Shown: positions 1-64,000 of the stretch, in pieces | Numbering within the stretch: position 1 is the first letter of the stretch | Layout of the letters: each line of letters starts with the position of its first letter | Assembly (NCBI GenBank): GCA_964374065.1 | Contig: CAYJWW010000002.1 | Coordinates: 4,153 to 68,152 of the forward strand | Origin: an uncultured Candidatus Saccharibacteria bacterium | GTDB lineage: Bacteria; Patescibacteriota; Minisyncoccia; UBA6257; 2-01-FULL-56-20 | DNA: 64,000 nucleotides | Direction of reading: 5' to 3' | The notes under the pieces: model-generated | The model's input: only the letters and a program-made list of their open reading frames with translations | What the model was told of the DNA's origin: nothing | Databases searched by the model: none | Made by a program: the position numbers and the translations under genes

Positions 1-83
1 CCCACAAGAAACGCCTGAAATCCCTTCCGTTCAAGCGTCTGCGCGATCATACCAACCTCGCTGGGAATGTCGGTCGGTTTCAT
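1..83 (-). CDS. tRNA nucleotidyltransferase (CCA-adding) / poly(A) polymerase family, 5' end only; the gene runs off the window start
   Basis: Minus-strand ATG at 83..81. Translation MKPTDIPSEVGMIAQTLERKGFQAFLVG resembles the conserved N-terminus of CCA-adding enzymes (xAYLVGG motif). Confidence 0.45.
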   Translation of the reverse strand, partial: MKPTDIPSEVGMIAQTLERKGFQAFLV

Positions 84-93
84 CAGAAATACA

Positions 94-2064
94 CTACCGA
101 ACCTCCGCTTTGAACTTCCGTCGAAGCAAGATAACGATTTTCTCCATTTCGCGGTTCACCTCCGCATCCGTGAGCGTCCGGTCCGGCGACTGAAAGACGA
201 TACGGAACGTCAGGCTTTGTTTGCCGCCGAGTTTCGGATCGTCATATTCGTCTATGAGATCAACGTCCGCGATGATCCGCGGACTGGCCCCTTCGACCGC
301 TTGGGATACGTCGCCGATCGGAACCTGCGCTCCGATCAAGACCGAAAGATCGCGGATCACGGCGGGGTACTTCGGCAACGGCGCGAAGAGCCGTTCTTCT
401 CCGATCTTTCTCAACACCGTATCCAAGCTCAACTCCGCGCTCACCGCACTCCACCCTTTTTCAAGCACATGGGGACGAAGCGTGCCAAGCACATCATGAT
501 CCGCCTCGAGGCGGAGCGCGTCTCCGCCGACGTACACCGCCCGCGGAACAATGCCGAAACTTTGGAGTAATGAATCGCAAACTCCTTTGAGTTCGCGGAC
601 CTGCGGTTTCCCTCTCCCCGCTAACACTATGCCGACCCGGTTTTCTTCCTTTACGCCCTCTCCCGCATGAGAAAATGCCCTGCCTATTTCGAATATCCTG
701 ACTTGGTCCGCAAATCGAATATTATCCCGTACCGCCTGCAGAAGCCCCTGCTCAAGATCCGAGCGCAGCACTTCGAATTCGGCGCTTAGCGGGTTTTCGA
801 GCTCAACGACCGCGCGCTTGCCTGATGCGCGCGGCACAAAGGAATGGAGCACCACCTCGTCAAACCGGAGGCTCTGAAGGTGTGATCGGGTGCGGCTCTT
901 GAGGACGACTGAGTCCTCCTCCGTTGCCGTTCTCATCGATATAAGCGGGGGTTCCGCCTTGAGTCGCTGATATCCGCGCAGGCGCGCAATTTCTTCGGCA
1001 AGATCTTCGAAGCGTTCGATGTCGTTCCGCCACGCAGGAACGCGCACAAGAAAAGTTCCGTTCGGACCGGTCGGATTCTTGCCGCGTGAGATAGAAAATC
1101 CAAGAGCCCGGAACACGCGTTTTGCTTCCGCATCGCCTACCGGAATTCCGATGAGCGACTCATACCGACGAAGATCAAACGCGATCATTCCATCTTTCTG
1201 CGGCGCAGGATCCGAATCGGCCGAATCCATAAGCGTTGCGCCGGCTTTTTGAAGAAGCGCCGCGGCCCGATCCGCTCCCCAGTCCACGAGCGCGGGACTT
1301 ATGCCGTGGCTGAACCGGAGCGCCGCGTCGGTCGGAAGTTTTAGTCTCCGGCTTGTCCTATATATGGAAGCGGCGTCGAAATTCGCGGCCTCGACGATGA
1401 TGCGCTTCGTATTCCGAGAAACTCCGGCATAGGCGCCGCCCTTCACGCCTGCGATAGCCAATGCCCGCCGGGCATCGGCAATGACGAGCATGTCCGGATC
1501 AAGCTCGAATCGCTGCCCGTCGAGTGTTTCGATGCGCTCCCCTTTCCTGGCCTTACGAACGATGATCTCTTTTGTGGCGCGCCCATTGTCCTTTGCTGCC
1601 ACCTTGTCAACGTCAAACACGTGGAGCGGCTGCCCCGTCTCCAGCATCACATAGTTCATAATGTCGACGAGCCCGTGTATGGGGCGTATCCCGCAGCTTT
1701 TTAGGACATTCTGCATCCAGAGCGGTGCGGCCGCACGCCGGTTCAGCTCGAAATATCTTGCGTTATATCGCGGGCACACCTTCCGGCTTTGGATTGAAAT
1801 GGCCAGTAATCCTTTATTTGAAGGCGGGTTAATGATCGTCCGAACGGGCGACGTAAAAGATAACCGCACGATCGCTGCGGCTTCGCGCGCAATGCCGATA
1901 TGGGAAGCCGCATCCGAATACCGATTCGACGGCAATGACACCTCGATCGTATCGCCCTTCGCGTCTTCCGCCTCGAACGAGTGAAGGTTCAGCGCCTCGA
2001 TGAGTTTTGCTTTTGCCGGAGATTTCGGCAGCAACCGTTTGATGAGTGAGTGAGAAAACTTCAT
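94..2064 (-). CDS. pheT: phenylalanine--tRNA ligase beta subunit (short form)
   Basis: 656-aa ORF with B3/4 and B5 regions and a C-terminal anticodon-binding-like domain. It lies immediately downstream of pheS in the usual pheST order. Confidence 0.85.
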   Translation of the reverse strand: MKFSHSLIKRLLPKSPAKAKLIEALNLHSFEAEDAKGDTIEVSLPSNRYSDAASHIGIAREAAAIVRLSFTSPVRTIINPPSNKGLLAISIQSRKVCPRYNARYFELNRRAAAPLWMQNVLKSCGIRPIHGLVDIMNYVMLETGQPLHVFDVDKVAAKDNGRATKEIIVRKARKGERIETLDGQRFELDPDMLVIADARRALAIAGVKGGAYAGVSRNTKRIIVEAANFDAASIYRTSRRLKLPTDAALRFSHGISPALVDWGADRAAALLQKAGATLMDSADSDPAPQKDGMIAFDLRRYESLIGIPVGDAEAKRVFRALGFSISRGKNPTGPNGTFLVRVPAWRNDIERFEDLAEEIARLRGYQRLKAEPPLISMRTATEEDSVVLKSRTRSHLQSLRFDEVVLHSFVPRASGKRAVVELENPLSAEFEVLRSDLEQGLLQAVRDNIRFADQVRIFEIGRAFSHAGEGVKEENRVGIVLAGRGKPQVRELKGVCDSLLQSFGIVPRAVYVGGDALRLEADHDVLGTLRPHVLEKGWSAVSAELSLDTVLRKIGEERLFAPLPKYPAVIRDLSVLIGAQVPIGDVSQAVEGASPRIIADVDLIDEYDDPKLGGKQSLTFRIVFQSPDRTLTDAEVNREMEKIVILLRRKFKAEVR

Positions 2065-2069
2065 ACGAT

Positions 2070-2666
2070 TTACCTTCTTGGATCATTCCTTTTTCGGAAC
2101 ATTGCATAATAGGCGTCGGGTGAAGCCTCCGCATCCCGACCTCCGTATCGTGCGTGCATATCCGCGAACGCCTTTTCCGGATGGTTTATTACTGCCTCGA
2201 GCACAAGCGGCGATCCTTCACAATCTTTGCGGACATCCTCGAATGGAACGGGGTCGGGGAAGGTTTCCCCGATGACGAGCTGTCCTTCTTCTTTCAATAC
2301 GCGACTCGCTTCGCGCAGCAGTTTGCGCCTTGTTTCGAAATTCATCTTCGGATCGTCGAGCACATTCCCGAAATACATCTCATCCGCCGAGGCGTCATCG
2401 AGCGGCAAAGTTTCTCCGCTTCCCTGGACCATGAACCTCTTCCCGGTTTCTCCGGGCCGTTGCGCCCGTTTTTCCATGATACGCTTCGCCATCCACGCCG
2501 CATCCCGATCCGGCTCGATACCGATATAGATATCGTTTTCCCCAAGCCCCCTCTCTCCGACGGCCGGCACCGGCGATGTATGCGTGCCGACTTCGACAAA
2601 GACCCGTTTCGGCCCGCGTGTTTCGCGCGCTTCACCGCGTCCCAATTGTTCCGATTCTCCTTTCAT
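2070..2666 (-). CDS. hypothetical protein with degenerate class I SAM-methyltransferase-like motifs
   Basis: 198-aa ORF packed between pheS and pheT with 4-nt gaps. Weak MTase-like motif (VEVGTHTS ... IGIEPD). Confidence 0.4.
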   Translation of the reverse strand: MKGESEQLGRGEARETRGPKRVFVEVGTHTSPVPAVGERGLGENDIYIGIEPDRDAAWMAKRIMEKRAQRPGETGKRFMVQGSGETLPLDDASADEMYFGNVLDDPKMNFETRRKLLREASRVLKEEGQLVIGETFPDPVPFEDVRKDCEGSPLVLEAVINHPEKAFADMHARYGGRDAEASPDAYYAMFRKRNDPRR

Positions 2667-2667
2667 T

Positions 2668-3654
2668 TTAAAACTGTTTTGTGACCCGAAGATCTCCCGA
2701 GTAGAACAGCCTGATGTCCGGGATCTGATACTTCACCATCGCGAGGCGGTCGACTCCCATGCCGAACGCAAATCCCCGCCAGTCATTCGGGTTATAATGC
2801 GCGTACTCGAATACCCGCGGATGCACCATGCCCGCCCCCATCATCTCGAGCCATCTGCCGCCGTGTTTTACATCCACCTCGAGCCCCGGTTCGACGAACG
2901 GGAAATAACTCGGGCGGTATCGGAACTCGATCTTCTTCCCGGAAAAGAACTTCCTGAAAAACTCCTCGATTACGAACTTGAAATTCGCGAGCGTAATACT
3001 TTTTCCGACCATCAGCCCTTCAAGATTCACGAAATGCACTTCATGGGTTGCGTCGGTGGCCTCGTAGCGCGATACGCGCCCCGGAACGATGATTTGGAAC
3101 GGGGGCTCGTGCGCTTCCATGTAGCGAACCTGCACCGGACTCGTGTGGGTACGCAGGAGCAGCCGCTTTTTCGAATCAAGACCCGGTTTCTGTTTGACCC
3201 AGAATGTATCCCACATGTCGCGCGCCGGGTGGTTCGGGGGAAGGTTTAACGCGTCAAAATTATAGTATTCTGATTCCACTTCCGGCCCCTCGACGACCGA
3301 AAAATTCATCCCGAGGAAGATCTTCCTTATTTCCTCTTCAACGCGGGTAAGCGGATGCAGGTGCCCGCGTTCCGGGCGTTTACCGGGCGCCGTCACATCG
3401 ACGGACCGGCGGGTTTGTTGCGTGAAGCTCGATAATCTTTTCTCCAGGAGCGCCTCGAGCTCGCGCCTTAATCCTTGCGCTTTCGGGCCAAGTACCCTGC
3501 GCTTCTCAAGCGGAAGATCCTTAAGAGACTGGAGAATATCCGTGATCGGCCCTTTTCTTCCCAAATACGCTATGCGAGCCGCTTCGAGCGCGCGGGCGTC
3601 CCTGGCGTTCCCAATTTCTTCGATTGCTCGTGTGCGGATCGCGTCGAGGTCCAT
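2668..3654 (-). CDS. pheS: phenylalanine--tRNA ligase alpha subunit
   Basis: 328 aa with class II aaRS motifs (FRxE-like ... GxGxGxxR region) and typical PheS size. Confidence 0.9.
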   Translation of the reverse strand: MDLDAIRTRAIEEIGNARDARALEAARIAYLGRKGPITDILQSLKDLPLEKRRVLGPKAQGLRRELEALLEKRLSSFTQQTRRSVDVTAPGKRPERGHLHPLTRVEEEIRKIFLGMNFSVVEGPEVESEYYNFDALNLPPNHPARDMWDTFWVKQKPGLDSKKRLLLRTHTSPVQVRYMEAHEPPFQIIVPGRVSRYEATDATHEVHFVNLEGLMVGKSITLANFKFVIEEFFRKFFSGKKIEFRYRPSYFPFVEPGLEVDVKHGGRWLEMMGAGMVHPRVFEYAHYNPNDWRGFAFGMGVDRLAMVKYQIPDIRLFYSGDLRVTKQF

Positions 3655-3688
3655 AACGACCCAATAGTAGCAATAGAACGCGATTTGG

Positions 3689-5245
3689 TTAAGTACCGCA
3701 GCCGGAGCCGATCTTTACCTGCGGAAGCAGCCCGAGCTCTTGTAACGGTTTGTTCACGTTCGTATACCACCCCGTAACGCTCGAGAGGTCCTTGTGTAAC
3801 ACCGACTTCGCATCAACGTCTTTCCAATCAATGCCTTTTACCGCCTTGAAATAAACGCCTAATTGCGCGTAGTTCGTCGGGAACCAGAACGAATTGAAGG
3901 CGAGCGCCTCGCGATAGAGGTCTTCCTCCGTGAGCCCCTGGGCTGCGCCCAAAGCAAAGAGGCCCAAGAGCGCGGAGCCGTGATTGCAATCCTGGAAGAA
4001 CGTTGAGTTATTGCAGCATGGCCGATAGACGTTTTCGGCGACCCGTATGACCATCGCTTCCTGCTCCGGAGTCAAGGATACGATCGGGAACTTATTGAAA
4101 TACTCGCCGCCGTTTTTCTCCTTGCCAAGATTCCATCCGCCTGTCGACGCGAACCGGAAGAGGAATTCGCCGACGATGGGGCTTTTCTTGTTGCCTTCCA
4201 GATAATTGGCGAGTCCCAGAGGCCACAGGAGATTCACATAATGGCTCGCGTTTTCCCGCGTGAGAAGTATCGGCGCGTCGGAAGCCTTGTCGAGCACGTC
4301 CGCGAGCCCCCCGGGCAGGCCGCCGCGGTTCGCATAGAGCGCGGCGAATTTTTCCCGATCGATCACCCCTAGATCCGCAAGCTTCACAATGCTATCCTTA
4401 AGCGCAACCTTGCTTTGAAAGCCTTCTTCGGGAAGCACCTTCGCAGTAACGTCGTCCACAAGCTGATTTCCGGTTTTCGTCACGTGAACCCCGTACAGCG
4501 CATTATCGTCCGGATTCACAAGCGCGCTGCCCCCGGACGCTGCGCCGATGACCGGTTCATCGCGAAGCTTGTCCCATATAAGCACCGAGAAGAGGATCGC
4601 GAGCGCGCCGAGCACGAGGAGCCACGGCCTCTCTGCCCGCTTCAGAGAATGGTCCATCGGCGCGGGGCACGTGCCGTTCTTGCAGTCTTTTTCAAGCTTA
4701 TGCACTTCTCTTCGCATCATCCAGACCGGCAATGCCATGAGCGCAAATGAAACCGCTTTGAGTTCTAGCCCTTGGAACGGAAATGCCGCAACGCCTCCGG
4801 CTATGCCCACCGCGGAAAGTACCGTAGAACCGCACGCGGGACATGCGGAAGCGAACATGCCCATCAGGGTGCCGGCCCCGGAAGACGCCTGCCCGCGAAG
4901 TCTCAGGCGGGGAAACCCGAATTTTCTTATCCGATACGTAAATAATGCGACGTTCACGCCGAAGAGAACGACCGTCCCAAGCGTGAGCGCGACATACGGC
5001 CAGAAGTAGAGAGACGCCCCGTAAGTTTTCAATATAAGGCTCGTAATGGAGGAATCAATAAGAAGCATCCAGTAGAGGGCAAGGGAGAATGCGAGCGATG
5101 CGGCGATGCCGAGGAGCCAATAGAATGCCTGCGTGGAAACATCTGCCGCCCCGCCGATCTTCCCCGAAACCGCGCGCCGGATACGATGCGCCGAACTCTT
5201 CAATCGGCGAACATGCCGAATTGCGTGCTCACGGATCGCTTTCAT
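3689..5245 (-). CDS. polytopic membrane protein with CxxC motifs and a large extracytoplasmic C-terminal domain (hypothetical)
   Basis: 518 aa with an N-terminal multi-TM region containing CPACG, and a C-terminal soluble domain with a CC...C pair. No confident family assignment. Confidence 0.45.
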   Translation of the reverse strand: MKAIREHAIRHVRRLKSSAHRIRRAVSGKIGGAADVSTQAFYWLLGIAASLAFSLALYWMLLIDSSITSLILKTYGASLYFWPYVALTLGTVVLFGVNVALFTYRIRKFGFPRLRLRGQASSGAGTLMGMFASACPACGSTVLSAVGIAGGVAAFPFQGLELKAVSFALMALPVWMMRREVHKLEKDCKNGTCPAPMDHSLKRAERPWLLVLGALAILFSVLIWDKLRDEPVIGAASGGSALVNPDDNALYGVHVTKTGNQLVDDVTAKVLPEEGFQSKVALKDSIVKLADLGVIDREKFAALYANRGGLPGGLADVLDKASDAPILLTRENASHYVNLLWPLGLANYLEGNKKSPIVGEFLFRFASTGGWNLGKEKNGGEYFNKFPIVSLTPEQEAMVIRVAENVYRPCCNNSTFFQDCNHGSALLGLFALGAAQGLTEEDLYREALAFNSFWFPTNYAQLGVYFKAVKGIDWKDVDAKSVLHKDLSSVTGWYTNVNKPLQELGLLPQVKIGSGCGT

Positions 5246-6195
5246 ACAACCTTAGTGCCGCTCAAAAATCTCATTTTGACCCATCGGAGAAGCCGCCATG
5301 CGACCCATGCAAGGAGGCCGAGCCCGAGGAGCCACAGCGCGAGGACAGGGAGGAAGAAAACGAACGCGATCAACGTGTCGACGAAGTTCACAAGCCCCAG
5401 CACGAGATTATGGAACGCTCTCTTGATCTCTTGGATTGGCCGCCAGCTGATCCCGAGCAATTCGATGTCCGCTTCGGCGGTGAGCGTGGCGGTAATCGAG
5501 GCCATGTCGATCTGGCGGGAAAGGTACTGCAGCTGCCCCTGAGTCCGTTCGATATTCCCCCGGACGATGCCGAGTTGCTGCGCGACCTGAAGCGTTTCCG
5601 AAACGTTCGTCGCGCGCTTCATAATATCAAGATACTGCTCCTCCTCGGCCCGGTAATTCCGGAGCTGCGCATCAAGATCGACATACTGTTCGGTCACATC
5701 TTGGGAGTTCACGCGTTCCGCCTCCACTTTTGTAGCGACCACCTTCACGTCGGCGAACGCGGCATCGAATTTTTCTGCGGGAACCCGGATCGTCACGACG
5801 CCGGTCTTCATTCCGGCGCCGTTCTCGTACACCCGTGCGCCTTCCACGAATCCGCCGTGGCGCTTGGCGATATCCTGCACCGCCTGTGCGGCGTCCTCGG
5901 CTTTGTCTACGATGAGATCGAGCGAGCCGTTCTTGATCACCTTCCGATCGGAAACAGTTTGATCCTGCGCCGGCGGCAACGGAGATTCGTCCGCGGCGCG
6001 ATACTTAAAATCCGCGGGCGCGGAGGGCGCAAACAAGGCGCCCGGGAGCGCCCTATCTACGCCGCGCTCATACGCCGGCGCGCCGTAATATGCCCGCTCA
6101 CTCCAACTGTTAAAAAGATTGGCGCCGACAAAGACGATCGCAAGCACCCCGATAACCGCTAACGCATACAATACGAATTTTCGAATGTGTTCCAT
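5242..6195 (-). CDS. membrane-anchored hypothetical protein (DUF4349-like architecture)
   Basis: 317 aa with an N-terminal TM helix, a central coiled/soluble domain and two C-terminal TM helices. The 4-nt overlap with the previous gene suggests co-transcription. Confidence 0.45.
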   Translation of the reverse strand: MEHIRKFVLYALAVIGVLAIVFVGANLFNSWSERAYYGAPAYERGVDRALPGALFAPSAPADFKYRAADESPLPPAQDQTVSDRKVIKNGSLDLIVDKAEDAAQAVQDIAKRHGGFVEGARVYENGAGMKTGVVTIRVPAEKFDAAFADVKVVATKVEAERVNSQDVTEQYVDLDAQLRNYRAEEEQYLDIMKRATNVSETLQVAQQLGIVRGNIERTQGQLQYLSRQIDMASITATLTAEADIELLGISWRPIQEIKRAFHNLVLGLVNFVDTLIAFVFFLPVLALWLLGLGLLAWVAWRLLRWVKMRFLSGTKVV

Positions 6196-6216
6196 ACAGT
6201 AAGTTTAGCACATGAG

Positions 6217-6289
6217 TGCCAGGGGTGGGATTCGAACCCACAAGCCGTCGCCTTATGAAAGCGCTGCTCCACCATTGAGCTACCCTGGC
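6217..6289 (-). tRNA. tRNA-Met or Ile2 (anticodon CAU); CCA not encoded
   Basis: Hand-folded cloverleaf: acceptor GCCAGGG/CCCTGGC, D-stem GCTC/GAGC, anticodon loop TTCATAA, T-arm GTGGG-TTCGAAT-CCCAC. One G.A mismatch at positions 27:43. Confidence 0.8.
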
Positions 6290-6329
6290 ATGGGCTTGAA
6301 CACAATATTTTTATCAGTAAAAAAGTTTT

Positions 6330-6357
6330 TTGACAATGCGCGTTTGCGCCTTATAAT
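6330..6357 (+). promoter_or_regulatory. sigma70-type promoter (TTGACA, 16-nt spacer, TATAAT)
   Basis: Exact consensus -35 TTGACA at 6330-6335 and exact -10 TATAAT at 6352-6357. An AT-rich UP-like tract (aaaaagttttt) lies upstream. Confidence 0.5.
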
Positions 6358-6666
6358 TACCCTTGCTGCGATACAGCTGATACGCGGGAGGGTGTGGGAA
6401 TGGTTTTCCTGGGAGCCCCATAAGCTCCTGAAGCCGGTTCGATTCCGGCCCCCGCAAAATGTTTCAGCTTTTGTTTTCTGAGAACCGCTGTCGAATCGCT
6501 TCCGGTAAGCGATTCGCAGCTGCATCCCGGAGCGAAAATCCGCCTATGACGGAACCGAGCTTTTTGCTCCTCCGATAGCTTCTCGGAAAATAAAAGCTTC
6601 CGCGAATGGTGATCCCTTAGATTTGTGCTACACTGCGGCCAGTCTCCTTGACTACTCCTACACAAT

Positions 6667-7047
6667 GTGGAGGTACCGCCCGTGGAAACACCGCTTACCC
6701 AAGATGAGTACACAGTGCTCCTTGGAGCCGACGCGACAAACGAAGCCAGATTCGGGTGTGGGGAGAACGGCGTATGGTCCCACCGGGGGTGCGGAATATC
6801 TGCGCAGTTCACCGAAGTTGCCCACCCTATCTGGGACGGACCCTTTGACGAAGGGGGCCGCGGCAGCTGCGACTATCGCCGTATCCCGTGGTGTCCGAAG
6901 TGCGACGAGCGACGGCCGGATTACGAGTCCGGGAAACCCGTTCGCGTGCCGCTGTTTCCCGGCCAACCGGCCGAGATCCTGCCGCGGCTCGCCGAGCGTC
7001 TCCGTGCGAACCTATTCACCGCTCGCGCTACGCTACTGAAGGCGTAA
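6667..7047 (+). CDS. small Cys-rich hypothetical protein (possible zinc-ribbon)
   Basis: 126-aa ORF with coding-like codon usage and motifs C-x10-C ... C-x9-CPKC. It is followed by a hairpin and preceded by a ~300-nt leader from the 6330 promoter. Confidence 0.4.
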   Translation: MEVPPVETPLTQDEYTVLLGADATNEARFGCGENGVWSHRGCGISAQFTEVAHPIWDGPFDEGGRGSCDYRRIPWCPKCDERRPDYESGKPVRVPLFPGQPAEILPRLAERLRANLFTARATLLKA

Positions 7048-7077
7048 CGGTGGCTCCCCTCCCTCGAGAGCACAGCC

Positions 7078-7101
7078 GGGTAGGCGAAATACCGCCTACC
7101 C
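7078..7101 (+). terminator. stem-loop; possible weak intrinsic terminator
   Basis: Perfect 9-bp stem GGGTAGGCG/CGCCTACCC with a 6-nt loop. The T-run occurs only about 16 nt downstream, so the call is weak. Confidence 0.3.
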
Positions 7102-7192
7102 GCTCACTTAAGATCAGTTTTTGCAACCGAGAAGTGATTTTAAGCGAGCTGCCTTTTATTTTCATCCATTCGTTCCTATAGTTAAGGCATTC

Positions 7193-8497
7193 ATGAAAAT
7201 CGCCATTCTTGGTTTCGGCAAAGAAGGACAATCGGTGCTTCGATTTCTAAAAAAGCAGCCGCGATATAAGAGCGCCGAATTCTGGGCGCTCGACAAAAGC
7301 GCGAGGATACAAACCCCTCGCGGCGTAAAGCGGCAAGTCGGAGCGCAATACCTCAAGAACCTTGAGCGGTTCGATCTCGTGTTCCGATCGCCGGGCGTCC
7401 CGTATAATCTTCCGGAGCTCCGGAGGGCGCGGAGGGACGGCGTTCCGATCTCGAGCGCGACAAAACTGTTTTTCGACGCTACGAAAAACCGGACGAAGAA
7501 CGTTATCGGCATCACCGGGAGCAAGGGGAAAACGACGACCGCAACGCTCCTGTATCAAATTCTCAAGGCCGCGAAGAAAGAAGTCTTTCTCGTGGGGAAT
7601 ATCGGCACACCGATGCTTGATGTCCTCCCGCGCCTCACCCGAAATTCATGGGTGGTGCTTGAGCTCTCCAGTTTCCAGCTCCAAGATCTTACATCCTCTC
7701 CTCGCATCGCGGTCATGCTCGAAATTTTTCCGGAGCACCTCGATATGAAAGGCGGCCACGGCGGTCATCAAAATCTCAAAGAATACTATGCGGCGAAGGC
7801 AAATTTAGTGCGCCATCAGAGGAGAGGCAACCTTGTTTTCTATCTTGCCCACAACCCTGAGACAAAACGCCTCGCCGTATTCGGCCATGGAAAGAAAATC
7901 CCTGTGGGCGAAATCGGATTCACGCTTTTCAGGGAAAAAGATCTTCGGATACCAGGGGTCCATTCATTCAGGAATGCGGTTGCGGCGGCAACGGTGGCTC
8001 GACACCTCGGCGTCCCGGCGCGAACCATTAAAGAAACGGCGCTGCGATTTCGGGGCGTCGAACACCGCCTCGAATTTGTGCGCCGGATAAGCGGGGTTGA
8101 GTTCTATAACGACTCCATCGCCACAAACCCCCATGCCGCCGCCGCGGCAGTCCAAGCGTTTCCCGAGCGCCCGCTAATCCTCATCGCCGGCGGTTACGAC
8201 AAAAACTTGAGCTACACGCCACTCGCCAGGGCGATTAAAAAATCAAAAACGCGGCTCGTCGTTCTCTTCGGTGAGAATATGGAAAAGATCCGAAAGGCCG
8301 TTCAAAATTCCGGCGCTTCGGTTCGCATGGCGATAAACCTCGTTCAGGCGACACGAATTGCCTATCGGTCCGCCAAGTCGCTCGGGACTCGCCTCCCCGT
8401 TATAGTAGTGCTCTCCCCCGGCGCCGCGAGCTTTGATATGTTCCGCGGATACGCGGACCGGGGAGACCGATTCAAAAATCTCGTGAAATCGCTATAA
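7193..8497 (+). CDS. murD: UDP-N-acetylmuramoyl-L-alanine--D-glutamate ligase
   Basis: Mur ligase P-loop GITGSKGKTTT and MurD-like N-terminus MKIAILGFGKEG; 434 aa. Confidence 0.8.
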   Translation: MKIAILGFGKEGQSVLRFLKKQPRYKSAEFWALDKSARIQTPRGVKRQVGAQYLKNLERFDLVFRSPGVPYNLPELRRARRDGVPISSATKLFFDATKNRTKNVIGITGSKGKTTTATLLYQILKAAKKEVFLVGNIGTPMLDVLPRLTRNSWVVLELSSFQLQDLTSSPRIAVMLEIFPEHLDMKGGHGGHQNLKEYYAAKANLVRHQRRGNLVFYLAHNPETKRLAVFGHGKKIPVGEIGFTLFREKDLRIPGVHSFRNAVAAATVARHLGVPARTIKETALRFRGVEHRLEFVRRISGVEFYNDSIATNPHAAAAAVQAFPERPLILIAGGYDKNLSYTPLARAIKKSKTRLVVLFGENMEKIRKAVQNSGASVRMAINLVQATRIAYRSAKSLGTRLPVIVVLSPGAASFDMFRGYADRGDRFKNLVKSL

Positions 8498-8508
8498 TAA
8501 TCGAATCC

Positions 8509-8829
8509 ATGGCCTCTCCCATAAATAAGGAAACGCTCGAGCATCTCGCGAAACTCGCGCGGATCGAACTCGACACGAGGGAAGAAGAAAAATTCCTCAA
8601 GGATCTCGGGGAAATCCTTGGGTATTTCGAGGACTTGAAATCGGTTGGGGAGGAAACGGCCTCCGCCGTTCCGGAATCCCAACTTAAGAACGCCTTCCGC
8701 GAGGATGACGAACCTCAGGGCACGCTCCGTGGGGCGGGAACCGATGCATTCCCCGACAAAAAAGACGGGTTCTTGAAGGTCCCTCCCGTGTTCTCCGCCG
8801 AAGGCGGGTCCGCCTCTGGCGGAGAATAA
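8509..8829 (+). CDS. gatC: Asp/Glu-tRNA amidotransferase subunit C
   Basis: 106 aa; LAKLARIELDTREEEKFLKDLGEILGYFEDL is a GatC signature. Immediately upstream of gatA. Confidence 0.8.
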   Translation: MASPINKETLEHLAKLARIELDTREEEKFLKDLGEILGYFEDLKSVGEETASAVPESQLKNAFREDDEPQGTLRGAGTDAFPDKKDGFLKVPPVFSAEGGSASGGE

Positions 8830-8834
8830 TCATC

Positions 8835-10277
8835 ATGCCCTCTCTTTCCGACCTTACCATCCGCTCGCTTCGCGAGGGCCTTATGAAGAAGAAGTTCTCC
8901 GCGCGGGAGATTGCGGAGGCGTATGTCCGCGCGATCCAAGAGAAAGATCCCGAAATCCGGGCATACCTGCACGTGCGGGAAGAACAGGCGTTCGCCGAAG
9001 CGGATGGAGTGGACCGAATGATCGCGGCGGGCGACGCGCTCGGCCCTTTGGCGGGGGTACCGCTCGCCGTAAAGGACAACATGCTCCTCGAAGGGGAGGT
9101 CACCACGGCCGGTTCGCGCATCTTGGAGACGTATCGCGGCAGCTACACCGCGACCGCGGTGGCCCGGGCGCGAAGCGCCGATGCGGTCATCCTCGGCAAA
9201 ACGAATCTCGATGAATTCGCAATGGGAACGAGCACCGAGAATTCCGCGTTCTTTCCGACGAAAAATCCCCGCGACCCCGCGCGGGTGCCGGGGGGGTCAT
9301 CGGGGGGATCTGCCGCGGCGGTCGCCGCAGATATGGCGCTTGCGGCGCTGGGGTCCGATACCGGCGGCTCGATTCGGCAGCCGGCGTCCTTCTGCGGCGT
9401 CGTCGGCATCAAGCCGACCTACGGCCGCGTATCGCGCTTCGGGCTCATCGCCATGGCCTCGAGCCTCGACCAGATCGGCGCGCTTGCGAAGAACGTTTCC
9501 GATGCGCATGAAATCTTGAACGCGATCCAAGGCTATGACCCCCAGGATGCGACAAGCGCGCCGGACCGGGAAACAGCGAGAAATCTCCCTACGAAGGAAG
9601 CGAAGCATATTGCCGTGGGTATTCCAAGGGAATATTTCCCTGAAGGATTGAATATGGAAGTTTCCGACGCGGTCATGGGAACCGTACAAACGCTTCGGGA
9701 AGAGGGCATCAAGATTAAAGAAGTCTCGCTGCCGCACATGCGGTATGCGCTCTCCGCGTATTACATCATCGTGCCTGCGGAAATCAGCGCGAACCTCTCG
9801 CGCTTCGACGGCATCCGCTACGCGCGCGGAGAGAGGGCAGGAAATGCTTCGAACCTTCAAGAAATTTACTTCGCGCAAAGAGCTCTCTTTGGAGCGGAAC
9901 CGAAACGCCGGATTATACTGGGCGCATTCGTCCTCTCCTCCGGTTACTATGATGCCTATTACGCGAAGGCGCAGCGCGTGCGGGAATTAGTGCGACAAGA
10001 TTTTGCCGATGCATTCAAAGAGGTGGATGTGCTCCTTGGGCCGGTGGCGCCGAACCCCCCGTTCAAGATCGGAGAAAAGGCGAATGATCCTCTCGCGCTT
10101 TATTTGGAGGACGTCTTCACTCTGCCGGTGAACCTCGCAGGCCTTCCGGCGCTCGCGATCCCCACCGCGGTCCAAAAGCCGCTCCCCATCGGCTTCCAGC
10201 TGATCGGCAATCACTTCCGCGAGGATCAGCTGTTCTGCCTCGGAAAGTTCTACGAGAAAATCGTTTCGAGAATCTAA
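8835..10277 (+). CDS. gatA: Asp/Glu-tRNA amidotransferase subunit A (amidase family)
   Basis: 480 aa; amidase signature GGSSGGSAAAVAA; the Ser-cisSer-Lys region is conserved. Confidence 0.9.
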   Translation: MPSLSDLTIRSLREGLMKKKFSAREIAEAYVRAIQEKDPEIRAYLHVREEQAFAEADGVDRMIAAGDALGPLAGVPLAVKDNMLLEGEVTTAGSRILETYRGSYTATAVARARSADAVILGKTNLDEFAMGTSTENSAFFPTKNPRDPARVPGGSSGGSAAAVAADMALAALGSDTGGSIRQPASFCGVVGIKPTYGRVSRFGLIAMASSLDQIGALAKNVSDAHEILNAIQGYDPQDATSAPDRETARNLPTKEAKHIAVGIPREYFPEGLNMEVSDAVMGTVQTLREEGIKIKEVSLPHMRYALSAYYIIVPAEISANLSRFDGIRYARGERAGNASNLQEIYFAQRALFGAEPKRRIILGAFVLSSGYYDAYYAKAQRVRELVRQDFADAFKEVDVLLGPVAPNPPFKIGEKANDPLALYLEDVFTLPVNLAGLPALAIPTAVQKPLPIGFQLIGNHFREDQLFCLGKFYEKIVSRI

Positions 10278-10281
10278 AAGC

Positions 10282-11022
10282 TCAATCCGTCACCTTAAAC
10301 CCGTTCACGTGAGTTACGGTGATTATGGGCGATCCGGGCGAATGAACGCCCATGATCTCCGCAGACTTTCCGGCAAGCGGCTTTAACGCCGCAAGTACCG
10401 CGGGTATATTGGCGTTCTGAAGGTGGAACAACGTCGAACGCGAGGTAATAAGAACGTACCTTCCTTCGCGAGCAATAATCGTTCCTCGGAGCATAAGCGG
10501 GAGCTGGGTGGGTGTCGATGTGGCAGTATTTCCGGGGATGAGCACGAAAGGCGCGAGCGCATCCTGGAGCTCCTTGTTTTCCGTTTTCAACTTCGCGACC
10601 TCCGTCTCAAGCGATTGGACCTTCTCTTGCAACCCCGTATTCACGGATACCGCACTTCCGTCAGAGGCTGCGTCCTCTTCTCCCCCGCCGCTTCGATAGA
10701 GAATGACAATGACACCAAGGAGGAGAACGATGACGGCGGCCGAGACGCGCACAACCACTTTGGGCCGCCATAAAACGCCCATGCCTCCTGAACGCTCAGG
10801 CTCGTCGTGGCGAGACGCCTCGTTCTGATGCGCCGCCTCGGGGACAAACACGTTTGCGGCCTTGCCCCCCTGCATCGAGACGGTCGCGCCGACGCTTTTC
10901 ATCCCGTCCACGATCTCATCGGGAGACCAGCCTGCGGCAAGCAGCTCGTCACGGACCGCTTCCTTGCTCATGCCCCGCTTCAGTTCGCTCTTAATATATT
11001 TCCGGAGTTCTTCGTGGGCCAT
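10282..11022 (-). CDS. membrane-anchored hypothetical protein (N-terminal soluble domain, TM helix, coiled-coil, C-terminal domain)
   Basis: 246-aa ORF with a central hydrophobic helix VVVRVSAAVIVLLLGVIVIL and a coiled-coil segment (LQEKVQSLETEVAKLKTENKELQ). Confidence 0.45.
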   Translation of the reverse strand: MAHEELRKYIKSELKRGMSKEAVRDELLAAGWSPDEIVDGMKSVGATVSMQGGKAANVFVPEAAHQNEASRHDEPERSGGMGVLWRPKVVVRVSAAVIVLLLGVIVILYRSGGGEEDAASDGSAVSVNTGLQEKVQSLETEVAKLKTENKELQDALAPFVLIPGNTATSTPTQLPLMLRGTIIAREGRYVLITSRSTLFHLQNANIPAVLAALKPLAGKSAEIMGVHSPGSPIITVTHVNGFKVTD

Positions 11023-11066
11023 CGCTTCTATTATACCAAACCCTCCATTACCATTACTATGGTCCT

Positions 11067-11552
11067 ATGATACTTGTAACGCACGGCTTCGCCGGAGCGC
11101 TCGCCGCCCGGGCATTCTCGTGGAACCCGGTCGCCGCGATGATCGCGGCGTTTTTGAGCCACTTCGCGCTCGACATGATCCCCCACTGGCATTATCCGCT
11201 TCGCTCGAAGATCGGCGCCCCTGATGCGCCGCTGGGCGAGCGATTCGGCCCGGGCAGATTGTTCGCTCGCGACGCATTGATCGTCGCTCTCGACGGGATC
11301 TCCGGAATCGCGCTCTCGATCATTTTTGCTCCTCCGGAATTTGAATGGCTCGCGCTCTGGGGGGCGGGATTTGGAATCTTGCCTGATTTCCTGCAGTTCC
11401 TCGCGCATTACGTTCCCCATCCCGCACTTCGGGAATATCATCGCATCCACCGGAAGATTCATACGCGGATCCGCCTCGATGACCGTCCGTTTTTGGGCAT
11501 CGGATCCCAGGCGGCTCTCGGAGCAGTTATTCTCGCGCTGCTCCGCTTGTAA
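11067..11552 (+). CDS. membrane-bound metal-dependent hydrolase-like protein (DUF457/YdjM-like), hypothetical
   Basis: 161 aa, polytopic. N-terminal MILVTHGFAG resembles the M..THxxxG start of the YdjM family. Confidence 0.4.
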   Translation: MILVTHGFAGALAARAFSWNPVAAMIAAFLSHFALDMIPHWHYPLRSKIGAPDAPLGERFGPGRLFARDALIVALDGISGIALSIIFAPPEFEWLALWGAGFGILPDFLQFLAHYVPHPALREYHRIHRKIHTRIRLDDRPFLGIGSQAALGAVILALLRL

Positions 11553-11616
11553 ACGCGAAGTTTCAATATGGTTCGGCCCCGGCATGCGTGGTGCATATCG
11601 GGGCCGTTCGCGGTTC

Positions 11617-13194
11617 TTATTTTCCGTGTTCCGTCTCGAACAAGGGACCCGCCGATCGCCGGGGCGATTCGTCGCTCCGCCCCCATGCGAGATTCTCGAA
11701 GCGGGTGAGTTCCCGCAAGAATGCGAGGTTCACCGTGGCCGTGGGGCCGTTGCGGTTCTTGGCCACGATGATCTCCGCGATACCCGTGTTCTCCTCCGTC
11801 TGGCTGTAGTGCTCGTCTCGATAGACAAAGAGGATCATATCCGCTACTTCTTCAAACGTGCCCGATTCGCGCAAGTCTGAAGGGCGCGGGCGCTTGTCTC
11901 TTCGTTTCTCAAGCTCACGCGAGAGCTGGGAAATGAGGATCACCGGGACGCGCAGGTCCTTAGCGATCCGCTTCAAGCCCTTGACCGCCTGGCTCAACTC
12001 CAGATGGCGGTTCTTGCCGTCTCCCAAAACGGGCGTGTCGATGAGCTGGGCATGGTCCACGATCAGGAGATCGAGGCCCGCGAGGTTCTGCTGTCTCCTC
12101 GCCCGCGCCCAGATCTCCTCCACGGTGAGCTTCCCTGCGTCGTCGATGAAGAGAAGCGACTCGGAGATTGTCTCAAGGACCCGATTGAGCTTCATCAAGT
12201 CCTTTTCGCCCAAGAAGCCGGTGCGGAGGCGGTGATTGTCGATGCCAGCCTCGCCCGAGAGCAGACGAAGCATCACGCTCTCCCTGCTCATCTCGAGCGA
12301 GAAGAAGAGGACCTGGAATTTGTGCGTCGCGGCATAAAGGGCGATGTTCAAGAGCAACGCCGACTTGCCCATCGAGGGTCGCCCGCCAACGATCACAAGG
12401 TCGCTTTTCTGGAACCCCGCGGTGACCTCGTCGAGGTCGACGAAGCCCGAGGGCACTCCAGTGATGATCTGTTTGCGCTCATGCGCCAGACGCACTAATG
12501 CGACGGACTCCTCCGCCAGTTTACGGGCGGGTACAGGGCCCTCGAGCGAGCCGTCATCGGCGAGCGCCCAAATGCCGAGGAGCGCTTCGTTCAGCATCTC
12601 CCGCGGCGAGACTTCGTTCTCGTAGGCGCGCGAGAGTCCCCGGTTCAGGGTAAAGATCAGATCTCGCACTTTCTTGGTCTCGAGAATGATCTTCGCGTGG
12701 TCGCCCACGGCCGGAGCAACCGGCTCATCGAGCAGCGACTTGAGATACGGCTCTCCGCCGCATTCGTCGACCTCCCCGACTTGCCCGAGCTGGTAGACGA
12801 GCGTCACGAAGTCGATCTCCCGGCCCTTTTCCCGCAGCGTGCGCATCGCTTGGAAGATCAGGCGGTGCGCGTCGCGGAAAAAGTCCTCCGGTTTTAGGCG
12901 CGCGACTTCTTTTAGGTCGAGCGCGGTATTGTCGCGGAGGACCGCGGCGATGAGGCCGCGCTCCGCTTCCAAGCTATGCGGCAAGGTACGCTCGAGGCCG
13001 AAGCGCTCGGCCATCTCCCGCGAGGTTATCGGTGTGCGGTGCGGATCCCGGCGCTCAAGCGTTTCCCTGTCGAGCACCGCAATCGCTGCCGTCGGTTCAT
13101 CCGACACCTCTTCTTCCGTCTCTTGCTGCCGTTCCTCATCGTTGAGGGGCAGCCCGGCTTCCTCGAGTTCGTCGATCCAATTCGGCTCGTCCAT
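11617..13194 (-). CDS. dnaB: replicative DNA helicase DnaB, with an acidic N-terminal extension
   Basis: Walker A GGRPSMGKSALLLNIAL; DnaB N-domain motif PHSLEAERGLIAAVL; RecA-like C-terminal domain. Start placed at MDEPNW (13194). The longer 635-aa ORF is judged to be upstream read-through. Confidence 0.85.
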   Translation of the reverse strand: MDEPNWIDELEEAGLPLNDEERQQETEEEVSDEPTAAIAVLDRETLERRDPHRTPITSREMAERFGLERTLPHSLEAERGLIAAVLRDNTALDLKEVARLKPEDFFRDAHRLIFQAMRTLREKGREIDFVTLVYQLGQVGEVDECGGEPYLKSLLDEPVAPAVGDHAKIILETKKVRDLIFTLNRGLSRAYENEVSPREMLNEALLGIWALADDGSLEGPVPARKLAEESVALVRLAHERKQIITGVPSGFVDLDEVTAGFQKSDLVIVGGRPSMGKSALLLNIALYAATHKFQVLFFSLEMSRESVMLRLLSGEAGIDNHRLRTGFLGEKDLMKLNRVLETISESLLFIDDAGKLTVEEIWARARRQQNLAGLDLLIVDHAQLIDTPVLGDGKNRHLELSQAVKGLKRIAKDLRVPVILISQLSRELEKRRDKRPRPSDLRESGTFEEVADMILFVYRDEHYSQTEENTGIAEIIVAKNRNGPTATVNLAFLRELTRFENLAWGRSDESPRRSAGPLFETEHGK

Positions 13195-13346
13195 GCTGCC
13201 CCTCCAGGCTAGAGAAAAATGTGAATTGCTGCCCCTAAGGTAGCGCCGATTGGGGTGCCTGTAAAGCAGGAGTAAATATCTTGCTTTGCTCGCTGATGCC
13301 GCCGTATACTTTTCGCAGTCCGTCTCATACCCACAAGGAGCGCTCC

Positions 13347-13757
13347 ATGTCCCAAACCGTCTCGCGCGGATTGCATACCGCCGCACGTTGGCGAACGCCC
13401 GCGCTCGCGCTCGCCGAACATCTCTCTCCGAAGAACCGAGGTCCGGTTCCGCAAGGAGCGGTCGCCGCCATCGAGCAGTTCTTCGATTGGGTGACTGCGG
13501 AAATCTCGCGGGGCGGGGGCGCAAAACTTTCTCGAGAGATCCCCCTCATGGGAGCCGTGTGCGCGTTGGGCATCGCGCGCGAAACCGCCGCACGCATGAA
13601 CGTGCGAAGCGCTACCATTCACCAGATTGACAGGCTCGCTCGAAGGTGCCGCTCGGTACTTCGAAAAGTGAATGCCGGTTCGCCGCTCTCGAACGCCGAG
13701 AAGCGCGAACTGCGCCGATTCCTGAACGCCCTTGCCGAGGAAGGCCTCGCTGCCTAG
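13347..13757 (+). CDS. hypothetical protein
   Basis: 137-aa ORF preceded by a strong SD AAGGAG 8 nt upstream of the ATG. No recognisable domain. Confidence 0.4.
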   Translation: MSQTVSRGLHTAARWRTPALALAEHLSPKNRGPVPQGAVAAIEQFFDWVTAEISRGGGAKLSREIPLMGAVCALGIARETAARMNVRSATIHQIDRLARRCRSVLRKVNAGSPLSNAEKRELRRFLNALAEEGLAA

Positions 13758-13803
13758 CGAGCCATTAGCCCGAACGGGCCGCATCATAGCGGCCCGCACG
13801 CAT

Positions 13804-14409
13804 TTATATGCCGATTCCGAGCCGCTTTCGATACACCGTAAAGAAGAGAAGCGTATTCGCGATGATGAGATATATCTGGAATGCGGAATTTTCGATACTC
13901 CACTCCGGTATCGACGGCACGATGAGTAATACGCTCACGAGAGCCAAAAGGTACGTGATGCCAGTCTCGGTTTCGGGGAAGCGCCAGGCCTTCCGAAGCG
14001 TCGGGAGCGATGCGAATCCGTCCCCGATCGCGAGGAGCAGAATCGCTGCGCGAGGCGATCCCGCCAAAATCCATACGGATAAGGCCACCGCGGAACAGGC
14101 GCCGCACGCGATATCGAACGCGCTCAGCTTCCAGTAGCTCCGCAAATTCCAAAATGACGCAAGGAAAACCAGAAGCGGCATGAAGCCGGCGAGGAACACG
14201 CGGACCGTGGCCCATAAGTCTGCCCCCGCGGAAATTGCCGCCGCGGTCCCGAGGATGGGAGCCAATGCCCAAAAGAACCACGATACGCGATTCGGCTTCG
14301 TCGTCCCTTTGAGCGTGTCGCGTATATATGCGGCGGAGCCCGTAATACTTATACATGCGCTTATGACGACCAGCCAATGGATGAAAGAGATTCCTGACAG
14401 CAACGACAT
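13804..14409 (-). CDS. polytopic membrane protein (hypothetical)
   Basis: 201 aa with 5-6 predicted TM helices. Confidence 0.45.
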   Translation of the reverse strand: MSLLSGISFIHWLVVISACISITGSAAYIRDTLKGTTKPNRVSWFFWALAPILGTAAAISAGADLWATVRVFLAGFMPLLVFLASFWNLRSYWKLSAFDIACGACSAVALSVWILAGSPRAAILLLAIGDGFASLPTLRKAWRFPETETGITYLLALVSVLLIVPSIPEWSIENSAFQIYLIIANTLLFFTVYRKRLGIGI

Positions 14410-14472
14410 ATCAGTGAATCATAACCTTCTTCCCGGGGCTTACCAATTTCCGTATTGTAATCAACTCCGATG

Positions 14473-14546
14473 CGCGGGCGACCGGATTTGAACCGGCAAC
14501 CTCTCCCGTGACAGGGGAGCGCTCCGCCAGGTTGAGCTACGCCCGC
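14473..14546 (-). tRNA. tRNA-Asp (anticodon GUC); CCA not encoded (3' flank is GCA)
   Basis: Cloverleaf: acceptor GCGGGCG/CGCCCGC, anticodon stem-loop CTCCC-CTGTCAC-GGGAG, T-loop TTCAAAT. Confidence 0.85.
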
Positions 14547-14583
14547 ATTAACTTAAAAATCTTACGCTATACCGAAGTAGTTT

Positions 14584-17470
<2,887 letters not shown>

Positions 17471-17516
17471 TGCAGTTTGGATTTTATCTCTAATTCTGGA
17501 TTCCATTTTCTAGATT

Positions 17517-18035
17517 CTATGTATCGAGCGTCCTCGGACTCACAGTAGTCTGTAGGTGAATAACGCTCTCGTCAACGCCGCGCTCTCGCGCGCTCACGCC
17601 CAAATTTATGACGATCCGCGGCTGCACGTTATCCCCGACCGCATTGCCGATCGGCCGGAAGGTCAGATAGCGGATATTCACGTTGTCGGCCGTGATCCGC
17701 GCGAAGGCGCCTCCTCCAACCCGCCGCTCGATCCCTCCGTCGGATACCCCGCCTCCTTTCCTGTATGTAACGACTTCACCTGCGGCATTTTTGAACGCAA
17801 GCTCATTTGAGGTGCACGTCTGACCGTTCACGCAGAAGTCAAACCCGGTCCGGACCTCCCGATTCATCTGCTCGAGCGCCAAGCTCATATTGCTGTTCGC
17901 GGAAAGGAGCGCTGAATTCTGGCGTTGCGTTTTAAGCGCGTTCACGAATCCGCCGACCGCGATCGTCACGCCAACCGAAAAAAGCGCGATCGCGACGAGC
18001 AATTCCACGAGCGTAAAGCCGCGGCGGCGTTCCAT
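17517..18035 (-). CDS. type IV pilin-like protein (minor pilin or pseudopilin)
   Basis: Class III signal MERRRG|FTLVELLVAIALFSV with cleavage Gly, Phe+1 and Glu+5; 172 aa. Confidence 0.75.
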   Translation of the reverse strand: MERRRGFTLVELLVAIALFSVGVTIAVGGFVNALKTQRQNSALLSANSNMSLALEQMNREVRTGFDFCVNGQTCTSNELAFKNAAGEVVTYRKGGGVSDGGIERRVGGGAFARITADNVNIRYLTFRPIGNAVGDNVQPRIVINLGVSARERGVDESVIHLQTTVSPRTLDT

Positions 18036-18079
18036 ATCCCTATTTTCTCATTTCTCACTCTTATTCTCTAGTCCTACCG

Positions 18080-19372
18080 CTACGGCCTGATCTCTTTTAA
18101 TTTCCCTCCGCTTGATTCAAACGCTCGAACTGTCGTCGTGGCTGTCGCGTTCGCGCCGCCCCCCTGCCCCGCGCACGTGATCGTATAGGTGGTGGATTGG
18201 GTGGGCTGTACGGTCGTCGTGCCGTTCGCGGGGACGGAGCCGACCGCGGGAGCGATGGCGCAGGAAGAGACGCGTTCGCAGGTCCAGGAAAGGGTGGAGG
18301 ACTTGGGGGGCGGGATCACGAGGCGGTCGGGGAAGGCGGTGAAGCTCGTGCATGTGGGGGCGCAGTCCGAGGCGCGGTCGCACTCGTTGGGGCCGGAGCC
18401 GGGGATCGTGGCGCAGGAGTTGAACTGGCAGACGCGCTTCGTGCAGAGGGGCACCCGGAAGGAGGTGCTTGGGCTGTGGGCGCCGTTGAAGACTCGGGCA
18501 TAGTAGGTCACGCCGGGCTGGAGCGAGAGCGTGTCCGACTGCTGGGGCCAGATGCCCCTGAAGTTCTCTCCGTTCGTCGATTGGGAGAGAGACTGCTTGT
18601 TATAGAAGGAACCGAAGCCCGGGTCGTCGTCGATGTCCACGTAATAGCCGAAGCCGGGGTTGGGGCTGCCGGACCAGGAGATCGCGATCTGGTCGTTGTA
18701 CGGAGAGACGGTGCAGGCGGGGAGGCCGGAGACCGTGGGGCCGGAGGGAGCGTAGGAGCCTTGGGAGTAGTAGGAACCCTGGGAGTAGCCGGGAGCGTAG
18801 GTGCCTTGGGAGTAGTAGGAGCCTTGGTAGGAGCCCTGTGAGTAACCGGGAGCGTAGGTGCCTTGGGCGTAGTAGTACCCCTGGGCGTAGTAGTAACCTT
18901 GGGTGTAGTAGTACCCCTGGGCGTAGTAGTAGCCCTGGGCGTAACCGGGAGCGTAGGTGCTTTGGGCGTAGTAGTACCCCTGGGCGTAGTAATAGCCTTG
19001 GGTGTAGTAGTACCCCTGAGCATAGTAGTACCCTTGGGCGTAATAATATCCTTGGCTATAGTAATAACCCTGGCCGTAGTAATAACCTTCGGCGTAGGCC
19101 GGAGGGGGGGCGCACGCGCAATCCTGGCCAGATTGGCAATATGAGCCGCCGCACGGTTCGATATCCCAAGGCTTGTCTTCGCAATAGGGCTCGCCGTAGT
19201 CGCAGCTGCATTGAAATGATCCGAGTGGATAGCATGCGCCCTGCGGTGGGTTGACGGTCGGATCGCAATAGCCCTGCGATTCGCACGTAACCCATGTAGC
19301 CGCGAGGAGCGCATGGGGCACGCCCGCCAAAGCAAGGAGAGCAAGAACAAAAATAACGCGATCTGGTTTCAT
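18080..19372 (-). CDS. secreted Cys-rich protein with (QGYYY[AST])n Tyr/Gly repeats and two C-terminal FN3/Ig-like domains (paralog A)
   Basis: 430 aa with signal peptide MKPDRVIFVLALLALAGVPHALLA, a Cys-rich N-terminal region, about 20 GYYYAQ-type repeats, and a C-terminal ~285 aa identical to paralog B. Confidence 0.7.
   Translation of the reverse strand: MKPDRVIFVLALLALAGVPHALLAATWVTCESQGYCDPTVNPPQGACYPLGSFQCSCDYGEPYCEDKPWDIEPCGGSYCQSGQDCACAPPPAYAEGYYYGQGYYYSQGYYYAQGYYYAQGYYYTQGYYYAQGYYYAQSTYAPGYAQGYYYAQGYYYTQGYYYAQGYYYAQGTYAPGYSQGSYQGSYYSQGTYAPGYSQGSYYSQGSYAPSGPTVSGLPACTVSPYNDQIAISWSGSPNPGFGYYVDIDDDPGFGSFYNKQSLSQSTNGENFRGIWPQQSDTLSLQPGVTYYARVFNGAHSPSTSFRVPLCTKRVCQFNSCATIPGSGPNECDRASDCAPTCTSFTAFPDRLVIPPPKSSTLSWTCERVSSCAIAPAVGSVPANGTTTVQPTQSTTYTITCAGQGGGANATATTTVRAFESSGGKLKEIRP
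18084..18942. repeat. direct repeat copy 1 (about 859 bp, essentially 100% identical to 20853-21711)
   Basis: The ORF-track artefact ORFs 18117-18383, 18189-18503 and 18197-18841 have translations identical to those at +2769. Flanks were checked by eye. Confidence 0.9.
18760..19095. repeat. in-frame tandem array of about 18-nt units encoding GYYY[AST]Q within paralog A
   Basis: Reiterated gcgtagtagta(c/g)cc(c/t)tggg units on the plus strand. Confidence 0.8.
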
Positions 19373-19929
19373 TGATTGGAAGGATATGCGGTGATTGAAA
19401 AACTCGTGGAGCTTGCTTCTTGAGCGAGAACCATATCGACACGCACAAGGAAACTCTCGTCTTGAATGACGAGGACTGCCGAATCCTTCGTGTTCCTTCC
19501 CTCCCGAAATTTATACCCAGCGCCCGCCGCCAATCCTCTCACTTGATCGCGCGCCCCTACCACGTCCGAAGCGAGTCTCACAAACACGACGTAGCCCCTC
19601 TTACCATCTTCAAATGTCGCCGAGAATGCTTGGGTTGATGTCCCATTCCCCGGAACGAGCGCGAGGAGCGAATTCGGGGCGGCATCCAAACCGACCTCCA
19701 TCCTATTTAAAACTTTTGGCATCTGGGTTTTCCCTACGCTCTGAAGAAGATCTACGGATTTTGTCGGGGAAAGCGGCGCATCGGCTGAACCTTTCGGGTT
19801 CGAATTTTTGACCGGCAATCCTCCTTGAATGCGAAAAATGAGATAGATGACCGCCGCGGCTGCGATCAGTCCGATAACAATCGTGGTCTCTTTTTGCTTT
19901 CCGCCGGACGCTTTTTGAAGCTCGAGCAT
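19369..19929 (-). CDS. membrane-anchored hypothetical protein, translationally coupled to repeat protein A
   Basis: 186 aa with an N-terminal TM helix (IVIGLIAAAAVIYLIF). Its stop overlaps the start of 18080..19372 by 4 nt. Confidence 0.5.
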   Translation of the reverse strand: MLELQKASGGKQKETTIVIGLIAAAAVIYLIFRIQGGLPVKNSNPKGSADAPLSPTKSVDLLQSVGKTQMPKVLNRMEVGLDAAPNSLLALVPGNGTSTQAFSATFEDGKRGYVVFVRLASDVVGARDQVRGLAAGAGYKFREGRNTKDSAVLVIQDESFLVRVDMVLAQEASSTSFSITAYPSNQ

Positions 19930-20006
19930 TGCGACAATTATACTTCGTTCCGCGCGCCCTGCGAAGAAGGTTTAAGGGAGGCCTTGTGGCCTCCCTTCGG
20001 GAGATT

Positions 20007-20750
20007 CTAGTCCGGAACCCAGACGGTTTTGCCGGACACGGCGTACGCGACCTGCGAAGGGTCCGTGTTTTTGATCACGCCCCACCAGATCCCGGCAGGA
20101 CTTCGGGAGAGCCGCACATCCGGCGGGTTTCCCGTCATCGTCCCCCATGTCCACCCGGTGAACTGGGTACAAGCGGGCCCGAAAGCGCTTCCCGATCCGC
20201 GGGAACCCTCCGGGATGAGCGCGCAGGCTCTCGCATCCTCCTCTCGTGCAAAGAGGTAGAGGTCCTTCCGGATCGGAGAGCGGCTCGTAATCAGTTGGAA
20301 CTTGAGCGTCCCCCGTTCCACGGCCGGTGTCGCCGGAAAAACCATGGCTCCGCCAGCCGCAAGCGTCGTTGTGGGAATTACGGTCTCGAACGGATTTTCC
20401 GCAACGACGGGGGCAAGCGCTACATTCTGTTCCGAGGCAGGAATGGTAAGAGTCCAATCCTGAGTCACGAATCCGGGCTTTTCGAACTGGATCCTGCTCT
20501 CGCCTCCCGGAACCCCGCTTATGACGTATCTCCCGTCAGATGCGGTCTTCGCAGCAAGTCCCATGCCGGCGCCGGAGACGAGAGACACGTTTACCTCGCC
20601 CAGCGGTTCGTTCGTCGCGGCGCTCCGCACTATGCCGCGCACCTCATGAAACTGCGTGGGGCTTGTCGGACCATCTTTTCTGCCGCACGCGGTCAAGGCC
20701 GCGAGAAGCAGAACGGCGCGTATCGCGTGCAAGCGCATTCTTGTCCTCAC
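20007..20750 (-). CDS. lipoprotein with a carboxypeptidase-regulatory-like (CarboxypepD_reg) beta-sandwich domain
   Basis: Lipobox LAALTAC, motif DGRYVISGVPGGESRIQFEKPGF; SD AAGGAGG lies upstream. Confidence 0.6.
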   Translation of the reverse strand: MRTRMRLHAIRAVLLLAALTACGRKDGPTSPTQFHEVRGIVRSAATNEPLGEVNVSLVSGAGMGLAAKTASDGRYVISGVPGGESRIQFEKPGFVTQDWTLTIPASEQNVALAPVVAENPFETVIPTTTLAAGGAMVFPATPAVERGTLKFQLITSRSPIRKDLYLFAREEDARACALIPEGSRGSGSAFGPACTQFTGWTWGTMTGNPPDVRLSRSPAGIWWGVIKNTDPSQVAYAVSGKTVWVPD

Positions 20751-20796
20751 GGCACCCTCCTTGTATGGTATTCACGTGTTGCGTTTCGCTGAAAAC

Positions 20797-20825
20797 ATTA
20801 TACGAAATAATCTGCTTTAACGCAA
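20797..20825 (-). promoter_or_regulatory. candidate sigma70 promoter for the lipoprotein gene (minus strand: TTGCGT, 17-nt spacer, TATAAT)
   Basis: Reverse complement of 20797-20825 reads TTGCGTtaaagcagattatttcgTATAAT, about 50 nt upstream of the start codon. Confidence 0.35.
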
Positions 20826-20842
20826 GGCAGACTTTTATGCTC

Positions 20843-22375
20843 CTACTGTCCGGGCCTGATCTCTTTTAATTTCCCTCCGCTTGATTCAAACGCTCGAACT
20901 GTCGTCGTGGCTGTCGCGTTCGCGCCGCCCCCCTGCCCCGCGCACGTGATCGTATAGGTGGTGGATTGGGTGGGCTGTACGGTCGTCGTGCCGTTCGCGG
21001 GGACGGAGCCGACCGCGGGAGCGATGGCGCAGGAAGAGACGCGTTCGCAGGTCCAGGAAAGGGTGGAGGACTTGGGGGGCGGGATCACGAGGCGGTCGGG
21101 GAAGGCGGTGAAGCTCGTGCATGTGGGGGCGCAGTCCGAGGCGCGGTCGCACTCGTTGGGGCCGGAGCCGGGGATCGTGGCGCAGGAGTTGAACTGGCAG
21201 ACGCGCTTCGTGCAGAGGGGCACCCGGAAGGAGGTGCTTGGGCTGTGGGCGCCGTTGAAGACTCGGGCATAGTAGGTCACGCCGGGCTGGAGCGAGAGCG
21301 TGTCCGACTGCTGGGGCCAGATGCCCCTGAAGTTCTCTCCGTTCGTCGATTGGGAGAGAGACTGCTTGTTATAGAAGGAACCGAAGCCCGGGTCGTCGTC
21401 GATGTCCACGTAATAGCCGAAGCCGGGGTTGGGGCTGCCGGACCAGGAGATCGCGATCTGGTCGTTGTACGGAGAGACGGTGCAGGCGGGGAGGCCGGAG
21501 ACCGTGGGGCCGGAGGGAGCGTAGGAGCCTTGGGAGTAGTAGGAACCCTGGGAGTAGCCGGGAGCGTAGGTGCCTTGGGAGTAGTAGGAGCCTTGGTAGG
21601 AGCCCTGTGAGTAACCGGGAGCGTAGGTGCCTTGGGCGTAGTAGTACCCCTGGGCGTAGTAGTAACCTTGGGTGTAGTAGTACCCCTGGGCGTAGTAGTA
21701 GCCCTGGGCGTAGTAGTAGCCTTGGCTGTAGCCGCAACCGTAGCAGCCCTCCGCATAGTAATAGCCTTGTCCGTAGTAATAGCCCTCTGTGTAGTAATAC
21801 CCTTGGGCATAGTAATAGCCCTCAGCATAGTAGTAGCCTTGAGTATAGTAGTAGCCTTGAGCATAATAGTAGCCCTCCCCATAATAGTAGCCTTCGCTGT
21901 AGTCTGGATAGAAGCCGGTGATGCTCACATCCACCCGCACTTCGGCGTCATCCACGGCCGCCCATGTATAAATCCCGTATCTTCCGACTCCTCCTGTCCC
22001 CTCGCTTCCGCTTGTATACCCGTTGTACGGATGGACCCCTCCATACTCGTAGCCGCAACTGCCCCCAGAGCAGTTGAACCAATAGCACTGCCCCGCGCCG
22101 TCGGACTGCCGGGACCAACACGCGACGGACTGAATATACGAACCGCCGTGGCGATGGCCGCTTATATTGTAGGAAAATTCCGCGGAACCGTAGTTGTCCC
22201 GCGGGAGCCACTCCCAATTCCCGCCGCAATTTCTATCGTCTCCGTGCTTGATGCAAAGCCAATAAAAACTCGTGCTGTCGCTCCCCGCGCGCGCCACGTA
22301 GGGCACGGCGATCGACATCGCCACCGCGGACACTGCGACGAATATCAGTGCTACCTTGGTCTGCGCGGTATTCAT
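20843..22375 (-). CDS. secreted protein with (QGYYY[AST])n Tyr/Gly repeats and two C-terminal FN3/Ig-like domains (paralog B)
   Basis: 510 aa with signal peptide MNTAQTKVALIFVAVSAVAMSIAVPYVARA, a distinct N-terminal domain, a long EGYYYAQGYYYT... repeat array, and a C-terminal ~285 aa identical to paralog A. Confidence 0.7.
   Translation of the reverse strand: MNTAQTKVALIFVAVSAVAMSIAVPYVARAGSDSTSFYWLCIKHGDDRNCGGNWEWLPRDNYGSAEFSYNISGHRHGGSYIQSVACWSRQSDGAGQCYWFNCSGGSCGYEYGGVHPYNGYTSGSEGTGGVGRYGIYTWAAVDDAEVRVDVSITGFYPDYSEGYYYGEGYYYAQGYYYTQGYYYAEGYYYAQGYYYTEGYYYGQGYYYAEGCYGCGYSQGYYYAQGYYYAQGYYYTQGYYYAQGYYYAQGTYAPGYSQGSYQGSYYSQGTYAPGYSQGSYYSQGSYAPSGPTVSGLPACTVSPYNDQIAISWSGSPNPGFGYYVDIDDDPGFGSFYNKQSLSQSTNGENFRGIWPQQSDTLSLQPGVTYYARVFNGAHSPSTSFRVPLCTKRVCQFNSCATIPGSGPNECDRASDCAPTCTSFTAFPDRLVIPPPKSSTLSWTCERVSSCAIAPAVGSVPANGTTTVQPTQSTTYTITCAGQGGGANATATTTVRAFESSGGKLKEIRPGQ
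20853..21711. repeat. direct repeat copy 2 (about 859 bp)
   Basis: See copy 1; the constant offset is 2769 nt. Confidence 0.9.
21530..21905. repeat. in-frame tandem array of about 18-nt units encoding GYYY[AST]Q within paralog B
   Basis: Reiterated gtagtagta(g/c)cc(c/t)tg(g/a)g(c/t) units on the plus strand. Confidence 0.8.
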
Positions 22376-22884
22376 TCCCTCGAAGGCGGGGTGATGATGC
22401 GATATGTCACTACCGATGCGACCGGGTTGCTCGACCGGTATATCGTTGCGGGGAATGCCGCCTCAACGGAGACGCCGCCGGCGCCGATCATGGACCGGAG
22501 ATCATCCAAGGACCCTGTGGCATCATTCCGCGGGAGGTCGGCCAGACTCAAGGTGCCGGTCGCGCCGCGCGCGGCAAGCTCTTTCCATGAAGGAAGTTGA
22601 AGCCCGATCTTTTTATACGAGGTCCCTTCCCCGACGCGGAAGGTAAACTCCCGCGATTCCAGGAGATCTTGCGGCGCAACGCCCTGCAGCTCGTAGACGC
22701 CCTTCAGCGTAATCGCGTCGCCCTCTATTCTCAGGGGGCTTCCGATGAATTTTCTGATCTCTATCGGTTTTCGCGTCGAAACAAAATAGCCGCTTCCGAT
22801 CAGGAACAATCCGGCGGTTGCGGCGGCCACCATCACAAGATTCCGCACCGCCAGCTTCTTCTTCGATGCCGCGAAATCATCCAT
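22372..22884 (-). CDS. membrane-anchored hypothetical protein, translationally coupled to repeat protein B
   Basis: 170 aa with an N-terminal TM helix (LVMVAAATAGLFLIGSGYFV). Its stop overlaps the start of 20843..22375 by 4 nt. Confidence 0.5.
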   Translation of the reverse strand: MDDFAASKKKLAVRNLVMVAAATAGLFLIGSGYFVSTRKPIEIRKFIGSPLRIEGDAITLKGVYELQGVAPQDLLESREFTFRVGEGTSYKKIGLQLPSWKELAARGATGTLSLADLPRNDATGSLDDLRSMIGAGGVSVEAAFPATIYRSSNPVASVVTYRIITPPSRE

Positions 22885-22936
22885 ATATTGATTATAGGCG
22901 AAATGGTGCGGGCCGCAATGGATGCGGCCCGGCTGT

Positions 22937-23569
22937 TTATTGCGATACGACTCGTAATCCCAACATCACGCGCCAATCGGTGGGCACGAGGAGATCCTGG
23001 CCGCTCTCATTGAAGCGCGCCGTGGCCTGGGCGGTGTTCGTCACGCCTCCGCTCGGGAGCGCCATGTCGAAGACGACCGCGATGCAGACGGGCGAGCGCC
23101 ACGCGGGGTCGCTCTCATCGAAGGGCGGTCCCTGCGTTCCTGCAGTCCGCCCAACGGCACTGAGCTGCATGGAAATCTTCCGGCCGGGAACGGCGGGATG
23201 GGCCACGCAAAGGCGGACCGTGTGTGTATCGCGATGACTCCGCAACAGATACGTCTTCTCTGTCCCGGGAACTCCGAGAGAAGCGTCGTCTGTGGGCGAA
23301 AGCTCTCGCGTGCAGGCCGCGGGATCATTCGGACAATTCCCTTCATAGACCCCGTACGTTGCCGAAGCGCGCACGCCGGGACCGGGTCCCGGCGGAAGAT
23401 TCCCCGGTCCGACCGGCCCCTGCACGCACGAGGGCCCCGTGGGAGTTCCGATGCAGTTCGGGCTCTTGTCCTCCTTCTTGCCGCAGCCCGAACCGAGGGT
23501 CCCGAAGGCGAGCGCGAGCGCGGAGGCGAGAAGCACGCTCCGCGTCCGCCCGAGTTCCGTATGACGCAT
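22937..23569 (-). CDS. putative secreted protein or lipoprotein (Cys- and Gly/Pro-rich)
   Basis: Start chosen at MRHTELG, preceded by AGGAGG. Signal peptide followed by LGSGC; 211 aa. The longer 331-aa ORF is judged to be upstream read-through. Confidence 0.5.
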   Translation of the reverse strand: MRHTELGRTRSVLLASALALAFGTLGSGCGKKEDKSPNCIGTPTGPSCVQGPVGPGNLPPGPGPGVRASATYGVYEGNCPNDPAACTRELSPTDDASLGVPGTEKTYLLRSHRDTHTVRLCVAHPAVPGRKISMQLSAVGRTAGTQGPPFDESDPAWRSPVCIAVVFDMALPSGGVTNTAQATARFNESGQDLLVPTDWRVMLGLRVVSQ

Positions 23570-23658
23570 GGCGCCTCCTATCTCTCGGATCCCCGAGAAT
23601 GCCGACGTGCCGTTCGCTGCTGCCGCAACTATACTACAGGCCGCTCCCGGCGCCAACC

Positions 23659-24198
23659 CTAGTTCTGCGGCCGCCAATTGAAGAAATGGTCCTCGAGATT
23701 GATGTCGTATTCTCCGCCGCGGCTTGACCAAGAAACAATGGAGTTCACCTTGATCTCGTTCCCGCCCACGAGTGCGACGCGGATGGTCCGCGTAAAGGGC
23801 GTCACGACCGAACCGCCGTAGCTGTAGAGGTTCTGCGACGGATCGAAAAGGAGGAACCTGCTCTGCGTCGCTTCCAAGAGCGCGCTTGCATACTGCACTT
23901 CGAAATCCCCGTTCGAGAAACCGCTGTTCCACGGGCGGTTCTGGATTACGTTCGTATCGATGATATTCTTCACCACCTCGAGTCCCTCGGCCGCGAGATA
24001 CGTCGCAGTGTAATTATCGGATACGACGCGATTCAGGCTGATCGAACGCGAAAGAAGAGTGAGAATGCCCAAAAAGCCGACGGTCAAAATCCCCAGCGCG
24101 ACGAGCGATTCGACGACGACTTGCCCCCGGCGCGCCCGTCGGCGCGCAGAAAATGGAAAATAGAAAGCGGAAAGCGGAAAACGGCGCGTTTGTTCCAT
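23659..24198 (-). CDS. type IV pilin-like protein with a long basic leader (MEQTRRFPLSAFYFPFSARRRARRG|QVVVE...)
   Basis: Gly-Gln junction with Glu at +5 followed by a hydrophobic helix; 179 aa. Its 5' module is shared with 17048..17470. Confidence 0.55.
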   Translation of the reverse strand: MEQTRRFPLSAFYFPFSARRRARRGQVVVESLVALGILTVGFLGILTLLSRSISLNRVVSDNYTATYLAAEGLEVVKNIIDTNVIQNRPWNSGFSNGDFEVQYASALLEATQSRFLLFDPSQNLYSYGGSVVTPFTRTIRVALVGGNEIKVNSIVSWSSRGGEYDINLEDHFFNWRPQN

Positions 24199-24254
24199 TG
24201 CAGTTTGGATTTTGTCTCTAATTCTGGATTCTATTTTCTAGGCTCTAGATTCTA
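24124..24254. repeat. conserved ~125-nt 5' module, copy 2
   Basis: Same sequence as copy 1 with a 7-nt internal duplication (tctaggctctag). Confidence 0.85.
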
Positions 24255-24821
24255 AAATGTGATCTGCCCCGCCGTGCTTACCCGGATCGTTATCGAGGCC
24301 GACCCGTCCGCGGTTTGGAGATAAATATTCCCGCTCCCTCCCGGCAATAGCGACCCCCCGCTCGAGATGTATGTTTTTGGTTCCGGCGGCACAAAGAGCA
24401 CCGCGTCGAGCCGGTTCGCTCCGTTGCCGTACGCCACGGCCTGAGTCAACGGGAACGATTCGAGCCTGGTGTATTTGGAACCGTCGGCGGGGTCGATCGC
24501 GGAAATGCTCGAGCAGTCGCTCACCTTATATTGGAACAGTTCGTATGAGTTCCCGGCGTAGTCGACTCGGAAACCGAACCCACAGGGACGCGAGGCATCC
24601 ACATAGGTGGCAATCGCCATCGATTTGGACTTCAGGATCAGCTGCGCGATCTTTGCTTCTTCGGTATAGAGCGCAACCTGCGCGCGCCCCGTCGACGAGT
24701 AGAGAATGAGCGAACTCGAGAGGATGCCCATGATGCCTACGACGATCAGAAGTTCGAGGAGCGTGTAGCCGCGGCGAGAAGAACGGAAGTTTTGGCGTGG
24801 AATTCGGCGGAATGCGCTCAC
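24252..24821 (-). CDS. type IV pilin-like protein (pseudopilin)
   Basis: SSRRG|YTLLELLIVVGIMGIL class III signal; 189 aa. Confidence 0.75.
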   Translation of the reverse strand: MSAFRRIPRQNFRSSRRGYTLLELLIVVGIMGILSSSLILYSSTGRAQVALYTEEAKIAQLILKSKSMAIATYVDASRPCGFGFRVDYAGNSYELFQYKVSDCSSISAIDPADGSKYTRLESFPLTQAVAYGNGANRLDAVLFVPPEPKTYISSGGSLLPGGSGNIYLQTADGSASITIRVSTAGQITF

Positions 24822-24855
24822 GCGTCCATTCTATCACAAGAGCCCCGCAGAGAAC

Positions 24856-25656
24856 TTACCACAGTCCGCCAAAAAGCATCTGCGCGATCTGATTGCCGAA
24901 AAGAAAGACGATGAGCGCTGCGAGAGAGAGGAATGGCCCGAAGGGAAGCGCCGTTTTCCGCGTTGCCCGACCGCCGGTCATCATGCCGAGCCCAATGACC
25001 GCTCCCAATATGAAGGCGAGCATTAGAATAAAGGGGGTTGCCGGCCAGCCGAAAAGCAATCCCAGCGCCGCGCCGAATTTCACGTCCCCCATGCCCATCC
25101 CCTTCCCCCGCGTCGCCGCGATAAGCGCTCCGAAAAACGCCGCCGCGAAAATCGCGCCGTAGATGCGGGGGATGATACTCCCGAGGATGCCGCTTCCTCC
25201 GCCCGTAAGCGCGAGAAACGCGGCGAGAACCCCGAGAAAAATGACGAGCTCGTCGGGAATGAGCCGCAGCCGCAGATCGATGAGTGAAATGAGGAGCAGT
25301 ATAAGGAACACGAGGAGCCAGAAAAACTGCGGAATGGCCGCGGCCGCTCCGAATGAAACGCGGGCCGCGACCGCGTGGGGTATGACCACAAAAAGCGCGC
25401 CGGCGATGATCTCGACGAGCGGATAGGCAAAAGAGAGCCGTTTTTTACATCTGCGACATTCCCCTTTCTGCGCGAGGAAACTCAAAAGCGGAATGAGCTC
25501 GAACCAGCGAAGCGTGCGGCGACATGAGGCGCACGCCGATCTTCCGAACACGATGTCCCGCCGGATTATGAAACGGTCCGGATCGTACCGATCGGCGATG
25601 ACCTTAAGGAAACTCCCGACGGCCGCACCAAGGAAAAATTGCAGAACGTAAGTCAC
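24856..25656 (-). CDS. pilD: prepilin peptidase (A24 family)
   Basis: N-terminal CxxC...CxxC zinc-binding pairs, 8-TM topology and the GMGDVKF catalytic Asp motif; 266 aa. Confidence 0.85.
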   Translation of the reverse strand: MTYVLQFFLGAAVGSFLKVIADRYDPDRFIIRRDIVFGRSACASCRRTLRWFELIPLLSFLAQKGECRRCKKRLSFAYPLVEIIAGALFVVIPHAVAARVSFGAAAAIPQFFWLLVFLILLLISLIDLRLRLIPDELVIFLGVLAAFLALTGGGSGILGSIIPRIYGAIFAAAFFGALIAATRGKGMGMGDVKFGAALGLLFGWPATPFILMLAFILGAVIGLGMMTGGRATRKTALPFGPFLSLAALIVFLFGNQIAQMLFGGLW

Positions 25657-25716
25657 GAATAAAAAATCAAATCGGGGCTCGCGCCCTGACTATGACATTC
25701 CTGTGCGCGCTCGACC

Positions 25717-26187
25717 CTAGAAAATGATGCAGTAGATCGTATCGGATGCCGCCGTGCCGCAATCGGTGTTCCCGTAGTTCGATTGCGTGCCGTCGATATC
25801 CGTCCGGAGCGCGGGGTTGTTCCCGTCTTCGAGGTCGGCTCTCAGAAGGTACCCGTTGCGGCTCGTGTTCGGCGCATAGGTGTAATTCCTATTCGAGTTA
25901 GGATCGTTAGGAATCTTGTTCACGCCAATCGTGGCGCTCACAAGGTCGGTCTCAAGCGCCGCCCACGTGGCCGAGTTCGGGTATTGGCCGTTCTTCTGGA
26001 AGTAAAGCTCCAGCGCGGTCTGTACCTGTTTCAAGTCCGCAATGCGCCGCGCGTCCCGGCCAGTCCGCTGGGTGGGGCCCAGCCCCACGAGCACGATCGA
26101 CGCCAGAACACCGATGATCGCGACCACGATCAGCATTTCGATGAGCGTAAACCCCTGCTTCTGCTCCGAATTTTTCATCGCTTTCAT
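25717..26187 (-). CDS. type IV pilin (probable major pilin)
   Basis: MKAMKNSEQKQG|FTLIEMLIVVAIIGVLASIV is a canonical class III signal. Start chosen at M15 of the 170-aa ORF. C-terminal Cys pair (TDCG...YCIIF). Confidence 0.8.
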   Translation of the reverse strand: MKAMKNSEQKQGFTLIEMLIVVAIIGVLASIVLVGLGPTQRTGRDARRIADLKQVQTALELYFQKNGQYPNSATWAALETDLVSATIGVNKIPNDPNSNRNYTYAPNTSRNGYLLRADLEDGNNPALRTDIDGTQSNYGNTDCGTAASDTIYCIIF

Positions 26188-26304
26188 TGTACGTTTTATC
26201 ATACCATACCGCCAATCGTTCTTTTCCACAGCCCCTCCAGCCTGGAACCTGAAACCCGGAACAGGATACGAAAGGTGCGGTTTTACGAACTATGTCCTGC
26301 TTCG

Positions 26305-26353
26305 TGATTCACGATTCACGATTCAGGATTCAGGATTCAGGATTCAGGATTCA
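26305..26353. repeat. tandem heptanucleotide repeat (GATTCAS)x7 between the pilC stop and the pilin gene
   Basis: gattcac x2, gattcag x4 and gattcat x1, perfectly contiguous, about 120-165 nt upstream of the pilin start codon on the coding strand. Confidence 0.9.
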
Positions 26354-26358
26354 TGGCC

Positions 26359-27570
26359 CTACTGGATCGTCGCCGTAAGCTGATAGAGCGGCAGAAGAAT
26401 AGAGGCGAAGAGGAGGGCGATGAGCCCGCCGATGCCGATCATGAGGATCGGCTGGATAAGCTCGACCAGATTGTTGATCACGGTATCCGACTCCCTGTTA
26501 TAGAACGTGGCGATCCGGAGGAAAATCTGGTCCAGCTGTCCGGTCGCTTCTCCCACCGCGACCATTTGGGAGACAAGCTGGGGGAAATAATCGGGGTGCG
26601 CGGCGATCGCTTCCGAGAGGAGTTTCCCCTGCCGCACGCCCTGGGAAACATCGTGAAGCATATCCCTATAGAGGACGTTATCCACTGTCTCCGCCACGAT
26701 CTCCATCGCTTGCGCGACGGGCACTCCGCCCTTCACGAGCATCGCCGAAGCGTTCGCGAACCGCGCGATGGTCACGGGAAGGTATATTCGGCTGATCACC
26801 GGCAGGCGCACCTTCATATCGTCCTTGAACCCCATCCCTTCCGGCGTCTGGAAGTAGTCAAGGATCATCACGACGGAAATAATGATGACGAGGACGATCG
26901 CGGGCCACCAGCGGGCGAAGAAATCGCCGCTCCCTATCAAGACCTTGCTGATCAGCGGGAGTTGCACGCCCGATTGATCGAAAACCGGCTGTATCTGCGG
27001 GAACACCATCGTCACCATAATCACCGCGACGACGAGAAAGAGCGAGACGACGATCGCGGGGTAGATGAGCGCCGAGCGCGCCTTGGTGACAAGCACCGCT
27101 TCGCGTTCGGTGTAATCCGCGAGGAAGCCGGCGACTTGGTCCAAATTCCCCGTAACCTCCGCGGACCGGACCATGCTCACGAAGAATTCGGAAAATATCC
27201 CCCCTTGCCGCTCGAGCGCCTGCGAAAAAGCGAGCCCTGCATCAATGTCCGTCGCGATCTGGTAGACCGCCTCTTTGAGTATTGGATTCGTCGTCTGATC
27301 GTGGAGCGTCGTGAGCGCCTTGTTGAGCGATAGCCGCGCCTCGAGCAGCGTGGCGAGCTGCCGAGTGAGGATGACCATATCCTGCCTCCGAACGGCGCGG
27401 TAATAGCGCGCGATCCGGTCGTACCAGTGAGTCGTCTCGGTAGATTCGAGCTTGAGGATATAGAGGTCGTGGCTGGATAAGATGTTGACCGCGGCATCCT
27501 TCCCCCCGGCTTCCACAAAACCCACCTGAAGTTCTCCCTCCTTGGTTTTCGCTTGATATTTGAATTTCAT
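26359..27570 (-). CDS. pilC: type IV pilus assembly platform protein (GspF/PilC family)
   Basis: 403 aa; duplicated T2SF domains and three TM segments. Confidence 0.85.
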   Translation of the reverse strand: MKFKYQAKTKEGELQVGFVEAGGKDAAVNILSSHDLYILKLESTETTHWYDRIARYYRAVRRQDMVILTRQLATLLEARLSLNKALTTLHDQTTNPILKEAVYQIATDIDAGLAFSQALERQGGIFSEFFVSMVRSAEVTGNLDQVAGFLADYTEREAVLVTKARSALIYPAIVVSLFLVVAVIMVTMVFPQIQPVFDQSGVQLPLISKVLIGSGDFFARWWPAIVLVIIISVVMILDYFQTPEGMGFKDDMKVRLPVISRIYLPVTIARFANASAMLVKGGVPVAQAMEIVAETVDNVLYRDMLHDVSQGVRQGKLLSEAIAAHPDYFPQLVSQMVAVGEATGQLDQIFLRIATFYNRESDTVINNLVELIQPILMIGIGGLIALLFASILLPLYQLTATIQ

Positions 27571-27577
27571 GCGCCCG

Positions 27578-28651
27578 CTACACTCTTTCGAGCAGGATCC
27601 GCAGCTCTCCTGGATTCAGCGAATAGAGCTCCGCGCTCTCCATCGAGATCTCTTTGCTCTTGATAAGGTTCACGAGCGAGCGGTTCAGGGTCATCATCCC
27701 CTCCTGAAGAGACGTTTCGATCACGAGGTCGATCTGGTAGACCTTCCGCTCGCGGACCAGGTTCCGGATCGCGGCGTTCACGATCATGATCTCCATCGCG
27801 GGGATCCGGCCGCCCGAGAGGCGCGGCATGAGCCGGATCGAGACGATCGCGACCAAGGTCGCCGCGAGCTGGGAGACCACCTGCCCCTGCTGTTCGGCGG
27901 GGAAGGAATCGATGATGCGGTCGATCGTCTGCGAGGCGGAATTCGTGTGGAGCGTGGAGAACACCAAGTGTCCGGTCTCCGCCGCGGTCATCGCGGTCGA
28001 GATGGAGATCGCGTCGCGCATCTCGCCCAACATGATGACGTCCGGGTCCTGCCGCAAGATCGTGCGGAGTCCCGCTTGGAACGTCGGCACATCCACTCCC
28101 ACTTCCCGCTGGGAGACGATCGCCCTGTCCTGCGTGAAGAGATATTCTATCGGGTCTTCGATCGTGATGATGTGGTCCGCGCGAGCGTGGTTGATCTCAT
28201 CCAGAAGCGCCGCGAGCGTCGTGGACTTCCCGTGGCCGGCGGGTCCCACGACGAGAATGAACCCTTGCGAAAGCTTTGCGAAGTCGTGGAGGATCGGCGG
28301 AAGCATGAGTTCCTCGAGGCTGCGGATCCTCCCCGGGATCAGCCGGAGCGCCGCGGCCGGATAGCCGCGCTGGTAATAGACGTTCACGCGGAACCTTGCC
28401 TTATCTTCGAAGCTGTATGCAAAATCGATCTGCTTGTTCTTTGAAAGCTTTTCTTTTTGGTCGTCATTCAGCAAAACCGTGATGAGTCCTTCGGCGCCCT
28501 CCGGAGTGAGCAGTTCTTCCTTCTGTATCGGAACAAGCACGCCGTCGATGCGGAGCATTGGGCGCCTCCCCACCGAAAGGTGGAGGTCCGAAGCGTTCTG
28601 TTTCGCCGTGGTTACCAACAGCTCTTTTAATCTTTCTGCGTAGTTCGTCAT
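27578..28651 (-). CDS. pilT: twitching-motility (retraction) ATPase PilT
   Basis: Walker A GPAGHGKSTT, PilT Asp box, His box; 357 aa. Confidence 0.85.
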   Translation of the reverse strand: MTNYAERLKELLVTTAKQNASDLHLSVGRRPMLRIDGVLVPIQKEELLTPEGAEGLITVLLNDDQKEKLSKNKQIDFAYSFEDKARFRVNVYYQRGYPAAALRLIPGRIRSLEELMLPPILHDFAKLSQGFILVVGPAGHGKSTTLAALLDEINHARADHIITIEDPIEYLFTQDRAIVSQREVGVDVPTFQAGLRTILRQDPDVIMLGEMRDAISISTAMTAAETGHLVFSTLHTNSASQTIDRIIDSFPAEQQGQVVSQLAATLVAIVSIRLMPRLSGGRIPAMEIMIVNAAIRNLVRERKVYQIDLVIETSLQEGMMTLNRSLVNLIKSKEISMESAELYSLNPGELRILLERV

Positions 28652-28680
28652 ATCAGTTCAATTGTTCCATCATAACACAA

Positions 28681-30414
28681 CTACCCGAGAATATTTTCTT
28701 CGGTGCTTCGGAACACCTCCTCCATCGCCACTTGTCCTTCGAGCGCCTTCAGCACGCCGTCGCCGCGAAGATCGATCATCCCCTGCGCTTTCGCTTCCTT
28801 CAAGATTTTCTGCAGCGAGGGCGCGGATTGGATGACTGCTTCGAGTCCGGGTGTCATCTGGAGCACCTCATAGATCGCGATGCGTCCTACGACTCCCCGA
28901 TTATTGCATTTCGCGCAACCCTCGGCGTGAAATATCATGTACGGTTCCTTGTATTTTCCCGCCAGCTCCGGAGGGAGCCCTTCCAACGCCTTGCGGATCG
29001 CCTGCGCGAGCGGAGGAGGCGCTTCGTCTGAGCGTTTACAGCCCGGGCATAGAAGTCCCACCAGCCGCTGAGACAGCAAAAGATTCAAAGTCACGGGCAG
29101 CAAGAACGGCTCTATTTTCATGTCCAAGAGGCGCGGGATCACGCCGGCGGCATTATTCGTGTGGAGCGTGGAAAGCACGATGTGGCCCGTGAGCGCCGCC
29201 TGCACGGCGAGCGCCGCCGTCTCGTTGTCGCGGATCTCGCCCACCATTATCACGTCCGGGTCCTGCCGCAAAATCTGCCGCAGGCCGGAAGCGAAATCGT
29301 ACCCGATCTCGGGACGCACTTGCGACTGATTCACGCCCGACACGAAATATTCCACCGGATCTTCGAGGCTCACGATATTCACGTTCTCCTTGTTTAGCGT
29401 CTGCAGGAGCGCGTAGAGCGTCGTGGTCTTCCCGGAACCGGTGGGGCCGGTGATCAAGATCATACCGAAGGGTTTTTCGAGGCCGGCCTGGACGATCTCT
29501 AAGTTTTTGCCTACGAGCCCCAAGTCATTGAAGCTTTTAAGGCCCGTTGTGGGGTCGAGCACTCGAATCGCGACTTTTTCGCCCAAGGGCGTAGGGAAAG
29601 TTGCGACGCGGAAATCCACTTCGCGGTCGAGTATCCGCGCGCGGAATCGTCCGTCCTGCGGGACCCGCGTCTCATCGATCTTCAGGCTCGAGAGCACTTT
29701 GATGCGCGAGACGACCGGTTGCGCCAACTGGAGCGGCAGCGCCGCGCCTTCCTGCAAATCTCCGTCAATCCGGAACCTGATCCGGAGGTGCGTTTGCTGC
29801 GGCTCTATATGAATGTCGGATGCGCCATTCTGCGTCGCTTCCTTAAGCGTATCTGAGACGATCTTGATAATCGGCGCTTCTTCCCCGCCTTTCATTGACT
29901 CGTCCTCGAGTTGAACGATCCGCCTTCCCGCCTCGCCTTTCACTTGCACGGAACGGACCGCGGCTTCGATGGAACTTTTATACGGAGAGTATCGCCGGAG
30001 AATCTCCTGCCAATCGCCCCACCCGATGAGATATATGCCCAAGGTAACGCGCGAACGGTTCGCGATGAACTTAAGGGCTTCCTGGGCCTTTACATCGTCG
30101 GGGTTCACCATCCCCGCGATAAGCATTTCCCCCTGCTGCGCCAAGGGCGCCACCCCGTATGTTCTCACCGTTTCCTCGGGGATCAATTCGATAACCTTGG
30201 GATCGTATCCCTCGAAGTTTACTTTTTGGTAGGGCACACCGAGTATCTGGCTTTTGACCTCGGCGATTTTCGCATCATCCAGAAGCCCTCGGTCATGGAT
30301 CAGGTCTTCCGCGCTCCTGCCGGAGAGGAGCGCTTCTCGCTTCAGCTTGACAATAGCGTTCGGTTCGAGAAGTCGCCGCGATTGGAGTTCATTGAAGAGC
30401 TGGTCGGAGGTCAT
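28681..30414 (-). CDS. pilB: type IV pilus assembly (extension) ATPase PilB/GspE
   Basis: 577 aa; GSPII-E N-domain, Walker A GPTGSGKTTT and a tetra-Cys motif CPGC...CAKC. Confidence 0.85.
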   Translation of the reverse strand: MTSDQLFNELQSRRLLEPNAIVKLKREALLSGRSAEDLIHDRGLLDDAKIAEVKSQILGVPYQKVNFEGYDPKVIELIPEETVRTYGVAPLAQQGEMLIAGMVNPDDVKAQEALKFIANRSRVTLGIYLIGWGDWQEILRRYSPYKSSIEAAVRSVQVKGEAGRRIVQLEDESMKGGEEAPIIKIVSDTLKEATQNGASDIHIEPQQTHLRIRFRIDGDLQEGAALPLQLAQPVVSRIKVLSSLKIDETRVPQDGRFRARILDREVDFRVATFPTPLGEKVAIRVLDPTTGLKSFNDLGLVGKNLEIVQAGLEKPFGMILITGPTGSGKTTTLYALLQTLNKENVNIVSLEDPVEYFVSGVNQSQVRPEIGYDFASGLRQILRQDPDVIMVGEIRDNETAALAVQAALTGHIVLSTLHTNNAAGVIPRLLDMKIEPFLLPVTLNLLLSQRLVGLLCPGCKRSDEAPPPLAQAIRKALEGLPPELAGKYKEPYMIFHAEGCAKCNNRGVVGRIAIYEVLQMTPGLEAVIQSAPSLQKILKEAKAQGMIDLRGDGVLKALEGQVAMEEVFRSTEENILG

Positions 30415-30487
30415 AATTAAATAAGCCTTGAGCGCGTGCGTTCAGCCTATAGTCTACGACACTTTCCCGGCTGCGAACAGCTTGGAG

Positions 30488-30781
30488 CTACTGCCCAAGG
30501 AACGGGTTCAGTTTCCCCATATCGCGCGGGATGGACGGGGTGATATACGGCTTCAAGGCTTGAAAACGAGGGTCGTTCACTACATCCTCCGGACTCAAAT
30601 CGATATTCAGGAGCTTTTCCGTGCTCCGGAAGTTCGCCGGCGCCGCAATCTCGATGAGCGTGGGTTTCTTGAAGAAAATATAGTACGCGGCCGCGGCAAT
30701 AATGGCTACGATAACAAGCCAGATCAGAAAGTTCATGAGCATCCCTTTGTCTTTCCCTTCTTCGCTGATGACGATTGCCAT
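30488..30781 (-). CDS. small membrane protein (hypothetical; possibly a pilus assembly accessory protein)
   Basis: 97 aa with one TM helix (LIWLVIVAIIAAAAYYIFF), lying between pilO and pilB. Confidence 0.4.
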   Translation of the reverse strand: MAIVISEEGKDKGMLMNFLIWLVIVAIIAAAAYYIFFKKPTLIEIAAPANFRSTEKLLNIDLSPEDVVNDPRFQALKPYITPSIPRDMGKLNPFLGQ

Positions 30782-30789
30782 GGTGGTAT

Positions 30790-31374
30790 CTACGGGTTCT
30801 GGTAGTATGTCACGACCGCCATGTCGTAGGCGAAGAGATCCTGGTTGGGCTTTCCGGCCGGCTGCACAGTGATCGTCCGCAGATCGAAGATGCGGATGTT
30901 CGTTTCGACGTTCTTCAGAAACTTTTTCATATCGTCATATGCGCCCACGAGGCGCATCTGGATCGTCAGCATGCCGATCGGTTTTATGAGAGTATTCGCG
31001 TCTTTGGGGTCGCTCCCCTTGAGATTCTGGAACGCTTCGGTGGAGACCGCGAATGATTGGGGCACAAGCCCGTTCGCCGTCGCCATGCCGCTCAACTGTG
31101 CGATCGCCTGCGCGGCTTCCGGCTTAAGCGGCAGCACCAGAGAAACGACTTCCTGGATCTTTTCGTTGCCTTGGTACGCGCTCACCAGCTGCTTCACTCG
31201 CTCGATCACTTCCCGCTGTTTCCCGACGAACGCGCGGCGGCTCGCCTCCTCTCCCCGAATCCGCAGCGATTCCTGATATGCGGGCTGGATGAAATCGAAG
31301 AACAGCACGAATGCCGATACGATGAACACAAGGGCGAGCACCGAACTGAAAAGCCGCTTGGTGGATTGTTTCAT
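30790..31374 (-). CDS. pilO: PilO-like pilus assembly protein
   Basis: 194 aa with an N-terminal TM helix and coiled-coil. Assigned by its position after pilM and pilN. Confidence 0.5.
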   Translation of the reverse strand: MKQSTKRLFSSVLALVFIVSAFVLFFDFIQPAYQESLRIRGEEASRRAFVGKQREVIERVKQLVSAYQGNEKIQEVVSLVLPLKPEAAQAIAQLSGMATANGLVPQSFAVSTEAFQNLKGSDPKDANTLIKPIGMLTIQMRLVGAYDDMKKFLKNVETNIRIFDLRTITVQPAGKPNQDLFAYDMAVVTYYQNP

Positions 31375-31967
31375 TGGTTCGTTGAGGTTGCCGCCGTTAC
31401 GCCATCCGTTTCCGGCGACGCACCCTTAAAAATACCGGGCTTCAAAAATACCGAGAGGTCGAATTGCCACAGGCCCGCGTTTCCCAGGGTCATGCTGTTT
31501 AAATTCACTCGATCCACTTCTGCTTGCTGTTCCAAAAACCCGGTTTGTTCCGCAATGTCGTTCGCCGATTTCGCGGTCCCTCCAAGTGAAAGCTCTCGAC
31601 CGCCGACATTCAGCACGAACTTCGTGTACGTGACGTTCTTATGCGTTGAACGCTCGAGCCAATCGAAAAGCGGGGAGGCGAGCGCGTGCCGGTCGAGAAG
31701 CGTCTTCAGGTTCGCGAGCTGGGAATAGAACGCGATGATCTTCGCCTGATCGTCAAATGGAATTTCCTGGCTGAACGTCTGAATTTGCAGGTCAAGCTTG
31801 TCGACCATGGACTGAAGGAAAGGTCCGTATCCGAACACGAGCCCGATGTGCACGAAAAGCGCGATAAGGAATATCGTCCCCGAAAACATAAGAAGCCGGC
31901 TCGACCACCCGGGGGTACGAACCGGCTCCCGCGCAAGTTGCTCGATGGCTTTTGGAGGAAGTGGCAT
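31371..31967 (-). CDS. pilN: PilN-like pilus assembly protein
   Basis: 198 aa with a short cytoplasmic N-terminus, TM helix and periplasmic coiled-coil. Overlaps pilM and pilO by 4 nt each. Confidence 0.5.
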   Translation of the reverse strand: MPLPPKAIEQLAREPVRTPGWSSRLLMFSGTIFLIALFVHIGLVFGYGPFLQSMVDKLDLQIQTFSQEIPFDDQAKIIAFYSQLANLKTLLDRHALASPLFDWLERSTHKNVTYTKFVLNVGGRELSLGGTAKSANDIAEQTGFLEQQAEVDRVNLNSMTLGNAGLWQFDLSVFLKPGIFKGASPETDGVTAATSTNQ

Positions 31968-31968
31968 G

Positions 31969-33087
31969 CTAAGAAAATTCTTTAAGTGCGAGTCCCAACG
32001 CGACGCTCATCGACGGGTTGAGCTCCCCGACAAGCGGCTCGATGACGGGAGCGTACTCGAACCGGAGGAACGGGGTCGCTTTCACGGTGGGCATCCCGAA
32101 CTGCTGCGCCGCATATTTCTCGATGCCCAGTAGATTTGCTCCGCCGCCCGAGAGTATCACGCGTTCGATTCGAGGCACGGAAACCAGCTGGTTCGCATAG
32201 TTGACCAGCGCCCGCTTCACCTCCCCAATGATAACATCCAGAAAAGGCAGCATTATTGTGGATAACTCGTAATCTGCGCCCGATCCTGATATGCCTCGCT
32301 CGCGCTTGAGTTCCTCCGCACGGAGCGGATTGATATTCAGGCTCGAGGCAAGCGCTTGCGTAAGCGATGCGCCCGCATAATCGGTCTGCGCAGTGTATTT
32401 GAGCTGTCCCTTATCCACGACCGCGATTGCGGTGGATCGGCTTCCTATATCTACGATGCACGTAGGCGTCGGGTCCGCTCCCACAAGGCTCCTTGCAAGC
32501 CCAAGCGCCTCGATCTCAAGCGACATGAGCGTAAGGCCCGCCGCGGAAAAAATCTTCTGATATTTACGGATCGTCTCCTGTGGAACCGAAATAAGAAGCA
32601 GCTGCTGCATGCGCGCGCCGGACGCGTCTTCATACTCGCCCACCTTAAGCCAATCTATCGCCACTTCGGATATGGGCAGAGGGATATACTGCTTCGCCTG
32701 ATAGGACATCGCCTCTCCGATCTCGCCCTTGGACATCTCGGGAAAGTTCAAAACCGTAATGAATGAAGCGAATCCGGGGAGCGACGCCACCACCGCGTTC
32801 GCCTTCGGCTTCATCCGGCGCAAGGCCTCCTTCAGATACTCGGCGATTTCCTGATCGAACAGCTTTAGGCTGCTCGTCTGGAACGCGGTGTTCGATCGAG
32901 TGAGCGATCCCTGACTCTCGAGAAATGCGTAATTCACGAGCCGCGGGAGCTCTTTCGCTTTGTCCACCTCGACGATTTTCAGCGAGGTCGTCCCTATATC
33001 GACGCCGAGGTAAGATGGCCTGATCTCCTGCTTGAGTATATTGAAGAAATTAATCGCCGAGAGCGGATTGCGCATTTCTTTACGCAT
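31969..33087 (-). CDS. pilM: type IV pilus assembly ATPase-fold protein PilM (actin-like)
   Basis: YLGVDIGTTSLKIVEV phosphate-1 motif and actin/FtsA-like fold length (372 aa). Confidence 0.8.
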   Translation of the reverse strand: MRKEMRNPLSAINFFNILKQEIRPSYLGVDIGTTSLKIVEVDKAKELPRLVNYAFLESQGSLTRSNTAFQTSSLKLFDQEIAEYLKEALRRMKPKANAVVASLPGFASFITVLNFPEMSKGEIGEAMSYQAKQYIPLPISEVAIDWLKVGEYEDASGARMQQLLLISVPQETIRKYQKIFSAAGLTLMSLEIEALGLARSLVGADPTPTCIVDIGSRSTAIAVVDKGQLKYTAQTDYAGASLTQALASSLNINPLRAEELKRERGISGSGADYELSTIMLPFLDVIIGEVKRALVNYANQLVSVPRIERVILSGGGANLLGIEKYAAQQFGMPTVKATPFLRFEYAPVIEPLVGELNPSMSVALGLALKEFS

Positions 33088-33116
33088 CAGTATACCATTA
33101 ATGGAAACGCGGTCTT

Positions 33117-33809
33117 ATGGCTTTCCGGGACGCAATTCTCGACTCGATATTCCCATCCCGATGCGCGGGCTGTTCAATAACGCTCACTTCCCCGAAGACG
33201 GTATGTGACGCCTGCTTTGCCGCGATCCCGCTTCATGCGGCCACTTTCTGCGCCGAATGCGGCGCGCGTGTGCCGTCGCAAAATCCGATCTGCCACCGCT
33301 CCGCTCCCTATCGCCTCGGCGCCGCCACGGATTATGAGAACAAACTCGTGCGCGCCTTGATCCACGACCTCAAGTTTAAATGGGTGCGGAACGCCGCGCT
33401 CCCGCTGGGCGAATTACTCGCGGCATACGCGGCGCGGGCGGGGCTGCGGCTCGAGGGAATGGTGGTAGTCCCGGTTCCTCTGGGAACAGTGCGGGAACGG
33501 CAACGCGGGTTCAACCAGGCCGCATTGATCGCCGCGCCTTTTGCCGTTCGTTTCGGAATTGCGGCCGCGGAAGGTGTGATCGCGAGGGTGCGCGAAACAA
33601 AACCCCAGAGCGACACGCAATCCCGGAACGAGAGAAAAGAGAATATCGCAGGGTGCTTCCGCGTCGCGCGGGCGGAGCCGATAGCGGGAAAACGGGTCAT
33701 ACTTGTCGACGACGTCACCACTTCCGGCGCCACATTCCGCGAAGCCGCGACCGCGCTTAAGCGATCCGGGGCGCGAAGCGTACTCGCGCTCGCCGTGGCG
33801 AAAACATAA
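33117..33809 (+). CDS. comFC: ComF family competence protein (phosphoribosyltransferase domain)
   Basis: N-terminal Cys4 zinc finger (CAGC...CDAC...CAEC) and C-terminal PRTase motif VILVDDVTTSGAT. Confidence 0.75.
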   Translation: MAFRDAILDSIFPSRCAGCSITLTSPKTVCDACFAAIPLHAATFCAECGARVPSQNPICHRSAPYRLGAATDYENKLVRALIHDLKFKWVRNAALPLGELLAAYAARAGLRLEGMVVVPVPLGTVRERQRGFNQAALIAAPFAVRFGIAAAEGVIARVRETKPQSDTQSRNERKENIAGCFRVARAEPIAGKRVILVDDVTTSGATFREAATALKRSGARSVLALAVAKT

Positions 33810-34155
33810 CAAGTTTTTTTCCGAACGGGCCGCTCCAGACGGGCCTCGCGCAACCTCAGAGACTGTTCTGGGGCATATTTACGACTGCGCTCGAACCTAC
33901 TTTATCAAATTTATCTTTTAATTCCTGAAGCTCTTTTATCTTGTCTTGGGCCTCCGATTTATTGTTCCAATTCTTGAATTTTTTTCTTTACTTTATCCAT
34001 AAGATTAAGTCTTCGGCACGGCCAAAAATTCCTTTCAATGGAGTAGGTGGCCCGAATAAAACCTAATCCTTATGAGCGGAGAGGAAGTCGAGCTTCGTGG
34101 TGTTATCGAGAAATTAGTCGCGCACACCGCTCTCTGAATCCTGCGCGTTAAGAAT

Positions 34156-34187
34156 TAAAAAAGCCCGGTCACGCGATGTGACCGGGC
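34156..34187 (-). terminator. intrinsic terminator for the 34212-35039 gene
   Basis: 10-bp GC-rich stem GCCCGGTCAC/GTGACCGGGC with a 5-nt loop, followed on the minus strand by TTTTTTAA. Confidence 0.55.
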
Positions 34188-34211
34188 CTGATGCGCACTT
34201 CTCGGCGCTAC

Positions 34212-35039
34212 CTACTCAGTTGGGGTTTCCCCCACCGCCTGAGCTTTCTTGGCCTCACGCTCAGCCTTCTCGGCCTTGCGCTTAGCAATCCTTTTCGTTT
34301 CCTGCTCGTCAAACCTCTGACGAGCCGCCGAGGAGACGCTTTCCTCCTGGCGCAGAGTCCCATCCTGCTGAAGGACGAGACGGGTCATTTCCCCGTACGC
34401 GCCGAACACGTAGATTTCCGCTCCGGGAGAGGCATAGAGGTAGTCCTCTCTCCAGATTGGAATGTCCGTAGTCGGCACGCGGTCCCTTGAGACCGCCCAC
34501 TTGATGTGCTTGACTAGCCCGCGAAGGCCGGTCGGCACAGTCTCACCTTCGATGGTCACGGATTCGTCGGCTTCCACCGACGCAATCTCGAGCGTGCCAT
34601 CGTCGATAAGGTACCCATGGGCTGTGGGGAGCTTCCCCTCCCTCTGAAGACGGTCGTACACTTCCAGCGCTATCCGAGGGTTAGTCGGAAGGCCGGTCTG
34701 TACAAGGATCTGGTGCTTGCCGTCACCAGCCGGGGCAGTGATGAAGTGCTGCCTACCGATCGTTTCCACGCTTCCCTTGACGAACCGTCCGTGCCTGAAT
34801 TCGGGCGGAGAGTCCTGACTCCCCAACAACGTCTGCGACCCCTTGAGGGGTTTGAACGTCGGATGCTCGCGACCGTCCCGGTCGACAACGATGTTCCGTT
34901 GCCGCGCTCCGAGAATGACGCCACGCCGCGGATGGTTGCCTGGTTTATATATGTAAGGGGCGTTAACCCCCTCTACAAGCTTCCCACCGTTGACACCGAA
35001 TGACAGAAACGACATGCTCGCCGGGTTTTTTGGGGCCAT
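34212..35039 (-). CDS. hypothetical protein with a charged Lys/Glu/Ala-rich C-terminal tail
   Basis: 275-aa ORF flanked on both sides by AT-rich non-coding DNA. No recognisable family. Confidence 0.45.
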   Translation of the reverse strand: MAPKNPASMSFLSFGVNGGKLVEGVNAPYIYKPGNHPRRGVILGARQRNIVVDRDGREHPTFKPLKGSQTLLGSQDSPPEFRHGRFVKGSVETIGRQHFITAPAGDGKHQILVQTGLPTNPRIALEVYDRLQREGKLPTAHGYLIDDGTLEIASVEADESVTIEGETVPTGLRGLVKHIKWAVSRDRVPTTDIPIWREDYLYASPGAEIYVFGAYGEMTRLVLQQDGTLRQEESVSSAARQRFDEQETKRIAKRKAEKAEREAKKAQAVGETPTE

Positions 35040-35400
35040 CTGGCCCTCCTTTTTGCTGCTGTTGGTTCGACGGGTTGCCCCGGATCCAGCAGCTCAAAAC
35101 CCAGAACAACTTAGTAAACTCAGGTTAATGTAAGTACACTAAGCTGTTCTGGATTATTTACGATTCTTTTGAAACTGTAGCATATCGTGTTTATCTTGTC
35201 AAGGGTCCGGGGTAGCGTGCGCACAGATATGATGATTTTTCACACAATAGAAGAAATAAGTATATAGCCGAATTGCCCTCGTAAAAGGCATTTAATTCAT
35301 CCTTGTGGCCGAAGATGGGAATCGATTTTCTTTAGAAAATCCCGAGGAACCAGACTTCCTTACGAAATCGCCGGCACAAGGCCGGCGATTTCATTATGTG

Positions 35401-35471
35401 AGCGGGATACGAGAATCGAACTCGCGTCTCCTCCTTGGCAAGGAGGTGTACTGCCACTGTACTAATCCCGC
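35401..35471 (-). tRNA. tRNA-Gly (anticodon GCC)
   Basis: Acceptor GCGGGAT/ATCCCGC, anticodon stem-loop CCTCC-TTGCCAA-GGAGG, T-loop TTCGATT; 71 nt; CCA not encoded. Confidence 0.85.
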
Positions 35472-35483
35472 TTCATTCCCCTG

Positions 35484-35555
35484 CGTCCCCGAGAGGATTC
35501 GAACCCCTATTACAAGCTCCGCAAGCTTGCGTCCTATCCGTTGAACGACGGGGAC
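35484..35555 (-). tRNA. tRNA-Arg with apparent anticodon GCG (unusual); CCA not encoded
   Basis: Acceptor GTCCCCG/CGGGGAC, D-stem GTTC/GGAC, anticodon stem-loop CAAGC-TTGCGGA-GCTTG, T-arm AGGGG-TTCGAAT-CCTCT. The fold was done by hand. Confidence 0.65.
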
Positions 35556-35564
35556 AGTCGCACC

Positions 35565-36059
35565 CTAAAATCTCAAAAATCTTTCGAGGACATCGGCAAG
35601 CGATTCCTCGCGTTCCGCTTCGGGCACCGATTCTCGAAAAGCATTTCGCACCTCTTCGAGCTGCGCGCGGGGCACATTGATGCGCAGAAGCGTCCGGAAT
35701 TTCGCTTTGAACCGTATCACGATATCCGGCCATTCTCCCTCCTCGCGGTCATCGAAACTCACATGATCGATATCGTGAAGAGGATAGAACTTTTCCCCGC
35801 CAATCGTCAAACCTTTGGGCGTGAGAATGAATTCGACGTGTTCCGGTTTCCGGTCGCCCCATACGAGAACGAGGATCTCGGCGACGATCACGAAGATCAT
35901 GAAAAGGAAGTTTCGTTCCCAGACGGCAAACCCCAAAATGAGGACCGCGACAACAATGGTTTGCCAATACCACGACGCGCTCTTCTCGCGATAATCGAAC
36001 TCCGGCGCCACCCATTTCACTTCGGCTTGGGTCATCGTTCCATTATACCCGATATTCAC
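35565..36059 (-). CDS. membrane protein (hypothetical, PH-like/DUF304-type topology)
   Basis: 164 aa with two adjacent TM helices followed by a soluble domain. Confidence 0.45.
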   Translation of the reverse strand: MNIGYNGTMTQAEVKWVAPEFDYREKSASWYWQTIVVAVLILGFAVWERNFLFMIFVIVAEILVLVWGDRKPEHVEFILTPKGLTIGGEKFYPLHDIDHVSFDDREEGEWPDIVIRFKAKFRTLLRINVPRAQLEEVRNAFRESVPEAEREESLADVLERFLRF

Positions 36060-37165
36060 CGAGATGCCCTAAGCGTTTGTTCTTTCCGGAACCGCTCGAA
36101 CGCAAGTCCGATCAGTTTATCAAGAAGCGTGGAGTACGAAACCCCGCTTGATTCCCAGAGCTTCGGATACATGCTGATCGCGGTAAATCCCGGTATGGTA
36201 TTGATCTCGCTCACGAGCACGCGGCCGTTCTTTGTGAGAAAAAAGTCCACGCGCCCCATTCCTTCGCAATTCAAAACGCGGTATGCCCTGATCGCGGTGC
36301 TTTGGATATGCTTCGCGACTGTCACCGGGAGCCTTGCCGGGATCTCAAGCGCGGCCCCGTTCTCATCGATATATTTCGCTTCGTACGAATAGAACTCATG
36401 CCTCGGGATTACCTCGCCCGGCACGGACGCGGTCGGCTTTTCGTTCCCGAGAACCGAGCATTCGATCTCTCTTCCCGCAACCGCCTCCTCGATGATAATT
36501 TTTGAATCGTACCGGAACGCTTCTCGCAGCGCGCTCGTAAACTCTTTTTCGTTTCTCACCTTATTGATCCCCACCGAAGAACCGAGGTTCGCCGGCTTTA
36601 CGAAAAGCGGTAACCCCAAGGAAGCGGCGGTCCGGCGGAACGAGAAGGGTTCGCCTTTGCGCAGCACTGCGAATTTTTGCGTTGGAATCCCGGCTTCCCT
36701 GAGCAGCCGTTTCATCACGTCTTTATCCATGCCGACCGCGGAACCCAACACTCCCGCCCCGACGAAGGGAACCCCCGCGAGCTTCAGGAGCCCTTGAATG
36801 CTCCCGTCTTCCCCGTACGGTCCGTGGAGCACCGGGAATACCACATCCACCCTCCCGCGAACGGCTCCGCTTCGAACCTCCGCAAGCGCCCCGGAACTTT
36901 GCGCGACGAGCGATACTTCCCTGTCTGACTTATTCAGCTTTATGAGCTTCGGATCCTTGTCGTGCAAAAGATAATTCGCCGTAGCGGCGAGCATCCACTT
37001 TCCCGCTTTATTGATGCCGATCGGCACCACGTCATATTTCTTCTTGTCGAGCGCTTCGATGACGTTTTTAGCGGATTGGAGCGACACCTCGTGCTCCGCC
37101 GATTTCCCGCCGAAAAGAACCGCGACTTTCAGCTTCTTTTTCATCTCGGTTTGAGCGTACCACAA
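36056..37165 (-). CDS. ddl: D-alanine--D-alanine ligase
   Basis: ATP-grasp enzyme with FPVLHGPYGEDGSIQGLLKLAGVPFVG and a C-terminal EINTIPGFT motif; 369 aa. Confidence 0.85.
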   Translation of the reverse strand: MWYAQTEMKKKLKVAVLFGGKSAEHEVSLQSAKNVIEALDKKKYDVVPIGINKAGKWMLAATANYLLHDKDPKLIKLNKSDREVSLVAQSSGALAEVRSGAVRGRVDVVFPVLHGPYGEDGSIQGLLKLAGVPFVGAGVLGSAVGMDKDVMKRLLREAGIPTQKFAVLRKGEPFSFRRTAASLGLPLFVKPANLGSSVGINKVRNEKEFTSALREAFRYDSKIIIEEAVAGREIECSVLGNEKPTASVPGEVIPRHEFYSYEAKYIDENGAALEIPARLPVTVAKHIQSTAIRAYRVLNCEGMGRVDFFLTKNGRVLVSEINTIPGFTAISMYPKLWESSGVSYSTLLDKLIGLAFERFRKEQTLRASR

Positions 37166-37226
37166 GAGAAGGACTTTGAACTAAAACGCGGATGGGGCCT
37201 AAATTGACGGAATCTCCCGCTTCGGT

Positions 37227-37835
37227 ATGATATGCTCAAAGGGCAACGGGCCCTTTTTTAGCTCACGTAACCAAAACCCGCCCTATTCGTTTTCCATGTT
37301 AGACGGTGAGAAAAACTTGATCGAATATGCCGTCAGGGGTGAGGCCTCTGCCTTCGGCTCGCTCTACGACCACTACCATCCGAAAATATACCGGTTCGTA
37401 TTGATCAAGGTGGGCCGTCGTGAGGAGGCAGAGGATCTCACGCACCAGGTTTTCTTGAGCGCCTGGCTCAACATCGGCACCTATCGCGACTTTGGATATC
37501 CTTTCTCGAGCTGGCTCTACCAGATCGCGCGGAATCAAGTCATCGACTTTTATCGAACGAGAAAACAGGACCTCTCGATCGAAGAAGTTGACCCGGAATA
37601 TTTCGCGCAAGCGGCCGATCACCAGTCGACCGTGGACCAGAACCTGAAGCTCGAAAAGGTGAAGCGCGCGATCCGTGCGTTGAAGCCGGAATATCAGGAC
37701 GTGGTGCTTATGAGGTTCGTCGAGGATCTTTCTTTAAGAGAAGTTGCGGCCGCACTGCAGAAAACCGAAGGCGCCGTGAAGCTCATGCAACACCGGGCAA
37801 TGCGCCAATTAAAAAACGCCTTAGGCGCCGAATGA
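37227..37835 (+). CDS. ECF-type RNA polymerase sigma factor (sigma-70 regions 2 and 4)
   Basis: Region 2 (FxxIxxY...SWLYQIARN) and region 4 HTH (LSLREVAAALQKTEGAVKLMQHRA). Confidence 0.75.
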   Translation: MICSKGNGPFFSSRNQNPPYSFSMLDGEKNLIEYAVRGEASAFGSLYDHYHPKIYRFVLIKVGRREEAEDLTHQVFLSAWLNIGTYRDFGYPFSSWLYQIARNQVIDFYRTRKQDLSIEEVDPEYFAQAADHQSTVDQNLKLEKVKRAIRALKPEYQDVVLMRFVEDLSLREVAAALQKTEGAVKLMQHRAMRQLKNALGAE

Positions 37836-37836
37836 C

Positions 37837-38349
37837 ATGGAACTGGAAAAACTATTACGACAACTACAAAGCATAAAGCCCGACGCGGACTGCGCGCGGC
37901 GGTCGCGCCATGCCATTTTAGGCACGTCTACGCGGAATACTCCCGTGTTCCCCTATCTCGTGCGGTGGGTCGTTCAGGGGTTCCAAGCGGGGTCTTCCGT
38001 GGTCCTTGCGATCCTTCTTTTTATCGTAGTGGTTGGCGGCTTCTCGGTTTGGAGCGCCATTACCCCTTTCAATCTTGCAAGCCTTGACCCCAAGAGCCTC
38101 CGCGCCGAGGCCGAAGCGGTTGATATTCAGATCCAGCTTGCTCAGATCGCATATAGCGAACCCGCCCGCCTCGCCGAAACGACTACGCCGACGATGGCGA
38201 TGCCCCTTGCCCCCTCTAGTCCCATAAAGAAAGGCGTCAAAGAGGAAGCGCTAAAACAAGCCAAAGACCTTGGCCTGACGCCGGCAACCTCATCGGAAGA
38301 GATTGCTCCGATCGGCATCGACGAAGCGCTCGAAGGGCTCGCAGAATAA
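37837..38349 (+). CDS. putative anti-sigma factor (single-pass membrane protein)
   Basis: Starts 2 nt after the sigma factor stop; 170 aa with a central TM helix. Assignment rests on context. Confidence 0.4.
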   Translation: MELEKLLRQLQSIKPDADCARRSRHAILGTSTRNTPVFPYLVRWVVQGFQAGSSVVLAILLFIVVVGGFSVWSAITPFNLASLDPKSLRAEAEAVDIQIQLAQIAYSEPARLAETTTPTMAMPLAPSSPIKKGVKEEALKQAKDLGLTPATSSEEIAPIGIDEALEGLAE

Positions 38350-38350
38350 T

Positions 38351-39109
38351 ATGGAAATCGGTTCCGCCGCCACATTAGCCATTTTGCTCGCGATGGGCGT
38401 TCCCCAGTCGGCGCTTGCGGCCGCAAAAGATGCCGGCTGTCCCGCAGTGAACGAAGAGTTCGAGAAGTTCAACGCCGTAAAGAACGATGCGGTGATCGAC
38501 CCTTCCCAAGCGGCGCGCGAAGAATTGCGCCTTCGGAAAAGTCTATTGCGCGCGGTAATCGATTGTGCGCTGCGGGACGTAAAGACTCTCGAAAACGCCG
38601 TGGGTGTCGCCGCTCCCGATGCGGTTGATTCCCAGCTATTACGGAAGCGGTTCCTCGAGCAGTTGCGGGGGGCGGGGCAGTACTACGCTAGCCAGAAAAA
38701 TCTCATCGAGAATCTTACGATCCGCGGCAGCAAGGATCTTTCACGAAGCATCCGGGATTGGCGCGAAGCGAGCTATGCGCCCCTTCAGGAAAACGCCTTG
38801 AATTTCATCATGTGGGCGAAAAACCAAGAACTTGTACAGACGGCGCAGAATCGATTCCAGCAGATCAAACAAACCGTCCGAAGTTTGAATCTTATGCAAC
38901 ACGAAAACATCCGCTCCCTGTTCCTTGGGGCAGAAAGCGATCTCGTGGGCGCGATGGAGTTGAACCAGCGGGTCAAGCGCACGCTTGAACAGCACGATCC
39001 GTCGCGGGACGCGCTGCCGCTCATTAAACAAGCTCTCGAGGCGCTGGGCCTGACCTATCAGGATTTCCTTGACCTCAGCAACGCGGTCCAAAAAGTGCTG
39101 CCCCGCTAA
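38351..39109 (+). CDS. secreted hypothetical protein
   Basis: Start MEIGSAATLAILLAMGVPQSALAAA, a signal peptide with AxA cleavage; 252 aa. Confidence 0.45.
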   Translation: MEIGSAATLAILLAMGVPQSALAAAKDAGCPAVNEEFEKFNAVKNDAVIDPSQAAREELRLRKSLLRAVIDCALRDVKTLENAVGVAAPDAVDSQLLRKRFLEQLRGAGQYYASQKNLIENLTIRGSKDLSRSIRDWREASYAPLQENALNFIMWAKNQELVQTAQNRFQQIKQTVRSLNLMQHENIRSLFLGAESDLVGAMELNQRVKRTLEQHDPSRDALPLIKQALEALGLTYQDFLDLSNAVQKVLPR

Positions 39110-39180
39110 CCGGCTGCGAGATGCGGATCCTTGCGAATGTACGGATTGTGTATTCGTACTCATTTGTATTCCGCGGCGTA

Positions 39181-39215
39181 ACAAAAATAGAAGCGGGCGC
39201 CTTTCAGTCGCTTCT
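39181..39215 (-). terminator. intrinsic terminator downstream of hup
   Basis: 7-bp stem AGAAGCG/CGCTTCT with a 13-nt loop, followed on the minus strand by ATTTTTGTT. Confidence 0.45.
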
Positions 39216-39284
39216 CCCCGCCTGCCGGCAGGTCTCACGCGACCGAATCATGCCCACTTCTATTTAGAGCTCTTAGAAACTGAT

Positions 39285-39560
39285 CTACAGGACCGCTTCC
39301 TTCAAAGCCTTTCCAGCTCGGAACTTCGGCTTTACGGACGCGGGAATATGTATCTTTTCTCCGGTCTTCGGATTCCGACCCTCGCGAGCCGCACGCTTCG
39401 CTATGCGGAACGTGCCGAAACCCGTGATCGCAACGTCCTCGCCGCGGCCCAAAGTCTTTGAAATGGCGTCGAACACGGCTTCAACGGCCCTCTGTGCGGC
39501 AGCTTTTGTCTCCATTCCCGCAGCTTTCATCACTGCTTCAACCAATCCGTCTTTCGTCAT
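39285..39560 (-). CDS. hup: DNA-binding protein HU
   Basis: 91 aa; GFGTFRIAKRAAREGRNPKTGEKIHIPASVKPKFRAGKALKEAV is an HU/IHF signature arm. Confidence 0.85.
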   Translation of the reverse strand: MTKDGLVEAVMKAAGMETKAAAQRAVEAVFDAISKTLGRGEDVAITGFGTFRIAKRAAREGRNPKTGEKIHIPASVKPKFRAGKALKEAVL

Positions 39561-39772
39561 GTGTCTCGTGGGGCTTCCGCCCCTCTGTTACTCGACCTTT
39601 ATATCGATTGGAAAAGTATAGCAAAATCCGCATTTGTCAACAAACCGAGCATGTAGATAGGCCCGACGGCGGGGCGGCCTGGCGCGTTATACGGGGTTTC
39701 TCGCATCAGTAAATCAGACTGCGGCGATGCCCGGCTCGCCTTTCATCCCGCGATTCCCCATAATATCTGCGT

Positions 39773-41227
39773 ATGCTCAGGAAACTCCAAAATCTGTTGT
39801 TTGTAAATCAAAGCGTCCGCCAAACGATAGTGAAAAACGCGTTTTGGCTTTCGTTCGGAGAAGTTCTTGGAAGGGTTCTTCGGACGGGGGTCGTCATCTA
39901 CGCGGCCCGCGTGCTGGGCCCCGCAACCTGGGGCGTTTTCTCATACGCCGTGAGCCTCGCCGCGCTGCTTACTATTTTTTCGGAAGTCGGCCTGGGAGGC
40001 GTCTTGATCCGCGAGGGAGCAAAGAGCGAGGCGCTGCGGATGAAATATTTTTCGACGATCTTCTTCGTGAAGCTTCCGCTTGCGCTATTGAGCTTTTTTT
40101 CCATCCTGCTTCTCGCACCCCATATCGCGACAGTGCCGCTTTCACGGGCACTAATTCTTGCAATCGCATTCCTGTCTCTCTTCGACTCGATGCGGGGATT
40201 CGGGACCGCGCTCTTCCGAGCTGAGGAAAAAATGGAGCGCGAGGCGGCGGTGAATATCGTCACGCAAGGCGTGATCCTGATCGCCGGACTGTTTGTGCTC
40301 CTGCGCAGCCCGTCGCCAGAAGCGCTCGCGTCCGCATATATGATCGGCGCCGCTGCAGGGCTGCTCGTCGCGACGATCTGGCTCGGACGACACCTCGGTG
40401 CGCTTTTTTCCCATTTCGACAAATCAATCCTCATCTCGATCCTTCGAACCGCATGGCCATTCAGCATCGTGGGCGTACTGGCGGCGATCACGGTGAACAC
40501 CGACACCATTATGCTGGGCTGGCTTCGAGATGCAGCGGAGGTCGGCTACTATTCCGCCGCCCAGAAACCGATACTTTTCCTCTATATCCTCCCTTCGCTT
40601 CTGGGAGGGAGCTTCTTCCCTGCGCTTGCCCGATTCGCTGCAAACGATGCGCTTCGCTTCCGCATGGTCCTTGAAAAAGGGCTTAAGGTCGTTTTTTTTG
40701 TCGCGCTTCCGGCAGCAGCGGGCCTTTTCTTCACCTCTTCCGCAACGACGGAACTTCTGTATGGACCCGAATATGCTCCCGCTGCCGCACCGCTCCAGAT
40801 CCTCGCGCTCACGCTCCTCACTGCGTTCCCGATGAACCTCGTAGTGAACGGCATTTTTGCCTATAACCGACAGCGGGACCTCATCCTCTTCGGCGCCGTG
40901 GGCGTTCTTGGGAATATAATCCTGAACTACCTCTTCATCCCGCACTGGGGAGCCTCGGGCGCCGCTTGGTCGACGCTCATTACCCAGTTCATCAGCAACG
41001 GGTTTATCTGGATGCGGCTCCGAGCCCTCAATCGATTCTCCGTCTTCCGCTCGCTCCGCAAAGTGCTTATCGCGACGATTGCGGTCGGGCTTGTCGCTGC
41101 CCTCGCCCAATCCGCCGGGATGCCCGTCGCGCTCGTCGTAGCCCTCGCTGCGCTCACCTATGGCGCAACGCTCCTGCTTCTCCGAGAAGAGCTCTTCATC
41201 GAGCTCAAGAGGATACTCAAAGAGTAG
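39773..41227 (+). CDS. wzx: oligosaccharide flippase (Wzx, MOP superfamily)
   Basis: 484 aa, about 12-14 TM helices, polysaccharide-biosynthesis-protein family features. Confidence 0.7.
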   Translation: MLRKLQNLLFVNQSVRQTIVKNAFWLSFGEVLGRVLRTGVVIYAARVLGPATWGVFSYAVSLAALLTIFSEVGLGGVLIREGAKSEALRMKYFSTIFFVKLPLALLSFFSILLLAPHIATVPLSRALILAIAFLSLFDSMRGFGTALFRAEEKMEREAAVNIVTQGVILIAGLFVLLRSPSPEALASAYMIGAAAGLLVATIWLGRHLGALFSHFDKSILISILRTAWPFSIVGVLAAITVNTDTIMLGWLRDAAEVGYYSAAQKPILFLYILPSLLGGSFFPALARFAANDALRFRMVLEKGLKVVFFVALPAAAGLFFTSSATTELLYGPEYAPAAAPLQILALTLLTAFPMNLVVNGIFAYNRQRDLILFGAVGVLGNIILNYLFIPHWGASGAAWSTLITQFISNGFIWMRLRALNRFSVFRSLRKVLIATIAVGLVAALAQSAGMPVALVVALAALTYGATLLLLREELFIELKRILKE

Positions 41228-41267
41228 TCTTCACTTTTTGGGACGTTCGCGGTAATAATGAAGAGCC

Positions 41268-44069
41268 ATGCAGTATGGACCTCTTAAGCGTGCCTTCAAA
41301 AAACGGCGGGCGCATGTCGCCGTCGTAGGCCTTGGGTATGTCGGGATTCCGACCGTTTTGGCGATGGTTCGCGCCGGCATACGCGTCACGGGCATCGACA
41401 TCGATAAAAAACGCGTCGCCGATCTGAACCGAGGCAAAAGCTTCATCGCGGAAATCCCCGATGCGGCGATACGGGAAGCGCAAAAAAAATTCCGCGCGAC
41501 CACGGACTGGAAGGAGCTCAGGAAGGCAAATGCCGTCCTGATCGCGGTCCCTACGCCGCTTACGAGGAATAAAACCCCCGACACCTCCGCGATCGAAACG
41601 GCGGCGAAAAACATTTCAAAATCTCTGCGAAAAGGGACTCTGGTCGTTCTGGAAAGCACGACGTATCCGGGGACGACGGAGGAACTTCTGCGACCGATTC
41701 TCGAGAAATCCGGCCTCAGGGCGGGGAAGGATTTCTATCTCGCGTTCGCGCCGGAGCGCGTGGATCCCGGAAGCAAACATCGTTTCACCGATATTCCGAA
41801 AGTGGTGGGCGGTATTGACGCACGCTCGACCGAGCTTGCGGCGGCGCTCTATGGAAGCTTTTTGAGAGGGGTTCATCGCGTATCTTCGCCGCGCGCCGCC
41901 GAGATGACCAAACTCCTCGAAAACATCTTCCGGCTCGTGAATATCTCGCTCGTGAACGAATTGAAGATGATCGCGGACAAAATGGGAATCGACTTTTGGG
42001 AAGTGATAGAGGCGGCGAAAACCAAACCGTATGGCTTCATGCCGTTCTACCCCGGCCCCGGCGTCGGCGGCCACTGTCTCGAGAAACACCAACGCGTCGT
42101 AATTGAAGAAAAGAGGGAAGTGAATGCATACACGATGGAGGAACTCTATCGAAAGTATGCCGATGCGTGCGTGAAACGTCAGCCGGCATTGGTTGCGGCG
42201 GCACAAGAAAATGTCTCTGACGGGCACACTCTTGCTTTTTCAAAAAATACACATCATTCAGTAAATTCCCCTCTCGCTCCTTTTCGCGTTGCCTCGTTTG
42301 ATTCTAATAAAGGCACAATTTCCTTTGAGCGGGTTGACTTTATCTCGAAACGAGAGAGTAATCACGTCCTTAACATTAAATGCCATTACAACCGAGAGCT
42401 TCGCGTCACGGACGAGCATCCTCTTTATGTGTGGGACGAAGGGACTAAGACACTACGAGTCAAGTGGGCAAAAGACCTCCGGCCGGGTGAGTTTCTGGTA
42501 TATCCTCGGTTACTTCCTCAATCAACTCGAGTTCCCGCGTATGACCTTATCGCAGCACTCCAAAAACAATTCCCATCGCTTATACCACGATATCGAGTCA
42601 AACTTAAGGAAAGGCTCTGGCGCGACTACAAAGAAAATCTCGACCCTTGCTTCGTAGGAGACGATAAAAAACAGGATTACCTGAAAAACAACTCTATTCC
42701 TTTAGAGGAGTACCTTCGCATCGAGAAAAATCTTCCTGTCCCGAGAACAAAAATCCTTCTCGTAAGCGGCCGTGGGTCTTCGTTCGGCACGCTACCTGCT
42801 ATTCTTTCGTTTGATTCCGAATGGGCGAGGCTTTTGGGGTATTACTTAAGCGAGGGGTGTATCACTGAAGACGCGAAAACAATGGGCATAAGATGGACAT
42901 TCCACTCTAAAGAGAAGGAGTACATAGAAGATGTGGAGGCTATACTGCGCAATAAAGGGATCGCTTTTTCTACCTACCAAGATGAACAGTGGCGGAGTTT
43001 TCATATCAAAGTATCTTCAACGCTTCTTGCGCTTTTCTTCCAAGACATTCTTCATACCGGCGTTGACTGCTACACCATGCGCATACCCCAAGAGCTTTTT
43101 ATGAGCGCGCCAGAATTTCGAAAAGAAGTGCTAGCTGGAATTTTACGCGGCGATGGTGGGGTGTGGCGCACTAATCGTCCAAACTCTTATCGCAAAAACG
43201 GCCGTTCTTACACGCATCACAATAACTCTATCGAACTGTGTTATTTCACGTCTTCTCCGATACTCTTCGAACAAGTACAACTCATATTGAATGAGCTGGG
43301 CGTAATCTATAAACTCGAACGGCGACCGGGCCTCATAAAGATGAAAGGGCCCGAAAATGCACGGACCCTCGCTGTGCTTTTTTCGGGAGCAAAACGACAT
43401 CTCGTCGAAGATTATCTTCGACAGATCTCTAAAAGACCTCATTATGATTATGCCCGCACCACTGACGGCTATGTCCTGATTCGGGTAAAAACAATAACAA
43501 GAATCGAGGAAGTTCAAGATGTATATTCGTTAGAAGTGAACCGCCATAGCACATTCCTTACTAATGGAGGTCTTGCGATTCACAACTGCATCCCCTTAGA
43601 CCCTTTTTATCTCTCATGGAAAGCCCGCGAATATAATTTCTTCACCCGCTTCATCGACCTCGCCGGAGAGATCAATGAACTCATGCCGCATCACGTGGTA
43701 ACAAAGGTCATCTGGGCCCTGAATGCCCGCGGCAAAGCCGTGCGAGGCGCAAAAATACTCGTGCTCGGCGTCGCCTACAAGAAAGACATCGATGACCCGC
43801 GCGAATCACCCGCGATCCCCGTGATCTGGGACCTCTTGCGCAAGGGCGCGCGGGTCGTCTACAATGACCCCTTCGTTCGCACTCTGCGCGTGAATGAAAA
43901 AGAGCTTCGCTCTTCTCCCCTCACGAAAGACGCCGTGAAGGACGCCGACTGCGTCATAATCCTCACCGATCACGGCGCCTACGATTACCCGATGCTCGCG
44001 CGCCACGCAAAATGCCTCGTCGATACGCGCGGAGCGATCAAGACGCGCGGACCAAACATCATTTCGTAA
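41268..44069 (+). CDS. UDP-sugar 6-dehydrogenase (WbpA/TviB-like nucleotide-sugar dehydrogenase) carrying a 504-aa intein; the spliced enzyme would be 429 aa
   Basis: N-terminal Rossmann motif VVGLGYVGIP. The catalytic motif is split as GPGVGGH | intein | CIPLDPFYL, which rejoins to GGHCIPLDP. C-terminal UDP-binding domain is present. Confidence 0.85.
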   Translation: MQYGPLKRAFKKRRAHVAVVGLGYVGIPTVLAMVRAGIRVTGIDIDKKRVADLNRGKSFIAEIPDAAIREAQKKFRATTDWKELRKANAVLIAVPTPLTRNKTPDTSAIETAAKNISKSLRKGTLVVLESTTYPGTTEELLRPILEKSGLRAGKDFYLAFAPERVDPGSKHRFTDIPKVVGGIDARSTELAAALYGSFLRGVHRVSSPRAAEMTKLLENIFRLVNISLVNELKMIADKMGIDFWEVIEAAKTKPYGFMPFYPGPGVGGHCLEKHQRVVIEEKREVNAYTMEELYRKYADACVKRQPALVAAAQENVSDGHTLAFSKNTHHSVNSPLAPFRVASFDSNKGTISFERVDFISKRESNHVLNIKCHYNRELRVTDEHPLYVWDEGTKTLRVKWAKDLRPGEFLVYPRLLPQSTRVPAYDLIAALQKQFPSLIPRYRVKLKERLWRDYKENLDPCFVGDDKKQDYLKNNSIPLEEYLRIEKNLPVPRTKILLVSGRGSSFGTLPAILSFDSEWARLLGYYLSEGCITEDAKTMGIRWTFHSKEKEYIEDVEAILRNKGIAFSTYQDEQWRSFHIKVSSTLLALFFQDILHTGVDCYTMRIPQELFMSAPEFRKEVLAGILRGDGGVWRTNRPNSYRKNGRSYTHHNNSIELCYFTSSPILFEQVQLILNELGVIYKLERRPGLIKMKGPENARTLAVLFSGAKRHLVEDYLRQISKRPHYDYARTTDGYVLIRVKTITRIEEVQDVYSLEVNRHSTFLTNGGLAIHNCIPLDPFYLSWKAREYNFFTRFIDLAGEINELMPHHVVTKVIWALNARGKAVRGAKILVLGVAYKKDIDDPRESPAIPVIWDLLRKGARVVYNDPFVRTLRVNEKELRSSPLTKDAVKDADCVIILTDHGAYDYPMLARHAKCLVDTRGAIKTRGPNIIS
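42075..43586 (+). mobile_element. intein with a LAGLIDADG homing-endonuclease domain, inserted at the catalytic Cys codon of the dehydrogenase
   Basis: Starts with Cys (CLEKH...) and ends with His-Asn followed by a +1 Cys. Block B TDEHPL; two LAGLIDADG motifs (LLGYYLSEGCI, LAGILRGDGGV). GC is markedly lower than in the exteins. Confidence 0.8.
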
Positions 44070-44071
44070 CA

Positions 44072-44872
44072 ATGAAATTTTCCATTATCGGGACCGGTTT
44101 TATTTTCCCGCGCCATGTGGACTCCATTACGCGCGTCGGCGGGAAGATCCGGCACATCGGCAATACCGCCCGCGGCGAAGGAGAGTGGCGCGACATCGTC
44201 CGCAAAACCGACGCGGATTGCGTCGTCGTCCTCGGCCCCAACGATCTCCACTACTCCATGACACAGGAGGCCGCCGAGGCGGGGAAGATCGTGCTCTGCG
44301 AGAAACCGCTCACCATAGATTCCCGCGACGCGGAATCGCTCGCGAAATACCGGAACGTGTTTACCGTGCTCCAGCTCCGCCATCACCCGATCGCAAAAAA
44401 GCTTGAAGCCGAAATTAATCCGAATGAAACGTACGAAATCGAAATGGATATTTCCGTATATCGTGACGGTGCAGGATACTACCACACGTGGAAAGGAGTC
44501 CGGGAACGGAGCGGCGGCGTGCTCTTCATCATCGGCATCCACTACTTCGATATGCTGCTCCACCTTTTCGGAGCCTCCACCCGCACAGAGACGCATTCGC
44601 TCGACCAAAAAACCGGCACCGGGGTCATCGAAGGGAAGAACTACGCGTGCAATTGGAAAGTGAGCACCGATGCGCCGAGGGACAACCAGCGCCGTACATT
44701 CAAGATCAACGGCGTGGATTATAACTTCTCTTCGCAAGACAACCTTTCCTACGAGAATCTCCATACATGCGTATACGAAGACTTGCTCCAGGGGAAAGGG
44801 ATCGCGCCGGCGCAGGCGCTTCCTTCCATCCGACTCGTGGAAGAACTTTACAAGAACATCGAAAAGGCGTAG
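44072..44872 (+). CDS. Gfo/Idh/MocA-family NAD-dependent oxidoreductase (WbpB-like UDP-sugar 3-dehydrogenase)
   Basis: MKFSIIGTGFIFPRHV Rossmann start and the EKPL motif; directly follows the dehydrogenase. Confidence 0.7.
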   Translation: MKFSIIGTGFIFPRHVDSITRVGGKIRHIGNTARGEGEWRDIVRKTDADCVVVLGPNDLHYSMTQEAAEAGKIVLCEKPLTIDSRDAESLAKYRNVFTVLQLRHHPIAKKLEAEINPNETYEIEMDISVYRDGAGYYHTWKGVRERSGGVLFIIGIHYFDMLLHLFGASTRTETHSLDQKTGTGVIEGKNYACNWKVSTDAPRDNQRRTFKINGVDYNFSSQDNLSYENLHTCVYEDLLQGKGIAPAQALPSIRLVEELYKNIEKA

Positions 44873-44903
44873 AGTCTTGCCGGTTCCAGGAAAGGAGCAT
44901 GCC

Positions 44904-45320
44904 ATGATCCACCCGAACGTAGTCCTCTATCGGCGCGAGCTCTCGAACATCGCCGACGGGGCAACCATCGGCGAAGGGTCGAAGGTCCACTCCCACGTCT
45001 GGATCGGCCCCCGAGTCGTGATCGGCGCGCGGTGCAAAATCCAGGCGTTCGCATTCATCCCGGACGGAGTCACGATCGAGGATGATGTTTTCCTCGGCCC
45101 GCGCGTTACGTTCACCAACGACGCTCACCCTCCTTCGGGCGGGAAGGGCTGGGAATCGACGCTCGTGAAGCGCGGCGCCGTGATCGGCGCGAACGCGACG
45201 ATCCTCCCCGGAGTCACGATCGGCGAAGGCGCCGTGGTCGGCGCCGGAGCGGTCGTCACGAGAGACGTGCCGGATCACGCGACCGTGGTCGGCAATCCCG
45301 CGCGCCCTATCAGACGGTAG
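44904..45320 (+). CDS. hexapeptide-repeat (LbH) N-acetyltransferase, WbpD-like
   Basis: Left-handed beta-helix repeats (IGEGSKVHSHVWIGPRVVIGARCKIQ...). SD AAGGAG lies upstream; 138 aa. Confidence 0.7.
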   Translation: MIHPNVVLYRRELSNIADGATIGEGSKVHSHVWIGPRVVIGARCKIQAFAFIPDGVTIEDDVFLGPRVTFTNDAHPPSGGKGWESTLVKRGAVIGANATILPGVTIGEGAVVGAGAVVTRDVPDHATVVGNPARPIRR

Positions 45321-45372
45321 GGCGCGTACCATTTCTCTTTTCCTTAACTCGCCCTCGGGGTATTCTTTTTTC

Positions 45373-46500
45373 ATGCAGTTTATCGACCTCCCGGCTCAAT
45401 ACCGCAGGCTAAAACGGGACATCGACCGCGCAGTGTTGAAAACGATCGGGGCGGGCCAATTCATACTCGGCGCGAACGTTGCCGAACTCGAGTCGAGAAT
45501 TGCGAAACTGGCGGGCACCGCGCATTCGGTCGGGCTCAACTCCGGCACCGACGCGCTCTTTCTTACGCTCAAGGCGCTGGACATCGGCCGCGGCGACGAG
45601 GTAATCACCACGCCGTTTTCGTTCGTCGCAACCGGAGAGATGGTCGCACAGACGGGAGCAACGCCCGTGTTCGCGGATATTAATCCGAAGACGTATACCA
45701 TAGAACCCTCGCAAATCAGGCGCGCGATCACGAAGCGCACGAAAGCCGTCATCCCCGTCCACCTTTACGGGCAGATGGCGGACATGCGGTCGATCATGCA
45801 AATCGCGAAACGGCATCGTCTTGCGGTCATCGAAGATGCCGCGCAAGCGCTCGGGGCAAGACAGGCCGGCGCGGGCGGGGCGAACGGCAGGTGGCGGGCG
45901 GCGGGCTCGATCGGGCATGCGGGATGTTTCAGTTTTTTTCCCACGAAAAACCTCGGGGCGTGCGGAGACGGCGGCATGATTACGACGAACGACGGGGTTC
46001 TTGCCGAACGGATACGGCTTCTCCGGAACCACGGATCCCGAAAAAAGTATCATCACGAATTTCTTGGATATTCCTCCCGCCTCGACGAACTTCAGGCGGC
46101 GATCCTTCTCGTGAAACTCCCCCATCTCAAGAACTGGAATTCCGCGCGGGCGAATATCGCCGCGAATTATACTGCGCAACTCCGAAACATCCCGACGCTC
46201 GCGACTCCCGTGCGTGCCCCCGGGAACACTCACATTTTTCACCAATACACCGTCCGCACTCCAAGACGAGACGCGCTTCGCGCGTATCTCGAAAGACGCG
46301 GGGTCCCGACGAGCGTTCATTATCCGCTTCCGATCCATCTTCAACCGTCATTCCGCTATCTGAAACTTACATCGGGAGCGTTCCCGGAATCCGAACGCGC
46401 AAGCCGCGAAGCGCTGTCGCTGCCGATATATCCGGAAATCCCCTCGCGCGATATTGTTCGAGTCGTCAAAACAATCAGAGAGTTCTTCTCGCGATCATGA
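45373..46500 (+). CDS. DegT/DnrJ/EryC1/StrS-family PLP-dependent sugar aminotransferase (WbpE-like)
   Basis: 375 aa; conserved aminotransferase fold with a PTKNLGACGDGG lysine region. Confidence 0.85.
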   Translation: MQFIDLPAQYRRLKRDIDRAVLKTIGAGQFILGANVAELESRIAKLAGTAHSVGLNSGTDALFLTLKALDIGRGDEVITTPFSFVATGEMVAQTGATPVFADINPKTYTIEPSQIRRAITKRTKAVIPVHLYGQMADMRSIMQIAKRHRLAVIEDAAQALGARQAGAGGANGRWRAAGSIGHAGCFSFFPTKNLGACGDGGMITTNDGVLAERIRLLRNHGSRKKYHHEFLGYSSRLDELQAAILLVKLPHLKNWNSARANIAANYTAQLRNIPTLATPVRAPGNTHIFHQYTVRTPRRDALRAYLERRGVPTSVHYPLPIHLQPSFRYLKLTSGAFPESERASREALSLPIYPEIPSRDIVRVVKTIREFFSRS

Positions 46501-47600
46501 GACTCGCATTTCTTGCCGCGGCAAACTCCATCCACGGCATACGCTGGGTAGATTATTTCGCGCGGCGCGGGCATGCCGTCACGTGGATCTCGCTTGCTCC
46601 TCCGGGAGCCGAAGCGGAAGAAGTCGCGCCACGGACGCATTTTCATGAGATTACCCCCTCGCCGCTCACGGACGTAAGCGGCCGGTTTGCGATCCGCCAC
46701 CTGGGCAAGGCGGCGCGGCGCGTGAAAGAAATTCTCCGCGAATCTGCGCCCGAAATTCTCCATGTGCACTCCGCCGGAACGTACGGCATGGTTGGAACGA
46801 AAAGCGGCTTCCATCCGCTCGTCCTCACCCCGTGGGGCTCGGATGTGCTCTTGGGTTCGACGTTTCGAGAATTCGCTTTGCGCAAAATCGTCCGCTCTGC
46901 GGATGCGTTGACCTGCGACGGGGAGAACACGAAGGCGCGCCTTATCGAACTCGGCGCGAAACCCGAAACGATCTCGCTTATACGCTTCGGAGTGGAAATC
47001 GAGAAATTCGCGGTTCCGCGGATCCCGCATCGGGGAATCGCCGTTATTTCGCTCCGAACGCTCATTCCCGTTTATGACGTGAAAACGCTCGTCCGGGCGG
47101 CAGCACTGGCGAAGCGATCGATGCCTGATTTGCGCGTTATAATCGCCGGCGAGGGCTCGGAGCGTTCCTCTCTTGAAGCGTGTGCGCGGGAGCTCGGCAT
47201 CCAAGACTCCGTGGCGTTCACGGGTCGATATCGCCCGGAGAATCTCCCCGAGATGTTCGCCGGAGCGGATATATACGCATCCACGTCGCTCTCCGACAGC
47301 GGCCTTTCCGCTTCCACCGCGGAGGCAATGGCGGCGGGGCTCCCCGTGGTCGTTTCGGACTCGGGAGATAATCGGGATTGGGTCGAAGAGGGAGCGGGGG
47401 GGCATGTCGTTCCCTGTGGAGACGCCGAGATGTTCGCTCACAAAATCGCCGCGCTCGCAAAAGACCCGCACATGCGGGCCGCCTTCGGCTTGCGGAATCG
47501 GGCTATAATCAAGGAACGGAACGATTACGCGCGCGAGATGGAGAAAATGGAAAAACTGTATGCGGAAGTTATTGCGAATCATAAAAAGGATCGCGGATAA
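46497..47600 (+). CDS. glycosyltransferase family 4 (GT-B fold)
   Basis: Start overlaps the upstream stop (ATGA). EX7E-like C-terminal motif (EGAGGHVVPCGD...); 367 aa. Confidence 0.7.
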   Translation: MRLAFLAAANSIHGIRWVDYFARRGHAVTWISLAPPGAEAEEVAPRTHFHEITPSPLTDVSGRFAIRHLGKAARRVKEILRESAPEILHVHSAGTYGMVGTKSGFHPLVLTPWGSDVLLGSTFREFALRKIVRSADALTCDGENTKARLIELGAKPETISLIRFGVEIEKFAVPRIPHRGIAVISLRTLIPVYDVKTLVRAAALAKRSMPDLRVIIAGEGSERSSLEACARELGIQDSVAFTGRYRPENLPEMFAGADIYASTSLSDSGLSASTAEAMAAGLPVVVSDSGDNRDWVEEGAGGHVVPCGDAEMFAHKIAALAKDPHMRAAFGLRNRAIIKERNDYAREMEKMEKLYAEVIANHKKDRG

Positions 47601-48234
47601 AACGATCGGCTCGAACGCCGACGCGCTTTTCTGGCGTTTCCGGCACGTATTCGACCGCCGATGGGGAGAGAGCTATATCAGCGGGGATTCTTTGGGCCAT
47701 CCGCATCGCACACTTCTCATTGACCGAATATCCGCCTATGCCCCTTTCCGGTCGCTTCTGGAGGTCGGCTGCGCTTCCGGCCCGAATCTTTACCTGCTCG
47801 CCAAACGCTTCCCCGCAGCCCGTTTTTACGGCACCGACATCAGCGCGTACGCGATTCGGAGAGGGGAAGAGTGGCTCAAGGAACAAGGAGTGCCGCAGAT
47901 AACGCTCTCGCAGGCGGACATCGGGGATCTCGCTCGTTTCCCGGAAAAAAGCATCGATATCGTAATAAGCGACGCGGTGTTAATCTACGCCGGTCCGGGC
48001 CGGATCGAGGCGGTCGTAAAGGAGTTCGTGCGCGTGGCGCGGAAGGCGATCGTGCTGGTTGAGTGGCATACGCCGGGGCCGCAATCGGAATACCGCGATC
48101 ACTGGGTGCATAATTACCGGCTTCTCTTCGAAAAGTTCGCGCCGCCGGCTTCGATCAGCGTCACAAAAATCCCGCCGGAAATCTGGGCGGGCAATTGGGC
48201 GCGATACGGCTATGTCATCGAGGTTCGACTGTAG
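47560..48234 (+). CDS. class I SAM-dependent methyltransferase
   Basis: Motif I LEVGCASGPN and post-I acidic residue YGTDIS; 224 aa. Confidence 0.6.
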   Translation: MRKLLRIIKRIADKTIGSNADALFWRFRHVFDRRWGESYISGDSLGHPHRTLLIDRISAYAPFRSLLEVGCASGPNLYLLAKRFPAARFYGTDISAYAIRRGEEWLKEQGVPQITLSQADIGDLARFPEKSIDIVISDAVLIYAGPGRIEAVVKEFVRVARKAIVLVEWHTPGPQSEYRDHWVHNYRLLFEKFAPPASISVTKIPPEIWAGNWARYGYVIEVRL

Positions 48235-48262
48235 CGCTTCTTTCGCTTATAATCCCGCTCGC

Positions 48263-49576
48263 ATGAAAAAAGTCCTTATTATCACCAATCTTTTCCATTC
48301 TTCGCCGCGCATTCCGGGCCTCTCGAAATACCTGCCGGAATTCGGCTGGGAACCCGTCGTGCTTGCAACTCCCTTAGGGGAAAATCCCGAAGCGCGTTTG
48401 GGGCCGCCCAACGATTTTACGAAACGCGTCCGGACGATAGAGGTTCCATATAAAGATCCCATTCCGTTCTTGAAACGCTTGGGAGGATTCGGATCGGAGG
48501 AAGGCTCCCGCGTCCAGCTTGAGAAGCGCTTCGGGAAAGAGCGGGGGGGCATTGTGAAACCGATCCTCCGGAAGCTCATCATTTGGGCCGGCGCGATTAT
48601 CGCCTATCCCGACGAAATGCGCTGGTGGCGCACGCCAGCCGTTCGAACCGCATCTGCCATGCTTCGGAAAGAACACTTCGACGCAATCCTGACGAGCTCC
48701 TCTCCGGTTACGAGCCACCGGATCGCGAAAGAGCTCGTGCGGCGATTCCGCCTCCCGTGGGCGGCCGATATGCGCGATCTCTGGACCCAGAATCATAACT
48801 ATCTGCACCCCGCGATCCGGAAGTTTTTTGAGACTCGGCTTGAAATGCGCACGCTCTCCGCGGCGGACGCATTCACCACCGTTTCGGAACCGCTTGTGGC
48901 GCATTTGAAGTCGCGGTATCCCGGAACTCCCGCAACTTCCATCCCGAACGGCTTCGATCCGGAAAAAGTGAATGAGCCGCCGATCGCCACATCCAAAGAA
49001 TTTTCCATAAGCTACACCGGAACCATTTACCCGGAGAAGCAGGATCACGCAAAAATACTGGACGCGCTCCGCGAACTTATTATGGAAGATGCGATCGACC
49101 CTTCCCGTACGAAATTGCGGTTCTACGGCGTACCCCAGCCATGGCTTCGGACCGCCGCCGAAGCGCGCGGCCTAGGAAGCGTTGTCGAACAACCGGGCAT
49201 GAGATCCCGCACGGAGATCGGCAATATCCAAAAATGGTCTCAGGTCCTTCTTGTGTTCGCTTGGGAAGATCCGAAAGAGACCGGCGTTCTCCCCACAAAA
49301 CTATACGAGTACTTCGCCGCCCGAAGGCCCATACTCGTTACCGGAGGCACCACGGGGGAGCGATTCCGAGAAATGCTTGATGAGGCGAAAGCCGGCTCGC
49401 ATCCGATGACCGTTCAGGAAATAAAAAAAGTCCTCCTTGCGTATTATGAGGAGTATGTCCGAACCGGTTCCGTGTCATACCGCGGCGATGCCCGGGCGAT
49501 GGATCGATATAGCTACCGTTCAATGGCAAATGAATTCGCCAAGGTGCTCGACGGGGTCGTAGCGGGTAGAATATAG
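48263..49576 (+). CDS. glycosyltransferase (GT-B, GT4-like)
   Basis: Start chosen at MKKVLIITNLF. The C-terminal domain shows a GT4-like fold; 437 aa. Confidence 0.55.
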   Translation: MKKVLIITNLFHSSPRIPGLSKYLPEFGWEPVVLATPLGENPEARLGPPNDFTKRVRTIEVPYKDPIPFLKRLGGFGSEEGSRVQLEKRFGKERGGIVKPILRKLIIWAGAIIAYPDEMRWWRTPAVRTASAMLRKEHFDAILTSSSPVTSHRIAKELVRRFRLPWAADMRDLWTQNHNYLHPAIRKFFETRLEMRTLSAADAFTTVSEPLVAHLKSRYPGTPATSIPNGFDPEKVNEPPIATSKEFSISYTGTIYPEKQDHAKILDALRELIMEDAIDPSRTKLRFYGVPQPWLRTAAEARGLGSVVEQPGMRSRTEIGNIQKWSQVLLVFAWEDPKETGVLPTKLYEYFAARRPILVTGGTTGERFREMLDEAKAGSHPMTVQEIKKVLLAYYEEYVRTGSVSYRGDARAMDRYSYRSMANEFAKVLDGVVAGRI

Positions 49577-49603
49577 GAAAGCGGGCGTCCGGATCCAACA
49601 TCC

Positions 49604-50266
49604 TTGACTCGAACCATGCCATACGATACAGAGCGCCAATTCCGGCTCACGCCAGAAGAGTATCTCGCAAAATTGGATTTTCTGAATTGGTATCGCTACT
49701 TTTTTATAGTCCGCGAACTCTGCCGTATGCGGGCGAAGACGGTTCTTGAGATTGGTCCTGGAGAAGGCACGGTGAAGCGCGTAATGCTCCCGTTCGTCGA
49801 GACATATACGACGATGGATATCAACGAGCGCCTGGGGCCGGACGTAGTGAGCGACGTGCGCATCTCCGCACCGGAGCTCTCCGGAAAATTCGATGCGGTT
49901 ATCGCGGCGGATATTCTGGAACATATTCCATTTCCGGAACTCCTGGCTGCATTAAGGAATATGCACGAATATCTTGCTCCGGGAGGCCACGCGCTTATCA
50001 CGATCCCCCATCGCGCATGGTTCACGTTCCGTATGTCGTGGCGCGACTACCGGCACCATGTACTCCGAGCGCCGGGATGGTTCCGCACCCTCTACCACCG
50101 GTTAAAAGGGCGGCGCGAAAACCCAATCGATCCGGATCATGCATGGGAAATCGGCGACGGGACGCACCGCGTGCGAGATGTGGAGGAGCGAATGCGCGAT
50201 GCGGGATTCGCCATCCTAAAACGAGAGCCTCTTCTCTATGTCGATTTTTGGGTACTTAGAAAATAG
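49604..50266 (+). CDS. class I SAM-dependent methyltransferase (type 11-like)
   Basis: Motif I VLEIGPGEGT and motif II AADILEHIP; 220 aa. Confidence 0.6.
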   Translation: MTRTMPYDTERQFRLTPEEYLAKLDFLNWYRYFFIVRELCRMRAKTVLEIGPGEGTVKRVMLPFVETYTTMDINERLGPDVVSDVRISAPELSGKFDAVIAADILEHIPFPELLAALRNMHEYLAPGGHALITIPHRAWFTFRMSWRDYRHHVLRAPGWFRTLYHRLKGRRENPIDPDHAWEIGDGTHRVRDVEERMRDAGFAILKREPLLYVDFWVLRK

Positions 50267-50271
50267 ATCTG

Positions 50272-50868
50272 ATGAGGAAACGCGCCATTGATGTTATTGT
50301 GTCCGGATGCGCCTTGATCCTTCTTTCCCCATTCTTCCTTGTGATAGCCGCGCTTATTAAGGCAAAAGATCGCGGCCCCGTCTTCTATCGCGGCGAGCGG
50401 GTGGGTCTCCATGGGAGACCGTTCCGAATTTTCAAATTCCGCAGCATGGTCGTGAATGCCGAGAAAACGGGGGTTGCTTCGACCGCATCCGGGGATCCCC
50501 GCATTACCCCAATCGGTAAGTTTCTCCGCAGGACGAAACTCGACGAAGTTCCCCAGCTTATTAACGTGTTTAGAGGAGACATGAGCTTGGTAGGCCCGCG
50601 GCCCGAGGTCAAAAAATTCACCGACCTCTACACGACCGAAGAAAAAGCGCTCCTCACGATCAGGCCCGGCATGACGGATTATGCCTCTCTCTGGAACTTC
50701 AATGAAGCAGAAGCGCTCGAAGGAAGCGCCGATCCCGACAAGGACTATTTGGAAAAGATCCGACCGGAGAAGATCCGGCTCCAATTGAAGTATTTCCGCG
50801 AGCAATCGTTCTTGACCGATTTGAAGATCATCTTCCTTACGATCAAAAAAACGCTCGTGGGGAAATAA
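50272..50868 (+). CDS. undecaprenyl-phosphate sugar phosphotransferase (small bacterial sugar transferase, PglC/WbaP C-terminal-like)
   Basis: KRxxD start with one TM helix, then FRSM ... DEVPQLINVFRGDMSLVGPRPE catalytic motif; 198 aa. Confidence 0.75.
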   Translation: MRKRAIDVIVSGCALILLSPFFLVIAALIKAKDRGPVFYRGERVGLHGRPFRIFKFRSMVVNAEKTGVASTASGDPRITPIGKFLRRTKLDEVPQLINVFRGDMSLVGPRPEVKKFTDLYTTEEKALLTIRPGMTDYASLWNFNEAEALEGSADPDKDYLEKIRPEKIRLQLKYFREQSFLTDLKIIFLTIKKTLVGK

Positions 50869-50872
50869 CCGT

Positions 50873-51274
50873 ATGAAAGCGGTTCCTCCGGCAAACCCGT
50901 CCGACCCTCGCGGTCTGCGCACATGGGAATGGCATGTGGAGACAGGTAAGCAAATCACCGTTTTTCGCCGCTTTCGCGGGGAAACTTTCGGAAACCATTT
51001 TCACAAGGGAGGAGACCCGTCCAAAAATCCAGAGCGGATCCTTTTGGTCTCCGGCACCATGGAAGTTGAATTACTTGACCGAAACGGCGCGTATAAAAAA
51101 GAGGATCTCCGCACCGAGAAAGGACCGGTGGAGTTTTCTATAGAACCCTGGGTGTTGCACCGCTACCGGGCCGCTGCCGATTGCCTATATATCGAATACC
51201 GCATTACCCGGTTCGATCCGCAGGCGCCGGACACGTACCCGCCTGAGGAATTCGGGAGGAACTTCCACGACTGA
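50873..51274 (+). CDS. small cupin-fold protein (WxcM/FdtA-like sugar isomerase domain?), hypothetical
   Basis: 133 aa, beta-rich with conserved His. Assignment rests on context within the glycan locus. Confidence 0.35.
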   Translation: MKAVPPANPSDPRGLRTWEWHVETGKQITVFRRFRGETFGNHFHKGGDPSKNPERILLVSGTMEVELLDRNGAYKKEDLRTEKGPVEFSIEPWVLHRYRAAADCLYIEYRITRFDPQAPDTYPPEEFGRNFHD

Positions 51275-51361
51275 AACCCGCGCCGGTTGACGTCCTGTAT
51301 TGATATCTTATAGTAAAAACTGAGAATAGGGCGGGGTATCGCCTTTTCCGTTACCTAAGAC

Positions 51362-51667
51362 ATGACCGATTACAGAAAAATCGCGACCGACGCGCGCCGG
51401 AAGGTGATCGAGATGATCTACCGGGCGCAATCAAGCCATGTAGGATCAAATCTATCGGCAATAGACATCCTTACCGTTTTATTCGAAAAAATGGACGTGA
51501 AGAAGGATAAGTTCATCGCAAGCAAGGGGTGGGTGGCCGCTTCTCTTTATTATTTTTTATGGAGAAGGGGAAGTATTACAGAAGAGGAATTGAATAGCTA
51601 TTGTCAACAAATTGAGTGTCCTGAATGCAATGGGACAGGGATTGCCAATGGAGTAAATAAAAAGTAA
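51362..51667 (+). CDS. transketolase N-terminal subunit, 5' fragment (gene interrupted by an HNH endonuclease insertion)
   Basis: AQSSHVGSNLSAIDILTVLF matches the TPP-binding N-terminal region of transketolase. The ORF ends in a Cys-rich tail ECPECNGTGIANGVNKK and TAA, in frame with the following HNH ORF. Low-GC region. Confidence 0.55.
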   Translation: MTDYRKIATDARRKVIEMIYRAQSSHVGSNLSAIDILTVLFEKMDVKKDKFIASKGWVAASLYYFLWRRGSITEEELNSYCQQIECPECNGTGIANGVNKK

Positions 51668-51676
51668 CATGAATAT

Positions 51677-52252
51677 GTGTATAAGATTTGCAAAACTTGT
51701 AAAAGAAAGTTCATTCCAAAAGACGATAGACCAACAAGGCCAGCTAAATTTTGTTCCCGAAAATGTATTCGTAACAAAACGCAATTTAAAAAGGGGCATA
51801 CAATTCGTCTTGGATTAAGACCACCGAAATATGCTTGGGACAACGACAATTCTAAAAAGACGAGATTTAAAAAGGGGCATACTTTCGGTTTTAGAAAAGG
51901 TCATGTCTCTTGGAATAAAAATAAAGATTTTGGAAGCATCGAACATCTTGCGAAACGAATTTCATGGTTAACCCTTTACCGAAAATGGAGGTTGGCAGTT
52001 AAACGAAGAGATGGCTTTAAATGCATTCAATGTAACAGCAGAAAAAAATTAAACGTTGACCATTATCCGACTTCATTGGCTCAGCTCGTAAAAGAGTACA
52101 AAATAGAATCACCGCAAGAAAGTAAGAAAATTAAGAAATTCTGGGACACTAAAAATGGGCGAACGCTTTGTATATCATGTCATAAACAAACACTAAATTA
52201 TGGAAGAAACTTCGTGCAAAAAATGCAACGGGACCGGCAGGATTTGGAGTAA
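51677..52252 (+). CDS. HNH homing endonuclease
   Basis: HNH motif (LNVDHYP ... NGRTLCISCH) with CxxC zinc knuckles. GC is about 30%. GTG start in the same frame as the upstream transketolase fragment. Confidence 0.7.
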   Translation: MYKICKTCKRKFIPKDDRPTRPAKFCSRKCIRNKTQFKKGHTIRLGLRPPKYAWDNDNSKKTRFKKGHTFGFRKGHVSWNKNKDFGSIEHLAKRISWLTLYRKWRLAVKRRDGFKCIQCNSRKKLNVDHYPTSLAQLVKEYKIESPQESKKIKKFWDTKNGRTLCISCHKQTLNYGRNFVQKMQRDRQDLE

Positions 52253-52763
52253 GTTTATTGGACTTACGGAACCCGTGCATCCTGATATAATTTTTGCCGG
52301 TGGGTCGATGGGACTTTCGTTTCCCGCCGGAGTCGGCTTCGCTTTAGCGAAGAAACTTAAAGGCGAGGAGGGGAAAATTCACATTTTGATGAGCGACGGA
52401 GAAATGCAAATCGGCACTACCTGGGAGTCGGTTTTAATCGCGAGACAACATTCTCTTTCCAATTTAGCGGTTTGGGTAGACAATAACCGTTTGCAAGCCA
52501 TGGGGCTGACCAAGGAAATACTTAACATTGAGCCGATAGACGAGCGGGTCAAATCGTTCGGCTGGTCAGTCCAGAGGATAGACGGTCATAATTTTGAAGA
52601 AATTGAATCGGCTTTGGGAAAACTCTCCGATTCATCGCCGAACATGATTATCTGCGACACCATAAAAGGCAAGGGAATTTCTTTCATGGAAAACGATAAC
52701 CTCTACCACTATAAAATGTTGTCGGAAGAAGAATATAATAACGCACTGGCAGAGTTAAAATAA
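52200..52763 (+). CDS. transketolase N-terminal subunit, 3' fragment
   Basis: GGSMGLSFPAGVGFALA ... MSDGEMQIGTTWE ... QRIDGHN are TPP-binding motifs. The ORF begins with MEETSCKKCNGTGR, which duplicates the CxxCNGTG motif at the end of the 5' fragment. Confidence 0.55.
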   Translation: MEETSCKKCNGTGRIWSKFIGLTEPVHPDIIFAGGSMGLSFPAGVGFALAKKLKGEEGKIHILMSDGEMQIGTTWESVLIARQHSLSNLAVWVDNNRLQAMGLTKEILNIEPIDERVKSFGWSVQRIDGHNFEEIESALGKLSDSSPNMIICDTIKGKGISFMENDNLYHYKMLSEEEYNNALAELK

Positions 52764-52767
52764 CAAA

Positions 52768-53265
52768 ATGGGAGAAATCATTAAAAATGAGGACGGCAGA
52801 CGCGTATTCGTCAATACTCTAAACGAGCTAGCGGAAACTGACCCAAATATTATTGTCATTATTCCTGATGTTGGATTTAATTACTTAGACGACCCAAAAA
52901 ACAAATTTAGAGTGATAAATTTAGGCGTTACCGAAGCCAGCGCTACGGTAATTGCTGCCGCTTTGGCATTAAGTAACTTTTCCGTTTGGATTTATACCAT
53001 GATTCCGTTTGTTCTCTTTCGCCCTTATGAAATGGTTAGGAATGCCATTGTCAAGCACAATGCCAATGTGAAATTGATTGGGGTCAAGGGCAGTGAGAAA
53101 TACAGATTCCTCGGTTTTTCTCACAACTTACTTCACGAAGAAGAAGACATAAATGTTTGTAAAAATATTGGCCTAAAGTACTGCAACCCGCAGTCGCTAG
53201 ATGAAGTAAGAAGCATCATAATTGCAGCGTACAACGAAAAAAGGGCTGTTTATATCCGACTCTAA
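52768..53265 (+). CDS. transketolase C-terminal (pyrimidine-binding) subunit, short form
   Basis: 165 aa with Transket_pyr-like motifs (INLGVTEASATVIAAALA). The usual C-terminal domain is absent. Confidence 0.5.
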   Translation: MGEIIKNEDGRRVFVNTLNELAETDPNIIVIIPDVGFNYLDDPKNKFRVINLGVTEASATVIAAALALSNFSVWIYTMIPFVLFRPYEMVRNAIVKHNANVKLIGVKGSEKYRFLGFSHNLLHEEEDINVCKNIGLKYCNPQSLDEVRSIIIAAYNEKRAVYIRL

Positions 53266-53291
53266 ATCCAGCGGAATAAAAGCCCGCCTTA

Positions 53292-54578
53292 TTGAACGCT
53301 GGGGTCTATATTGTTCGCGACTACTCCATGGAATCCCGCTCCGCCATCGCCGCCGCCGGAAAAAAGTTCCGGACGAAGAACGTCTCGCGGCAGGTCCGGA
53401 AGATCGTCATCTCCCCGATCAAGGAGATGTCGATCTTGGCCGATTTATGGGAGGAGGAGAGCGGCAATCGGGTCGTTTCATTCGGGCAAGGAATCCCCTA
53501 CTGGGACACGCCTCAGAACATCAAGTCCGCGATACGGCGCGCGCTTCGAGAGCTCGATACCGCGAAGTACACACTTGAACCGGGCATCACGGAGCTTCGC
53601 AGGCTTCTCGCCCGCCACATTGAGAGTTCCCGTGGCGTTCGAAGCGTAGAGGCGAAAAAGGAAATAATGGTCACGGTCGGCTGCCAGGAAGCGGTCGATT
53701 GCGCGCTCCGGAGCGTCGTCGACCACGGCGACGAAGTGCTCCTGCCGGAACCCGCATTCGCTTCGCATATCGAGCAGATCCTCCAGTTCGGCGGAGTACC
53801 GCGCTTCGTGCCGCTCAAAGAAAAAGACGGGTGGCGCCTTGATGCCGCCGCGTGCGAGAAGGCCGTAACGAAGAAAACGAAAGCGGTGCTCTTTAGCACC
53901 CCATCGAACCCCACGGGAGCAGTTTTCGAAAAACGCGACCTGGTTGCGCTCGCGAAGCTCGCCAGACGAAAGAATCTCATAATCATCACCGACGAAACGT
54001 ACGACTTCCTTACGTACGACGGCGCGAAACACTTCTCTCCCGCACGCATTCCGGAGATCCGCGACCGCGTGATCCTTTGCGGGAGCTTTTCCAAAAAATA
54101 TGCCCTGACGGGCTATCGAGTTGGTTTCGCGTTCGCCGACGAAGGGCTCATCGACCACATGCTCAAAGTCCATGACGCCCTGGCGATCTGCGCGCCGGCG
54201 ATCTCGCAGAAAGCCGCGATCGAGGCGCTTAGGGGTCCGCAGGGTTCGGTAACGCAAGCCGTTTCGCGTCTTCGCCGCAACCGGGCGCTTATGTGCCGGG
54301 AGCTCGACAAACTCGCAGAATTCTTCGAGTACCAAAAACCGCGCGGCGCGTATTATATTCTCGCGAAAGTGAAACGGCGCGGCGTTAATTCTTTCACGCT
54401 CGCGGTGCGAATTCTTCGTGAAGCGAACGTGGTGGTGATCCCCGGCGCCGCGTTCGGTCCTTCCGGCGAAGGACACATCAGATTTTCGTTCGCGGGAGAT
54501 CCGAAACGCATCCCGATTGGATTTAAGCGGCTCACCCAGTGGCTCCGGAATTGGAAAGCAGAAGGATATAAATTGTAA
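53292..54578 (+). CDS. class I/II PLP-dependent aminotransferase
   Basis: SFSKKYALTGYRVGF lysine motif, 428 aa. The real start may be the internal MESRSA. Confidence 0.75.
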   Translation: MNAGVYIVRDYSMESRSAIAAAGKKFRTKNVSRQVRKIVISPIKEMSILADLWEEESGNRVVSFGQGIPYWDTPQNIKSAIRRALRELDTAKYTLEPGITELRRLLARHIESSRGVRSVEAKKEIMVTVGCQEAVDCALRSVVDHGDEVLLPEPAFASHIEQILQFGGVPRFVPLKEKDGWRLDAAACEKAVTKKTKAVLFSTPSNPTGAVFEKRDLVALAKLARRKNLIIITDETYDFLTYDGAKHFSPARIPEIRDRVILCGSFSKKYALTGYRVGFAFADEGLIDHMLKVHDALAICAPAISQKAAIEALRGPQGSVTQAVSRLRRNRALMCRELDKLAEFFEYQKPRGAYYILAKVKRRGVNSFTLAVRILREANVVVIPGAAFGPSGEGHIRFSFAGDPKRIPIGFKRLTQWLRNWKAEGYKL

Positions 54579-54669
54579 TCTCTGCTGATTCTCCCTATTA
54601 TAAGCTCTATGCCGGGTAGTGAAAATCCGGCCCGGCAACAACTAACAAGTCGAATTTCTACTGCCCGGT

Positions 54670-55791
54670 ATGCCGTACAAAGTCCGTTTTGCAAATCCGC
54701 AAAAACAATATCAGGATCACCGCGACGAGTTCATCGCCGCATTCGACGACGTGTTGACGCGCGGCGACATCGTGATGCGCAAGGACCTTGCGCAGTTCGA
54801 GGAGGATTTCGCGAAATTCGTGGGGGTGCGATACGCCTTCGGCGTGAATTCCGGCACTTCGGCTATTTATTTGGGCCTTCGCGCCGCAGGAGTGAAGGAA
54901 GGCGACGAGGTCGTCACCGTGGCGCATACGTTCATTGCGAGCATCTCCTGCATCGGACTTTTGGGCGCAAAACCGATTCTGATCGACGTGGGCCGAGATT
55001 TTAATATGGACCCGAAGCTCATCCTAAAAGCGCTCACGCCTCGCACGACGGCGATCGAACCCGTCCATTTGAACGGCCGGGTGTGCGATATGGAACCGAT
55101 CATGGACATCGCGAAACGGAAGGGGCTTCTCATCGTGGAAGACGCGGCGCAGGCCTTGGGCGCAACCTATCGCATGGCCGACGGCGCCGTAAAAAAAGCG
55201 GGTTCTTTTGGGGCAGCGGGCGCATTCAGCCTCTACTGGGCAAAAGCGCTGGGCGGCTGGGGAAATAACGGGATGGTGACGACGAATGATCCGGAAGTCG
55301 CGGAGAAAGTGCGCCTCATGCGCTATAACGGCGAAGACCGCGAAACGCGCCGTTTTTTCCATCACAGCCACAACCTCCTTATGGACAACCTCCATGCCGC
55401 GCTCCTAAACGTGAAGTTTAAATACTTTCCGGCGTGGCTCCTGCGCCGGGGAGAGATCGCCGAGCGATACCGCGCCGGGCTCGAAGGCGCGCCGCAGGTG
55501 AAAACCCCCCACTACGGCGACGATCGGTTCTCCGATATATACACCAACTATGCGATCCGCGCCGAGCGACGGGATGAACTGAAGGCGCACCTCGATGCAA
55601 CCGGAATTGAAACGATGATCTCGTGGGCGGAACCGGCGTACCGCCAGCCGCTTATGCTCCCCAACGACATCCGCCTCGAAGAAACCGAGAAGATATGCAA
55701 GGAGGTCATTTCTCTGCCGATGTATCCGGAACTCACGAATGACGAGGTAGACCGCGTAATCGCGGGCATCAGGGATTTCTATGCGCGGTAA
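54670..55791 (+). CDS. DegT/DnrJ/EryC1/StrS-family sugar aminotransferase
   Basis: 373 aa; paralog of the 45373 gene with the same fold motifs. Confidence 0.85.
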   Translation: MPYKVRFANPQKQYQDHRDEFIAAFDDVLTRGDIVMRKDLAQFEEDFAKFVGVRYAFGVNSGTSAIYLGLRAAGVKEGDEVVTVAHTFIASISCIGLLGAKPILIDVGRDFNMDPKLILKALTPRTTAIEPVHLNGRVCDMEPIMDIAKRKGLLIVEDAAQALGATYRMADGAVKKAGSFGAAGAFSLYWAKALGGWGNNGMVTTNDPEVAEKVRLMRYNGEDRETRRFFHHSHNLLMDNLHAALLNVKFKYFPAWLLRRGEIAERYRAGLEGAPQVKTPHYGDDRFSDIYTNYAIRAERRDELKAHLDATGIETMISWAEPAYRQPLMLPNDIRLEETEKICKEVISLPMYPELTNDEVDRVIAGIRDFYAR

Positions 55792-55860
55792 TGGCTTGCT
55801 TTTTTTGAATTATTTGGAGTAATATTCCGAATCAGCCGCGGAGGTCGCGGCCATGAATAT

Positions 55861-57714
55861 ATGGGACCACTTATGCGTTTCGCCGAATCGCTTCGCGCGC
55901 ACAAATTTTTCGCCTTCGCCCCTCTTGACGCGGCCCTCACCGCGCTGTCCCTTCTTGCGGCATTTTACTTGCGCTTCGATCTCTCATTCCCGCCGCAATA
56001 TGCCGATGTGTTTTGGACGGCCGTCCCCGTTCTCGCGATCCTGAATATCGCCTTTCTCCTTCGCTATAATCTTTACTCGTTCACGTGGTCCTTCGTGGGG
56101 CTTACGGAATTGGGCCGGCTCATTAAGGCGCTCACCTTTGCAAGCGCATTTTTCGCGCTCGCCATTCTCGCCGACAGGGAAACGACTAATGTTTTTGCGG
56201 GGTTCCCGAGATCGGTCGTTCTTATCGGCTATATTTTGAACGTTGTGCTCATTGGCGGCGTTCGGATCGGCAAGCGCCTGTGCTCGGAAATCGTGCTCCG
56301 CAAGCCTCCGCTCGGAAGCGCCCGGACGATAGTGGTTGGCGCGGGAAGCCAAGGTGAGCAGATCATCAGGAGCCTTCGCCTCGCAGGCACTGCAATAGAC
56401 ATCGTGGGGATCATCGACCCCAACCCCGCGAAACAAAATACGCTTATCCATAACATCCGCGTGATCGGACGCATAGATGACATCCCTTCGCTGGTCGTTG
56501 CGCACCGCGTGGAAAGCGTGGTAATCGCGCTTGGCGAAGCGCACGGCGACTACATTCGAAAAGCCGTACGCCGAGCGCGGGAAGCACGGGTTCAGAAAAT
56601 CAAGATCATTCCCCAGTTCTCCGACCTTCTGGGACAAAAAATCAGCTTCGAAGCGCTCCGCGATGTTTCGGTTGAAGACCTCTTGGGCCGCGATCCGGTG
56701 CAAATCGACACCCAAGAGATCAGGTCGTTCGTGAACGGCAAGAGGGTTCTCGTGACGGGCGCGGCGGGTTCGATCGGGAGCGAGATCTGCAGGCAGCTCG
56801 TGTCTTTCGGGCCGCACGAGATCTTCATGCTCGATTTCAACGAGAGCGGCCTCTTTGATATGGAAGCGGAGTTCAAAATGAAATTCCCCGAACAGGCGAT
56901 CCGGCCCCTTATCGCAAGCATTACGAACACCTCGAAGATCAAGGGGCTTTTCCAAAAGTTTCGGCCCGAGGTCGTATTCCACGCGGCCGCGTACAAGCAC
57001 GTTCCTTTAATGGAGGAGTGGCCGGATGAAGCTGTCGCTACGAATATTTTCGGAACCGCGGTTCTTGCCGAGGCCGCCAGGGAAGCGAATGTGAAAAAAT
57101 TTGTTCTTATCTCCACGGACAAAGCCGTGAATCCCACCTCGATCATGGGACAGACGAAACGGGCCGCCGAGCTTGTGGTGCAGGCGGAGAACGAGGCGGG
57201 GCCGACCAGGTTCGTCTCGGTGCGGTTCGGAAATGTCTTGGGCTCCCGAGGCAGCGTGGTGCCCCTCTTCGAGGAACAGATCCGGCGCAGGGCGCCGATC
57301 ACGGTCACACACCCCGAGATGCAGCGCTATTTCATGACGATCCCGGAAGCGGCGCTCCTTGTGCTCGAAGCAGGAGCCGTAGGGAGCGGAGGCGAGGTGT
57401 TTATTTTAGATATGGGGAAGCCCGTGAAGATCGTGGACCTCGCGCGCGAGCTCATCCATCTCTCCGGACTCGAACCAGACAAGGATATCCCGATCGTATT
57501 CACCGAAGTGCGCCCGGGAGAGAAGCTTTTTGAGGAACTTCTCACCGCCGAAGAACGGGCGCAAGGCGCCACTAAATGGCAAAAAATATTCGTTGCGCAG
57601 GGGGCGAAGCCGAAGGATGCGCAAACGATTCGCGTGCGCCTCCGCGCGCTTCAGAGTGCGCTTCATGATTCCTCGACGGACCTTCGCGAAAAAATCAGGG
57701 CGTTTATCGAATAA
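55861..57714 (+). CDS. membrane-anchored UDP-GlcNAc 4,6-dehydratase (CapD/WbpM/PglF family)
   Basis: Four N-terminal TM helices, then two Rossmann folds (VVGAGSQGEQ; VLVTGAAGSIGSEI) and a YKHVPL catalytic region. Confidence 0.8.
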   Translation: MGPLMRFAESLRAHKFFAFAPLDAALTALSLLAAFYLRFDLSFPPQYADVFWTAVPVLAILNIAFLLRYNLYSFTWSFVGLTELGRLIKALTFASAFFALAILADRETTNVFAGFPRSVVLIGYILNVVLIGGVRIGKRLCSEIVLRKPPLGSARTIVVGAGSQGEQIIRSLRLAGTAIDIVGIIDPNPAKQNTLIHNIRVIGRIDDIPSLVVAHRVESVVIALGEAHGDYIRKAVRRAREARVQKIKIIPQFSDLLGQKISFEALRDVSVEDLLGRDPVQIDTQEIRSFVNGKRVLVTGAAGSIGSEICRQLVSFGPHEIFMLDFNESGLFDMEAEFKMKFPEQAIRPLIASITNTSKIKGLFQKFRPEVVFHAAAYKHVPLMEEWPDEAVATNIFGTAVLAEAAREANVKKFVLISTDKAVNPTSIMGQTKRAAELVVQAENEAGPTRFVSVRFGNVLGSRGSVVPLFEEQIRRRAPITVTHPEMQRYFMTIPEAALLVLEAGAVGSGGEVFILDMGKPVKIVDLARELIHLSGLEPDKDIPIVFTEVRPGEKLFEELLTAEERAQGATKWQKIFVAQGAKPKDAQTIRVRLRALQSALHDSSTDLREKIRAFIE

Positions 57715-57801
57715 CATCCATCTTGCCGCTGCCGGCCGGCAGGCAGGGCAGAGGCATCGCCGGCCCGAGACGACCCGAAACCCGGGCGGCGAGCGGCGAT
57801 T

Positions 57802-60243
57802 TTACAGTTCATCCAGCACGCTCCACTTGCCCTGCCTTGCGAGGTCGATCACGATGTCCATGTCGTTTACGGCCGACGGGTCGATTTTTTTGATCGCCTC
57901 CGCGTGCCGGATCACGCCGTCCGCATTCCGGAGCAGGCGGTAGATGATCACCGCGTCATAATGGTAATCCTTTTTCTGCGGATGGAATGAGGTTAACACC
58001 TCGAGTACATCCGCCATTTCCTCGTATTCCCCCCATGTGCGGTAAAGGACAACCATATTCTTCAGGTCGCTCTCGAGGAATAAGTAGTATTGGGTCGCCG
58101 ACGGATCGTTCCCTGGATACGGCTCGCCGCTTCCCAGTTTCGTCCGCGCGAACTCGCGCGCGTTGTTCATCTCCGCCGCCGCTTCTTCGCGGTAACTGTC
58201 TCCTTGCGGTGTGCCGCGGAACTTTGCCGAATCCGCCGCGAGCGCGAGATTGACTGCGAGCTCGTAGTGCGATTTCGCCAGTCGCGCTTCGAGCGCCAAC
58301 GTCTCTCGCGAGAGCGCGATCGCCTCCTCGTACCTATCCTGCCCCGCAAGGGTGAATGCAAGGTGGTACCGCAACCCTTGCCGCGTCGGAGAAAGTGCGA
58401 CCGCCTTCCGGGCGTATTCTTCGGTCCGGACATAGAGCGCGGGGTCGTCTTTCGCGCGTTCGTTATACGCTTCGATCAGACGAGCCCAATTTCGGGGGTC
58501 CCACGGTTCCCGCTTTGTCGCTTCTTCGAGCGCATCAAGCCCTTTGTTCACCAGCGGATCGAATTGTTTGTTCCGCAACAGATTGCTGTTATAGAGAATC
58601 TCCGCGAACTTTCCGCGAAGTTCCATCTGGAGGAAATTGTACGGTTTCAGAAAGGAATCGGATGCCTGCAATATTTTTTCTCCGACGCGGAGCTTCATCG
58701 CGTCCCGGAACGCTACGGCCTGATAGATGAGCCGACCGTTCCATGCGTAAATCATGTAGGCGAGGCCGAGACTCGCTGCGGCCGCGCACGCGAGAATGAC
58801 CGGGGCAGGCAGCCGCGCGAACCGCCCGACGCGGCCCATCGGGCCGGATTGCGCACGCTGAACCGCCGAGGTCCGCCTCTCCTCTTCATAGATAAGGAAT
58901 CCAGCGAGCGCGAAGAACGGTATGTACGAAGTTACCTGATCAAACAGAAACAGGTTCTGCACGATGTAGGCGACGACCACTCCGCCGATCGCAGCGGATT
59001 CGAGCACGGCGCCCCGCGAAAGCCGTCTCCAGAGAACCAGGAATATCGAACCGAGGATCGCAAAATATGAAAGAATGCCGACCGCTCCCTGCGTTACCAA
59101 AACGTCGGCGAACCGGTTATGCGCGCGATCGAACCAGTCTTCGGCAAAGAACGAATAAGACGGATCGTAGTGTTTGTTGTAGGCAACGCTGTAATTCTCC
59201 ATTCCCCAACCCAATATCGGGCGCTCTTTCCATGCGTCAACGCTTACCCGAAGGCCGATGAGGCGGGTGACCACGGAGGGATTCTCGAGCGTGGCCGTGG
59301 CGAGCCGCCCCATACCAGGAATCCGAAGCCAAAGCGGCGATTCCCTTGTAAGCCAGAAGGCGCCGGCGAAAAGAATGACGAATGCGAATATGGCCGCGGC
59401 CGCGGCGCGAATGCGCCTGCGTTCCGCGCTTCCGATGAGAATCAAGGCCGCGGCGAGAAGGCCCGCAGCGAACCCGACGATCGCACCTCGCACTGCGGTC
59501 AAAAATATGCCCGAAACGAATATGAGAGCCAATAATCCCGCGCCGTATTTTACAAACGCTTTTTGAGCCCTCGCACACACCAAAGCCGCCGGAGCGAGTG
59601 CGAGGATAAGATAGCTCGCGAGGAATGAGGGGTTGCCCGAGAACGACCCGGGCTGGCGGGCAAAATCAAGTCCGAAAAATACCGGCACATCGTAATACTG
59701 GAACCACGCGTAGAGCACGGAAACGAACCCGACCCCGAGCGTTATCCAAAAGAACCGCATCCAATCTCTCCGCGCAAAGAAAGCGAGGGCGAGAAGGAGG
59801 AACGCTAGGTAGTGGAGGAACCCCAGGAGCCCCTCGCCCCTCTGGAGGTCTCCGAAAAACCCTCGATATACATTCGGCGCCAAAAGCGTGCTAAAGACCG
59901 CGGAGAGCGTGAATATGGCGATCGCGAGGAACAGCGGGCTCTTTAGAGCGCCGGAAACGGAAACTCCTTCGACTGACCAGCCGTTCGCGACGATTCGGTC
60001 ATCCTTTTTCCCGATCGCGCGGATCGCGAGATATACGAACGCGCCGATCAGTGAAAGTTCCACGAGCACCCGATAGAAAATGGCCTTCGGGAATACGAAC
60101 GGGAAGAAATACCAGGAGTCGACGACCACGAGCGGCGTAAGCGCCGTGGCGAGAAGCGTCCACACGATCGTGGACCGCACAATGCGTTCGATGGACATGC
60201 GTTGCGATAAAAATTCGTTGTATGCGCGTGCCGGGCAAAGCAT
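57802..60243 (-). CDS. O-antigen ligase/polymerase-like membrane protein with C-terminal TPR repeats
   Basis: 813 aa with about 12 TM helices containing a Wzy_C-like region, followed by a TPR-rich soluble domain. The alternative start MSIERIV at 60198 is also plausible. Confidence 0.7.
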   Translation of the reverse strand: MLCPARAYNEFLSQRMSIERIVRSTIVWTLLATALTPLVVVDSWYFFPFVFPKAIFYRVLVELSLIGAFVYLAIRAIGKKDDRIVANGWSVEGVSVSGALKSPLFLAIAIFTLSAVFSTLLAPNVYRGFFGDLQRGEGLLGFLHYLAFLLLALAFFARRDWMRFFWITLGVGFVSVLYAWFQYYDVPVFFGLDFARQPGSFSGNPSFLASYLILALAPAALVCARAQKAFVKYGAGLLALIFVSGIFLTAVRGAIVGFAAGLLAAALILIGSAERRRIRAAAAAIFAFVILFAGAFWLTRESPLWLRIPGMGRLATATLENPSVVTRLIGLRVSVDAWKERPILGWGMENYSVAYNKHYDPSYSFFAEDWFDRAHNRFADVLVTQGAVGILSYFAILGSIFLVLWRRLSRGAVLESAAIGGVVVAYIVQNLFLFDQVTSYIPFFALAGFLIYEEERRTSAVQRAQSGPMGRVGRFARLPAPVILACAAAASLGLAYMIYAWNGRLIYQAVAFRDAMKLRVGEKILQASDSFLKPYNFLQMELRGKFAEILYNSNLLRNKQFDPLVNKGLDALEEATKREPWDPRNWARLIEAYNERAKDDPALYVRTEEYARKAVALSPTRQGLRYHLAFTLAGQDRYEEAIALSRETLALEARLAKSHYELAVNLALAADSAKFRGTPQGDSYREEAAAEMNNAREFARTKLGSGEPYPGNDPSATQYYLFLESDLKNMVVLYRTWGEYEEMADVLEVLTSFHPQKKDYHYDAVIIYRLLRNADGVIRHAEAIKKIDPSAVNDMDIVIDLARQGKWSVLDEL

Positions 60244-60422
60244 TCGCCGCCCTGCATGCGGATTCCATTCTACTAAGAACGGCGGATAAGTCCAGTTCTG
60301 CGGCCTATTGGCCGTATGGGACTTATTGGACTTATATATCTGATTGGCTTAGGGGCTGATCAGACCGGCAAACACAAAGCGGCCCCTTGCGGGGCCGCTT
60401 GTGCGCGTTCTAACCCAAGGGG

Positions 60423-63400
60423 TTAGTTCGCTCGCGAAAGCGTGTCTGACGGGAAGGTCTCCACGTAGACGCCGTTCGCCCAGTCGGTCGTCAGCAAGGT
60501 GTGACCCGTTGCCGAGTTATCCGACCAGACAAAACCAGCATCCTCCGCGTTAACCGCTCCATCGACGCCGGTATTCGCGTTGCCCGCTGCAGACCGCCAC
60601 GCCACACCCTTTTTGATGCTCGCGGTGGTTGCATCCACGCGAAGCACAAGCTGGGTCGAGACGCTCGAGTTCTGCCCGGGCGCGGTGACCGTACCGGTCA
60701 GGCGGTACTCTCTCGCTTGGCCAGCGGGGATGCTCTCCTCGTTGGTCAGAACGATGATGTACGTGCCTGCGGTCGAGGTGCCGCCGGTGGCCGTCGTACC
60801 GATCGTCAGGTTCGCGCCGTTCGTCAAGTCACGCAGCGTGAACGCAGCGACATTCGCTCCGAAGAGCGGAGCCGTTGCGGCCGCGGTGTTGATGTTGAAG
60901 CTCACGGTGTTCCACGACAAGATCTCGTTCGAGGTCTTATTCGTCACGGTGAACTTCAAGAGATCGTTCGAACCGCTCGTAAGAAGCGTGCCAGCAGAAG
61001 CAACAGTGATGGCAGGATAGGTCTTGTAGAGGACCTTCTCGTTGCCCTTCGCGCCGCCTGCCGCGCCGTTGTTCGTCACGGTGGTTGCAGCGCCGCTTGC
61101 TTCAAAGCCGGTTGGCCGCACGTGGGCAAAGAGACTCCGACCGGTTGTGGCGCCAGCCGCAATGGTCGTCGTATCCGCCTTCACGGTCAAGGTCTTGGTC
61201 TGATCCTTGCCGATGAGCCACGAGAGATCTTCGACGGTCACCTCGCCGGCCGCGGCGCCGGAGCCGACCGGCGAGTAGCCGTTCGTGGATCCGAGCTGCG
61301 TCGAGCCGTCAAAGAGGTATACCTTCGAAACCTCAACCGTGGACGTCGCAGCCGCTGCGGTCGAGCTTTCGTTGTTCACGAGGAGCTTCAGCTTCTTCAC
61401 GGTCAGCGCTTCCGTCGCCGCGGTAAACTTGAATTTACCGAGGACAACCTTAGAGGTTCCGGCGGACACGATGCCTGCCTTGCTCTCCGTGTCGTCCGGA
61501 GCCGTCGCAACCGTGATAGTGCCCGCGCCCGAGACCGTGATCTGAACGTTCGAGGCCATGTTGACTCCGGAGCCCGCGAACGATCCGGTGTAGGTCGGCT
61601 CATTGCCTTCCGAATCAACCGCAACGACGTCGTTGCCGGTTGTGTTATTCGTTACGGTCGCTTGAGCCAAACCGATCTCATACCGGTTGTTCGTGACTGC
61701 GGTCGCCGAGAGGTTGCCCTTTACGGTCAGGACTTTGCTCGTGCCCTTCGTGATCTTGAACTGTAAGTTCGTGAAGGTCGCCGTCGCGGACGAAGCGTTC
61801 GCGGTGGTGAGCGACTTAATGTCGGACACCCTCGTGTCGCCGTCGTAGAGCGCGAGGTTCAGCATGTCGGCGATCTGGTTGGCGTCGGTCACGCTCGAGG
61901 ACGTTGAGGTGATCTTAATGGTGTTCACCTTGATGTCATCGGCGATCGCGCGAAGGCCGAATCCGACGAACGGAACCATCTGCGTTCCCTTGACGAATGT
62001 CTGCGAAGTGGGCGTACCGGACAAGCTCAGTTCGAGCGTCGGCGCCTTGACGGTTTGCGCATTCCCGGTCAATGCCGTGCTCGGAACGATCTCCGCCGCC
62101 GCCAAGAACGTGTTGTTGTCCAGGTTCTTGACGTCCGCGCCCGCGGTAAACGCGGTCAAGGTTACGCGGATCGCGTCGCCGTCATCCCAGTTGTTCGGGA
62201 TATCTGCGGTGATCTTCAACCGGCGGGACTGTCCTGCCGTGACGTTGAAGATATCGGTGAAACTGACGCCGGCTTGGCCGTTGATGTTCGCGAACGTAAG
62301 GTCGGTTGGCCCCGCCACCACCACTCCCGTCGCAACGTCAACCACCTTGAAATCGGTCAAGGAATCATCGCCCGTGAGAGACCCGGCGGTCGTCGCAACG
62401 CTCGCGTTCAGTTTCCTGACTTCGAGGTTGTTTGCCGACGCCATCGTGAACTCAAAGAGCGTCACATCCTTGCCGTTCTTCCGAATATCGGATGCGTTCG
62501 GACCGAGGAACGACGTGGTCAAGGTGCCGCCCTGGAGCGTCAAGACATGGTGATCAGCCGCATCGGAATCAAAAGCGCCTTTCGTGACCGTCGCTCCGAA
62601 TCCGAATTGCTGCCCCACGCCATAGACGTCGGAGGCCTCCTCGACATACAGCTTCACCGTCTCATCCTTCTTCGCCGAACCGCCGATATTCGCGTAGACG
62701 TAGAAGTCCTTGCTGTCGCCCTTCAAGATCATTACCGGGCTTCCCAGCTCAAAGACGACCAAATCTTTCGCGTTGATCGATCCTGCGGTCGCCAGGGTGT
62801 CGCCCGCCGCGTTCTTCAAGACGAAACTCCCAAGGTTCGTCTTCGAAACCGTGCCGGCGTAGAAGAGCGAAACTCTCATGACTTTCACGTCTTCGTTCGC
62901 CGCAGAAAGGCGGAATTGCGATACCTGCGCGTTTTGCTGTCCAATGTTCGGATTGGACAGACTCCCTGTCTTCGTCGCAGTCAGAGTTCCGGCCGTGGCG
63001 CCCGAGATAACCACCTCGGCTCCCATAACCGGCAACCCGGAAACCGCAACATCTGCGCTTACCGCGGTCACATTGAATCCGTTGCGGTTTGCGGCGGTCG
63101 CTCCTGCGGCGATATCAGCGGAAATCGTGAGCGTCTTTACGCCGTCAACCGAGAGGTTGAGGCCGGTAAAGTTCGCTTCGTGCGAAGACGAGTTCACCGA
63201 ACGACCGGAGGTCAATCGGGATCCGCCTTCGTAGAGGTACACGTTGCTGAAATCCGCAGTCGCGCCGGCGCCAACTCGCTTCACCGTCACGGCGTTCACC
63301 ATCCCTTTTCCTGCAACATTGAATTTGAGGAGGGGGACCGCTGCGGCTCCCCTGGGGAGCGTCGCCGAAGCCGGTGAATCAGCTGCATTGCTTACGGCAA

Positions 63401-63902
63401 GTCCCGTAGCAGGAACGCTGACCGGAGGTGTCCCGGGCGGGGCGCCCGGCGGGGTAGCTACTGGCGGAGTCGCCGTAGCGAGCGCTGCGCGGCTCTTGGG
63501 CCCGAAGTACCCGACTGCCGGAGAAATGCCTTTCGCGGCTTGCCATTTGGCAAGCGCTGCTTTTGTCGCAGGTCCGAAGTACGTCGTCTCATTCCCTGCT
63601 GATCCAGCGCCGCTTTCCGAAACCTTAAACCCGTTCGCGTTCAGCGTTTGCTGCAAACACTTCACGTCGTCTCCCTTGCTTCCCGCGGTGAGGTCGCGGG
63701 TAAAGCTGCAGGCAGCCGGCGCTCCGCTTTGCGAGGAGAGTTGCGATTGCAATGCTTGAATTTGAGCGAGCAAGGCCGCGATCTGGGCCTGAAGATCAGC
63801 CGTCGATTGAGCAGACGCAACCGGGACCAAGAGCATCGCTCCTGACATCCACACCGATGTGGTTGCGGTGAGCACTACTGAAGTAAACTTTTTAGTACTC
63901 AT
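60423..63902 (-). CDS. very large secreted cell-surface protein with an N-terminal peptidoglycan-binding-like domain and about 1000 aa of Thr/Ser/Ala/Gly/Val-rich beta-rich repeats
   Basis: Signal peptide followed by a coiled segment. PG_binding_1-like motif (DDVKCLQQTLNANGF...FGPATKAALAKWQ). Low-complexity repetitive body; 1159 aa. Confidence 0.7.
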   Translation of the reverse strand: MSTKKFTSVVLTATTSVWMSGAMLLVPVASAQSTADLQAQIAALLAQIQALQSQLSSQSGAPAACSFTRDLTAGSKGDDVKCLQQTLNANGFKVSESGAGSAGNETTYFGPATKAALAKWQAAKGISPAVGYFGPKSRAALATATPPVATPPGAPPGTPPVSVPATGLAVSNAADSPASATLPRGAAAVPLLKFNVAGKGMVNAVTVKRVGAGATADFSNVYLYEGGSRLTSGRSVNSSSHEANFTGLNLSVDGVKTLTISADIAAGATAANRNGFNVTAVSADVAVSGLPVMGAEVVISGATAGTLTATKTGSLSNPNIGQQNAQVSQFRLSAANEDVKVMRVSLFYAGTVSKTNLGSFVLKNAAGDTLATAGSINAKDLVVFELGSPVMILKGDSKDFYVYANIGGSAKKDETVKLYVEEASDVYGVGQQFGFGATVTKGAFDSDAADHHVLTLQGGTLTTSFLGPNASDIRKNGKDVTLFEFTMASANNLEVRKLNASVATTAGSLTGDDSLTDFKVVDVATGVVVAGPTDLTFANINGQAGVSFTDIFNVTAGQSRRLKITADIPNNWDDGDAIRVTLTAFTAGADVKNLDNNTFLAAAEIVPSTALTGNAQTVKAPTLELSLSGTPTSQTFVKGTQMVPFVGFGLRAIADDIKVNTIKITSTSSSVTDANQIADMLNLALYDGDTRVSDIKSLTTANASSATATFTNLQFKITKGTSKVLTVKGNLSATAVTNNRYEIGLAQATVTNNTTGNDVVAVDSEGNEPTYTGSFAGSGVNMASNVQITVSGAGTITVATAPDDTESKAGIVSAGTSKVVLGKFKFTAATEALTVKKLKLLVNNESSTAAAATSTVEVSKVYLFDGSTQLGSTNGYSPVGSGAAAGEVTVEDLSWLIGKDQTKTLTVKADTTTIAAGATTGRSLFAHVRPTGFEASGAATTVTNNGAAGGAKGNEKVLYKTYPAITVASAGTLLTSGSNDLLKFTVTNKTSNEILSWNTVSFNINTAAATAPLFGANVAAFTLRDLTNGANLTIGTTATGGTSTAGTYIIVLTNEESIPAGQAREYRLTGTVTAPGQNSSVSTQLVLRVDATTASIKKGVAWRSAAGNANTGVDGAVNAEDAGFVWSDNSATGHTLLTTDWANGVYVETFPSDTLSRAN

Positions 63903-64000
63903 TCTTTAACTTAATTTTGTTCGACTTAATCTTTTTCTTGCTTTTGGTCAGAAGATAGCCCGCCTACTATCGACCACTCCCGAAGTGCGCATCACTCGTG

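What the first reader, a model, noticed from the sequence alone, without database searches (positions are those of the whole stretch)
26305..26353. Seven tandem heptanucleotide repeats (GATTCAS) in the upstream region of the major pilin gene
A perfect contiguous array (gattcac x2, gattcag x4, gattcat x1) lies 5 nt after the pilC stop and about 120-165 nt upstream of the pilin start, which places it in the pilin promoter or leader. Heptamer tracts change promoter phasing by 7 bp per unit. That is a classic slipped-strand mechanism for ON/OFF or level switching of surface structures, as with fimbrial phase variation in Haemophilus and Neisseria. Such a tract is unexpected in this type of genome.
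Basis: partly seen in the sequence, partly recalled or inferred. Interest (0 to 1): 0.65.

Follow-up and report, generated by a model that had tools for sequence, protein, structure and literature searches.

The report
Length-variable heptamer repeat upstream of pilin
A real, slippage-prone 7-base repeat sits between the pilC and pilin genes of an uncultured Patescibacteria bacterium and differs by one unit between near-identical strains, but it lies about 90 bases upstream of the likely pilin promoter, so an on/off switch of the pilus is not supported.

Summary
The tract is real: seven contiguous GATTCAN units at + strand 26306-26354 (sense strand ATGAATC, CTGAATC x4, GTGAATC x2), 4-5 nt after the pilC stop. 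The genome is a Liptonbacteria/Paceibacteria-like member of the Patescibacteria (CPR). Two independent assemblies with identical PilC and pilin carry six units. They otherwise differ from the window by one substitution each over 5.1 and 3.2 kb, so unit number does vary. By comparison with about 75 relatives, the pilin promoter lies downstream of the tract: a DnaA-box-like 9-mer, TTGGCG-18-TACAAT, then ATG 7 nt later (leaderless type). The tract therefore spans about -128 to -176 and cannot alter -35/-10 spacing. It has no significant RNA structure and no Rfam match. The three closest sampled relatives lack a repeat at this position. Period-7 arrays are common in pilus-gene spacers of this phylum (33 of 70 short tandem arrays). 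In a Wolfebacteria-like species, a (TAACAGC)2-4 array in a pilin 5'UTR hairpin is also length-polymorphic. Verdict: a hypermutable intergenic heptamer microsatellite, a new member of a known kind. An effect on expression is possible but unshown and at most graded.

The parts
26306..26354 (-). Heptanucleotide tandem array, 7 units. Sense strand 5'-ATGAATC (CTGAATC)x4 (GTGAATC)x2-3'; + strand GATTCAC x2, GATTCAG x4, GATTCAT x1.
26320..26347 (-). Homogeneous block of four identical CTGAATC units. This is the part that is one unit shorter (three units) in the two other assemblies, L001 and L002.
26359..27570 (-). pilC (T2SSF platform protein, 403 aa); stop codon TAG at 26361-26359.
26295..26328 (-). 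Local imperfect hairpin (16-nt arms, 13 of 16 paired, 2-nt loop) formed by the GTGAATC end of the array and the unique flank. No U-tract follows, so it is not terminator-like.
26222..26230 (+). DnaA-box-like 9-mer TTTTCCACA (TGTGGAAAA on the pilin sense strand). It is one of only two such 9-mers in 64 kb. The same motif class lies in the pilC-pilin spacer of 14 relatives.
26186..26215 (-). Predicted pilin core promoter TTGGCG-18 nt-TACAAT. ATG 26178 follows the -10 by 7 nt (leaderless type). An overlapping alternative is the extended -10 TGGTATGAT at 26198-26206.
   Evidence: analogy with L084 (GATAAT-7-ATG) and L088 (TATAAT-6-ATG); 54 of 72 spacers hold an extended -10
25717..26187 (-). Major pilin gene (prepilin with an N-terminal methylation motif). 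Candidate starts are ATG 26187, ATG 26178, or GTG 26229 preceded by GGAGG at 26238-26234.
24856..25656 (-). Prepilin peptidase pilD (A24_N_bact plus Peptidase_A24).
27578..30414 (-). pilT-like (27578-28651) and pilB-like (28681-30414) ATPases upstream in the same operon.

Best explanation
The tract is a hypermutable heptanucleotide microsatellite in the pilC-pilin spacer of a Patescibacteria genome. It gains and loses whole units by replication slippage within its block of identical CTGAATC units. This is shown: 7 units here and 6 in two near-identical assemblies.

It lies about 90 nt upstream of the -35 of the predicted pilin promoter, at roughly -128 to -176 from a leaderless start at 26178. 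This position is inferred by comparison with relatives. A 7-bp step therefore cannot change -35/-10 spacing or the reading frame, and a simple ON/OFF switch is unlikely.

It most likely arose recently by expansion in a dispensable spacer, through the same slippage bias that makes heptamer arrays the commonest short tandem repeat in pilus-locus spacers of this phylum. Any effect on pilin expression would be graded. It could act by changing the distance or helical phase (240 degrees per unit) between upstream DNA and the promoter, or by changing the pilC-pilin read-through RNA. Such an effect is unshown; I put it at about one in three.
For: The array is real and non-random.

Six-unit alleles occur in Logan contigs from ERR3478686 and ERR4904390, which encode identical PilC and pilin. 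The 7-nt gap at 26347-26353 is the only indel, alongside one substitution each over 5,088 and 3,184 nt. Neither allele contains a repeated 31-mer, so a k=31 graph cannot collapse 7 units to 6.

The only sigma-70-like site in 25600-26700 is 26215-26186. The closest relatives place a -10 element 6-7 nt before the pilin ATG. 54 of 72 spacers have an extended -10 after the pilC stop, and 14 of 72 have a DnaA-box-like 9-mer there, as the window does at 26222-26230.

The closest relatives (PilC 71-72% identical) have spacers of 15-88 nt with no repeat at this position, so the tract is species-specific.

Period 7 accounts for 33 of 70 tandem arrays with at least 3.5 copies in 83 loci. Exact (GAATCCT)n arrays occur in at least 120 metagenome contigs with GC 0.32-0.70, in every gene configuration.

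Over-representation of heptamer SSRs in bacteria, and the polymerase-slippage explanation for it, are already in the literature (PMC4692102).
Against: No transcript data exist. The promoter is predicted only by consensus and analogy. A promoter inside the pilC 3' end, or read-through from pilC, would put the tract in pilin mRNA.

Only three genomes of this species were found, and a single slippage event could explain 7 versus 6.

Independent heptamer arrays recur in the pilC-pilin spacer of other species. In a Wolfebacteria-like species one is polymorphic and part of a 5'UTR hairpin abutting the start codon. This hints that such arrays can be functional.

Degenerate arrays with the same GAATC core lie upstream of two minor-pilin-like genes in this window. 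Distal SSRs do regulate nadA and ctxAB (PMC2791445; 10.1101/2021.05.14.444153).
Confidence: 0.6

Rival explanations
1. Contingency locus. Slippage in the tract switches or tunes transcription of the major pilin and gives heterogeneous piliation in the population. This could work by re-phasing a distal operator or activator site against the promoter (nadA-like), or because the units are themselves regulator or nucleoid-protein binding sites (ctxAB-like).
For: Unit number varies between near-identical strains. The tract is upstream of a surface-structure gene. Independent heptamer arrays occupy the same spacer in other Patescibacteria, and one is polymorphic with 2, 3 or 4 units. Arrays with a GAATC core also precede two minor-pilin-like genes in the same locus. 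Distal SSR regulation has precedent (PMC2791445; 10.1101/2021.05.14.444153).
Against: The tract is about 90 nt upstream of the predicted -35 and is not in the -35/-10 spacer. No repeated operator-like motif flanks it; the inverted repeats around it are only 71-81% complementary and short. It is absent from the closest relatives. Only 4 identical units are available for slippage. Heptamer arrays occur in all spacers of the pilus operon, not preferentially before the pilin gene. In the Wolfebacteria-like species 19 of 21 contigs have the same allele.
Confidence: 0.2
2. RNA-level element. The tract is transcribed, either by read-through from pilC or from a promoter inside pilC. It would then act in the intercistronic RNA as a processing, stability or translation-control hairpin, as in the H. 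influenzae hmw 5'UTR, and unit number would change the structure.
For: In relatives the heptamer arrays come as inverted pairs that fold into 5'UTR hairpins better than shuffles: L213 z=-2.9, L212 z=-2.3, L216 z=-2.4, L210 z=-2.4. The window has a weak partner arm at 26234-26256 (74% complementary) that overlaps a GGAGG. No terminator is predicted between pilC and the pilin gene.
Against: The window spacer folds no better than shuffles on either strand (z=-0.18 and -0.23). The minimum-energy structure does not pair the array with the partner arm. There is no Rfam match. The predicted pilin promoter is downstream of the tract.
Confidence: 0.1
3. Cluster of GANTC (GAATC) methylation sites. Seven sites in 49 bp would act as an epigenetic or restriction-related element.
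For: Each unit contains GAATC. GANTC is under-represented in the window: 250 observed against 383 +/- 17 expected.
Against: No GANTC methyltransferase was identified. Arrays in relatives have unrelated units without GANTC. The under-representation is moderate and may reflect codon usage.
Confidence: 0.04
4. Assembly artefact: the 7-versus-6 difference, or the array itself, was produced by the assemblers.
For: Tandem repeats are a classic source of mis-assembly, and no reads could be inspected.
Against: The array is 49 nt, shorter than a read. No 31-mer is repeated in either allele. The 6-unit allele was recovered independently from two sequencing runs. The same kind of variation appears in MEGAHIT and SPAdes assemblies of another species.
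Confidence: 0.03

Closest known systems
Haemophilus influenzae hmw1A/hmw2A (ATCTTTC)n heptanucleotide SSR (PMC12721329, PMC8262952)
   Same: It is a 7-nt unit tandem array upstream of a surface-adhesin gene, and it changes by whole units between closely related bacteria. Related Patescibacteria arrays (L213, L210) also sit in a 5'UTR hairpin, as in hmw.
   Different: The hmw tract is in the 5'UTR, has at least 11 units, pairs with a G-rich arm and is cut by RNase III. The window tract has 6-7 units, lies upstream of the predicted promoter and has no significant hairpin. No effect on expression is known.
Neisseria meningitidis nadA TAAA tract (PMC2791445)
   Same: It is an SSR distal to the core promoter, upstream of the -35, before an adhesin gene. 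This shows that distal tracts can modulate expression by re-spacing operators.
   Different: In nadA the tract is flanked by mapped NadR operators and an IHF site. No flanking operators were found here. The unit is 4 nt in nadA and 7 nt here.
Vibrio cholerae ctxAB promoter TTTTGAT heptad repeats (10.1101/2021.05.14.444153)
   Same: These are tandem heptamers upstream of a promoter, and their number differs among strains.
   Different: The ctx heptads abut the core promoter and are binding sites for ToxR, ToxT and H-NS. The window tract is 90 nt from the -35, is not AT-rich, and no binding protein is known.
Dispersed intergenic heptamer repeats: Xanthomonas GGGAATC, Nostoc GGGGATT (PMC4692102), Beggiatoaceae TAACTGA (PMC4679880), and cyanobacterial STRR (from my own knowledge)
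   Same: These are intergenic arrays of period 7 with a GAATC-like core (Xanthomonas), length variation between close relatives, and sometimes inverted pairs. The Wolfebacteria-like (TAACAGC)n abutting the start codon resembles TAACTGA arrays, which lie just upstream of start codons without a Shine-Dalgarno sequence.
   Different: Those families have one unit dispersed at tens to hundreds of loci per genome. Here the exact unit occurs once in 64 kb, and units differ from genome to genome. The unit is not G-rich, so no G-quadruplex is expected.
H. influenzae hif fimbrial TA repeats and Neisseria homopolymer promoter tracts (classic spacing switches; from my own knowledge)
   Same: These are SSRs next to a pilus or fimbria gene.
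   Different: Those tracts lie between the -35 and -10, so one unit changes promoter strength. The window tract lies outside the core promoter.

Membership tests
SSR-mediated phase-variable (contingency) locus | Perfect or near-perfect tandem simple-sequence tract | tested here: met
   7 units, 97% match, TRF score 82; 0 of 100 shuffles reached it
SSR-mediated phase-variable (contingency) locus | Tract length differs among otherwise near-identical genomes | tested here: met
   7 versus 6 units. It is the only indel in 5.1 and 3.2 kb, alongside 1 substitution each. Only three genomes were found, so a single event would suffice.
SSR-mediated phase-variable (contingency) locus | Tract placed where a unit change alters expression (in an ORF, between -35 and -10, or in a functional 5'UTR or operator arrangement) | tested here: inconclusive
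   It is not in an ORF, and by prediction it is not between -35 and -10. A distal-operator or 5'UTR role can be neither shown nor excluded.
SSR-mediated phase-variable (contingency) locus | High-frequency, reversible switching within a clonal population, with a phenotype | not testable with these tools
   This needs per-read unit counts and expression data.
hmw-type 5'UTR SSR hairpin | SSR transcribed in the 5'UTR and paired with a complementary arm in a stable long hairpin | tested here: not met
   Window spacer z=-0.18 and -0.23; the partner arm is only 74% complementary; the predicted promoter is downstream. The feature is met in relatives L213 and L210 (z=-2.9 and -2.4).
ctxAB-type heptad activator or H-NS binding array | Heptads contiguous with the core promoter and bound by regulators | tested here: not met
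   There are 90 nt between the tract and the predicted -35. Protein binding is not testable here.
Dispersed genomic heptamer repeat family (STRR, GGGAATC or TAACTGA type) | The same unit in tandem arrays at many loci of one genome | tested here: inconclusive
   The exact unit occurs at one locus in 64 kb. Degenerate arrays with a GAATC core lie at 24217-24254 and about 17480-17515. The whole genome is not available.
Intrinsic terminator of pilC | GC-rich stem-loop followed by a U-tract | tested here: not met
   No terminator-like site lies in 26190-26360. The local hairpin at 26295-26328 has no U-tract.
Known structured RNA family (Rfam) | Match to a covariance model | tested here: not met
   Only chance-level hits (E=2 and 2.7). 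At the gathering threshold only tRNAs were found in the window.

The most novel reading that the evidence does not exclude
Hypervariable heptamer-repeat elements could be a lineage-wide cis-regulatory device of type IV pilus loci in Patescibacteria. Arrays with unrelated units have arisen independently in the spacers of pilB, pilT, pilC, the pilin gene and minor-pilin genes. They often occur as inverted pairs that form 5'UTR hairpins abutting start codons that lack a Shine-Dalgarno sequence. Their unit number drifts between strains: 6-7 in this species and 2-4 in a Wolfebacteria-like species. If unit number tunes pilin transcription, processing or translation, these episymbionts would have a built-in generator of heterogeneity in the organelle they use to attach to hosts and take up DNA. 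The window tract would be the distal-promoter version of that device.
Probability: 0.2. Interest if true: 0.7.

Novelty: new member of a known kind. Interest (0 to 1): 0.42.

Why it matters
Type IV pili are conserved across Patescibacteria and drive host attachment and motility in the cultivated Saccharibacteria (PMC11623550). I found no paper in the searchable library linking simple-sequence repeats or phase variation to this phylum.

A pilin-adjacent repeat that demonstrably changes length between near-identical strains is a concrete, cheap-to-test candidate for stochastic variation of a key surface organelle in uncultured episymbionts. It is also a useful strain marker.

The more sober result has practical value too. 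The tract is not in the core promoter, and heptamer arrays are ordinary in these loci. Such tracts should therefore not be annotated as phase switches on position alone.

Tried and rejected
1. Promoter inside or abutting the tract. No -35/-10 combination was found there by scan or by eye.
2. Terminator. None was predicted.
3. RNA structure of the spacer on either strand. It is no better than shuffles.
4. Rfam. Nothing was found.
5. A copy of the spacer elsewhere in the window or in relatives. It is unique.
6. More genomes of the same species. An exact 21-nt flank search of the JGI metagenomes gave 0 hits. The protein collection holds only two contigs with this PilC and pilin.
7. The idea that heptamer units are selected to carry stop codons in all three frames on the sense strand. 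26 of 37 arrays do so, against 22 expected and 22 on the antisense strand. Rejected.
8. The idea that (GAATCCT)n marks a particular gene context. The 120 metagenome hits show every gene orientation, with no bias.
9. GANTC methylation cluster. Only a moderate genome-wide depletion was found and no methyltransferase is known; kept as a low-probability rival.
10. Hairpins around the start codons of the two minor-pilin-like paralogues. Not significant (z=+0.96 and -1.58).
11. The + strand ORFs across the tract (26042-26383 and 26353-27333) are artefacts of the stop-free antisense frame of the repeat and of pilC.

Full report
**1. Observation**

The + strand of the window reads GATTCAC x2 (26306-26319), GATTCAG x4 (26320-26347) and GATTCAT (26348-26354). 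These are seven contiguous heptamers in which GATTCA is invariant and only the seventh base varies. TRF reports period 7, 6.9 copies, 97% matches and score 82. A two-unit pattern matches six times here and nowhere else in 64 kb, against 0.06 expected; 0 of 100 shuffles reached it.

All neighbouring genes are on the minus strand:
- pilB-like, 28681-30414
- pilT-like, 27578-28651
- pilC, 26359-27570 (T2SSF, E=1e-55; stop TAG at 26361-26359)
- a prepilin, 25717-26187 (N_methyl motif; ...KQG|FTLIEM)
- pilD, 24856-25656
- further pilin-like genes

On the sense strand the tract reads ATGAATC (CTGAATC)x4 (GTGAATC)x2. It begins 4-5 nt after the pilC stop.

**2. Organism**

PilC homologues are all from Patescibacteria (Liptonbacteria, Paceibacteria, 'Parcubacteria'). 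The best hit that is not the same strain is 72% identical. The window is about 57% GC.

**3. Does the tract vary? Yes**

An exact-sequence look-up of the window's PilC and pilin found two contigs from independent sequencing runs: L001 from ERR3478686 (5,088 nt) and L002 from ERR4904390 (3,184 nt). Both have six units, with three CTGAATC instead of four.

Alignment to the window shows one substitution each (at 27688 and 27238) plus the same 7-nt gap at 26347-26353. There is no other indel. The imperfect period-7 arrays at 24149-24254, which L001 also covers, are unchanged.

Neither allele contains a repeated 31-mer. From my own knowledge, Logan assemblies use k=31, so the graph has no cycle that could collapse 7 units to 6.

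Thus one of three mutational differences in about 5 kb falls in a 49-nt tract, and it is an in-register loss or gain of one unit in the block of identical units. That is the signature of slippage. Caveat: there are only three genomes, and one event could account for it.

**4. Where is the pilin promoter?**

In 25600-26700 the only sigma-70-like site is TTGGCG-18-TACAAT at 26215-26186 on the minus strand. ATG 26178 follows the -10 by 7 nt. An overlapping extended -10 (TGGTATGAT, 26206-26198) is also present.

I compared the pilC-pilin spacer in 72 loci:
- The median distance from the pilC stop to the prepilin Gly codon is 98 nt.
- 54 spacers have an extended -10 (TGnTAnRMT), usually right after the pilC stop.
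- 49 have a conserved 5'UTR motif, [AT]GGTCG.
- 14 have a DnaA-box-like 9-mer, TT[AT]TCCACA.

The closest relatives (PilC 71-72% identical) have spacers of 15, 44 and 88 nt. L084 reads GATAAT-7 nt-ATG, L088 reads TATAAT-6 nt-ATG, and L087 reads GATAAT followed by the GGTCG motif. L084 and L088 thus look leaderless or nearly so.

The window fits this pattern: TTTTCCACA at 26222-26230 (one of only two such 9-mers in 64 kb), then the -35, the -10 and the ATG.

On this inference the tract spans about -128 to -176, with 90 nt between it and the -35. No promoter-like element lies in or next to the tract. An alternative start, GTG 26229 preceded by GGAGG at 26238-26234, would need a promoter in 26240-26305, where I found none.

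**5. Other properties of the tract and spacer**

The spacer RNA folds no better than shuffles on either strand (z=-0.18 and -0.23). There is a local 16-nt-arm hairpin at 26295-26328 without a U-tract, and a weak partner arm at 26234-26256 that is 74% complementary. No terminator and no Rfam family were found.

The spacer is unique in the window and among the relatives. The three closest sampled relatives have no repeat at this position, so the tract is a recent, species-specific expansion.

**6. The wider pattern**

In 83 pilC loci, period 7 accounts for 33 of 70 TRF arrays with at least 3.5 copies; periods 6 and 9 account for 9 and 8. The arrays lie in the pilB-pilT, pilT-pilC, pilC-pilin and downstream spacers. 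Their units vary: AAATCCT, ATTTAGG, CTAAACT, AAATAAC, ATGAGAT and others. They often form inverted pairs. Their position relative to the promoter also varies: upstream of the -10 in L046 and L057, and in the 5'UTR in L047, L073, L006 and L080.

In a Wolfebacteria-like species the pilin 5'UTR reads AAAGGTCGA ... (GCTTTTA)~4 - loop - (TAACAGC)n TAAATAAATG. Among 21 distinct contigs encoding one of two near-identical PilC proteins (P0190, P0191), n is 4 in 19, 3 in one and 2 in one. Among ten 6.2-kb loci this is the only internal indel, against 20 substitution columns. The two arrays fold into a hairpin (z=-2.9 with 4 units) that shortens as units are lost. The L073/L210 (AAATCCT)5 array abutting the pilin ATG also folds into a hairpin (z=-2.4).

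Their GC ranges from 0.32 to 0.70, they have 4-20 units, and they show every gene orientation.

So heptamer arrays are ordinary in these loci and beyond. [quoted passage not shown] Related cases are Xanthomonas GGGAATC, Nostoc GGGGATT and Beggiatoaceae TAACTGA repeats (PMC4692102, PMC4679880).

**7. Mechanism**

Shown: the tract is a slippage-prone SSR with at least two alleles.

Inferred: it lies outside the core promoter and outside any ORF, so it cannot act as a spacing or frameshift switch.

The best-supported reading (confidence 0.6) is a recently expanded, hypermutable microsatellite in a dispensable spacer, whose effect on pilin expression is nil or graded.

The rivals are:
- a distal contingency locus of the nadA or ctxAB type (0.2)
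- an RNA element in read-through transcripts, of the hmw type (0.1)
- a cluster of GANTC sites (0.04; GANTC 250 observed against 383 +/- 17 expected)
- an assembly artefact (0.03)

**8. Comparison with known systems**

By function the closest analogues are the hmw (ATCTTTC)n tract (PMC12721329), the nadA TAAA tract (PMC2791445) and the ctxAB TTTTGAT heptads (10.1101/2021.05.14.444153).

On membership as an SSR contingency locus, the tract meets the structural criterion and the polymorphism criterion. It does not meet the placement criterion by prediction. The switching and phenotype criteria cannot be tested here. It is not an hmw-type hairpin, not a ctx-type promoter-contiguous array, not a terminator and not a known RNA family.

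**9. Novelty and score**

This is a new member of a known kind: an intergenic heptanucleotide SSR, here in a phylum where the library holds no report of SSR variation.

Interest is 0.42. The length polymorphism next to the pilin gene of an uncultured episymbiont lineage is real and easy to follow up, but the proposed switch mechanism is not supported and the tract type is common.

The most novel reading that the evidence does not exclude is that heptamer-repeat elements form a lineage-wide tuning device for pilus genes. I give that a probability of about 0.2.

Noticed in passing
L212-L234 (Wolfebacteria-like; e.g. L213 3726-3794): The pilin 5'UTR consists of two inverted heptamer arrays, (GCTTTTA)~4 and (TAACAGC)n, ending 7 nt before the ATG. 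Among 21 contigs from different samples, n is 4 in 19, 3 in one and 2 in one. It is the only internal indel in 6.2 kb. The hairpin has z=-2.9 with 4 units.
   Followed up: yes
L004-L083, about 10-45 nt before the pilin ATG: A conserved motif A(A/T)GGTCG(A), typically AAAGGTCGA, lies in 49 of 72 pilC-pilin spacers between the extended -10 and the pilin start. In these loci it is concentrated in that spacer. It is absent from the window spacer. Its function is unknown and it matches no Rfam family in the window region.
   Followed up: partly
window 26222-26230 (+); L012, L016, L023, L026, L029, L030, L040, L059, L062, L067, L068, L080, L088, L089 spacers: A perfect DnaA-box-like 9-mer, TT(A/T)TCCACA, sits upstream of the pilin -10 in many Paceibacteria. 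14 of the 28 such 9-mers in 472 kb of relatives lie in the pilC-pilin spacer, which is about 2% of that sequence. The window has only two in 64 kb, and one is here.
   Followed up: partly
window 24138-24258 and 17405-17520 (-): A 104-nt segment is duplicated at 91% identity around the start codons of two paralogous minor-pilin-like genes. Upstream are degenerate heptamers (TAGAATC, TAGAGCC, TAGAAAA, TAGAATC, CAGAATT) that share the GAATC core of the main tract and start right at the stop codon of the preceding gene. Downstream, in the first codons, are CNYTTTC heptamers that are partly complementary. Folding is not significant (z=+0.96 and -1.58).
   Followed up: partly
window 18080-19372 and 20843-22375 (-): Two paralogous large ORFs (430 and 510 aa, no Pfam hit for the latter) carry long runs of G-Y-Y-Y-[AT]-[QE] hexapeptide repeats, encoded by 18/36/99-nt tandem repeats. 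They lie next to the pilin-like genes and may be pilus-associated surface proteins with variable repeat number.
   Followed up: no
GAATCCC variants and inverted pairs sometimes occur on the same contig (L110, L141, L143, L173, L177). There is no orientation bias relative to flanking ORFs. No control heptamer could be scanned.
   Followed up: partly
window, whole: GANTC is under-represented: 250 sites against 383 +/- 17 in dinucleotide-preserving shuffles. Seven of the 250 sites lie in the tract.
   Followed up: no
L084, L088 and window 26176-26191: Pilin genes in this clade appear to be leaderless or nearly so, with a -10 hexamer 6-7 nt before the ATG and no Shine-Dalgarno sequence. More distant relatives (L063, L077, L066) use GGAGGTG instead.
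   Followed up: partly
window 42001-44000 and 50001-54000: Two stretches have markedly lower GC (0.47-0.49, against about 0.57 elsewhere). They may be acquired DNA.
   Followed up: no
L211 (Logan contig SRR17622021_41023), 3' end: The contig stops inside the (AAATCCT)n array of the L073 species. This is consistent with a k-mer cycle at longer perfect arrays, so short-k assemblies will tend to break at, and under-report, such tracts.
   Followed up: no

Follow-up and report, generated by a model that had tools for sequence, protein, structure and literature searches.

On the forward strand of the 64,000-nt stretch of DNA analyzed here (the window), 18 co-directional genes at positions 39773-57714 form one tight array, with gaps of -41 to +91 nt. 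This 18-kb glycan array converges on two minus-strand genes, one for a Wzy_C/TPR membrane protein and one for a 1159-aa PG_binding_1 protein (Table 1). The G+C content falls to 0.47-0.49 at 50-54 kb versus about 0.57. The genes listed in a preliminary description of the locus were all present at the positions given there, and Pfam confirmed most of their families. No NCBIfam equivalog model reached its cut-off for any locus gene, and all enzyme names are therefore used at the family level. The host is a Parcubacteria/CPR bacterium, taken as monoderm, and the earlier supposition of a host without an outer membrane fits this assignment (PMC5220378). The window also encodes a full type IV pilus set (PilB, PilC, prepilin peptidase, and pilin-like ORFs).

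Table 1 Genes and other features of the glycan locus and the adjoining surface-protein pair
Feature	Position	Strand	Basis
Wzx-type (MOP family) flippase, 484 aa, about 12 TM segments	39773..41227	+	Pfam Polysacc_synt 4e-35, 122 bits, and Polysacc_synt_3; hydropathy
UDP-N-acetylhexosamine 6-dehydrogenase (WbpA/WecC/Cap5O class), intein-interrupted	41268..44069	+	Pfam UDPG_MGDP_dh N, central, and C domains
LAGLIDADG intein, 504 aa	42075..43586	+	Pfam Intein_splicing, LAGLIDADG_3
WbpB-like GFO/IDH/MocA 3-oxidoreductase	44072 (true start, about)..44872	+	Pfam; PDB
Left-handed beta-helix N-acetyltransferase, 3-amino-sugar class (WlbB/WbpD/QdtC-like)	about 44904..45320	+	Pfam Hexapep; PDB
DegT-family sugar aminotransferase, nearest C3 aminotransferases (WbpE/QdtB/DesV)	45373..46500	+	Pfam DegT 1.5e-121; PDB
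GT4 glycosyltransferase	about 46497..47600	+	Pfam Glycos_transf_1, Glyco_trans_4_2
SAM-dependent methyltransferase	47560..48234	+	Pfam Methyltransf_25/11/31
Second, divergent GT4-like (GT-B) glycosyltransferase	about 48263..49576	+	Pfam Glyco_transf_4 3e-10, Glyco_trans_1_4 1e-4 (weaker)
SAM-dependent methyltransferase	49604..50266	+	Pfam Methyltransf_23; synteny
Small monotopic PglC-type polyprenyl-phosphate sugar-1-phosphate transferase (priming)	50272..50868	+	Pfam Bac_transf 6e-62; single N-terminal hydrophobic helix
133-aa ORF	50873..51274	+	No significant family match
N-terminal fragment, transketolase-like ThDP (PP-domain) subunit	51362..51667	+	Pfam Transketolase_N; alignment to intact orthologues
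Free-standing HNH homing-endonuclease ORF, 191 aa, GTG start	51677..52252	+	PHROGs; motif
C-terminal fragment, transketolase-like PP-domain subunit	52200..52763	+	Pfam, NCBIfam transketolase; 71-75% identical to intact orthologues
Short Transket_pyr subunit, 165 aa, without Transketolase_C domain	52768..53265	+	Pfam
Class I (AspC-like) PLP aminotransferase, in conserved core module	53292..54578	+	Pfam Aminotran_1_2 2e-59; synteny
Second DegT-family sugar aminotransferase	54670..55791	+	Pfam DegT 5e-94; PDB: C3 aminotransferases, perosamine synthase
Membrane-anchored PglF/CapD/WbpM-type UDP-GlcNAc 4,6-dehydratase	55861..57714	+	Pfam Polysacc_synt_2, 6e-113; 4 TM segments and CoA_binding_3
Wzy_C/TPR membrane protein, 12 TM segments, WaaL fold	57802..60243	-	Pfam Wzy_C and TPR
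Promoter-like site 5' of Wzy_C/TPR gene	60267-60294	-	
Intrinsic-terminator-like GC-rich hairpin and T-tract	60377..60400	-	23 nt past surface-protein stop codon
Secreted surface protein, 1159 aa	60423..63902	-	Pfam PG_binding_1; signal peptide; composition; AF2; Foldseek

Sugar biosynthesis genes and a split transketolase

Four adjacent genes lie in WbpA-B-D-E order, and their best solved relatives belong to the matching classes. For the spliced 429-aa extein of the dehydrogenase, the closest PDB entries were 4r16, 3g79, and Cap5O (3e-68 to 4e-61), with UDP-HexNAc 6-dehydrogenases at 3e-68 versus UDP-Glc dehydrogenases at 6e-38. Its intein, with Cys1, a terminal His-Asn, and Cys+1, is inserted exactly at the catalytic Cys (GGH↓C...HN↓CIPLD) and has a G+C content of 0.46 versus 0.57 in the exteins. 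The oxidoreductase matched WbpB best (3o9z and 3oa2, 1e-23), the next match lying ten orders of magnitude behind, and the acetyltransferase matched 7s43, 4mzu, 3mqg, and 3fs8 (3e-33 to 1e-22; WlbB 3mqg at 1e-30). The first DegT protein matched DesV, QdtB, and WbpE at 1e-87 to 1e-101. The WbpA-E/Wlb-type pathway proposed earlier thus holds at the level of families, with no equivalog match and no WbpI-type 2-epimerase in the locus. With the epimerase missing, the pathway read literally would rather yield a gluco-configured 2,3-diacetamido-uronic acid. The second GT4-like protein had no NCBIfam match, and a homologue of the methyltransferase at 49604-50266 is kept in related loci L001 and L005.

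The WbpA-E analogy leaves the second half of the locus, from the PglC-like to the PglF-like gene, unexplained. It is from this half that genes are conserved with the surface-protein pair in relatives, namely those for the PglC-like transferase, the transketolase-like pair, the class I aminotransferase, the second DegT protein, and the PglF-like dehydratase. One possibility is that the transketolase-like ThDP pair adds a two-carbon branch, by analogy with the E1-like Plm8/Plm9 (PMC4802897). The 133-aa ORF, previously called a cupin, had no significant match in Pfam, NCBIfam, PHROGs, or PDB and no homologue in any related locus retrieved; its best match, Cupin_7 (E=0.049, 13.9 bits), fell below the cut-off of 27 bits, and the cupin label was dropped.

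Two transketolase subunits are encoded, as described earlier, but the gene for the N-terminal subunit is additionally cut by the HNH ORF. Its N-terminal fragment ends in an 18-aa tail, IECPECNGTGIANGVNKK, with a CxxCxGxG zinc knuckle, and its C-terminal fragment, which retains the ThDP motif SDGE...(26)...DNN, opens with a 16-aa head, MEETSCKKCNGTGRIW, that bears the second zinc knuckle. The HNH ORF matched seven PHROGs 'HNH endonuclease' families (best 1.9e-8), carries the motif CxxC...DH...N...CxxCH, and overlaps with its 3' end the start of the C-terminal fragment in another frame; the cassette has a G+C content of 0.36. There are 18 close homologues of this ORF, and all those examined sit at the same transketolase host gene. 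Other CPR genomes show the HNH-cut, knuckle-tailed arrangement as well, and in the unsplit relatives P0286 and P0296 both knuckles lie in cis. The gene for the 165-aa Transket_pyr protein is not a pseudogene, because the short form is conserved in relatives (166-168 aa in L005, L007, L018, and L088).

The HNH cassette with its matched zinc knuckles looks like a new way to rejoin a split gene. In phage Aeh1, nrdA is split by mobE and the element-derived tails are needed for activity (PMC3045599), and 'fractured genes' with split inteins have been described (PMC2677866). As in both cases, an endonuclease ORF lies between two halves of a conserved enzyme gene that are translated separately, and at one end each half has a short tail with no counterpart in intact orthologues. 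In contrast to the fractured genes, the tails here are matched CxxCxGxG knuckles of 16-18 aa, far too short for split inteins and with no intein Pfam match, and in contrast to Aeh1 the host is a cellular CPR genome. A search of viral contigs for the HNH endonuclease found none.

The surface protein and its Wzy_C/TPR neighbor

The surface protein consists of a signal peptide (ASA↓Q), a coiled coil (34-58), PG_binding_1 (64-143), and a Thr/Pro-rich linker (143-168), followed by about nine beta-sandwich domains (AF2 pLDDT 83; Foldseek). It is rich in A/T/G/V/S, with 21.7% Ser+Thr and only 2 Cys. Its family has more than 513 full-length homologues, more than 500 of which keep a constant length of about 1120-1180 aa, and a T/P/G/S-rich hypervariable linker was present in 47/47 aligned homologues. 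We regard the protein as a candidate S-layer or major envelope protein and a candidate glycosylation target. A hairpin equivalent to the one behind its gene was found in 59/61 homologous loci (median MFE -27 kcal/mol, median z -4.7). With such a strong terminator between them, the surface-protein and Wzy_C/TPR genes are not strictly co-transcribed.

The Wzy_C/TPR protein, whose database version begins 15 codons downstream of the start used here, has a catalytic loop (299-378), invariant R252/R327/H375 in the R/R/H catalytic spacing, and a C-terminal TPR domain (501-813) predicted to be extracytoplasmic. Its membrane domain had no sequence-level PDB match. Ligases, polymerases, and protein oligosaccharyltransferases are inseparable by sequence within PF04932 (Wzy_C) (PMC3643930). 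The WaaL fold and R/R/H spacing agree with the oligosaccharyltransferase function suggested earlier, whereas the PglL-specific Pfam model PglL_A gave no match. The protein is a candidate O-oligosaccharyltransferase.

The two genes are paired well beyond this genome. A surface-protein homologue lay directly upstream on the same strand in 14/14 genome loci with a Wzy_C/TPR match of at least 350 bits and in 17/20 at a threshold of at least 280 bits; L088 and L089 likewise have the pair. We also found 78 independent metagenome loci by means of the surface protein, 58 of them evaluable, and scored a Wzy_C/TPR start within 1 kb downstream. Such a gene followed in 43/58 overall, in 34/35 where the surface protein scored at least 700 bits, and in 5/13 and 4/10 at 500-700 and <500 bits, respectively. 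Pairing is retained at identities as low as about 32-35% for the enzyme and about 40% for the surface protein, in many named CPR candidate phyla and with differing flanks. In L089 the pair is followed by a different glycan set, and in seven loci (L008-L011, L013, L016, and L017) by none of the glycan genes of the window. Such persistence of the pair while the glycan genes change would be expected if the enzyme is an oligosaccharyltransferase dedicated to its acceptor, but not if it is a polymerase specific for a repeat unit. CPR genomes carry several Wzy_C/TPR paralogues, some beside pilins; one of these (P0023, in L090) begins 83 nt past two genes with canonical type IV prepilin leaders (RGFTLLELL), which is the pilA-pilO arrangement. 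In a published survey, 21/31 pglL homologues adjoin their pilin targets (PMC3643930).

A proposed O-glycosylation route and its alternatives

With moderate confidence, we interpret the locus as one for Wzx-dependent O-glycosylation of protein in a monoderm CPR (Parcubacteria) bacterium. The observed basis comprises family-level gene identities, fold, conserved residues, topology, and gene pairing. On the cytoplasmic face, the PglC-type transferase would load a modified 2-acetamido-6-deoxy-hexose onto undecaprenyl phosphate as the priming sugar. The PglF-like dehydratase, second DegT protein, transketolase-like ThDP pair, and class I aminotransferase would supply that sugar. The two GT4 enzymes would extend the chain, one added sugar probably being a 2,3-diacetamido-2,3-dideoxy-hexuronic acid from the WbpA/B/E/D-like enzymes, and the two methyltransferases would decorate it. 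Once flipped by Wzx, the lipid-linked oligosaccharide may be transferred en bloc by the Wzy_C/TPR enzyme to Ser/Thr of the surface protein encoded just upstream, with the TPR domain outside the membrane serving as the protein-binding arm of a WaaL-fold enzyme. The likeliest acceptor region would be the Thr/Pro-rich linker past the peptidoglycan-binding domain. The surface protein, anchored by PG_binding_1 and expressed from its own strongly terminated transcript, would form an outer proteinaceous layer. What the sugars look like, which molecule accepts them, and that this protein forms an S-layer are inferred. The surface-protein glycosylation suggested in the preliminary description is strengthened by comparative evidence (the pairing, the pilin paralogue, and the linker), and the case for it is still one of gene context and family membership. 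As a candidate for a glycosylated surface layer in CPR bacteria, the protein-enzyme pair is concrete and open to experimental test.

The main rival, which we consider rather unlikely, is a wall- or lipid-linked polysaccharide (a secondary cell-wall polymer, a teichuronic-acid-like polymer, or a glycolipid), with the Wzy_C/TPR protein as polymerase or non-protein ligase and the surface protein nearby as a fellow envelope component or polymer binder. S-layer-bearing Gram-positives are known to have acidic 2,3-diacetamido-uronic acids in their secondary cell-wall polymers, which would suit such a product. Some relatives may make a polymer, as suggested by a second, shorter Wzy_C gene in 18 related loci and by a weak Wzz-like gene next to the PGT-transketolase module of L091, and Wzy_C itself is common to polymerases and ligases (PMC3643930). 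A polymerase, however, should co-vary with the glycan cluster and sit inside it, whereas the gene here stays with the surface protein, and its paralogue sits behind pilin genes. The surface protein, having a PG_binding_1 anchor, needs no polymer for attachment. By Pfam, the 20 genes of the locus include a flippase and a priming enzyme and no separate polymerase (Wzy), chain-length regulator (Wzz), or LCP ligase. The outward-facing TPR arm likewise fits a protein acceptor (PMC2943079).

Protein glycosylation could also be general, through a broad-spectrum enzyme of the Neisseria PglL or Bacteroidota kind for which the surface protein is at most one of many substrates, among them the type IV pilins whose genes the window also contains. 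PglL-type enzymes do modify many proteins, in low-complexity Ser/Thr/Ala/Pro regions (PMC3643930), and both the full pilus gene set and the pilin-associated CPR paralogues agree with this reading, but we think it improbable: the near-obligate pairing (34/35) with one protein family is a reason to see in that family the enzyme's dedicated target, or at least its main one, and the presence in one genome of several paralogues, all with different neighbors, suggests division of labor. It is very improbable, in our estimate, that the surface protein, Wzy_C/TPR gene, and glycan operon are adjacent through inherited gene order alone, with an unrelated role for the Wzy_C/TPR protein. A wider block (ClpB, a 250-aa gene, surface protein, Wzy_C) is also kept in three loci (L001, L088, and L089), and gene order passed down in this way could account for some of the adjacency; the strong terminator between both genes points the same way. 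Against this stand the adjacency that persists at low identity with differing flanks and the intact catalytic residues of a glycan-transferring family in the Wzy_C/TPR protein.

Comparison with known systems

With WbpA/WbpB/WbpE/WbpD of P. aeruginosa and Wlb of Bordetella the locus shares the same four enzyme classes in adjacent genes; it differs in the absence of a WbpI/WlbD 2-epimerase and of equivalog-level matches, in the dehydrogenase intein, and in a product that would be used in a monoderm and not in LPS. As in the Campylobacter Pgl front end (PglF, PglE, and PglC), a membrane-anchored Polysacc_synt_2 dehydratase, a DegT protein, and a small monotopic Bac_transf protein occur together. 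The module here has, instead of a PglD acetyltransferase, the conserved transketolase-like ThDP pair and class I aminotransferase, and its DegT protein is nearer C3 aminotransferases than PglE. The Wzy_C/TPR protein shares its fold with the O-antigen ligase WaaL (7tpg and 7tpj) at only 16-18% identity, its TPR domain is extra, and monoderm CPR bacteria have no lipid A-core acceptor (PMC5220378).

The slg loci of Paenibacillus alvei and Geobacillus stearothermophilus likewise combine a monoderm envelope, a priming transferase, glycosyltransferases, methyltransferases, and a lipid-linked glycan with a Wzy_C-domain enzyme for the last step. The predicted S-layer O-oligosaccharyltransferase WsfB of P. 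alvei has Wzy_C with a C-terminal TPR, whereas the TPR protein is separate from WsaB, its predicted counterpart in G. stearothermophilus (PMC2943079); our comparison with both is at the level of the shared Pfam domain. In those loci the S-layer gene is monocistronic, in Geobacillus close to the cluster, and the strain-specific central genes lie below the genome G+C content, and the same is seen here. The phylum (CPR) and the predicted sugars differ, export here is by Wzx and not the Wzm/Wzt ABC transporter of Geobacillus, and the putative lattice-forming, glycosylated target is anchored by PG_binding_1, not by SLH domains or a secondary cell-wall polymer. Compared with P. aeruginosa pilA-pilO and Acinetobacter comP-pglL (PMC3643930), the putative target is a 1159-aa multi-domain wall protein and not a pilin, and the enzyme, unmatched by the PglL_A motif, has an extra 310-aa TPR domain. 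Common to all three are an enzyme gene directly downstream of the gene for a secreted substrate (putative here) in the same orientation and a Wzy_C domain with conserved Arg/Arg/His, and the CPR paralogue in L090 follows pilin genes just as pilO follows pilA.

Gene content and predicted sugar of the glycan locus

Eighteen tightly packed plus-strand genes (39773-57714; intergenic gaps of -41 to +91 nt) converged on two minus-strand genes, which encode a Wzy_C/TPR membrane protein and a PG_binding_1 surface protein (Table). The gene labels that a preliminary description had assigned from the sequence alone were almost all borne out by Pfam. The 133-aa ORF it had called a cupin found no support in Pfam, NCBIfam, PHROGs or PDB, and had no homologues in the related loci examined. 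The cluster contained parts of a Wzx/Wzy-type pathway, namely a flippase (Polysacc_synt) and a priming transferase (Bac_transf); Wzy_C/TPR protein aside, Pfam identified no dedicated Wzy polymerase or Wzz co-polymerase among the 20 genes. Because no NCBIfam equivalog model scored above its cut-off for any gene of the locus, enzyme names are given at the family level only.

Table. Positions and annotation basis of features in the window and in related loci
Feature	Sequence	Position	Strand	Basis or remark
Wzx flippase	window			Pfam Polysacc_synt
UDP-sugar 6-dehydrogenase with intein	window			Pfam
Intein of the dehydrogenase	window	42075-43586
GFO/IDH/MocA oxidoreductase	window			Pfam
Hexapeptide acetyltransferase	window			Pfam
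DegT aminotransferases, two	window			Pfam
Class I aminotransferase, one	window			Pfam
GT4 glycosyltransferases, one clear, one divergent	window			Pfam
SAM methyltransferases, two	window			Pfam
PglC-type small Bac_transf enzyme (priming transferase)	window			Pfam Bac_transf
Transketolase pieces, PP domain and Pyr domain	window			Pfam
Split PP gene	window	51362-52763
PP fragment 1	window	51362-51667
HNH ORF	window	51677-52252
PP fragment 2	window	52200-52763
PglF/CapD-type dehydratase, membrane-anchored	window			Pfam
Wzy_C + TPR membrane protein	window	57802-60243	-	Pfam
PG_binding_1 protein, 1159 aa	window	60423-63902	-	Pfam
Pilin-like ORFs	window	17517-18035 and 24252-24821
Secreted ORFs among pilus genes	window	18080-19372 and 20843-22375		no Pfam match
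Prepilin peptidase	window	24856-25656
PilC	window	26359-27570
PilT-like gene	window	27578-28651
PilB	window	28681-30414
tRNA-Met	window	6216-6289	-
Second tRNA-Met	window	6385-6457	+	ARAGORN
tRNA-Asp	window	14472-14546
Free-standing LAGLIDADG ORF	window	14584-14994	-	PHROGs
ligA	window	14991-17159
Split PP gene	L084	3626-5072
Split PP gene	L087	3706-5159
Split PP gene	L091	2670-4360
Split PP gene	L092	2686-4099
Bac_transf-transketolase module, heptose-type genes adjoining	L092	1-2659
HNH homologue beside intact PP gene	L086	2901-3443
Surface protein, 1176 aa	L001	6355-9885
Surface protein, 859 aa	L002	7306-9885
Two prepilin-leader proteins	L090	4943-7918
Second, short Wzy_C gene	L089	10369-11769
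Second, short Wzy_C gene	L095, L108, L111, L118, L119, L123-L126, L151-L153, L156, L160, L167, L170, L171

A WbpA/B/D/E-like gene set, proposed in the preliminary description, held at the family level in four adjacent genes (41268-46500). With its intein removed, the dehydrogenase was closest to the UDP-N-acetylhexosamine 6-dehydrogenases 4r16, 3g79 and Cap5O (3e-68 to 4e-61), against 6e-38 for UDP-glucose dehydrogenases in the PDB comparison. Two WbpB structures were the best solved relatives of the oxidoreductase, with the next match ten orders of magnitude behind. The acetyltransferase clustered with 3-amino-sugar N-acetyltransferases, Bordetella WlbB among them, and the first DegT protein with the C3 aminotransferases DesV, QdtB and WbpE. 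Neither Epimerase_2 nor another 2-epimerase domain of the WbpI/WlbD type was detected by Pfam in the 20 gene products, and the predicted sugar is therefore UDP-2,3-diacetamido-2,3-dideoxy-glucuronic acid, not the manno form.

In its second half, the operon encodes the PglC-like enzyme, the transketolase-like pair, the class I aminotransferase, the second DegT aminotransferase and the PglF-like dehydratase. This core module, which accompanied the surface-protein pair in five relatives (L001, L005, L007, L018 and L088), probably makes the reducing-end sugar; its chemistry fits no known pathway. Two-subunit ThDP enzymes add two-carbon branches to 4-keto-6-deoxy sugars (PMC4802897). In one relative (L092), a Bac_transf-transketolase module adjoined genes for a GHMP kinase, a transaldolase, a SIS isomerase and a nucleotidyltransferase, a heptose-type pathway. 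Precursor supply is therefore an alternative role of the core module, in that the transketolase-like pair may supply sugar-phosphate precursors instead of modifying a nucleotide sugar. Relatives share the short form (165 aa) of the pyr subunit, and its conservation across genomes ruled out a Transket_pyr pseudogene.

Homologues of the Wzy_C/TPR and surface proteins came almost exclusively from Parcubacteria/Patescibacteria assemblies, so the organism is a CPR bacterium, a group reported to be without lipid A and with an unresolved envelope (PMC5220378). A search for exact matches to the proteins encoded in the window found none on record. The remaining window was ordinary chromosome, with genes for PheS/T, MurD, GatA, DnaB, LigA, Ddl, an ECF sigma factor and a type IV pilus set. 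The pilus genes span 17517-33087 and are interspersed with large secreted ORFs. ARAGORN placed a second tRNA-Met near the first; it was absent from the Rfam tRNA-model output at the gathering threshold.

A surface protein paired with a Wzy_C/TPR enzyme

The surface protein begins with a signal peptide (…VASA/Q), followed by a short coiled coil, PG_binding_1, a 25-aa Thr/Pro-rich linker and about 1000 further A/T/G/V/S-rich, Cys-free residues. Its structure model, built using 47 homologues, is confident (pLDDT 83); it contained about nine beta-sandwich domains in series, and a PDB comparison returned no S-layer match, only generic Ig-like, macroglobulin and integrin beta-sandwich arrays at TM-scores <0.2. 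More than 513 homologues were found. Among the 120 matches listed, lengths were mostly 1120-1180 aa, and most aligned near full length at 38-69% identity; where the sources named them, it was only as "peptidoglycan-binding protein". The linker was low-complexity, T/P/G/S-rich and hypervariable in all 47 aligned members (e.g., TTTTTTTTTT, GTTTGGTTTGGTTT). A GC-rich hairpin with a T-tract lies 3' of the stop codon in the window, and 59 of 61 homologous loci have an equivalent (medians: -27 kcal/mol, z -4.7); judged by sequence, this structure is characteristic of monocistronic genes with strong expression. Strong monocistronic expression has likewise been reported for S-layer genes beside slg clusters (PMC2943079). 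Signal peptide, PG_binding_1, few cysteines, beta-sandwich array and strong terminator are together consistent with a candidate S-layer protein.

The database version of the surface protein (P0111, 959 aa) covers 83% of the 1159-aa ORF; homologues favor the full-length protein, including signal peptide and PG_binding_1. Two related contigs, L001 and L002, encode an identical 786-aa Wzy_C/TPR protein. The surface protein upstream carries PG_binding_1 in L001 and lacks it in the shorter L002 version, whose gene is preceded by a phage-type integrase gene, a difference indicating that the N-terminal anchor region has been swapped between strains.

The Wzy_C/TPR protein matched Pfam Wzy_C over residues 238-394 (59.1 bits, cut-off 31.7). 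Because a search of its sequence against the PDB returned nothing but designed TPR proteins, the relation to WaaL came from a confident structure model (pLDDT 90.2, pTM 0.87), which has a 12-TM WaaL fold with a large extracytoplasmic loop. R252, R327 and H375 were invariant in an alignment of 24 homologues. Their spacings of 75 and 48 compare with 73 and 50 in E. coli WaaL R215/R288/H338, a correspondence drawn from spacing and loop position rather than from residue-level structural superposition. The WaaL residues are essential, and the spacing also agrees with that of R224/R298/H349 in PglL (PMC3643930). A 310-aa TPR superhelix (residues 501-813; TPR_19 match) forms the C terminus, and hydropathy and the positive-inside rule place it on the outer face, on the side of the catalytic loop. 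Neither PglL_A (PF15864) nor Wzy_C_2 matched at E<=0.01 in the Pfam scan of this protein. PglL_A is the motif that tells PglL from WaaL, and with no match to it the protein was not classed as PglL-family. The database version (P0001, 798 aa) starts 15 codons further downstream than the ORF.

Across relatives, the surface-protein gene lay directly upstream on the same strand in all 14 genome loci whose Wzy_C/TPR protein scored at least 350 bits, and in 17 of 20 at 280 bits or more. Querying an independent collection with the surface protein gave a Wzy_C/TPR gene at most 1 kb downstream in 43 of 58 evaluable loci; for close homologues the pairing held in 34 of 35, and in the one exception the distance to the gene was 1.7 kb. 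Next to the pair, the glycan genes varied. The window's core module was restricted to nearer relatives, one locus (L089) carried other glycan genes (asparagine synthase, TylF-type and other methyltransferases, GT4), and several paired loci had none of the window's glycan genes. Two genes encoding canonical type IV prepilin leaders precede a more distant Wzy_C/TPR paralogue by 83 nt, the same gene order as in pilA-pilO. In L090, the proteins directly upstream of the paralogue (381 and 383 aa, leaders MHRRGFTLLELL..) are candidate glycosylated CPR pilins. Since the enzyme keeps its secreted partner through changes in the sugars, and paralogues lie behind other secreted proteins, it behaves like a protein oligosaccharyltransferase and not like a repeat-unit polymerase. 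A second, shorter Wzy_C gene (~450-480 aa, without TPR) followed the Wzy_C/TPR gene in 18 related loci and was absent from the window; its product could be a polymerase working alongside the transferase.

We consider it moderately probable that the locus O-glycosylates the adjacent surface or S-layer-like protein as its candidate target, as the preliminary description proposed. Surface-protein glycosylation loci in which a Wzy_C-family transferase adjoins its target are a known type of system. The main rival, in which the Wzy_C/TPR protein acts as polymerase or ligase of a wall- or lipid-linked polymer, appears rather unlikely in view of the pairing pattern. This polymer reading draws on the fact that Wzy_C function is not readable from sequence, on the relatives with a second short Wzy_C gene and on a weak Wzz-like gene in L091; diacetamido-uronic acids also occur in secondary cell-wall polymers. 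No LCP ligase was found among the upstream ORFs of the window, a weak negative because most of these ORFs lack any Pfam match and the search was confined to the window. The probability left over falls jointly to a general glycosylation system and to mere inherited synteny.

Building on O-glycosylation of the surface protein, we tentatively propose that the ~1150-aa PG_binding_1/beta-sandwich protein might serve Parcubacteria/Paceibacteria as S-layer (major envelope) protein and that the Wzy_C/TPR protein might be its dedicated O-oligosaccharyltransferase, the two forming a conserved, lineage-wide CPR module into which variable glycan operons are plugged. S-layers have been seen on CPR bacteria by cryo-EM (10.1101/2022.04.20.488981; PMC13293708), with no protein assigned to the layers. 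Interest in the locus is heightened by the open question of the CPR envelope and by our literature search, which found no paper joining Patescibacteria, S-layer protein and glycosylation. Together with the comparative data, it names a candidate layer protein family, a candidate glycosylating partner enzyme, the linker (residues 143-168) as predicted acceptor and a mass diagnostic of the glycan (258.085 Da for a diNAc-hexuronic acid residue, with or without 14.016 Da), and a vague expectation becomes testable by metaproteomics or heterologous reconstitution. A surface glycoprotein is also a likely host and phage contact point for these episymbionts.

The split transketolase gene and other mobile DNA

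The "split transketolase" of the preliminary description was correct in that PP- and Pyr-subunit genes are separate; in addition, the PP gene is itself cut by an HNH ORF. This ORF matched seven PHROGs "HNH endonuclease" families, and its homologues carried NUMOD3-like motifs. Intact PP orthologues read …YC(K/G)P(G/N)E(K/E)(E/I)YIGL(I/V)EP… at the site. In the window, fragment 1 ends in …YCQQ-IECPECNGTGIANGVNKK and a stop codon, and fragment 2 starts with MEETSCKKCNGTGRIW-SKFIGLTEP…. The tails, of 18 and 16 aa, give each half an extra DnaJ-type CxxCxGxG zinc knuckle that is absent from intact orthologues; the second knuckle belongs to the cassette because its reading frame shares DNA with the conserved HNH 3' end.

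The split arrangement recurred in four further CPR genomes, making five independent instances with the window. Two insertion sites are used, separated by ten codons: L087 and L091 share the first, L092 and L084 the second. Every split instance had the two knuckles, with Cys and Gly positions invariant and the others variable. In L086, a 52%-identical HNH homologue sits between the Bac_transf gene and an intact, knuckle-free PP gene, an arrangement that resembles an intergenic ("intronless homing") form of this element. Among the best 150 PP-subunit representatives from 1.84 billion proteins, five were knuckle-headed C-fragments and two were unsplit, with both knuckles in cis around a 10- or 21-residue loop. 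These short in-frame hairpins, at the window's insertion site in P0286 (residues 86-111) and at a third site in P0296 (residues 142-178), are traces left behind by a lost cassette, or else they predate the arrival of the HNH gene. The HNH cassette was not found in viral contigs.

Several other explanations were rejected. Pseudogene status was ruled out by 71-75% identity of the split fragments to intact orthologues and retention of the ThDP motif; fragments and short pyr form alike are conserved at 60-75% identity across genomes. A group I/II intron around the HNH ORF had no Rfam match at E<=1 in 51200-52900, and there is no room for a ribozyme core, with 9 nt from the upstream stop to the HNH start and the HNH 3' end overlapping the downstream start codon. 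For a split intein, the tails are far too short, and there was no intein Pfam match and no HN/Cys junction. TAA read-through or an alternative code could join fragment 1 and the HNH ORF in the window, where they are in frame, but in L087 and L091 the two do not share a frame.

The cysteine-rich domain of DnaJ binds one zinc ion through two CxxCxGxG motifs acting jointly. On the simplest reading, the two knuckles would share a single zinc centre, either in cis or in trans, holding the halves together, a proposal whose chances we rate as about evenly balanced. We are similarly divided on whether the HNH cassette would carry a pair of half zinc-ribbon tags by which the protein halves are rejoined with no splicing step. 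If the knuckles do so, mobile elements can neutralize gene disruption via a portable metal-dependent dimerization tag. Gene invasion would then have a third remedy, next to introns and inteins, and the zinc tag might be useful as a small protein-complementation tool.

The dehydrogenase intein (504 aa) is inserted on the catalytic cysteine, starts CLEKH..., ends ...AIHN with a +1 Cys (CIPLD), matched Pfam Intein_splicing and LAGLIDADG_3, and has a GC content of 0.46 against 0.57 in the exteins. A third homing-endonuclease-type element in the 64 kb is the free-standing LAGLIDADG ORF (136 aa; PHROG endonuclease family, 5e-27), which overlaps the stop of ligA (NAD-dependent DNA ligase) and lies just upstream of tRNA-Asp. 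Two low-GC islands were observed, at 50000-54000 and 42000-44000 (0.47-0.49 versus about 0.57-0.59). The latter corresponds to the intein and the former to the transketolase genes (0.39-0.44) and HNH cassette (0.36), which suggests lateral acquisition of the transketolase/HNH part of the glycan operon.

Comparison with known systems

The closest precedent for the split PP gene is nrdA of phage Aeh1, split by mobE, in which the insertion-derived tails are essential for activity (PMC3045599). Here too, an endonuclease ORF lies between separately translated halves, each with an insertion-derived tail; the difference is the matched metal-binding tag. We found no papers on zinc-knuckle-mediated split genes or CPR homing endonucleases, and as far as we found such a tag on a split gene appears undescribed.

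The sugar genes resemble the WbpA-E/Wlb pathway in grouping a 6-dehydrogenase, 3-oxidase, 3-aminotransferase and 3-N-acetyltransferase, as family-level matches, and differ in missing the 2-epimerase that gives the manno configuration. The low-GC central stretch resembles the strain-specific genes of slg clusters (PMC2943079). As with pilA-pilO and PglL, the transferase gene is adjacent to and co-oriented with its (candidate) target; among PglL homologues, 21 of 31 are encoded next to the pilins that are their substrates (PMC3643930). In domain architecture, the Wzy_C/TPR protein is like Paenibacillus alvei WsfB, a predicted S-layer O-oligosaccharyltransferase, which by its published description likewise combines Wzy_C with C-terminal TPR (PMC2943079).

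Follow-up and report, generated by a model that had tools for sequence, protein, structure and literature searches.

Based on analysis of open reading frames (ORFs) and profile searches we found that tktN, the gene for a transketolase N-subunit, is interrupted by a 637-nt HNH cassette at positions 51611-52247 of the window, by which we mean the whole 64,000-nt stretch of DNA that was analysed. The cassette carries, in this order, an N-tail with a TAA stop, a 9-nt spacer, a 191-aa HNH ORF and a C-tail that overlaps this ORF. The features of the region, all on the forward strand, are the following:

51362-51667, + strand: tktN 5' fragment ORF, 101 aa, ending in IECPECNGTGIANGVNKK before the stop
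51362..51610, + strand: host part of the 5' fragment, aa 1-83, ending in EELNSYCQQ and matching positions 5-90 of the Pfam Transketolase_N profile
51611..51667, + strand: N-tail from the cassette, IECPECNGTGIANGVNKK plus TAA, with a CPxCxGxG knuckle at 51617-51640
51668..51676, + strand: spacer CATGAATAT, 9 nt, from the stop of the 5' fragment to the GTG start of the HNH ORF
51677..52252, + strand: HNH ORF, 191 aa, GTG start, in frame with the 5' fragment with one TAA and 9 nt between them
52200..52247, + strand: C-tail from the cassette, MEETSCKKCNGTGRIW, with a CxxCxGxG knuckle at 52215-52238
52200-52763, + strand: tktN 3' fragment ORF, 187 aa, starting with MEETSCKKCNGTGRIW, in another frame and overlapping the HNH ORF by 53 nt
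52248..52763, + strand: host part of the 3' fragment, SKFIGLTEP to the end, matching positions 146-270 of the Transketolase_N profile
52768..53265, + strand: partner subunit gene tktC, 165 aa, with a Transket_pyr domain only (Pfam PF02779, 2.9e-13)

The three ORFs, their frames, the single TAA and the 53-nt overlap had been described in a previous sequence-only reading and were reproduced here. The C-tail is read in the +1 frame of the HNH 3' end and starts from an ATG (52200-52202) within the HNH codons Y175-G176; the sequence of the C-tail is partly constrained by the overlapping HNH frame. The N-tail, with the peptide stretch CNGTGIANGVNKK, has the motif CPECNGTG, and the C-tail peptide starts with MEETSCKK. 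The cofactor motifs are intact, with the thiamine-diphosphate motif SDGE...VDNN present in the 3' fragment, and tktN is followed by the Transket_pyr partner gene in all related loci. The tktN product is best explained as the subunit that binds ThDP in a small transketolase-like enzyme, encoded within a nucleotide-sugar/glycan cluster. Judged by its nearest homologs, the host is probably a CPR/Parcubacteria bacterium.

Comparison with HNH-free homologs, as had been proposed earlier, located the inserted segment. When aligned with intact homologs, the 5' fragment matches up to residue 82-85 and the 3' fragment from residue 17-18 onwards, and even with intact tktN alleles that reach 88-94% identity to split ones, the alignments break off precisely at the tails. 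These limits of the cassette were set at the protein level, because the DNA identity to the nearest intact locus is only about 70-75%. In an independent Logan assembly (L109), which is 99.97% identical over 3564 nt, these three ORFs are present as well, and errors of assembly or sequencing can therefore be dismissed as the source of the split. The low GC content reported for the block was also seen (HNH 0.35, tktN host parts 0.30-0.50, tktC 0.39), but the flanks are at about 56-58% and not at 63% as claimed; the flanking genes have 0.55-0.58 and the whole window 0.566. As the tkt genes of the nearest intact locus (L108) are similarly low in GC without the insertion, the endonuclease gene alone is not the cause of this composition.

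The middle ORF matched PHROG HNH families at 1e-8, and no Pfam family was found for it at E<=0.01. It has kept an N-terminal CxxC...CxxxC, the zinc-finger pairs C116/C119 and C165/C168, and D128-H129...N160...H169. These residues are invariant among 18 close homologs (49-92% identity), and in the comparison of 17 family members C116/C119, D128-H129, N160, C165/C168 and H169 did not vary. The same HNH family occurs in the tkt operon of many Parcubacteria-type contigs; a tblastn search with the HNH protein against annotated phages gave no match. Some copies are intergenic, being located upstream of an intact tktN (L003, L009) or between tktN and tktC (L094-99), and no CxxCxGxG motif was found at any of them. 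The copies inside tktN sit at three positions within about 15 codons:

Site A copies: window, L004, L006-8, L088-93, L100
Site B copies: L001/2/5, L101, P0198
Site C copies: P0189, P0154

At least 12 diverged loci share the split architecture, and short and long subtypes of the cassette each occur at both site A and site B. A spacer of 7-9 nt with similar sequence is present in L001, L088 and L089 as well. Among close homologs the presence of the HNH gene at a defined tktN site is polymorphic. The relative frames of the three ORFs vary from locus to locus, and we rejected stop-codon read-through into a fusion of the N fragment with HNH, as the in-frame layout of the window is not conserved in other loci. 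Among the loci sampled the cassette was found only in tktN, and no CxxCxGxG motif was found near HNH genes in other host genes in a limited sample of 79 viral loci and distant metagenome relatives (L102-107).

Both tails are missing from intact tktN homologs, while a CxxC knuckle is present at every visible junction of the intragenic copies. The CxxCxGxG motif was detected in 10 N-tails and 12 C-tails from the loci, in 16 N-fragment clusters and in about 15 C-fragment clusters, and the sole variant is the N-tail of L090 (CDECRGTS), which ends in GTS instead of GxG. The codons for the Cys and Gly residues of the tails vary synonymously and the residues themselves are fixed; at the DNA level the two motif copies share a modest identity, which varies among loci. 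Within the 64 kb of the window the repeated core TGCAAYGGGACMGG is confined to the two junctions (0.00 expected by chance). The repeat noticed in the sequence-only reading is real, with a length of 14 nt, or of 16 nt at 14/16 identity including flank, and not 17 nt. Its interpretation as a target-site duplication or as the ends of an element did not hold, since the two copies encode a protein-level motif and differ at third positions, and other loci freely use other codons. Six-frame translation of the window gave three copies of the CxxCxGxG peptide, where about 0.8 is expected by chance per 64 kb, yet it is present at both junctions; the third copy, at 35188, lies inside no ORF of at least 80 aa.

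The start codon of the C-tail overlaps the HNH gene as TAT-GG at all intragenic loci whose C-side junction is visible, and the upstream free-standing copies L003 and L009 share this overlap. Free-standing HNH relatives end right after TYG(K/R) without the NFVQKM extension, which indicates that the conserved extension reflects the tail frame and not the HNH. The residues that follow the motif track the HNH subtype and not the insertion site, so that the tails and the HNH gene appear, from these sequence comparisons, to travel as one unit.

All three ORFs are under purifying selection. Among split loci dN/dS was 0.08 in the N fragment and 0.06-0.24 in the C fragment, with 0.12-0.18 in HNH, and in the same locus pairs the dS of HNH is lower than that of the host gene. 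The earlier proposal that insertion of an HNH homing endonuclease gave a split subunit is supported, and this subunit is still maintained. The homing event had been called recent, which does not fit the split architecture as such, since diverged lineages conserve it under purifying selection; the allele in the window, however, has a mosaic structure that was detected by sliding-window identity:

~51530..52300, + strand: donor-type (co-conversion-like) tract of about 25 host codons upstream and 15-20 downstream, plus the cassette

Outside this tract the protein is closer to intact alleles of the Colwell/Jorgensenbacteria type (0.7-0.9), whereas within the tract its identity to the split lineage (0.66-0.72) exceeds that to intact alleles (0.33-0.54). 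The tktN gene of the window therefore reads as a mosaic around the insertion, a pattern that fits co-conversion during homing. The lower dS of HNH points the same way, and both observations count as indirect evidence for co-conversion.

When the two fragments were artificially fused, AlphaFold2 (AF2) modelled this single chain, which is not the heterodimer, with a pLDDT of 87-89 and a pTM of 0.86. The best Foldseek match of the fused model was the split-gene transketolase 6YAK chain A (TM 0.82, E=1.9e-23), and the joined fragments are thus predicted to give a complete PP-domain fold. In the model the bases of the tails pair as strands 83-85/115-117, and a bridge is formed between residues 94 and 106 beside the knuckles. 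Confidence in the tails themselves was low to moderate (pLDDT 50-78), and unpaired alignment rows raised it only to about 70. The joined tails resembled several zinc-centre families: PF00684 (DnaJ_CXXCXGXG; 2e-5, 21-25 bits, cutoff 32.7), PF15777 (Anti-TRAP; 1.2e-7, with the L004 pair at 32.1 bits against a cutoff of 32), PF20833 (the RNase E/G Zn-link segment; 24 bits, cutoff 26.8) and the DnaJ Cys-rich domain of PDB 1EXK (E=0.036). Most of these scores fall short of the Pfam gathering thresholds, as the tails have two of the four motifs only.

We consider it probable that the free-standing HNH cassette in tktN carries its own zinc-clasp tails, which reassemble the protein that its insertion has broken, the clasp being suggested by the motif and its conservation. 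In such a mechanism the endonuclease would cut intact tktN alleles in the loop around codons 84-101, and repair would copy the cassette with short flanks into the cut allele. The three ORFs would be translated in a coupled fashion and both fragments would refold into one PP domain. The knuckles, emerging next to each other from the fold, would together coordinate a single Zn(Cys)4 ion and hold the break closed, and the insertion would thereby become nearly harmless without RNA or protein splicing. We put forward more tentatively, as an idea somewhat less likely to be right than wrong, that the cassette is a portable split-and-clasp module with both zinc-knuckle halves, a stop and an embedded start, which can land in a coding sequence and leave a working two-piece protein.

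The tails could also be by-products of the new stop and start or plain linkers, with the same insertion and a functional split gene in which reassembly occurs via the native fold interface alone. We regard this as unlikely. In its favour, the split NrdA fragments of phage Aeh1 heterodimerise without their tails, AF2 confidence in the tails is low to moderate and the HNH frame partly dictates the C-tail. Against it, both CxxC pairs are kept in all tails seen, at three sites and in two subtypes and despite synonymous codon variation, the free-standing relatives lack the extension that reflects the tail frame, and the N-tail of the window keeps the motif although no ORF overlaps it. Zinc knuckles are often nucleic-acid binders, and they might instead serve the mobile element by binding nucleic acid, by recruiting or regulating HNH, or as conserved DNA handles for recombination between cassettes. 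The apparent swapping of HNH subtypes between already split sites and the lower dS of HNH would agree with such a role, which we nevertheless find improbable: the knuckles are translated on the host fragments and not on HNH, the DNA identity of the motif copies is modest and varies among loci, and intergenic copies of the same HNH family do without knuckles.

Neither decay nor splicing accounts well for the locus. A stop and a frame change do interrupt the gene, and accessory glycan genes can be dispensable, but a decaying pseudogene that was broken by a selfish element and has coincidental tail motifs is very hard to reconcile with dN/dS values of 0.06-0.24 in both fragments among split loci, with intact cofactor motifs and an architecture shared by at least 12 diverged loci, and with a motif expected about 0.8 times per 64 kb that is found at both junctions. 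If the insert were spliced out, whether as an ORF-bearing group I or II intron, an intein or a split intein, a continuous TktN would be restored. The in-frame position of the HNH ORF behind the upstream fragment in the window speaks for it, as does the richness of CPR genomes in introns (PMC13011429, PMC11270868). An Rfam search of 51000-53600 gave only noise and no intron family even at E<=10, and the three ORFs are packed end to end with only the 9-nt spacer outside them, which leaves no room for a ribozyme. The Pfam search detected neither a Hint/intein domain nor split-intein halves, and the tails of 16-18 aa (34 aa in total) are too short for such halves. With a stop and a frame change in the window and different frame relations in other loci, the group I intron and the intein-like insertion suggested earlier were both discarded, and we give splicing in any form next to no credence.

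The closest precedent is nrdA/mobE of phage Aeh1, described as genes in pieces (Friedrich 2007; Crona et al. 2011, PMC3045599), in which nrdA is split by the free-standing HNH gene mobE and NrdA-a and NrdA-b carry essential element-derived tails. As in tktN, the coding sequence is broken by a free-standing HNH gene with neither an intron nor an intein involved, and the products carry AT-rich, element-derived C- and N-terminal tails that are missing from intact homologs. The Aeh1 tails are not needed for the association of the fragments (PMC3045599), and split fragments may thus associate without a clasp. The authors of that work put tails forward as a general means of neutralising the fragmentation of genes, and expected them to be hard to find because they lack a recognisable sequence (PMC3045599). 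The Aeh1 tails are oppositely charged, with no database match or zinc motif, whereas the tktN tails carry a conserved CxxCxGxG pair. In contrast to the phage system, the tktN host is cellular (CPR-like) and the target transketolase-like, the cassette with its tails is found at three positions and across many lineages, and the downstream start codon sits within a conserved HNH codon pair. The split of topoisomerase 39/60 of phage T4 by mobA is also an HNH-family insertion with tail-like extensions, but it is a phage system without a zinc motif and with translational bypassing in gene 60.

For the putative metal site, RNase E offers a parallel with the same motif: each protomer has one CPxCxGxG and two protomers share a single zinc in the Zn-link (PMC2631609), as two polypeptides would each give two cysteines to one metal site in tktN. 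The RNase E site lies within the chains of a homodimer, whereas that of tktN would join two different chains at their ends and would come from a mobile element. In the DnaJ Cys-rich domain and anti-TRAP, CxxCxGxG pairs likewise form a Zn(Cys)4 centre, but there the motifs belong to a single chain (four per DnaJ domain), whereas in tktN two chains have one motif each. The same order of N fragment, endonuclease ORF and C fragment is seen in the split-intein fractured genes of Dassa et al. (2009, PMC2677866); these have Hint halves, while tktN has none, and with tails of 16-18 aa protein trans-splicing is implausible.

If the portable module is real, mobile elements would have a third means of residing within genes, one that needs no splicing, beside introns and inteins; the module could then occur in other genes and be reused as a small genetically encoded split-protein tag. 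A tag pair of 16-18 residues that re-joins a split enzyme would be of interest to protein engineers. To our knowledge, the NrdA of phage Aeh1 is the only example of element-derived assembly tails for which biochemical work exists. The tktN tails add a recognisable metal-binding motif with dozens of natural variants and three insertion points, and the tail-less intergenic copies of the same HNH family are built-in controls, so that a protein-reassembly device supplied by a mobile element becomes directly testable. CPR bacteria are already known for rRNA and tRNA genes ridden with introns and endonucleases, and the tktN locus would extend the idea of element-derived tails from phages to these cellular genomes.

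Based on the ORF list and the sequence, we found that tktN, the gene for the transketolase N-subunit, is split at 51611-52247 of the window by a 637-nt cassette consisting of an N-tail with its stop codon, a spacer, an HNH ORF and a C-tail. The ORFs concerned, with the partner gene tktC, are the following:

51362-51667, + strand: tktN 5' fragment, 101 aa, Pfam Transketolase_N (profile 5-90)
51677-52252, + strand: HNH ORF, 191 aa, GTG start, several PHROG HNH endonuclease families at 1e-8
52200-52763, + strand: tktN 3' fragment, 187 aa, Pfam Transketolase_N (profile 146-270)
52768-53265, + strand: partner gene, 165 aa, 3' of the tktN fragments, Transket_pyr match

The HNH ORF had no Pfam match. 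The 5' fragment terminates in IECPECNGTGIANGVNKK-TAA and the HNH ORF begins 9 nt on in the identical frame; the 3' fragment opens with MEETSCKKCNGTGRIW in a frame unlike that of the HNH ORF, with a 53-nt overlap between the two. Coordinates, frames, single TAA and overlap agreed with the sequence-only reading. Just 9 nt of the insert are non-ORF, and the tails measure 18 (N-side) and 16 residues (C-side). The split is not a sequencing error, since an independent assembly of the locus (L109) has the same ORFs and is 99.97% identical across 3.5 kb.

A core repeated at both junctions had been claimed as 17 nt long and likened to a target-site duplication. The core, TGCAAYGGGACMGG, does occur at the two junctions and nowhere else in the 64 kb (chance expectation 0.00), but spans 14 nt, and the duplication was not supported, as the two copies are mismatched at third codon positions and the tail Cys/Gly codons vary synonymously between loci (TGT/TGC; GGA/GGC/GGG/GGT), with other tail positions differing. 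Six-frame translation gave a third peptide match to the CxxCxGxG motif, CLSCQGSG at 35188 (+), outside any ORF of at least 80 aa and probably due to chance. The claimed low-GC block held for the HNH ORF (0.35), the tktN parts (0.30-0.50) and the partner gene (0.39), but the flanking genes lie at 0.55-0.58, not about 63%. At L108, the nearest intact locus, tktN has a GC of 0.456 and the partner gene 0.378, so the element alone does not account for low GC in these genes. Elsewhere in the window, two tRNA-Met(CAT) genes in divergent orientation are separated by about 100 nt (6216-6289, -; 6385-6457, +), only the former at Rfam gathering score.

The sequence-only reading had considered an intron, an intein-like insertion and homing that left the subunit split but possibly still functional. 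A group I or II intron is unlikely, because an Rfam search at E<=10 returned no intron family and so little of the insert is non-ORF. An intein was made unlikely by the absence of a Hint/intein domain (Pfam) and by the short extensions; the shared frame of 5' fragment and HNH ORF, which might speak for splicing, is window-specific, related loci using other frame combinations for the three ORFs. Decay to a pseudogene was made unlikely by low dN/dS in all three ORFs, which are kept by selection judging from split-locus pairs (N fragment 0.08; C fragment 0.06-0.24; HNH 0.12-0.18), and by the complete PP domain that the joined fragments form. The latter follows from a confident AlphaFold model of the fused fragments (pLDDT 89, pTM 0.86) and its best PDB match, the split-gene transketolase 6YAK chain A (TM 0.82, E=1.9e-23). 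The partner subunit has Transket_pyr only, without Transketolase_C, as in all related loci (165-187 aa), and this minimal transketolase-like pair is part of a nucleotide-sugar cluster that also includes Bac_transf, a methyltransferase, two aminotransferases and a CapD-like dehydratase.

Homing with retained function was supported by these data and by the mosaic of the window protein. Its host residues 1-63 and from about 105 onward are nearer Colwell/Jorgensenbacteria-type intact alleles (0.7-0.9 identity); the stretches that flank the insertion, about 25 residues on its N-terminal side and 15-20 on its C-terminal side, are nearer the split lineage (0.66-0.72 vs 0.33-0.54), a pattern that would be expected from flank co-conversion. 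In split-locus pairs dS was lower for HNH (0.45-0.85) than for the host fragments (0.7-1.8), values near saturation and qualitative only, which would fit a more recent exchange of the cassette.

Eighteen close homologs share 49-92% identity with the HNH ORF, and the CxxC, DH, N and CxxCH residues are invariant among them. When genomes, viral contigs and metagenomes were scanned and the encoding contigs looked up, all close members (~35-92% identity) lay within or adjoining this tkt operon, in five kinds of position:

(i) 5' of intact tktN: L003, L009
(ii) between intact tktN and partner gene: L094-99
(iii) site A, in tktN after about codon 84-86: window, L004, L006-8, L088-93, L100
(iv) site B, in tktN after about codon 101: L001/2/5, L101, P0198
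(v) site C, in tktN after ...GLVEPH: P0189 N fragment, P0154 C fragment

Here L and P numbers denote related loci and TktN protein clusters. All named genomes with the family are CPR/Parcubacteria MAGs (Staskawiczbacteria, Wildermuthbacteria, 'Parcubacteria group'), and the intact TktN proteins nearest to the window are from Colwellbacteria and Jorgensenbacteria. L009 (IMGVR_UViG_3300027819_000180, 42.7 kb), of IMG/VR viral class with HNH 5' of intact tktN and partner gene, is a CPR fragment wrongly classed as viral or else a phage with this glycan module. In the six metagenome contigs L094-L099 (e.g. L094:2902-4020) HNH runs in frame without a stop into the partner gene (…CHKEITYWQQNTRDTRKIFMDTL…), giving a 372-aa HNH-TktC fusion ORF, with TAT-TGG instead of the usual TAT-GG start overlap. 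The operon appears to be a hotspot for endonucleases of several families. Between the partner gene and the nearest intact relative of the window tktN (P0056, 79% identity), L108 carries a 255-aa NUMOD3-domain ORF (1336-2103, GC 0.36) that probably encodes a further homing endonuclease. In the same glycan clusters, different, additional HNH ORFs lie directly 5' of the tktN 5' fragment (L006:2524-2955) and across the start of a DegT-type aminotransferase gene (L004:6869-7426, PF01844).

Comparison with HNH-free homologs defined the insert, as the sequence-only reading had proposed. Intact alleles (L003, P0162, P0163 and others) read ...SYCQ-PG-SKFIGLAEP..., split alleles have N-tail, HNH gene and C-tail in place of the middle PG, and when split fragments are aligned with intact proteins (up to 88-94% identical), the match breaks off exactly at the tails. 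CxxCxGxG was present at each visible junction of every intragenic HNH copy, the sole variant being the L090 N-tail (CDECRGTS). It was absent near intergenic copies, elsewhere on the HNH-coding strand in close tkt-associated loci (L001-009, L088-107) and near HNH in more distant relatives (79 viral loci). Two HNH sub-clades, a short form (window type) and a long form whose N-terminal module is duplicated, both occur at both site A and site B. The tails seem to move together with the endonuclease gene, because the post-motif N-tail residues track sub-clade (short G-I-A/D...; long G-K-K/R/V...), not site.

In short-form cassettes HNH starts 7-9 nt past the 5' fragment stop (TAA-AATGAATAT-GTG); long-form cassettes (L006, L091-L093, L101) have a well-conserved spacer of about 27 nt there (TAACTTTTGCAAYTGGATTTGCTATAGTTAATAT-GTG), which might serve, for example, in re-initiation or as an RNA structure. 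At all intragenic loci whose C-side junction is visible, the ATG of the downstream ORF is embedded in the invariant HNH Thr-Tyr-Gly (ACN TAT GGN). The same is true of L003 and L009, free-standing copies on the upstream side, in which this ATG starts intact tktN. From this tight packing, the three ORFs may be translated in a coupled fashion. In free-standing relatives the ORF stops shortly past TYG(K/R), and the NFVQKM extension conserved in intragenic copies is an alternate frame of ...SCKKC..., which suggests that the tail, not the HNH C-terminus, is under selection.

The joined tails matched Pfam DnaJ_CXXCXGXG (2e-5), Anti-TRAP (1.2e-7; L004 pair 32.1 bits, cutoff 32), the Zn-link segment of RNase_E_G_Thio and, in the PDB, the DnaJ cysteine-rich domain 1EXK. 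In DnaJ, each zinc centre is built from two CxxCxGxG motifs. In the RNase E Zn-link, two protomers, each with one CPxCxGxG motif, hold a single zinc between them (PMC2631609). The window N-tail CPECNGTG exactly fits this motif. Both fused-fragment AlphaFold models pair the tail bases as short strands (83-85 with 115-117), and the second adds a bridge from 94, just past the first knuckle, to 106, just ahead of the second, at a tail-region confidence of only 50-78. Because of these family matches, motif likenesses and paired bases, we propose that a single Zn(Cys)4 ion, shared by the two knuckles, would hold the fragments together at the site of the split, a function that we regard as reasonably probable.

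The closest precedent is phage Aeh1, in which the HNH gene mobE splits nrdA and the NrdA fragments carry element-derived tails that have opposite charges and no database matches, such tails being expected by the authors to be hard to recognise (PMC3045599). The principle is common to both; however, the tktN tails both have a recognisable, predicted metal-binding motif, the host is cellular and CPR-type, the target gene is another one, and the cassette has an embedded start codon and recurs at three sites in many lineages. Fractured genes with split inteins (PMC2677866) share the gene order, but Hint halves are absent in tktN. Our literature search, in a searchable library only, found no paper on zinc-knuckle tails on endonuclease-split genes, which is absence of evidence. 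We hold the anatomy and mobile-element assignment of the cassette with high confidence. In the tktN case a free-standing homing endonuclease both interrupts a gene and provides its assembly tails, which extends the known principle, and the zinc-clasp mechanism is likely and open to direct test.
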